Shown here one piece after another: positions 1 through 20,307 of a stretch of 20,307 nt of DNA. Under the pieces are notes generated by a model. That model did not search any database and was not told the origin of the DNA. It was given only the letters and a program-made list of their open reading frames with translations. Position 1 is the stretch's first letter, and every line of letters starts with the position of its first letter. The translations under genes were made by a program, and so were the position numbers. Source of the DNA: a virus (Duplodnaviria > Heunggongvirae > Uroviricota > Caudoviricetes); IMG/VR virus record IMGVR_UViG_3300028602_000006; one strand, given 5' to 3'.

Positions 1-635
1 TCTTGAACTTTCCTGTCATTGTCATCAAACGAATATTCGACGCCTGAGGCAGAACAACGATACATGGTCATATTTTTACTCAGCGATTTAAATGCTGCTC
101 GTGTGCCATCGCTGGTTGCATCATATGTCATAGCTTTGCTCCTGATAACGCCCATTCCTCCGCCTTCAGCAATAGCGTCCTGATTAGCTCCTAGGAATAC
201 AAAATCCCATTGAGGATCTTCTTCTCCCTCTAAATCAGAAACCATTTCAAATACACGTTTTCGATTGTATTCGTGGGATGAATTCTCTTGACCGTCTGTA
301 ATGACAACGCAAATAATTTTTGATGGGCGCTTGTCTTCATCCATCTTATTAATACGTTCCCGCTCAGTTGAAAGAGTTCTCCCTATTGCGTCAAGAAGAG
401 CAGTTCCTCCTCTTGGCGTTAGCTGGAATTTCGGGACATCAGTTATAGCGATATTATCATGTACTATTTCATATTCAGTATCAAATTGAGCTAGAGTAAG
501 AGTGGCCTCTCCCTCTACCCCTCCTTGTTCTTTAACGAAACTATCAAACCCGCCTTCCATATCTGCTTTGATGCCCGTCATAGAACCCGAACGGTCTATA
601 ATTGCAATAATATGCGTATATTTTTCTTTACTCAT
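1..635 (-). CDS. von Willebrand factor type A (vWA, MIDAS) domain protein; 3' end beyond window edge
   Basis: Not in ORF track (open at edge). ATG at 635 with SD AAGGAGA (641-647). Translation MSKEKYTHIIAIIDRSGSM...PRGGTALLDAIG...VVITDGQENSS...WDFVFLGANQDA has the MIDAS DxSxS, T and D residues. Confidence 0.9.
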   Translation of the reverse strand, partial: MSKEKYTHIIAIIDRSGSMTGIKADMEGGFDSFVKEQGGVEGEATLTLAQFDTEYEIVHDNIAITDVPKFQLTPRGGTALLDAIGRTLSTERERINKMDEDKRPSKIICVVITDGQENSSHEYNRKRVFEMVSDLEGEEDPQWDFVFLGANQDAIAEGGGMGVIRSKAMTYDATSDGTRAAFKSLSKNMTMYRCSASGVEYSFDDNDRKVQ

Positions 636-648
636 TTGTTTCTCCTTA

Positions 649-1788
649 TTAATTGCCTACAGGAACCTCTTTTAGAAATCCTTGCGGGTGTCCTTGTTTA
701 CTTATTTTACCTTGTTTTATTATTTTGATACATTCATCTTCCAAACAATAATTGATGAACATTAACGCTTCTGGTTTATCTCTCCAGAAATCCATAGGTT
801 CCATATCATCATAGACTTGTTGACGAATACTCGCCCCTGCTGCGATCTCAATCCCCTTTGTTTGGATAGACGTATATGTTCCACTTGCTATTTCCTTCGA
901 TTTGACTTGCGATCTGCAAATATTGTTGGAACATGCAGAAGCGCTCATTGTCCCTCCCCCGCCCATTGGCCCCGTACTATTGCTGATTGTAAAATTGCCG
1001 CAAGTAGAACTATAATCAAGCATTGGATTTCCATTACTTGTTATTGACGGAGTTGTCCAATCTATCGGCGTATGACAGGGTGATGAATAATAGTTATTAT
1101 TATTGAAGATTTGTTCAGTAATTTTTTCCGGAACAGGCTTGGGATTCTTGGATAGAAAATAACTTATCCCGATTGCATAAACTCTTTTACTTCCGATGAT
1201 ATTAGAGGCAGCTCCTCTCATGGTTTGTTCTGTTAATATATATTGTTGAACAGCGCCGTTTGCCGCTCTAAATCCATCTAGCCAAAAATATCCATAAGGC
1301 GTAGAAGATGTGCATATATAATTCTGCTTAGGCCACTTGAATCCGCACTCTTCGCATAGTCTATTGGGTCCAAAAGGCCTTTTATGCTTAGGGCAACAAT
1401 CGATATATTGTTCTAATTGAGGATCATTACATGGAAGTCCTGTTATCGCATTAACTCCTTGGATAGATACTACAATTGCTACATGATATCTATTCTCTTG
1501 ATTTTTATTGAAATCGAGCCACATTCCCTTGTCTTTTTGAACGGGGACAAAGTAACTTGTTAATCTACCCTCGCTAGACATCCATTCACGAGGACATGCC
1601 GGATATTCATCGACAAGATAACTTTTGCGCCAGTTATAGGGAGGAAGCTCTTGCATAACTTCGGCATCTTTATCCTGTTGCGATTTCAATGCATCAGGCA
1701 TATTGAAACCGCAGAAAAATCCATTTGATTCCATCCAGTAATCAGAATCCCATGGAGTATTGAAATTATAATTTTTTCGTTTACTCAT
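649..1788 (-). CDS. Conserved hypothetical protein (379 aa) with LPP..MWLDF..GVNAITG..WLDG..AAGA.I.Q motif blocks and a CxxH/CxxC zinc-ribbon insert
   Basis: Start moved from 1833 to ATG 1788, which has SD AAAAGGAG. Motif order resembles an uncharacterised family I recall from fungi (often ubiquitin-fused) and actinobacteria; not searched. Insert CPKH...CEECG. Confidence 0.75.
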   Translation of the reverse strand: MSKRKNYNFNTPWDSDYWMESNGFFCGFNMPDALKSQQDKDAEVMQELPPYNWRKSYLVDEYPACPREWMSSEGRLTSYFVPVQKDKGMWLDFNKNQENRYHVAIVVSIQGVNAITGLPCNDPQLEQYIDCCPKHKRPFGPNRLCEECGFKWPKQNYICTSSTPYGYFWLDGFRAANGAVQQYILTEQTMRGAASNIIGSKRVYAIGISYFLSKNPKPVPEKITEQIFNNNNYYSSPCHTPIDWTTPSITSNGNPMLDYSSTCGNFTISNSTGPMGGGGTMSASACSNNICRSQVKSKEIASGTYTSIQTKGIEIAAGASIRQQVYDDMEPMDFWRDKPEALMFINYCLEDECIKIIKQGKISKQGHPQGFLKEVPVGN

Positions 1789-1797
1789 TTTGCTCCT

Positions 1798-1834
1798 TTT
1801 GCGCCCGAAGGGAAAAGATCCCTTCGGGCGCAAA
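1798..1834. repeat. Perfect 16-bp GC-rich inverted repeat (hairpin) between genes, abutting the SD of 649..1788
   Basis: TTTGCGCCCGAAGGGA (1798-1813), loop AAAGA, TCCCTTCGGGCGCAAA (1819-1834). Confidence 0.9.
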
Positions 1835-1842
1835 TTTAGGGA

Positions 1843-2781
1843 TTAATATTTACGGTTGAGGCTAACTCCGAATGGATTATTTTTCTTGCCAAAAGCTTCA
1901 TCCATTGAAAGAATTAATTTTGGCAATCCATCTTTATTCTGAAGTTCCTTGAAGATCATGTAGGATTCCGGATATTCCGTCTTGAGTCTATCCATTCCGT
2001 CCCTAAGATCGGACATTAATTGACGGACATGGACTTTATCGTCCGGATTTATATCTTCCTTATCAACCAAAATACGAGCAAACTGTCTTTCAGTTTTCCC
2101 GAATTCGCTCCAATTGATTCTGTTGACAATAGAACGACCTCTTTTGAGTGGTTCGCCGTGGAACAACGGATCTTCATCCACTGTCTGATTGGGCATTTTC
2201 CCAATAGGATAGAGTCTGACAAGTTCACCGTTAACTTCAATAGCATCCTCTTCTGGCAACCCGTTATTGATGTCAACAATATAATTGACAGTCTCTTCGA
2301 CTGCAACTTGTTTGGAATCAGGCTTGAATGCGACAACATTTTTATCGCCAAATATTTTTTTCAGAGCCTTAGTAATACGATTATCTTTTTGGGGATTATA
2401 ATTGGGAATCAATTCTTCAGGTCCTAGATCCTCAAATCGGGTTTTAATTCCGTACTTAGTCTGAAGATCATAAAGATCGGGATCAACTTGCGTAGTAGCG
2501 GTTTCTCTTTTTTCCTTATCCCCTCTGAGATATTTTACGGCCAAACGTAGTTTAGGTAATGAGACGCCTCTTTCGTCGCAGAATAATTTTCGAATATCCC
2601 CAAATGGAGTTACGCTATCATCTGAAAGCATTTCCAGAACATAAAGCGTATCCCTTGTTAATTCGAATGGTTTCTCAGCGAAGGCTTCATTTACTTCTTC
2701 GACAGATAGCCCAACAATTTTAGCGAACTGATCTATGCGGGATTCCCAACTGTCTGGGGTTGTGGTATTTTCAGTAGTCAT
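1843..2781 (-). CDS. Hypothetical protein (312 aa), first gene of a leftward 3-gene operon
   Basis: Long ORF with SD AAAAAAGGAG upstream of ATG 2781; no recognisable motif. Confidence 0.85.
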   Translation of the reverse strand: MTTENTTTPDSWESRIDQFAKIVGLSVEEVNEAFAEKPFELTRDTLYVLEMLSDDSVTPFGDIRKLFCDERGVSLPKLRLAVKYLRGDKEKRETATTQVDPDLYDLQTKYGIKTRFEDLGPEELIPNYNPQKDNRITKALKKIFGDKNVVAFKPDSKQVAVEETVNYIVDINNGLPEEDAIEVNGELVRLYPIGKMPNQTVDEDPLFHGEPLKRGRSIVNRINWSEFGKTERQFARILVDKEDINPDDKVHVRQLMSDLRDGMDRLKTEYPESYMIFKELQNKDGLPKLILSMDEAFGKKNNPFGVSLNRKY

Positions 2782-2859
2782 ATCTATTCTCCTTTTTTAC
2801 TCTCACACTCATGTATTCCCTACATGGAAGGGGTCGTTACCTTTTGTACCGACATTTTC

Positions 2860-2890
2860 ATTATACAATGTTTTTTAAAAAGTTACCTTC
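2860..2890 (-). promoter_or_regulatory. Promoter AGGT-N18-GTATAAT driving the leftward operon
   Basis: Minus strand GAAGGTAACTTTTTAAAAAACATTGTATAAT; same spacing as the tnpB promoter. Confidence 0.6.
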
Positions 2891-2910
2891 TTTAATTAAA
2901 AATATTTTTC

Positions 2911-2933
2911 TAGATAGTATTTTTTACTATCTA
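2911..2933. repeat. 9-bp inverted repeat, possible operator
   Basis: TAGATAGTA-ttttt-TACTATCTA, about 20 bp upstream of the promoter at 2860-2890. Confidence 0.5.
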
Positions 2934-3027
2934 TTTAACCATGATCGATCAAAAAAGGATAAAAATGAGCGAAAAACGTGGTAAAAATTACTCGATAAAG
3001 TTAGTGTAAAAATGTTATAATTCGTTG

Positions 3028-3057
3028 AGGAATGCCTGTTTGCATTTTTGAATTAAT
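3028..3057 (+). promoter_or_regulatory. Promoter-like motif AGGA-N18-GAATTAAT with no downstream ORF
   Basis: Exact spacing match to the other copies of the motif. Confidence 0.4.
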
Positions 3058-3135
3058 GCGCTGTATTAGATACCTTAATTTGGACCAATAAATATATATA
3101 TTATTAAGTGTGGGCCGGGAAATTAAATTTTTAAT

Positions 3136-3786
3136 TTAAAGTGTTAAGAATTTATGATTACCGATTGTATCAAATGGTCTCAATTGAGTTCTACTTTTAT
3201 CGGTATATCCCCAAGATGGATCAGCTATACTAGGATTATAGTAATGATTCCAAGTATCAACTGGTTGGAAAGTTCCATTTATCATAGAATGAGCTATAGA
3301 CATAGCTGTATCCCAAGAAGATCCCTTTCCCTGTTTCATATTTGTCCAATCTGAAGCTCCTGCTTTATTCCAGCAACTAAATTGTAAAGGTTTTTTAATT
3401 TCTTCAATCATCTTTTGAGGATTCCCATTACCCCTGTTATAAATTACTGTAGCAATTGCATTCATTCCATCAGAACCTTCGCTTCGTCCCTCAGCATAAA
3501 TAGTTCTAGCAATAATATTTTCTTGTAAAAGTTGTTCTTGTGAAAATTCTTGTTCCTTTTGATTTGATTTTTCTTCATTCTTTTCATCGGAAATAGCATT
3601 AGCAATTGATGGATTACTTAAAGCTTGTTCTATTGCTTCTGGTTCAACATTATATTGTCTAGATGCGCTCCATACATTCATACCTCCCATAACCGATATG
3701 AGAGCTGCTAACAAAGCGGCGGGCAATGTTTCTTTAAGCCCTGCCTCTTGATTAATCTTAGCTACTTTATACCAATTACAATACAT
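3136..3786 (-). CDS. SleB-like cell wall hydrolase (Hydrolase_2 lytic transglycosylase) with N-terminal hydrophobic segment
   Basis: IARTIYAEGRSE...AIATVIYNR...QFSCWN...HYYNP...W...IGNHKF is the Hydrolase_2 signature with catalytic E. N-terminus NWYKVAK..EAG then LPAALLAALISVMGG. Confidence 0.9.
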   Translation of the reverse strand: MYCNWYKVAKINQEAGLKETLPAALLAALISVMGGMNVWSASRQYNVEPEAIEQALSNPSIANAISDEKNEEKSNQKEQEFSQEQLLQENIIARTIYAEGRSEGSDGMNAIATVIYNRGNGNPQKMIEEIKKPLQFSCWNKAGASDWTNMKQGKGSSWDTAMSIAHSMINGTFQPVDTWNHYYNPSIADPSWGYTDKSRTQLRPFDTIGNHKFLTL

Positions 3787-3842
3787 AGGAATTCCTTTTT
3801 GTTTTATAGAATATATATTCTACAAGAAAAGGAGAAGCCCCT
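3787..3842. promoter_or_regulatory. Two overlapping opposed promoters sharing a palindromic -10 region
   Basis: Plus: AGGA(3787)-N18-GAATATAT. Minus: AGGG(3842)-N18-GAATATAT. Perfect palindrome TAGAATATATATTCTA at 3807-3822. Confidence 0.6.
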
Positions 3843-4040
3843 TTGAAAAAAAAGAAACAAAATAATGTTTTAAAATGGATTTTAGAGCACGTACGCCCAT
3901 ATTCAAGATGGGATGAGGATGATGGGTTCCATAATGGTAGCAATGAGGATAATAATCAATCAGGAAGCATGTGGAGTAAATGGGCAACTACTATGAAAGA
4001 GAAGTGCATCCTAGGAATTAAGTTTAGATGGAGATTTTAA
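3843..4040 (+). CDS. Small hypothetical protein (65 aa)
   Basis: TTG start with SD AAAAGGAG (3827-3834), downstream of a promoter motif. Confidence 0.6.
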   Translation: MKKKKQNNVLKWILEHVRPYSRWDEDDGFHNGSNEDNNQSGSMWSKWATTMKEKCILGIKFRWRF

Positions 4041-4093
4041 ACTTCAGAACTGTATAATAGATTTGAATTTTTAAAAATACAGTTAGGAGGTTT

Positions 4094-4537
4094 ATGGAAT
4101 CAACGAGTCAAGTGAAACAAAGTGAACAATCTTATCCTGCGCAGAAGCAATCTCGTTATAGAGATTTGTTGAATATTATTGTAGAAAATCCGCCCAAAAA
4201 CATTACAATTGGAGAATGGGACGATAAGGGAGACTTAACGTTTTGGATTACTATGACCGATATAGGTATGGAGTATAAGGATTATAACGAGTATGAGGAT
4301 GAGTTCTTTTCTTATTTTATCATAGATTTTCTGGGCGAATTTATTATTAGGGAGAATTTGGTATTATTTATTGATAAATTAAAGAATTATGACATAAATG
4401 ATTATATGATTGCAATTGAAGATGGCAATCATAAAAGATTTGGCGTAAAAACTCATAAGGGGCAACTAATTTTTAAATTCCATATTTCATTGTTAAAAAA
4501 TATATTAACAGAAGATCTTAGAGAGACATTGGGATGA
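4094..4537 (+). CDS. Hypothetical protein (147 aa)
   Basis: SD AGGAGG before ATG; TGTATAAT at 4051-4058. Confidence 0.8.
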   Translation: MESTSQVKQSEQSYPAQKQSRYRDLLNIIVENPPKNITIGEWDDKGDLTFWITMTDIGMEYKDYNEYEDEFFSYFIIDFLGEFIIRENLVLFIDKLKNYDINDYMIAIEDGNHKRFGVKTHKGQLIFKFHISLLKNILTEDLRETLG

Positions 4538-4602
4538 GCGAGCTAACAAAGCCTTTAGTATTTTTGCCTAACAATGCGAAATTGAATTTTGATATCTATC
4601 CC
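4534..4602 (+). pseudogene. Probable original 5' end (23 codons) of the ATPase gene, separated from it by the IS insertion
   Basis: ATG overlaps the upstream stop (ATGA). MSELTKPLVFLPNNAKLNFDIYP ends exactly at the IS right end and joins in frame to ATG 5928 if 4603-5927 is removed. Confidence 0.55.
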
Positions 4603-4760
4603 GTCAATAACCCCTAGCCTAAAGGCGTAGGGGCTTGCTCAACCTCCGAAGAGGGAGCATAAGGCATATTGACGGATACCATACTTGGGTAAGATATACT
4701 ATCCAAGTAATTTTGAACTATGTTTCTGGAAGCATTTAAATCGGCGTTAAGGGAAAGATG
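4583..4760 (-). ncRNA. Predicted TnpB omegaRNA (reRNA); guide starts at 4602 (GGGAUAGAUAUCAAAAUUCA); 5' boundary approximate
   Basis: TnpB omegaRNAs overlap the tnpB 3' end and IS right end and take the guide from the flank; the right-end hairpin is present. Confidence 0.5.
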
Positions 4761-5762
4761 ACAAACATTACAGAAATACAGGCTTTGAAACTTCCTATTG
4801 GATTTTCTGATTTCTCCACATCCACTACATTTTTGGGATGTGTATTTGGCAGAAACATATTCAACCCGAATTCCTTTTGCCATTGCTTTGTAGGTCAAGA
4901 ATTGTTCAAACTGGAAGAAATTCCATTTGTTCAATTCCTTTCTCTGTTCCTTTCTTGCCTTTGCGTTTCTAATGCCCTTGAGATTTTCAAGAACAATTGT
5001 GCTTCCAGAATCAATCGAATTTACAATCTGTTTAGTAATTGTATGGTTAACATCACGACGAAACCGTTGCTCCTTAGATTTGAGTTTCTTAAGGTGTCTT
5101 TTGCCCTGATGCCCCTTCGACTGAAGTTCGCTTCTGGTTTTCCCATATTTTTGAGAAATTCTTTTTATTTTTCTTCCATCATAAAATTTGTTTTGAGATG
5201 TTACTGCAAGTTGATTAATACCTCTATCAATACCAACGAAGGTGTTATTGGGTTTAACATCAGAAATTTCTTTTTCAAAAACAACATGAAGAAATACTTT
5301 TCCATCTCTAACGAACAAATCCGCACTAGTATATTTCCAAGTCAAATATTTTTCAAAGTATTTGGGAATAACAAGATTAAATTTCTTTCTTCCTTCACAA
5401 GTAGAAATAGAAACAATATTCTTATTCAACCAAAGAGTGTAAGAATTTTTATCATACCTAATTGCAGTAGATTTAGATTTTGGACAAGTAGCCTTCTTTC
5501 CTCTTTTAATTCTTGCTTGAACAGATTTAAGGGATTCGGTCGCTTTCATTCTGGCGGAGATGGCAAGTTGAGCAGGAAGATTTTTCCTACATTCTTCGTA
5601 AACTTTGTGGTGAAGAGTTACTCCATTGGTACAAATTCCGTTAGAAGATTTAAATCCTACATTACAAACAAAATTATAAGCATTCGTGTAATGCCTAATG
5701 GTAGATTTGAACTCATCAGGAGAACAGTCTATAACAAGTTTTGCTGTATTTGTCAGTTTCAT
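4614..5762 (-). CDS. tnpB: RNA-guided endonuclease TnpB
   Basis: RuvC-I GIDRG, RuvC-II VLENL, zinc finger CSGC..CNVC, RuvC-III NADLNASRNI; catalytic D-E-D intact. Confidence 0.95.
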   Translation of the reverse strand: MKLTNTAKLVIDCSPDEFKSTIRHYTNAYNFVCNVGFKSSNGICTNGVTLHHKVYEECRKNLPAQLAISARMKATESLKSVQARIKRGKKATCPKSKSTAIRYDKNSYTLWLNKNIVSISTCEGRKKFNLVIPKYFEKYLTWKYTSADLFVRDGKVFLHVVFEKEISDVKPNNTFVGIDRGINQLAVTSQNKFYDGRKIKRISQKYGKTRSELQSKGHQGKRHLKKLKSKEQRFRRDVNHTITKQIVNSIDSGSTIVLENLKGIRNAKARKEQRKELNKWNFFQFEQFLTYKAMAKGIRVEYVSAKYTSQKCSGCGEIRKSNRKFQSLYFCNVCHLSLNADLNASRNIVQNYLDSISYPSMVSVNMPYAPSSEVEQAPTPLG

Positions 5763-5770
5763 ATATTAAC

Positions 5771-5801
5771 ATTATACACAAAAGTTGTTTAAAATACCTT
5801 C
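5771..5801 (-). promoter_or_regulatory. tnpB promoter AGGT-N18-GTATAAT, leaderless transcript
   Basis: Minus strand GAAGGTATTTTAAACAACTTTTGTGTATAAT, then 8 nt to ATG, no SD. Confidence 0.55.
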
Positions 5802-5927
5802 AAGAGATGTATAATATTTTTTGAAGTACAAAAGAAAGGAGAATGGTGTGAGAAGTCGTTTGAATTCGCTCGGCTTACCTCCCCCTAGACTGAAGGCATA
5901 GGGGTTTCACGCCTCGCAATATGAAAT

Positions 5928-7118
5928 ATGAAAAAAGAAAAGTACGGTTTGAAATCGAAAAAACGAAAAAGATTGCAGGAGGCAAATACGGAAGAGAAGC
6001 TAGACTTGCAACCTAATTTTTGTTTAGAAGAAGTTCCAGATATTAAAATCAAATCGCTTCGTATACAAAATATGAAAGCATATGATGACTTTTTTCTAGA
6101 TTTCACGGAAGATGATAATATCAAGCCTTTTGTTTGTTTTATTGGAGATAATGGAACTGGAAAATCAACGGCGTTAAACGCTATCCAAATGATCTTCCAG
6201 AGATACGATGGATATGAAGAACATCGTTTATTAGCACGTTTAAGCCACTGTATACGTCACGCATCATCTTCAAATAATAAAACAATATCTCCAGATAATT
6301 TTTTAATTGAAGCGAATATAACTTCTTCATATGGTGATTATGAAATAAAGTTCGACAAAACAGGATTTCTTGATGATCACCCAAAAGAAATAAAACAAAT
6401 ACTTTATCGACTTTGTTATTACGCCCGTTTTGACAAGGAACTTCATCAATTTCAGCTAATTAGAAGCAAATGGGATCAATTTAAGAGTTTATTCGAAGCG
6501 GTTACTGGGTTTGAGATTAATGAAACAATTGATATATTTGCTAGCGAAGATCCTGAGCAGGAAGACATTCTTGACAAGTACGTATTAGGTTTTACCGTAA
6601 AAAAACCATTTGAAACCATATCGCATAAGGATTGTAGCAATGGCGAGAAGAAAGTAATAAAATCATTTTCTACATTATTGAATTTGGAAGTGCAACCCCG
6701 TATAATATTGATCGATGATATTGCTATGCATGTAGCTTTAGGGAAGCATATGGCGCTTATTGACTCTTTACAGTCTTGTTATCCGAATAGTCAAATTTTT
6801 TCTACTACTCATAGTTATCGTATGACAAAAAATCTCAAGAAAAGGTCGCAAATATATGACTTAAGGAGGATGCATGCATGCCCAATTATAGTATCAGAGC
6901 CATGGCGTCTGCGTTTGATAGATGAAATTGAAGATGCGTTGTATAAGTTGGAAGGATTGGACTCTCCCGAAGCCAAAATTCTCCATGGAAACGGAAAAAA
7001 AATTATAACTGCATGTTATTTGGAAATCAATGACTTATGCAAATTCCAAAATGACGTTAAATATTTTTTGAAGGAAGTTTCGGATCTTTACGTAATAGGT
7101 ATGATGTCATGCGGATGA
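5928..7118 (+). CDS. ABC-type (AAA_21/AAA_15, SbcC/RecF-like) ATPase
   Basis: IKSLRIQNMKAY start strand, Walker A GDNGTGKST, signature-like CSNGEKK, Walker B IILIDD, H-loop TTHS. Confidence 0.85.
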   Translation: MKKEKYGLKSKKRKRLQEANTEEKLDLQPNFCLEEVPDIKIKSLRIQNMKAYDDFFLDFTEDDNIKPFVCFIGDNGTGKSTALNAIQMIFQRYDGYEEHRLLARLSHCIRHASSSNNKTISPDNFLIEANITSSYGDYEIKFDKTGFLDDHPKEIKQILYRLCYYARFDKELHQFQLIRSKWDQFKSLFEAVTGFEINETIDIFASEDPEQEDILDKYVLGFTVKKPFETISHKDCSNGEKKVIKSFSTLLNLEVQPRIILIDDIAMHVALGKHMALIDSLQSCYPNSQIFSTTHSYRMTKNLKKRSQIYDLRRMHACPIIVSEPWRLRLIDEIEDALYKLEGLDSPEAKILHGNGKKIITACYLEINDLCKFQNDVKYFLKEVSDLYVIGMMSCG

Positions 7119-7172
7119 CAAGATACTAACAGACAAACTATAAATTCTAAAAGAAAAAGGGAGTGACGATCT

Positions 7173-9614
7173 ATGTCCATTAAGGCTTTGCAAGAGTATA
7201 CACGTTTTTCAAAATACGCAAGATATAATTTTGATGCAGGACGAAGAGAATCTTGGGAGGAGCAAGTGGATAGGGTCTTCAATATGCATCGTGAGAGATT
7301 CGGAGATGAAATAATTTCATTAATTCAGGATGATTTTGAGTTTGCCAAAAAAATGGTAATACAAAAGAGAGTCCTTGGCTCGCAAAGGGCGCTTCAGTTT
7401 GGTGGTAAACCAATTTTAACGAAAAATGATAGGATTTATAATTGTTCTGCGTCGTATTGTGACCGTCCACGATTTTTCCAAGAATGCATGTATCTCTTAC
7501 TATGCGGATGCGGAACTGGGTTTTCAGTTCAAAAAGAACATGTAGCTAAATTACCCCCTCTTATTAAAGAAAAAAGTAACGGGATTAAAGTATTTAAGAT
7601 CGCAGATGACATTGAGGGATGGGCGGACTCTATCGGCGTATTGGTTTCATCTTATTTTGATAGTGATTCGACTCCGTTCCCAGAATATAAAGGCTATAAA
7701 GTTGAATTCGATGTGTCGGCTATTCGTCCACAAGGATCTCCGATCTCTTCTGGCAGCAAGGCTCCGGGTCCTGAGCCTCTTTATCAAGCTTTGGTGAAGA
7801 TTGATCATTTATTGGATAAAACAAGTAAAAAGAAAGATAAACTTGATCCCATAGATGCATATGATGTTGTTATGTATGCATCTGATGCTGTTCTTTCAGG
7901 AGGCGTTAGACGCAGCGCTACGATTTCTATATTTTCTGCTGATGATGAAGATATGCTTAAGGCTAAAACGGGGTCATGGTTTATAGAGAACAAACAACGA
8001 AGTCGCTCTAATAATTCTGTATTGTTAATTAGAGACGAGACGAATAAAGATGATTTTTTAAAAATTATAGAGGCCGTCAAGGAATATGGCGAGCCTGGAT
8101 TTATATGGGCAGATAACAAGGACTTTTTGGTAAATCCCTGTGCTGAGATTTCATTCTTTGCAAAGATGGAAATAACAAGAGATAATAAGAATGAATTTCT
8201 AGATGAGATAAGAATGCAAGGGGATGACAAATTTTTATCTGGATGGGGCTACTGTAATTTATGCGAGATAAATGTAAAGAAAGCTAAAACAGAGTCTGAA
8301 TTTTTGGATGCCTGTAGAGCTTCTGCTATTTTAGGAACATTGCAGGCGGGATATACTACATTTAATTATCTTGGACGGGTTTCAGAGGAAATTTGTCGTA
8401 GCGAAGCTCTTTTAGGAGTATCTATGACGGGTATGGCTGATAATCCAGAGATCGCTTTTGATCCTAAACTTCAAAGAAAGGGAGCTAAACTCATTCTTGA
8501 AGTAAATGAGCGCATATCAAAAATAATAGGGATCAACCCTAGCGCTAGGACTACTTGCGTAAAGCCAGCGGGATCTAGCAGTTGCATTTTAGGAACTGCT
8601 TCCGGTATTCATCCGCATCACGCTAAACGCTATTTTCGTAGAGTTCAAGCAAATAAGATTGAAGTTCCGCTTCAGTATTTTGAAAAATTCAATCCGATGG
8701 CAGTTGAACAATCCGTATGGAACCATAACGATAAAATTATTTCCTTTCTTTGCGAAGTTCCTGATGGAGCTAAGACCAAGAACTCTATGAATGCAATTGC
8801 GATGCTCGATCTCGTTAAGTTAACTCAGCAAAATTGGGTAGAGTCGGGTGTGAGGTTAGAACGATGTCTTCAGCCATGGTTAAGGCATAATGTTTCTAAT
8901 ACTATTAACATAAGGCCGGAAGAGTGGGATGATGTCGGTGAGTATATTTACAAGAATAGAAAATGGTTTACCGGGATTTCCATGCTGCCGATGTCTGGAG
9001 ATAAAGATTATCCACAGGCTCCATTTTGCGCAGTTTACACACCATCTGAGATTGTCAAAGAGTATGGCGATGGGAGTATAATGGCTAGCGGATTAATTGT
9101 TGATGGCTTAAGAGTTTTTAAGAATGATTTATTTGCTGCCTGTGATTGTGCGTTGGGGATTGGAGAGATCATAGACGTAGATTCCCTTCGAAGCAAGATA
9201 GAAAGGGATTGTGAAACAAATGGTTCTCAATGGAAGAAGGAGGGTCTCTCCGGGTCTTCACCAGAGAAACTACTTAAGGCTTGGCTGCAGAGCGAAGTTG
9301 AAAATTATAGAGGTAAATCTGACTGGGTGAGAAGGGCTAGGCAATTTGCTAATCGTTATTTTGGCGGTGACATTAAAAAAATGACTTATTGTTTGAAGGA
9401 TGTAACAAATTGGAAGTTGTGGTGCGATTTACATAGAGAATATGTAGCTATCGATTGGTCGCAATGTTTTGAAGATGACGATGGTAATTTGGAATTTGGA
9501 GGGGCTGGAAGCGCATGTTCTGGAGGCGCATGTGATCTTGGAGATCTCGGATTGGCGATAGCGCAACATAAAGAAGATAAGAAGACATCTGGAAAATCAT
9601 TACTGGAAACCTAA
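7173..9614 (+). CDS. nrdJ: Class II adenosylcobalamin-dependent ribonucleotide reductase (monomeric RTPR-like)
   Basis: YNCS, VRRSA, NPCAEI (thiyl Cys), CNLCEIN, TCVKPAGS, C-terminal ACSGGAC redox pair. No class I YY pair and no nrdB in the window. Confidence 0.85.
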   Translation: MSIKALQEYTRFSKYARYNFDAGRRESWEEQVDRVFNMHRERFGDEIISLIQDDFEFAKKMVIQKRVLGSQRALQFGGKPILTKNDRIYNCSASYCDRPRFFQECMYLLLCGCGTGFSVQKEHVAKLPPLIKEKSNGIKVFKIADDIEGWADSIGVLVSSYFDSDSTPFPEYKGYKVEFDVSAIRPQGSPISSGSKAPGPEPLYQALVKIDHLLDKTSKKKDKLDPIDAYDVVMYASDAVLSGGVRRSATISIFSADDEDMLKAKTGSWFIENKQRSRSNNSVLLIRDETNKDDFLKIIEAVKEYGEPGFIWADNKDFLVNPCAEISFFAKMEITRDNKNEFLDEIRMQGDDKFLSGWGYCNLCEINVKKAKTESEFLDACRASAILGTLQAGYTTFNYLGRVSEEICRSEALLGVSMTGMADNPEIAFDPKLQRKGAKLILEVNERISKIIGINPSARTTCVKPAGSSSCILGTASGIHPHHAKRYFRRVQANKIEVPLQYFEKFNPMAVEQSVWNHNDKIISFLCEVPDGAKTKNSMNAIAMLDLVKLTQQNWVESGVRLERCLQPWLRHNVSNTINIRPEEWDDVGEYIYKNRKWFTGISMLPMSGDKDYPQAPFCAVYTPSEIVKEYGDGSIMASGLIVDGLRVFKNDLFAACDCALGIGEIIDVDSLRSKIERDCETNGSQWKKEGLSGSSPEKLLKAWLQSEVENYRGKSDWVRRARQFANRYFGGDIKKMTYCLKDVTNWKLWCDLHREYVAIDWSQCFEDDDGNLEFGGAGSACSGGACDLGDLGLAIAQHKEDKKTSGKSLLET

Positions 9615-9638
9615 AGCTTTTAACAGTCAAACAAGGTC

Positions 9639-9676
9639 AAAGGCGTATCTATTGGGAATAAATAGATACGCTTTTT
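9639..9676 (+). terminator. Rho-independent terminator after nrdJ
   Basis: GCGTATCTATT / AATAGATACGC 11-bp stem, 7-nt loop, followed by TTTTT. Confidence 0.85.
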
Positions 9677-9703
9677 CTGTGTATAAACATGTATAATGTG
9701 ATT

Positions 9704-10978
9704 ATGAAACTAAGACTATATAATATAAATAATAAATACGCTTTTTCTTTAGACGGATTTTCTTCTTTGCATCACTACGGTTTGATTCCGGAAGTTAAAC
9801 CTTTTTATCCTTACGCTTGGCAAGCTCTCATTGAGGCGAAGCGTATAGCAAATGACAAACCGTATCATGTTAGGATGTTACAAGCTACAGTTGAGGATTT
9901 GTCAAAACCTGTTGAGTCTGATACTCCTGCTGAAGAATTGTTAATTAATCATTATGAGCATATGTTAAGAGAAATGTCAAAAAATGTTGTTGGGATAGAT
10001 GATAATTCTGAAGAAGAAAAAAAAATAACATATATGATGGTTAAATCTCAGGTTGAAGATTTATTACATGTAAAAGAAGAACTTGGAGAAAAGTACGAAG
10101 TAAGGATAAATAAACTTGTTGATGGATATCGTAAGATTGTTGATAGGCACTTTAGAGATTATTTAAATATAGACCGTAAAGAAAAAGAAAAGGCATCAGC
10201 CCCATCTATCCCCAATATGCCTCAAGTCCCTTTAGAGCCGGGCCAACCCTCTGAAGAAAATTTAACTATGGCCTCGTCTAAGAGATGTGTGTTAAACGAA
10301 GAAGAAATTCATGAGCTTCTTGAGCATTATGCGATTAAAGCATGTGAAGCGGTTTCTCGTCATCATCCAGATATTATACCTAAAGTTGATCCTCAAAATA
10401 GATTCGCTACTCTTATTGGGCTAGATAAAGGCAAAGCTATTCTGAAGATCTATGTCAATGAGAGTTGTAATATAAACAATATTGTTTCTGATAGAGATTT
10501 AGCAGAAATGTTCCCGTCTAATTCGCCTAAATTTTATCAACGGTATTGGAAACCAATTGTTGAGTCAATAGGACATTTTTTCTTGGATGAATTAGATGCT
10601 TTAATTATTCCAGAGATGTCAGCACTTCCGGATATGCCGAATGGAGATGGTAGTTTTGATATGCGGGGATGGAACCCATATGAAATTGAGGAAGTTCCAA
10701 TTAATCTTTCATTTAAGAAAGAGTGTCCTGCATGGGTCATAGCCTCCGGCGAGAAGATGAATAGAATGGCGGGTAAATATACAGAAGAAGATTTTTTGCG
10801 CAATCAGCCGACAAGAGTTCGCTGTATTGACGAAAATCTCGATTTATTTGGTAAAATTGGGGAAGTTGTTCAAATTGTCCCCATTAATGAAGCTTTGGGT
10901 TTTGAAGTTGACGTTAACTTTGGTAGAAAGATTGTGCGTTTGACGCAAGATCAACTGGAAATATTGAATGGCATATAA
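9704..10978 (+). CDS. Hypothetical protein with C-terminal SH3/KOW-like domain
   Basis: Start likely ATG 9704 (GTATAAT 6 nt upstream, leaderless). C-terminus RVRCID..FGKIGEVVQI...VDVNFG..IVRL...QLEIL fits a KOW/SH3 barrel. Confidence 0.75.
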   Translation: MKLRLYNINNKYAFSLDGFSSLHHYGLIPEVKPFYPYAWQALIEAKRIANDKPYHVRMLQATVEDLSKPVESDTPAEELLINHYEHMLREMSKNVVGIDDNSEEEKKITYMMVKSQVEDLLHVKEELGEKYEVRINKLVDGYRKIVDRHFRDYLNIDRKEKEKASAPSIPNMPQVPLEPGQPSEENLTMASSKRCVLNEEEIHELLEHYAIKACEAVSRHHPDIIPKVDPQNRFATLIGLDKGKAILKIYVNESCNINNIVSDRDLAEMFPSNSPKFYQRYWKPIVESIGHFFLDELDALIIPEMSALPDMPNGDGSFDMRGWNPYEIEEVPINLSFKKECPAWVIASGEKMNRMAGKYTEEDFLRNQPTRVRCIDENLDLFGKIGEVVQIVPINEALGFEVDVNFGRKIVRLTQDQLEILNGI

Positions 10979-11840
10979 ATTATCGAAAAAAATATTTGGA
11001 ACTAAAAATTTTCAAACCATATCCCAATTTGAAGCAGACAGTCCTATTGCCGATTGTTGCTGGGTTGATGGGTTAGGTTTAGTTTATTCTTCCGGTCAAA
11101 TTCTTGGGTTAATCTCTCCCGATGGGACGGATACATCCCCATGGAAAGGTAAGTGTTGCTCTAAAAAAGTTTTGAAAGGTACGGCTCCTGTTTTCGGTTC
11201 GCTATATGGGCTTCATTATCATCCTATATTAAAAACAATTTTTGTTACAGAGGATGGAGGCAGGAGCGTTAGGGCAATAGATATAGATAATAATTATACA
11301 ACACCAATGATAAACGGCAAGGTGAAACTTGATCTTGAAAGGCTATTGTCAAAATCACCCTTTGATTCTCCATCTTATGTATATGCAGTCGGGAAAAATA
11401 AATTTTATCTTTTGATTTCTTCTATTAAAAAATGTTTTTATTTTGATGGGAATAGTTTGGAGCATATAGCGGGAGATGGGAAGTGCCGTTATTCGATAGG
11501 AAATAGAGCAACTGCTACGTCAATTGGGATGCCATCTGGGTTAACAGGATATAAAGACCGAATTTATATGGCAGATTCGTTTAAGAATGTCATAAGAGAA
11601 TTTAAAGGAAGTAATCTTTCGCTATTTTGGGGACATCCCAATCGATCCGATATTGAGATTCCATTTAAGATATTGGTTCAAAAAAATATACTTTATACAG
11701 CATGTAGAAACGGCATATATTCTTGTATTTTTGGGTCAGAGAAAGAAAACAAAGAGCCTCTTTATAATTCTCGGAATATTGTTGGAATTGCATCAGATGA
11801 AAAGAATAGTTTATATATAGTCGAGGAAGAAAATGCCTAG
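10968..11840 (+). CDS. NHL-repeat beta-propeller protein
   Basis: IFVTEDGGRSVRAID; HIAGDG..ATATSIGMPSGL....RIYMADSFKNVIREF. Overlaps both neighbours. Confidence 0.75.
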   Translation: MAYKLSKKIFGTKNFQTISQFEADSPIADCCWVDGLGLVYSSGQILGLISPDGTDTSPWKGKCCSKKVLKGTAPVFGSLYGLHYHPILKTIFVTEDGGRSVRAIDIDNNYTTPMINGKVKLDLERLLSKSPFDSPSYVYAVGKNKFYLLISSIKKCFYFDGNSLEHIAGDGKCRYSIGNRATATSIGMPSGLTGYKDRIYMADSFKNVIREFKGSNLSLFWGHPNRSDIEIPFKILVQKNILYTACRNGIYSCIFGSEKENKEPLYNSRNIVGIASDEKNSLYIVEEENA

Positions 11841-13698
11841 GGTGAAACCAACAGAAGAAATTAAGCATAGCCCATTATTTGAGGCTATTCGTAAAATCGA
11901 AATGGATAATCCAGATATTGTGGATAAGGATGAACGTTATAAGATCGTAGATATTATGACTTTTTGTACCGATCCTAAGTATTTAGGTATTTCATATAAT
12001 GATAGCCCGGAAGAAAAGGAAAAAGAAAAAATAGAACCTGGAGATAAAGAATTTGATGCAAATGATGTAGAATTTAGGATTTTCCCGGGTCAGGCAGTTA
12101 TATTGAAGTCTTTTTATAAAGGCACAATGGGTAATGAAAACATTAAATTGTCTCAATATGAGTGGGAGTGGCTATATGAACGGGAAGATAGTATAGAACT
12201 TGACGGAATTATATATGAACGTAATATGAGAGATGTAATTCGAAAATTACACGAAAAGGAAAAGGAAGAGAAATATAAACCATTTACCCAATTAGTACTT
12301 GTGCTTGGACGCCGAGGCTCAAAAACCTTTTTAGCTTCTATAATTACAGCCTATGAAGCATATAAACTGTTGGTTATTAATAATGGCGATCCTCACAAAT
12401 ATTACAATTTGCCTGAGGATGATGAAATCGCAATTATTAATGTTGCCTTGTCTCAAAAGCAGGCGGGTCGTCTATTCGGACAGGTTCAATCAAGAATAAG
12501 AAATTCTCCGTTTTTTAAAGGGCGAGTCGCCAAAGAAACTTCTGATACAATTCGCTTATATACGGATAGGGATTTACAAAAGAAACATAGTGGATCTACA
12601 TTAAGTATTCCGGGGTCGATTCTTTTACTTTGCGGGCATAGTAACCCAGATTCCCTTGCTGGATATAGCGCTATTTTAATTCTTTTCGATGAGATTGCGT
12701 TCTATGATGAGAGTGGTAAAGTTACGGGGAAATATTTTGTGAATCGTCTTAAACCGTCCTTATCAAAATTTTATAAGTATAAGGCGGGTAAAGTAGTAAT
12801 GATTTCATCTCCGAATGTAAAAAATGGAGCGTTCTATGAAGCATTTATGGAGGCAACATCTTCCAATAACGAAATTTCTGAGCGTTCTTTATCTTTTCAC
12901 CTTCCAACATGGGACATAAATTTAGATGTTCCATATAGCGAACCGGAATTACTTAAGGAGAGGCAAGCCAATCCTGAAATGTTTGCTGTTGAGTATGGTG
13001 CGCAATGGGCTGAGGGCGGAAGCTATGGAAATTACTTTGAGGAGGCCGCTATAGATCGTTGCTTGAGGCTTGATATTGGTCCACATATGCGTCCTCAGCC
13101 TAGAACGAACTACTATATCCATGTTGACCCTGCAAAGAAGAGCAATAACTACACTGCTGTGATGGTTGGGAAACAACGATATGTTACCCCTCAAGGACAA
13201 AAGCGAACTAAGTGCGTATTGGCGGGGGTATGGTTATGGAAACCTAGCCCGGGCTTAGGTCTTCTTTTCGAGAGTATAGATATGGAATTAATAAAGATTT
13301 GTTCGATTTTTCATCCTATGTCCGTAACTTACGACGATTATCACTCTGTACATAGCGTTCAGAGACTTAGGGGGCATGGGATTAATTGTCATCAAATTTC
13401 TTTTAATGACAGGGTTAAATGTAAAGTTTATCAAAACCTTAGAAATATGATGCTATATCAACCGGAGCCGGAGATACTTTTGTATGATAACAGCGCAGAG
13501 ACCAATTTACTTATCGCAGAATTAAAGGAATTAAAGTTCAAAAAAACGAAGAGAGGATATTCAATACTTCCAGATAAAAATGGAGATGTGGCTACAGACG
13601 ATTTAGCAGATTGTTTGGCTGGAGCTACTTCCGCCGCCAATGAGGGGTTAAGGGCGGCGTTGCCTGCTCCTACAATTGTTCGGACGGGTTGGATATAA
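11833..13698 (+). CDS. terL: Phage terminase large subunit
   Basis: Walker A LGRRGSKT, Walker B ILFDEIA, motif III ISSP, RNase H-like nuclease HVDPA...YDDY...DDLADC. Confidence 0.93.
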   Translation: MPRVKPTEEIKHSPLFEAIRKIEMDNPDIVDKDERYKIVDIMTFCTDPKYLGISYNDSPEEKEKEKIEPGDKEFDANDVEFRIFPGQAVILKSFYKGTMGNENIKLSQYEWEWLYEREDSIELDGIIYERNMRDVIRKLHEKEKEEKYKPFTQLVLVLGRRGSKTFLASIITAYEAYKLLVINNGDPHKYYNLPEDDEIAIINVALSQKQAGRLFGQVQSRIRNSPFFKGRVAKETSDTIRLYTDRDLQKKHSGSTLSIPGSILLLCGHSNPDSLAGYSAILILFDEIAFYDESGKVTGKYFVNRLKPSLSKFYKYKAGKVVMISSPNVKNGAFYEAFMEATSSNNEISERSLSFHLPTWDINLDVPYSEPELLKERQANPEMFAVEYGAQWAEGGSYGNYFEEAAIDRCLRLDIGPHMRPQPRTNYYIHVDPAKKSNNYTAVMVGKQRYVTPQGQKRTKCVLAGVWLWKPSPGLGLLFESIDMELIKICSIFHPMSVTYDDYHSVHSVQRLRGHGINCHQISFNDRVKCKVYQNLRNMMLYQPEPEILLYDNSAETNLLIAELKELKFKKTKRGYSILPDKNGDVATDDLADCLAGATSAANEGLRAALPAPTIVRTGWI

Positions 13699-13705
13699 AA
13701 AAGAA

Positions 13706-13736
13706 AGGATTTTTTCTTTTTAATAGAGAAAAAAAT
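13706..13736 (+). promoter_or_regulatory. Promoter motif AGGA-N18-GAAA
   Basis: Exact spacing match; intergenic, upstream of 13772. Confidence 0.5.
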
Positions 13737-13771
13737 AAGAGGAATATTTTTACATTATGAGGAGAACAATT

Positions 13772-14947
13772 ATGAAGTTCAATTTAACATCTTATGCTTC
13801 AAAAGCCAAAGAAGGCGATATACACAATGAAAAAAAGCTTCAGAGAGATCATATCGCATCGCCAGAATCTATTACGCAAGTTCAATTAGAAAAGGATCGA
13901 GTTCCTGAAAAGGAAGTAATAATCGAAAAACTTTTAGATCAAAAGAGATTAGGCGGAGCAGATAAAATTATTGAAAAGAATCTTAATGATTCAAAAAGTT
14001 CCTTACATAAACATCGTAATGCTAAGGCTTATTCTGGGGATATTAATAAAATTGAAGAGCAGCGAGTTTCAAATAATAAAGATAAGTTTGAGAAGGCTAA
14101 ACCGGCATCATCTACTCCGTCCAAAAAAAGATGGTGGGATGATCTTAAAGCTAGCTCAAAGAAAAAGGTTGTTACGGCGCAGGCTGAAGAGGTCGAAGAA
14201 ATGACTTTCGATGAGGACACTGGATGGGGTAGAATGGAAGGTTTATGGAATGAGGAAGAAGGGCTTTCGGATACTGGAATTAAATCTTTGCCGGAAGATG
14301 CATTAGTTGAGGAATTAGGGGCAGATCCGCTTACTGTTGTTGAAATTCGTCCCGTTGATTCTCCTATTGCGAAGGGACTTTATATTGTGCTTGATATTAA
14401 TGCGGAAGGCAGCCAAATGGGTCTTGATGAACTGCAAGAAGCGGCTTATAATAAAGTTTTAAGTTCAGGATTCGGATATTTAGCCGATACTGAGGGCTTC
14501 ACTCCTGATAGTTTTGGACAACAAGGGGATCAAATGGTCGCTCGTTTAATCGGCGATGAATATTGTCCTCGTGAGACGGCAGATGGTGATGACCTTGGCA
14601 CAGAAAATCCATTTAGCGTATCTGACTTGCAGAGAACAGAAGTAGAGGGCGTTGTTCTTGGAACGGTTGCAGTTGATGCAGAAATGATGGAAATGATAAA
14701 AGATATGGACGATAGCGAGATCATACGAAATGTAAAGGATGCCATTGCAGAAGCGCATAGCGATGTTAATGTCGAGGATGATGGTATTGATCTTGATCAG
14801 CTACCGCAAGGCGTTATTAATTTTGTTGGGCAGGCTGCAGTAGATAAAGGCGGTAGGCCAGAGAGTTGGGAAAATGTTAAGGGCGCACCTATTGCCTCTA
14901 GTGATTTTGACATAGTTGTACTGTCTGAAGTCACAAAAAAAAATTAG
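13772..14947 (+). CDS. Hypothetical (likely virion) protein: basic N-terminal 16-aa repeats and acidic C-terminal half; ends on a slippery A9
   Basis: Start moved to ATG 13772 (SD GAGGAG, 7-nt spacer). Ends ACA AAA AAA AAT TAG. Confidence 0.85.
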   Translation: MKFNLTSYASKAKEGDIHNEKKLQRDHIASPESITQVQLEKDRVPEKEVIIEKLLDQKRLGGADKIIEKNLNDSKSSLHKHRNAKAYSGDINKIEEQRVSNNKDKFEKAKPASSTPSKKRWWDDLKASSKKKVVTAQAEEVEEMTFDEDTGWGRMEGLWNEEEGLSDTGIKSLPEDALVEELGADPLTVVEIRPVDSPIAKGLYIVLDINAEGSQMGLDELQEAAYNKVLSSGFGYLADTEGFTPDSFGQQGDQMVARLIGDEYCPRETADGDDLGTENPFSVSDLQRTEVEGVVLGTVAVDAEMMEMIKDMDDSEIIRNVKDAIAEAHSDVNVEDDGIDLDQLPQGVINFVGQAAVDKGGRPESWENVKGAPIASSDFDIVVLSEVTKKN

Positions 14948-15147
14948 ATCCTGATCGAATTAATAAAATAACTCAAACTTTCCTAAAGCATTTTGATGAA
15001 AATGATTTAGAGAGAGCAAACAATGAGCTTCAAGAAACGCTTTCTTTTTGCGAATTGAATGCCAAAGATCGCAGTAAAGTTATTAGCCATATCCGTAAAG
15101 AACTTTCTAAGAAAAATATATCATTAGATTATCTTGATAGTTATTAA
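14935..15147 (+). CDS. -1 frame extension (67 aa after the A-run) of the 13772 protein, reached by frameshift
   Basis: Frame open from 14929 (TGA at 14926) to TAA 15145-15147, no ATG. LDPDRINKITQTFLKHFDENDLERANNELQETLSFCELNAKDRSKVISHIRKELSKKNISLDYLDSY. Confidence 0.65.
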   Translation, partial: KKKLDPDRINKITQTFLKHFDENDLERANNELQETLSFCELNAKDRSKVISHIRKELSKKNISLDYLDSY

Positions 15148-15199
15148 TTTTTGTATTAATTTTGTTGTATAATACATTGAAACAAAAAAGGAGAGTATC

Positions 15200-16069
15200 A
15201 TGAGAGTTACAATTAAAGGGATAACACCATCGACTATCGCATTTAATACGCTGGGCATTGTCATAAGGGGAGACAGTAAAAATTTAAAACTGTATCCCGA
15301 AAGTTACGCCAAACATATTGACATTGTTAATGAAGCTCAGTTAGCAGAAGTTAATTCATTGGTTAATGCTAGATTAATTACTATCGAGGTTGAAGATGCT
15401 CCTAAGCCCAAACCAAATCCAGTCTCGCCGGATAGGTTAGCTGCCATAGTTAGCCCGGAGCCAGTCCAAGAAAATGAATCGGCTAAGACTTTGCCAAAAA
15501 CTGATACCGAGGAGGAAGAAGTTGAAGATGCTCCTCGTAAAGGTAGAGGCCGTCCGAAGGGTTCTAAAAATAAGAACTCCCCTAAAAGTTCAAAAATAAC
15601 CTCTGTCAAGAAAGTTAAAAAGGCATCTGCGGAGATGGAACGTAAAGATGATCCAGAGTCGAGATCTATTGTTATGACTCCTAATGGAGCGGTAGAGGGT
15701 AGGGTTACACGCAGCGTCGTTGGTGACATCCCAGATGGAGATAGGACGCAAGCTTCTTTAGACGCTTTGAAAAAGTTAGAAGAGGAAGAAGAATTAGATG
15801 GCAGTCTTCCTGATATTGAAATAGATGAGTCTACCCTTGATCCATCAGAGAGAATGGGTATGGAAGCGGTTATATCTGCGGGTGAAAATGGCGCAGAAAA
15901 AGTTGAAATGAAAAATTCAATCATTCCAGAGGCCAGTCAGATTAGAGAGCGAGGCGTCGAATTTATAGATCAAGCCGACAAAGACGCAGACGAAAAGGCA
16001 AGAAAGTTATCTATCAGTAAAAAAGCTAAAACTGATGACGATGATGAGTTTGACTTCTTAGAGTGTTAA
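15200..16069 (+). CDS. AT-hook DNA-binding protein with acidic tail (HMGA-like segment)
   Basis: SD AAGGAG; PRKGRGRPKGSKNKNSP; C-terminal DDDDEFDFLEC. Confidence 0.8.
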   Translation: MRVTIKGITPSTIAFNTLGIVIRGDSKNLKLYPESYAKHIDIVNEAQLAEVNSLVNARLITIEVEDAPKPKPNPVSPDRLAAIVSPEPVQENESAKTLPKTDTEEEEVEDAPRKGRGRPKGSKNKNSPKSSKITSVKKVKKASAEMERKDDPESRSIVMTPNGAVEGRVTRSVVGDIPDGDRTQASLDALKKLEEEEELDGSLPDIEIDESTLDPSERMGMEAVISAGENGAEKVEMKNSIIPEASQIRERGVEFIDQADKDADEKARKLSISKKAKTDDDDEFDFLEC

Positions 16070-16090
16070 GAGGAATTTACAGGAGATACA

Positions 16091-17173
16091 TTGAAGAATG
16101 TATCTATCATGAAGTTTTTAAGTCTAAAAAAAGAATCTCGTACGTTTATGCCAGAGATATTATCTCCGGGCACCGGCCTTACTCCACCTTCAAATAGGTC
16201 AGTTCTTCCAACAAACAACGTCCACACAATACAAGATTCATTGGACGGTAGACAATGCGTTATACCTAGCGGAGGAGGGGATTGGTCTAGAGGCGCTGAT
16301 GGCGACGAATTACCTCATTCCTATAAGGAAGAGGGAGATGGATATAGGCGCAAGGAGCGTGATCTCGCTATCATGAGGAAGATGATGCAACCCAATCCAG
16401 ATGAATCTGAAAAATGGAAAGTAAAAATACCCGGCGGATCAAGAACATTCCCTTCATTCAACATGGTTCAAGATTTTAGAAATAAAATGCGCCAAATGGG
16501 TGTCCCTATAAAATGGGTATCACGCATTGCCCAAAATCAAGATAAGGTTCAGGTCGTTTCTGAATCTCTTAAAAGAACTTTTAAAGTTGAATCTATTGAT
16601 ACTTATCATTCAATAAAAGAAACTGGAGCCGCTTTTTGTATCGCTCCCAATATATTTATAACTTGTGCTCATGTAATTGTAAATTATAATAAGGCTATAG
16701 AAACCGAATTAGATATTGATGATTTTAAGGATCAAGTCTCTGTTCAAATCATTCAAGGCGGTCATAGATTGCCTGCTGAAGTTATAGCTCTTAATGGAGC
16801 ATGGGATATTGCTATCTTGAGAGCGGAAATAGATGTCGAACCATTTAGTTTAGATATATCTTCCATGCAAATTGGAGACGACATTCTAACAATTGGTAGT
16901 CCACATGGTTTCGAAAATAATGTATCTTTTGGAAATATAGGTTCCATTGGCCGACAAATTTACGGGCATCAAGGCGCTCCCAAATATTTCTTTATTGATG
17001 CTCCTGTATTTCAGGGCAACAGCGGAGGCCCCATAGTAAAGGTTAATAGCGGAGAAGTGATCGGGATGCTTACTTCAATAGTAGCACAAGATGGGAATTA
17101 TGGATTAAATGTTGGTTTACCTTCTTATTATCTTCGTAATTTTTGTATAATGAAAGAGATAAGAACTACGTAA
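16091..17173 (+). CDS. Trypsin-like (S1/HtrA-type, no PDZ) serine protease with ~150-aa N-terminal extension
   Basis: Catalytic triad ITCAHV, DIAIL, GNSGGP. Start is TTG 16091 (SD AGGAG) or ATG 16109. Confidence 0.9.
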   Translation: MKNVSIMKFLSLKKESRTFMPEILSPGTGLTPPSNRSVLPTNNVHTIQDSLDGRQCVIPSGGGDWSRGADGDELPHSYKEEGDGYRRKERDLAIMRKMMQPNPDESEKWKVKIPGGSRTFPSFNMVQDFRNKMRQMGVPIKWVSRIAQNQDKVQVVSESLKRTFKVESIDTYHSIKETGAAFCIAPNIFITCAHVIVNYNKAIETELDIDDFKDQVSVQIIQGGHRLPAEVIALNGAWDIAILRAEIDVEPFSLDISSMQIGDDILTIGSPHGFENNVSFGNIGSIGRQIYGHQGAPKYFFIDAPVFQGNSGGPIVKVNSGEVIGMLTSIVAQDGNYGLNVGLPSYYLRNFCIMKEIRTT

Positions 17174-17261
17174 TTGATTGACGGGTTGATTTGAACGATA
17201 GCACTTTAATATGTTGATGTCTAAAGAATAACCGCCCGTTTATAGTAAGAAGGAGTATAAT

Positions 17262-17690
17262 ATGAGTCATTGGCAAACCGGCAAACTGGAACTTAAATGT
17301 AGCCTTAATATATTGAAAAAAGCGCTTATTAATGTTATGCCCGAATGGGAAAAGCATATTCAAGTTGATGAAAACGGCCAATTATCAGCTAACTTTCATG
17401 GTAATCCTGTTTCTGATAAATTCGAAATGGTTATACCCGGGAATTCAGGAGCATACGGCCTATATAGCGATGTCGGGATAAGGCGAACTTCCGGAGGAGA
17501 ATGGGAAATCGGCGGAGATTATACCGTTAATTCCTTGAAGAAGAAATTAACTGGTGAAGTTACTCGAATGAAGACTTTAGCGATTGCTCAGATGCGAGGT
17601 TATGAGGTTCTTCGAAATGAAAATAATGAAGATGAAATAATTACTGATATTAGGGTCGATGTGGATAAAGTCAGAGATCTTTTATCCTAA
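17262..17690 (+). CDS. DUF1257 / Ycf35-like protein
   Basis: MSHW......LKKAL...DVGIRR....WEIGGD...A..RGY pattern; SD AAGGAG. Confidence 0.7.
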   Translation: MSHWQTGKLELKCSLNILKKALINVMPEWEKHIQVDENGQLSANFHGNPVSDKFEMVIPGNSGAYGLYSDVGIRRTSGGEWEIGGDYTVNSLKKKLTGEVTRMKTLAIAQMRGYEVLRNENNEDEIITDIRVDVDKVRDLLS

Positions 17691-17712
17691 ACGGTTACAA
17701 AGGAGAAAAACA

Positions 17713-18033
17713 ATGGGCGAAGTTATTGTCAGGTTAACAGTTAATAAACATAATGGGAATTATGAAACCAAGATACTTGGTCATGAGAACGGCTCTACAT
17801 GTGGAGACGGTATTGATGAAGATATTTTGAATGATCTCCTTAATGCAGAAGTCCCCGGTTTTGAAAATATGGCAACTGCCGAAGACTCCGGTAGAACTTG
17901 CGAATATTTTGACGAGAAACAAGCAAAACAGCAACCGCATCATTATAAATATAATGAGGACGATGATGGAGAAGACGGCGATGAAGAAGAAAAATCCAAG
18001 AAGAATGATTTAAGTCTTGGGTATGGGGTTTAA
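17713..18033 (+). CDS. DUF2997-like protein with acidic tail
   Basis: Start ATG 17713 (SD AAGGAG). Pattern I..NG......G..G..C....L...T.EYF; directly follows DUF1257, the usual pairing. Confidence 0.6.
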   Translation: MGEVIVRLTVNKHNGNYETKILGHENGSTCGDGIDEDILNDLLNAEVPGFENMATAEDSGRTCEYFDEKQAKQQPHHYKYNEDDDGEDGDEEEKSKKNDLSLGYGV

Positions 18034-18065
18034 CGCTTATAGCTTTTATAATTTGGGGGAGGATG

Positions 18066-18097
18066 AAGAGGCGGGTTAGACCTGCCTCTTTTTTTTT
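18066..18097 (+). terminator. Rho-independent terminator
   Basis: AAGAGGCGGGT-TAG-ACCTGCCTCTT followed by a T-run. Confidence 0.9.
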
Positions 18098-18099
18098 AT

Positions 18100-18129
18100 A
18101 GGACTTTTACGGAGTAACAAAGAAATAAT
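18100..18129 (+). promoter_or_regulatory. Promoter motif AGGA-N18-GAAATAAT, leaderless start at 18134
   Basis: Exact spacing match, immediately after the terminator. Confidence 0.55.
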
Positions 18130-18133
18130 AGAA

Positions 18134-20307
18134 ATGGAAAAAGAAGGTCAAAATTCTAATTATACGGAGTATTATCAAGGGCAAACGCCGGACTATAGGC
18201 CGGGCGGGAGCATTGATTATTCTCAGTTATCTTCTGTTTTTTCGAGAACGCCTGAGACAATGGAGCTAGTATACGGGTATGCGCCTCAAATTTCTCAAGA
18301 TGTTTCCTATATATTTGATTTTTCAAATCAGGGTGCGTATGGGGTTTATATTCCAGCTTTAGTGGAGGAAGTTAAGTCCAATGAGCTTCGGCAACAACTT
18401 GAAAGCAGAGGATATGAAATTAAAGAAGAGGACGGTATGCTTGTCGCTTACCCTAAGGATGGAAAAGATGATACGCAAGTTAAGTCGGAAATAAAACAAT
18501 TATGGGATCAAATTAACGCTGGTAAAAGCGAGGTTCTTGGCGTAAATATAAATAAGGTAAAAAGTTCTACTGAGCAGCAAATGAGAGATATTGTGAATCA
18601 AGCATCATCGGCTGGAGCGCCTATCTCCAACCCCAATTTATTATGGGATATGTTAATCATGCTCGAACTTGGGGCAACTGTTGTTCATGAGTGGGAGCAT
18701 TCGAGAGGCGGAGACGAGGGAGCGGCGCAGGGACGGGAAGCTGATTTTGTATCCAAAATGATGGAAACTGTACGTCAGAAATATTTTTCCGAATCTGGCG
18801 AGGAAATGCCTGTTGAGACAATGGCTTCTACGAAGAACTGGTACAAGTTTGCTCAATATTTGAATTATATTCCTAGGAACATACGCAGGCAACCACTGGG
18901 ATCAGATCTGGATGGACGAATGGGTCGTAATCCCCCCGCCGCCACTTCAACGGCTGACTGGGGAATGATGGCTCAACAAAACCAGAGCGAACCAATTGAA
19001 AACCGTTTAGGTCGTGGATTCATGTGGCCGCTTGCAAAAGGGCTTGATCAGAGTAACCAATCAATAGAAGAGCAATTAAGGCGTCAATTCGCTACCGATG
19101 AGGTTCCAAATGTTCAAATGATACATGAAGAATTATTATCGAAAGATAGGGATTCTTCTCAAGGTTATAAAACATTAGAGCAGTTGATGGAAGAGCGTCG
19201 TCCGCAACCGCTAATGGTTCCCCTTGAGAAAACAGCATCTAAATTAAAAAAAGAAGCAACACTTTTCGGATGGTACAACAATCTTGAGATCTCAGATGGT
19301 TCTACGATTCCCGGTCTTGGAGATAGAGTAATGGCGTGGGATGATCGTGATGAGGATTTCGCTGCCGACGAAACTTGGATTAAAGAGCAGCCTAGATATA
19401 ATCCGAGTTATGATATTAAAGGATTCTACTACCGATGGATTGAGCCTCGTTTCAAGCCGCAACTTTGGGATGATATGACGAATGATCTTTCTAATACACA
19501 TCCTGCGAAAAGATTTGCTCAAGTCGAACAAAACGTAGATACATCGGGTACGCAAATTATACAGATTTTAGAAATTATAAAGAATCGCATTCTTACAGGA
19601 CAAATGCGGGCGACAAGATTAGTTGTAACAAGCGACATATTTTCTTGGATTAAAAAAATTGTTGAATGTGATGGAGTTCGAGTGAAACATTTTCGTTTTG
19701 GGAAAACAGTTGATGAAGATCCCATATATGCTGTATGGGTTACGGAACCATCAATACCCGTTGAAACATTGCGTGAGGCTGAAAAGGCGTTTCAAGCCAA
19801 AACAGAAGATGATGTTAATGATTTAGTCGAAGAGTTATTGGGGCTTTCTTATTATAGGGCAAAGGTTGTTAAGGAAATTATACAAGCTGCAAAACGCATA
19901 TGCTCTGTGATCGGAATTAAGGATCTGTATATAGTTGGTACGTATGCTAGAGAAATGGCGATGGGAAATGAATCTCCAGATGTAGAGCAATTGGATTTTT
20001 CCACATCTTCAACGAGGATGAATTCTCAAATTGGGCATCTTTTATCTAAACATCTAGGAGTAGAATCCGATATCGGAGAAGATCTCGTTTTTATTTATAA
20101 GGGTATCAAAGTTGAATTTAGTATTTCTGTTCGTAAAGAAGAATTAGCCCAATTATCTGTATTTAAGGTTAAAAGAAAAGATATGGTCGCCATAGATATT
20201 TTAAAAAGAGATTTTACAGTTAATATGCTTGCTTATAATATCATAACGGGAGAAATAATTGACCCTCTTAGAGTTGCAAAAAAGGCGATTCGCAATGGAG
20301 AAATTAA
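18134..20307 (+). CDS. Multidomain protein (>724 aa, runs off window): HExxH zincin metallopeptidase, unknown central domains, degenerate CCA-adding/poly(A) polymerase head domain
   Basis: Not in ORF track; open from ATG 18134 to the end. VVHEWEHSRGGDE at about 18680-18718. From about 19925: LYIVGTYARE...QLDF...KVEF...DILKRDFTVNMLAYN...IIDPL. Confidence 0.85.
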   Translation, partial: MEKEGQNSNYTEYYQGQTPDYRPGGSIDYSQLSSVFSRTPETMELVYGYAPQISQDVSYIFDFSNQGAYGVYIPALVEEVKSNELRQQLESRGYEIKEEDGMLVAYPKDGKDDTQVKSEIKQLWDQINAGKSEVLGVNINKVKSSTEQQMRDIVNQASSAGAPISNPNLLWDMLIMLELGATVVHEWEHSRGGDEGAAQGREADFVSKMMETVRQKYFSESGEEMPVETMASTKNWYKFAQYLNYIPRNIRRQPLGSDLDGRMGRNPPAATSTADWGMMAQQNQSEPIENRLGRGFMWPLAKGLDQSNQSIEEQLRRQFATDEVPNVQMIHEELLSKDRDSSQGYKTLEQLMEERRPQPLMVPLEKTASKLKKEATLFGWYNNLEISDGSTIPGLGDRVMAWDDRDEDFAADETWIKEQPRYNPSYDIKGFYYRWIEPRFKPQLWDDMTNDLSNTHPAKRFAQVEQNVDTSGTQIIQILEIIKNRILTGQMRATRLVVTSDIFSWIKKIVECDGVRVKHFRFGKTVDEDPIYAVWVTEPSIPVETLREAEKAFQAKTEDDVNDLVEELLGLSYYRAKVVKEIIQAAKRICSVIGIKDLYIVGTYAREMAMGNESPDVEQLDFSTSSTRMNSQIGHLLSKHLGVESDIGEDLVFIYKGIKVEFSISVRKEELAQLSVFKVKRKDMVAIDILKRDFTVNMLAYNIITGEIIDPLRVAKKAIRNGEI

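Follow-up and report, generated by a model that had tools for sequence, protein, structure and literature searches.

A recurring Ala-ending peptide in a giant-phage head-gene neighborhood as a possible prohead-protease site and N-terminal tag

Why do unrelated proteins of a giant phage carry the same short peptide, NWYKxA, and related Ala-ending peptides between their domains? The stretch of DNA analyzed here (the window; 20,307 nucleotides) makes up the left part of the head-gene neighborhood of an uncultivated giant phage. Its rightward gene order is TerL, the 13757 protein, the 15200 protein, an S1 protease, and a zincin/NTase protein (18134). Farther right, syntenic relatives have portal, protease polyprotein, decoration protein, and major capsid protein, a head module just past the window's right end. 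A preliminary description had read a shared (K/R)-x-A-(Q/S/G) motif, located at domain boundaries, as the site of an Ala-specific analogue of a prohead protease. The peptides that it quoted were all found in place in the translated open reading frames (ORFs) of the window, the features of which are as follows.

3136..3786, minus strand: gene of the SleB-type cell-wall hydrolase; Hydrolase_2 domain at residues 103-213 (Pfam PF07486, 7e-12; PHROG endolysin, 1.1e-14)
3757..3777, minus strand: NWYKVAK, N-terminal tag of the hydrolase (residues 4-10)
3673..3729, minus strand: hydrophobic segment TLPAALLAALISVMGGMNV after the tag, hydrolase residues 20-38 (Kyte-Doolittle 19-residue mean, 1.67)
10262..10279, plus strand: LTMASS, 9689 protein residues 192-197, within a variable linker rich in Pro (flanks vary, but 5 to 6 of 6 orthologues keep x-[MVT]-A-S)
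10757..10774, plus strand: MNRMAG, 9689 protein residues 357-362, a [KR]-x-A site just N-terminal to the conserved C-terminal domain
13871..13900, plus strand: ITQVQLEKDR, 13757 protein, one [VI][VI]T[EQ]KQL[DE] unit, kept in all orthologues
14093..14110, plus strand: KAKPAS, 13757 protein (EKYExAS in orthologues; x-A-S kept in 6/6, P3 K or E)
14162..14182, plus strand: KKVVTAQ, 13757 protein residues 136-142, boundary of the basic and acidic halves
15611..15628, plus strand: KVKKAS, 15200 protein, a weak candidate site partly kept in orthologues
16091-17173: S1 protease gene (Trypsin_2, 9.5e-20)
16511..16534, plus strand: KWVSRIAQ, S1 protease residues 141-148, between the N-terminal 140-amino-acid region and the Trypsin_2 domain
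18686..18700, plus strand: HEWEH, zincin-type metal-binding motif in the folded N domain of the 18134 protein
18815..18856, plus strand: ETMAS...NWYKFAQ, 18134 protein residues 228-241, a double site directly after the N domain
19226..19261, plus strand: EKTAS and KKEAT, 18134 protein residues 365-376, ahead of an invariant LFGWYNN block
19505..19522, plus strand: AKRFAQ, 18134 protein residues 458-463, immediately preceding the folded C-terminal part with its NTase head

From the window alone, chance is not excluded as the source of the quoted peptides. NWYK.A occurs at only two places in the six-frame translation, in the hydrolase and the 18134 protein, but an equally rare pattern common to two proteins arose in 29 of 300 shuffles; the earlier view that this coincidence is improbable gains its support from the relatives described below and not from the window. 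Likewise, [KR].A[QSG] is not above chance in the window (10 observed versus 7.7 expected; z 0.8). Its density is 2.9 per 1,000 amino acids in the putative cargo and 0.8 in the other window proteins (Fisher p 0.053), and the matches in TerL (KQAG) and NrdJ (KPAG) lie within conserved catalytic regions and are probably due to chance. Putative cargo here means the lysin, both proteases, and the NTase domain, so called from the motif and from their position in the head-gene neighborhood. ETMAS, LTMASS, VVTAQ, and FNLTSYAS have no K/R at P3, and the last (residues 8-15 of the 13757 protein) is part of a different N-terminal motif, FNLK.[FY]. An AGGA-N18 element, previously assigned to most of these genes, stands directly upstream of only three of six.

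Comparison with relatives excludes chance for most sites, because they are kept in homologues with variable flanks. Among 47 homologues of the 18134 protein, W236, Y237, A240, and Q241 of NWYKxAQ (residues 235-241) are at least 90% conserved between variable, gapped flanks, with column counts of 46/47 for W, Y, and K/R, 43/47 for A, and 45/47 for Q. A231 of ETMAS (residues 228-232) is present in 31/47. Downstream of EKTAS (residues 365-369), K373 of KKEAT (residues 372-376) is invariant and A375 and T376 are found in 46/47; at KRFAQ, A458, R460, F461, and A462 are at least 90% conserved and followed by gapped variable columns. In the AlphaFold2 model, NWYKFAQ directly follows the folded N domain (residues 8-228) and starts a low-confidence segment, and KRFAQ directly precedes the folded C-terminal part, from residue 470. 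The zincin N domain (pLDDT 80-90; H185, E186, H189, and E195 invariant in 47 sequences) yielded in a language-model search no more than leads to small zincin effectors, and the C-terminal part matches PolyA_pol (5.1e-9) and CCA-enzyme folds.

The sites of other window proteins are also kept. The KWVSRIAQ site is retained in 6/6 orthologues of the S1 protease at 43-74% identity, the [KR]-x-A site of the 9689 protein N-terminal to its C-terminal domain in 5/6 (NRMAG, TKTAT, VKTAF, IKVAQ, or TKEAG), and the basic/acidic boundary site of the 13757 protein, aligned, in 5/6 (VVTAQ, IKTAQ, LKLAS, or LKIAF); conservation is weak for the site in the 15200 protein. In P0117, the single S1/zincin fusion with junction sites, K-T-A-Q lies exactly at the S1 protease/zincin junction and IKRTKTAQ at the place equivalent to KWVSRIAQ. 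The AlphaFold2 model and the variable linkers of the orthologues thus bear out the location at domain boundaries. The shared motif itself holds up in orthologues. A more accurate consensus for it is hydrophobic-hydrophobic-[KR]-x-A; the P1' residue is usually S within the polyprotein, and in N-terminal tags it is frequently Q.

The motif is about 2-fold enriched in two syntenic relatives (78 versus 37.8 and 47 versus 21.1 expected; z 7.2 and 5.5), in which a reversed-motif control is flat, and the excess is concentrated in a protein of 1,864 or 1,870 amino acids with 19 sites each. This protein is the protease polyprotein, the gene of which lies outside the window and is seen only in relatives, between portal (1.5e-45) and major capsid protein (7e-72). 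It is about 1,860 amino acids long and consists of an N-terminal protease domain and a long tail with about 19 motif copies. Over residues 42 to 223 it has matches to a PHROG family, head maturation protease (1.4e-16), and to gp19 of phage G (7e-27). The AlphaFold2 model of the domain (pLDDT 85) aligns to the varicella-zoster virus (VZV) protease with a Z of 11.8 and to T4 gp21 with a Z of 10.8 (VIA-align), the top 38 rows of the structure search are all assemblins or gp21, and H97 and S148 are nearly invariant. By its model, the domain has the herpesvirus assemblin/T4 gp21 fold, so that a prohead protease, which the preliminary description had left to be found, is identified in syntenic relatives past the window's right end. 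Motif sites flank the domain in four orthologues, in phage G gp19, and in three complete megaphages, and A30 of the upstream flanking site is at least 90% conserved family-wide. In 113 protease-plus-tail proteins from different 50% clusters, the motif was observed 1,437 times versus 399 expected and 294 for the reversed motif, and an unbiased motif scan gave K.AS a z of 46. The polyproteins also contain 3 to 6 tandem copies of the [VI][VI]T[EQ]KQL[DE] unit, which they have in common with the 13757 protein (ITxKQL).

A second setting of the peptide is the N terminus. Relative G4 has 105 ORFs, of which 20, each from a different and unrelated family, begin with M-K-I-Y-R-x-A or similar (1.1 expected; P 7e-19); relative G2 has 12 tagged ORFs versus 2.1 expected, ten of which adjoin the protease gene. 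The tag comes as NWYKxA, MKIYRxA, or MKIIKxA and as KRLIKK[SA] in phage G, and the protease polyproteins themselves begin with it. The tags draw on all six Arg codons, and the DNA upstream of them shows no conservation; since the codons vary freely, selection acts on the peptide. A literature search found no paper describing the MNWYKxAQ tag. In the window's hydrolase, the tag precedes a candidate signal-anchor or membrane segment, as judged from its hydrophobicity. In G4 and G5, GH24-type lysozymes encoded at this locus start with the same module of tag, QQEAG, and hydrophobic segment, and the L045 and L027 proteins likewise combine tag and hydrophobic segment.

These features resemble several known systems. 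The capsid-targeting peptide of T4 has about 10 residues and ends L/I-x-Glu. As here, a short N-terminal peptide common to unrelated proteins ends in the site of a prohead protease, and the protease has the same fold; however, the peptide here is hydrophobic-aromatic-K/R-x-Ala, the scale is far larger (one-fifth of the ORFs in G4), and targeting and removal are predicted from sequence. The herpesvirus assemblin, a UL26-type protease-scaffold fusion, cuts at Ala-Ser R and M sites. Apart from the fold, it shares an N-terminal protease in a longer assembly protein, P1 Ala and commonly P1' Ser, and sites that release the protease domain, but the phage protein has no sequence similarity to it, requires K/R at P3, has about 19 sites rather than two, and has a much longer tail with ITxKQL repeats. 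In the account given in PMC10052503, citing Mullaney and Black (1996), the T4 internal proteins (IPI-III and Alt) have a capsid-targeting sequence that gp21 cleaves. In the giant phages phiKZ and SPN3US, the prohead proteases (gp175 and gp245) recognize A-X-E; many head and ejection proteins of these phages lose N-terminal propeptides at this short motif, several copies of which occur per propeptide, and the protease self-cleaves (PMC10052503, PMC7411985). Their P1 is Glu and not Ala. The present system differs further in that the protease carries a tail of about 1,600 amino acids and that tags of 7 to 8 residues stand in for the long propeptides. The closest cultivated homologue is Bacillus phage G gp19, annotated as a head maturation protease (PMC12484599; tblastn, 34.7% identity over 73% of the query and 44% over the core). 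It is encoded between portal and major capsid protein and flanked by the same K-x-A-[AS] sites, and at least 11 phage G ORFs begin [MLV]KRLIKK[SA], but gp19 has 300 amino acids and no long tail, the tag sequence differs, and the rest of the genome is unrelated to the window.

Because in related phages the peptide is found on dozens of unrelated proteins and packed in the protease polyprotein, we read it as most likely the protease's cutting and addressing signal. That it is an Ala-specific prohead-protease site, which it resembles as the preliminary description held, and doubles as an N-terminal tag comparable to the T4 capsid-targeting sequence, has about an even chance of being correct on this sequence evidence; we infer, rather than observe, cleavage after Ala, head localization, and the addressing role. 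Against it stand tagged proteins elsewhere that are ordinary-looking enzymes (G6PD-like, P-loop kinase, and PRTase-like) and odd capsid cargo, the share of tagged ORFs in G4, a lot for head cargo, and the hydrolase's membrane-type segment, which is typical of a signal-anchor endolysin.

The peptide could instead be an uncut docking signal by which many proteins bind one partner, such as a platform formed by the protease/scaffold tail, the portal, a chaperone, or the AAA+ ATPase, a gene for which is present in the G4 head module. We give this a modest probability. Its position at N termini and in disordered linkers would then simply reflect accessibility, and the tagged genes of G2 cluster beside head genes. 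Moreover, P1' varies (S, Q, N, G, K, or A), and therefore the data are equally well explained by an Ala-ending docking motif and by a scissile bond. However, some 19 copies in one protein with sites on both sides of the protease domain, even in distant relatives, are the pattern of a self-processing polyprotein, and the exact fusion junctions of P0117 suit separation better.

It is rather unlikely that the window's own proteases cut the sites, as a polyprotein system that processes itself and has no link to capsid assembly, with an HtrA-like S1 enzyme that could accept Ala at P1 or a zincin domain cutting itself at NWYKxA-Q. Each has a conserved site beside its own catalytic domain, both are fused in P0117 with K-T-A-Q junctions, and at least 43 of the 47 family members have NWYKxAQ after the zincin domain. 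Yet three complete megaphage genomes rich in MNWYKxAQ-tagged genes have the assemblin-type polyprotein and no detectable homologue of either, and phage G has tags and an assemblin-type protease, with no S1 or zincin homologue found by tblastn. Equally improbable is that the tags serve expression or membrane association, as a favorable nascent N terminus or an interfacial W/Y/K anchor, and are unrelated to the internal sites. They do directly follow the start codon and precede a hydrophobic segment in the hydrolase and several IMG/VR proteins, but most tagged proteins lack such a segment, the polyproteins are tagged too, the five-position pattern is also found at conserved internal places, and free codon choice rules out an RNA-level signal. 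Least probable is that only the NWYK element is meaningful and the looser matches are chance, as the window-only statistics and the TerL and NrdJ matches in enzyme cores would allow, since orthologues of 29-74% identity retain the 9689, 13757, S1, and 18134 sites even as the flanks drift.

If the peptide is the recognition site of the phage's head-maturation serine protease, the protease would free itself at the sites flanking its domain during prohead assembly, chop the polyprotein tail into pieces, and cut the 18134 protein, the S1 precursor, and the 9689 and 13757 proteins between their domains. At the N terminus, the peptide may direct its protein to the prohead core as a short address label and be removed afterward, on the SleB-type hydrolase (NWYKxA(Q/K)) and, in relatives, on unrelated proteins with MKIYRxA, MKIIKxA, or MNWYKxAQ.

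Relatives of this phage indicate that the motif, a hydrophobic-hydrophobic-[KR]-x-A peptide (loosely [KR].A[QSG]), is real, a point that does not emerge from the window taken by itself. Every peptide quoted in the preliminary description was found at its position, and the sharing of NWYKxA by two unrelated proteins had been called unlikely by chance. For the window alone this argument fails, because an equally rare pattern common to two proteins arose in 29 of 300 shuffles, [KR].A[QSG] is seen 10 times where 7.7 are expected, and site density in the six proposed cargo proteins (2.9 per 1,000 amino acids versus 0.8 elsewhere in the window) gives a Fisher p of only 0.053; NWYK.A itself appears at two places only in the six-frame translation. 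The proteome-wide enrichment proposed as a check at that stage is missing from the window count and, tested in the relatives, is present there. G4 (94 kb) and G5 (52.5 kb), two IMG/VR records with the gene order of the window at 40 to 84% amino-acid identity, carry the loose motif about twice as often as expected (78 versus 37.8, z 7.2, and 47 versus 21.1, z 5.5, respectively), with a flat reversed-motif control in both, and the excess is located just past the point that matches the window end. A larger relative, G2 (296 kb), has the same gene order at 26 to 70% identity.

Gene calls and profile matches identify the 20.3-kb window as phage DNA, and the top terminase match among named phages belongs to a 485-kb uncultured phage. 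The genes are, from left to right (numbers used as names are gene starts):

Leftmost: vWA three-gene module
3136-3786, minus strand: SleB-type cell-wall hydrolase (Hydrolase_2, 7e-12)
Right of the hydrolase gene: TnpB-like gene
Right of the TnpB-like gene: AAA/SMC-like ATPase
Right of the ATPase: class II ribonucleotide reductase-like gene
Left of the terminase: genes 9689 (9689-10978) and 10968
11833-13698: large terminase
Between the terminase and the serine protease: two acidic proteins, 13757 and 15200
16091-17173: Trypsin_2 serine protease (S1; PF13365, 9.5e-20)
Between the S1 protease and the 18134 gene: two small genes
18134-20305, interrupted by the window end: 18134 protein (724+ amino acids), HEWEH plus PolyA_pol/CCA-type head domain (5.1e-9)

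In the S1 protease, TCAHV, DIAIL and GNSGGP can be read as the His, Asp and Ser motifs. Its C-terminus lies only about 25 residues past the protease domain, and a Pfam search found no PDZ domain of the kind expected at the C-terminus of HtrA/DegP proteins. In the N domain of the 18134 protein, H185, E186, H189 and E195 are invariant (HExxH plus a third-ligand candidate); Pfam holds no family for this zincin-like domain, and a language-model search gave mere leads to M85, M91 and M48 (0.84-0.88). The C-terminal part matches PolyA_pol (PF01743) and, by Foldseek, CCA-adding enzymes (2.7e-4), and is predicted to have the PolyA_pol head fold of class II nucleotidyltransferases of the CCA-adding type. 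The element AGGA-N18-GWA occurs 14 times in the window against 6.4 expected, with 1 of 100 shuffles as high, and lies directly 5' of the 13757, S1 protease and 18134 genes (13706-13730, 16071-16095 and 18100-18124), which is consistent with a promoter-like element common to this block.

A candidate for the prohead protease sought in the preliminary description lies outside the window, in the head module of the relatives. In G4 and G5, the 18134 orthologue is followed on its right by small ORFs and by genes for a DUF192 protein, an AAA ATPase with an intein and the portal (1.5e-45). Next comes a polyprotein of 1,864 or 1,870 amino acids with 19 sites, and beyond it a decoration-like gene and the gene of the major capsid protein (7e-72). 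The features in G4 are:

37961-38827: major capsid protein
Between the major capsid protein and the polyprotein: decoration-like gene
39664-45258: polyprotein
45255-46958, between the polyprotein and the portal: 567-amino-acid gene
47419-49698: portal

The polyprotein gene thus lies between the portal and major capsid protein genes, and the arrangement in phage G is alike. The G4 AAA ATPase (52461-55511) has Hint and LAGLIDADG domains, the G4 portal ends in a DUF559/MTES_1575 endonuclease-like domain, and the G5 terminase (28423-31623) has 1,066 amino acids versus 621 in the window, with an intein-like insertion.

Residues 42-223 of the polyprotein match the PHROG head maturation protease (1.4e-16), phage G gp19 (7e-27), the mycobacteriophage Myrna group and a Gordonia phage protein annotated as a capsid maturation protease. 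A sequence search of this domain against the PDB gave no match, and a fold search was used with an AlphaFold2 model (pLDDT 85). VIA-align returned varicella-zoster virus (VZV) protease (Z 11.8, rmsd 2.4, 114 aligned) and T4 gp21 (Z 10.8, rmsd 2.7, 130 aligned); the best 38 rows were all assemblins or gp21, and the following rows fell below Z 7. The modeled domain has the assemblin/T4 gp21 fold, and H97 and S148 (S-M-G), at least 90% conserved in 47 protease sequences, form a candidate catalytic pair. Herpesvirus assemblins have Ala at P1, and the head proteases of T4 and phiKZ have Glu. The motif flanks the protease domain at residues 28, 240 and 258, with the residue-28 site in a disordered N-tail and the N-terminus reading M-I-[VL]-K-x-A-S, and phage G gp19 has flanking sites like these.

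This pattern extends across the family. A search of 1.8 billion representatives found 2,631 protease relatives, most of the best having 1,100-2,500 amino acids, and 113 of them contain the motif 1,437 times, against 399 expected and 294 for the reversed motif. An unbiased scan of all X.YZ patterns placed K.AS first (z 46). The derived site preferences are M/L/W at P5, I/V at P4, K over R at P3, a hydrophobic residue at P2, A at P1 and S over Q at P1'. Many polyproteins (P0121-P0137 and others) also have K-L-A-[GSN]-x-F-T-[IV]-G about 20-25 residues from the C-terminus; site density at this block is not above the protein-wide mean, though in position the block is reminiscent of the maturational site of herpesviruses. 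A unit of about 17-23 amino acids ending in [VI][VI]T[EQ]KQL[DE] occurs in 3-6 tandem copies in the polyproteins (G4 residues ~560-690) and once, close to the N-terminus, in the 13757 protein (window 13871-13900) and in its orthologues. This unit may be a head-core binding repeat, and because the 13757 protein has it in common with the polyprotein tail, a head-core location would fit this protein.

As to the enzyme that recognizes the motif, the S1 protease and zincin domain of the window each have a site beside their own catalytic domain. Neither an S1 nor a zincin homologue is detectable in three complete megaphage genomes that carry many MNWYKxAQ genes (461, 488 and 548 kb), nor in phage G. 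The assemblin-type polyprotein is present in all three megaphages, with the tag (the N-terminal version of the motif) at its start and 10-16 sites versus about 3 expected. The absence of both enzymes from tagged genomes and the presence of the polyprotein in all three megaphages argue that the head protease, or something travelling with it, is the reader, and the S1 and zincin proteases of the window look like substrates.

The sites within the window proteins are conserved to differing degrees. The 18134 family has more than 150 proteins, and in 47 aligned members the NWYKxAQ site keeps W in 46, Y in 46, K/R in 46, A in 43 and Q in 45, between flanks that are variable and gapped; K373-x-A375-T376 and A458-x-R-F-A462 are at least 90% conserved in the same alignment. 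AlphaFold2 models the window protein as folded at 8-228 and 470-724, with NWYKFAQ (235-241) immediately after the first folded part, AKRFAQ (458-463) immediately before the second and the other two sites in the low-confidence middle segment, so that for this protein the earlier expectation of motifs in linkers was borne out. That middle segment, residues 229-469 (window 18818-19540), contains the invariant blocks LFGWYNN..SDGSTIPGLGDRVMAWDDRDE and YYRWIEP, yet its pLDDT is below 50 throughout; it may have a fold beyond the resolution of the shallow alignment or be ordered only in a complex. Among six orthologues, the S1 protease site is retained in all six, LTMAS of the 9689 protein and the [KR]-x-A site ahead of the C-terminal domain of that protein in five to six (the linkers around them drift) and the 13757 site where the basic and acidic halves meet in five, and conservation is weak in the 15200 protein. 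In one homologue, P0117, the S1 protease and zincin are fused, with K-T-A-Q right at the junction. The N-terminus of the 13757 family has a second motif, FNLK.[FY] (window 13778-13801), which is distinct from the K-x-A tag and also starts the 567-amino-acid protein beside the G4 polyprotein and a 75-amino-acid protein (G4 56485-56712).

The tag itself is widespread. Related records each contain the NWYKxA DNA pattern 2-4 times, and none has its reversed control. The pattern starts the GH24-type lysozymes that G4 and G5 encode at the hydrolase locus, a PRTase-like protein, 18134 family members of the long form and the 9689 orthologue of another relative, L004 (G003), where MLNNWYKIAES stands in place of an N-terminal domain of about 75 amino acids, as if tag and domain were interchangeable in that relative. 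Exact M-N-W-Y-K-x-A-Q starts 51 genes in 37 IMG/VR stretches, frequently more than one to a contig and arranged in tandem, and the closest lineage of the window commonly uses MKIYR[IL]A, MKIFRIA, MKIIRKA and MKSWYKxA. Tagged ORFs number 20 of 105 in G4 (1.1 expected, P 7e-19), 12 of 280 in G2 (2.1 expected, ten adjoining the protease gene) and 1 of 18 in the window. The 20 tagged G4 ORFs form 20 BLAST families without similarity outside the tag and, like the 51 MNWYKxAQ genes, present one short N-terminal peptide on unrelated proteins, as the T4 capsid-targeting sequence does. A few tags (3 of 12 in G2, 1 of 20 in G4) are homologous and so do not count as independent, since they belong to a family of small paralogues starting MKI..(A)..GK......S..EW..[IM]G...GW (G4 56760, 57251, 79369, 19530 and 36223; G2 203613, 206400 and 210815), some of which fit the tag pattern. 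Pfam and PHROGs leave nearly all tagged proteins without a name, and no profile confirms the ADP-ribosyltransferase look of some (YRG, FHGT). A search of a limited literature collection found no paper describing the tag.

All six Arg codons, all Ile codons and all Ala codons are used in the tag, and the upstream DNA is unconserved, so that selection acts at the peptide level. The tag core agrees with the pattern enriched in the polyproteins at P5, P3, P2 and P1. Cleavage after Ala, head packaging and tag removal are steps that we infer beyond the existence of the motif and the selection on it, and a serious rival reads the motif as a docking peptide that is left uncut. The hydrolase could be an ordinary signal-anchor endolysin: its residues 20-38, ahead of Hydrolase_2, are rich in Ala, Gly and Ser with a Kyte-Doolittle mean of 1.67, the SAR-endolysin anatomy of a muralytic domain after a weakly hydrophobic N-terminal membrane segment. 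The same anatomy would fit an ejected wall-digesting virion protein. An IMG/VR scan with the hydrolase sequence returned no relative, and its N-terminal module, tag-QQEAG-hydrophobic, was reached through the DNA pattern in the G4 and G5 lysozymes. An extended -10-like TGGTATAAA within the N-W-Y-K codons as a DNA or RNA signal was rejected, as was a recombination-box explanation of the tag, because synonymous codons and the upstream DNA both vary freely.

Our preferred reading is that the peptide would be the cleavage site of an Ala-specific assemblin-fold head protease and would double as an N-terminal address; the hydrolase, the 9689 and 13757 proteins, the S1 protease and the zincin/nucleotidyltransferase protein would be internal to the head and cleaved at domain boundaries. 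Such a system would resemble the capsid-targeting sequence of T4 and the A-X-E system of SPN3US and phiKZ (PMC10052503), and would differ from the latter at P1, with Ala in place of Glu. New in this analysis are the fold of the protease polyprotein and the family-wide statistics, further versions of the tag including that of phage G, the fusion junctions and gene-content evidence ruling out both the S1 protease and the zincin as readers of the motif in general.

In Bacillus phage G, a cultivated megaphage, at least 11 ORFs begin with [MLV]KRLIKK[SA], and 11 of 13 six-frame pattern matches are at ORF starts (NC_023719: 16058, 28221, 39029, 73333, 147657, 179201, 207452, 245997, 254655, 255163 and 258978). 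Several of these ORFs have TTG or GTG starts, and two continue with YHGTS or FHGTS. Phage G has a homologue of the protease and a tag version of its own, so that the idea is testable at the bench now.

In its widest form, which we regard as possible though rather doubtful, a single peptide code would serve as the cut site of an assemblin-like protease and as a universal address. Each genome would use this address to bring dozens of unrelated proteins into the capsid, among them a nucleotidyltransferase, wall hydrolases, proteases and numerous ORFans, and these proteins would be trimmed and then injected along with the DNA. If this is true, the specificity of a large uncharacterized branch of head-maturation proteases would be defined as assemblin-like with Ala at P1, and a short tag would be available with which foreign proteins could be packed into very large capsids. 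Which of the many unnamed proteins of uncultivated giant phages ride in the capsid and enter the host first would then be predictable from a simple sequence rule, and the tag would directly read out the protein arsenal that these phages inject.
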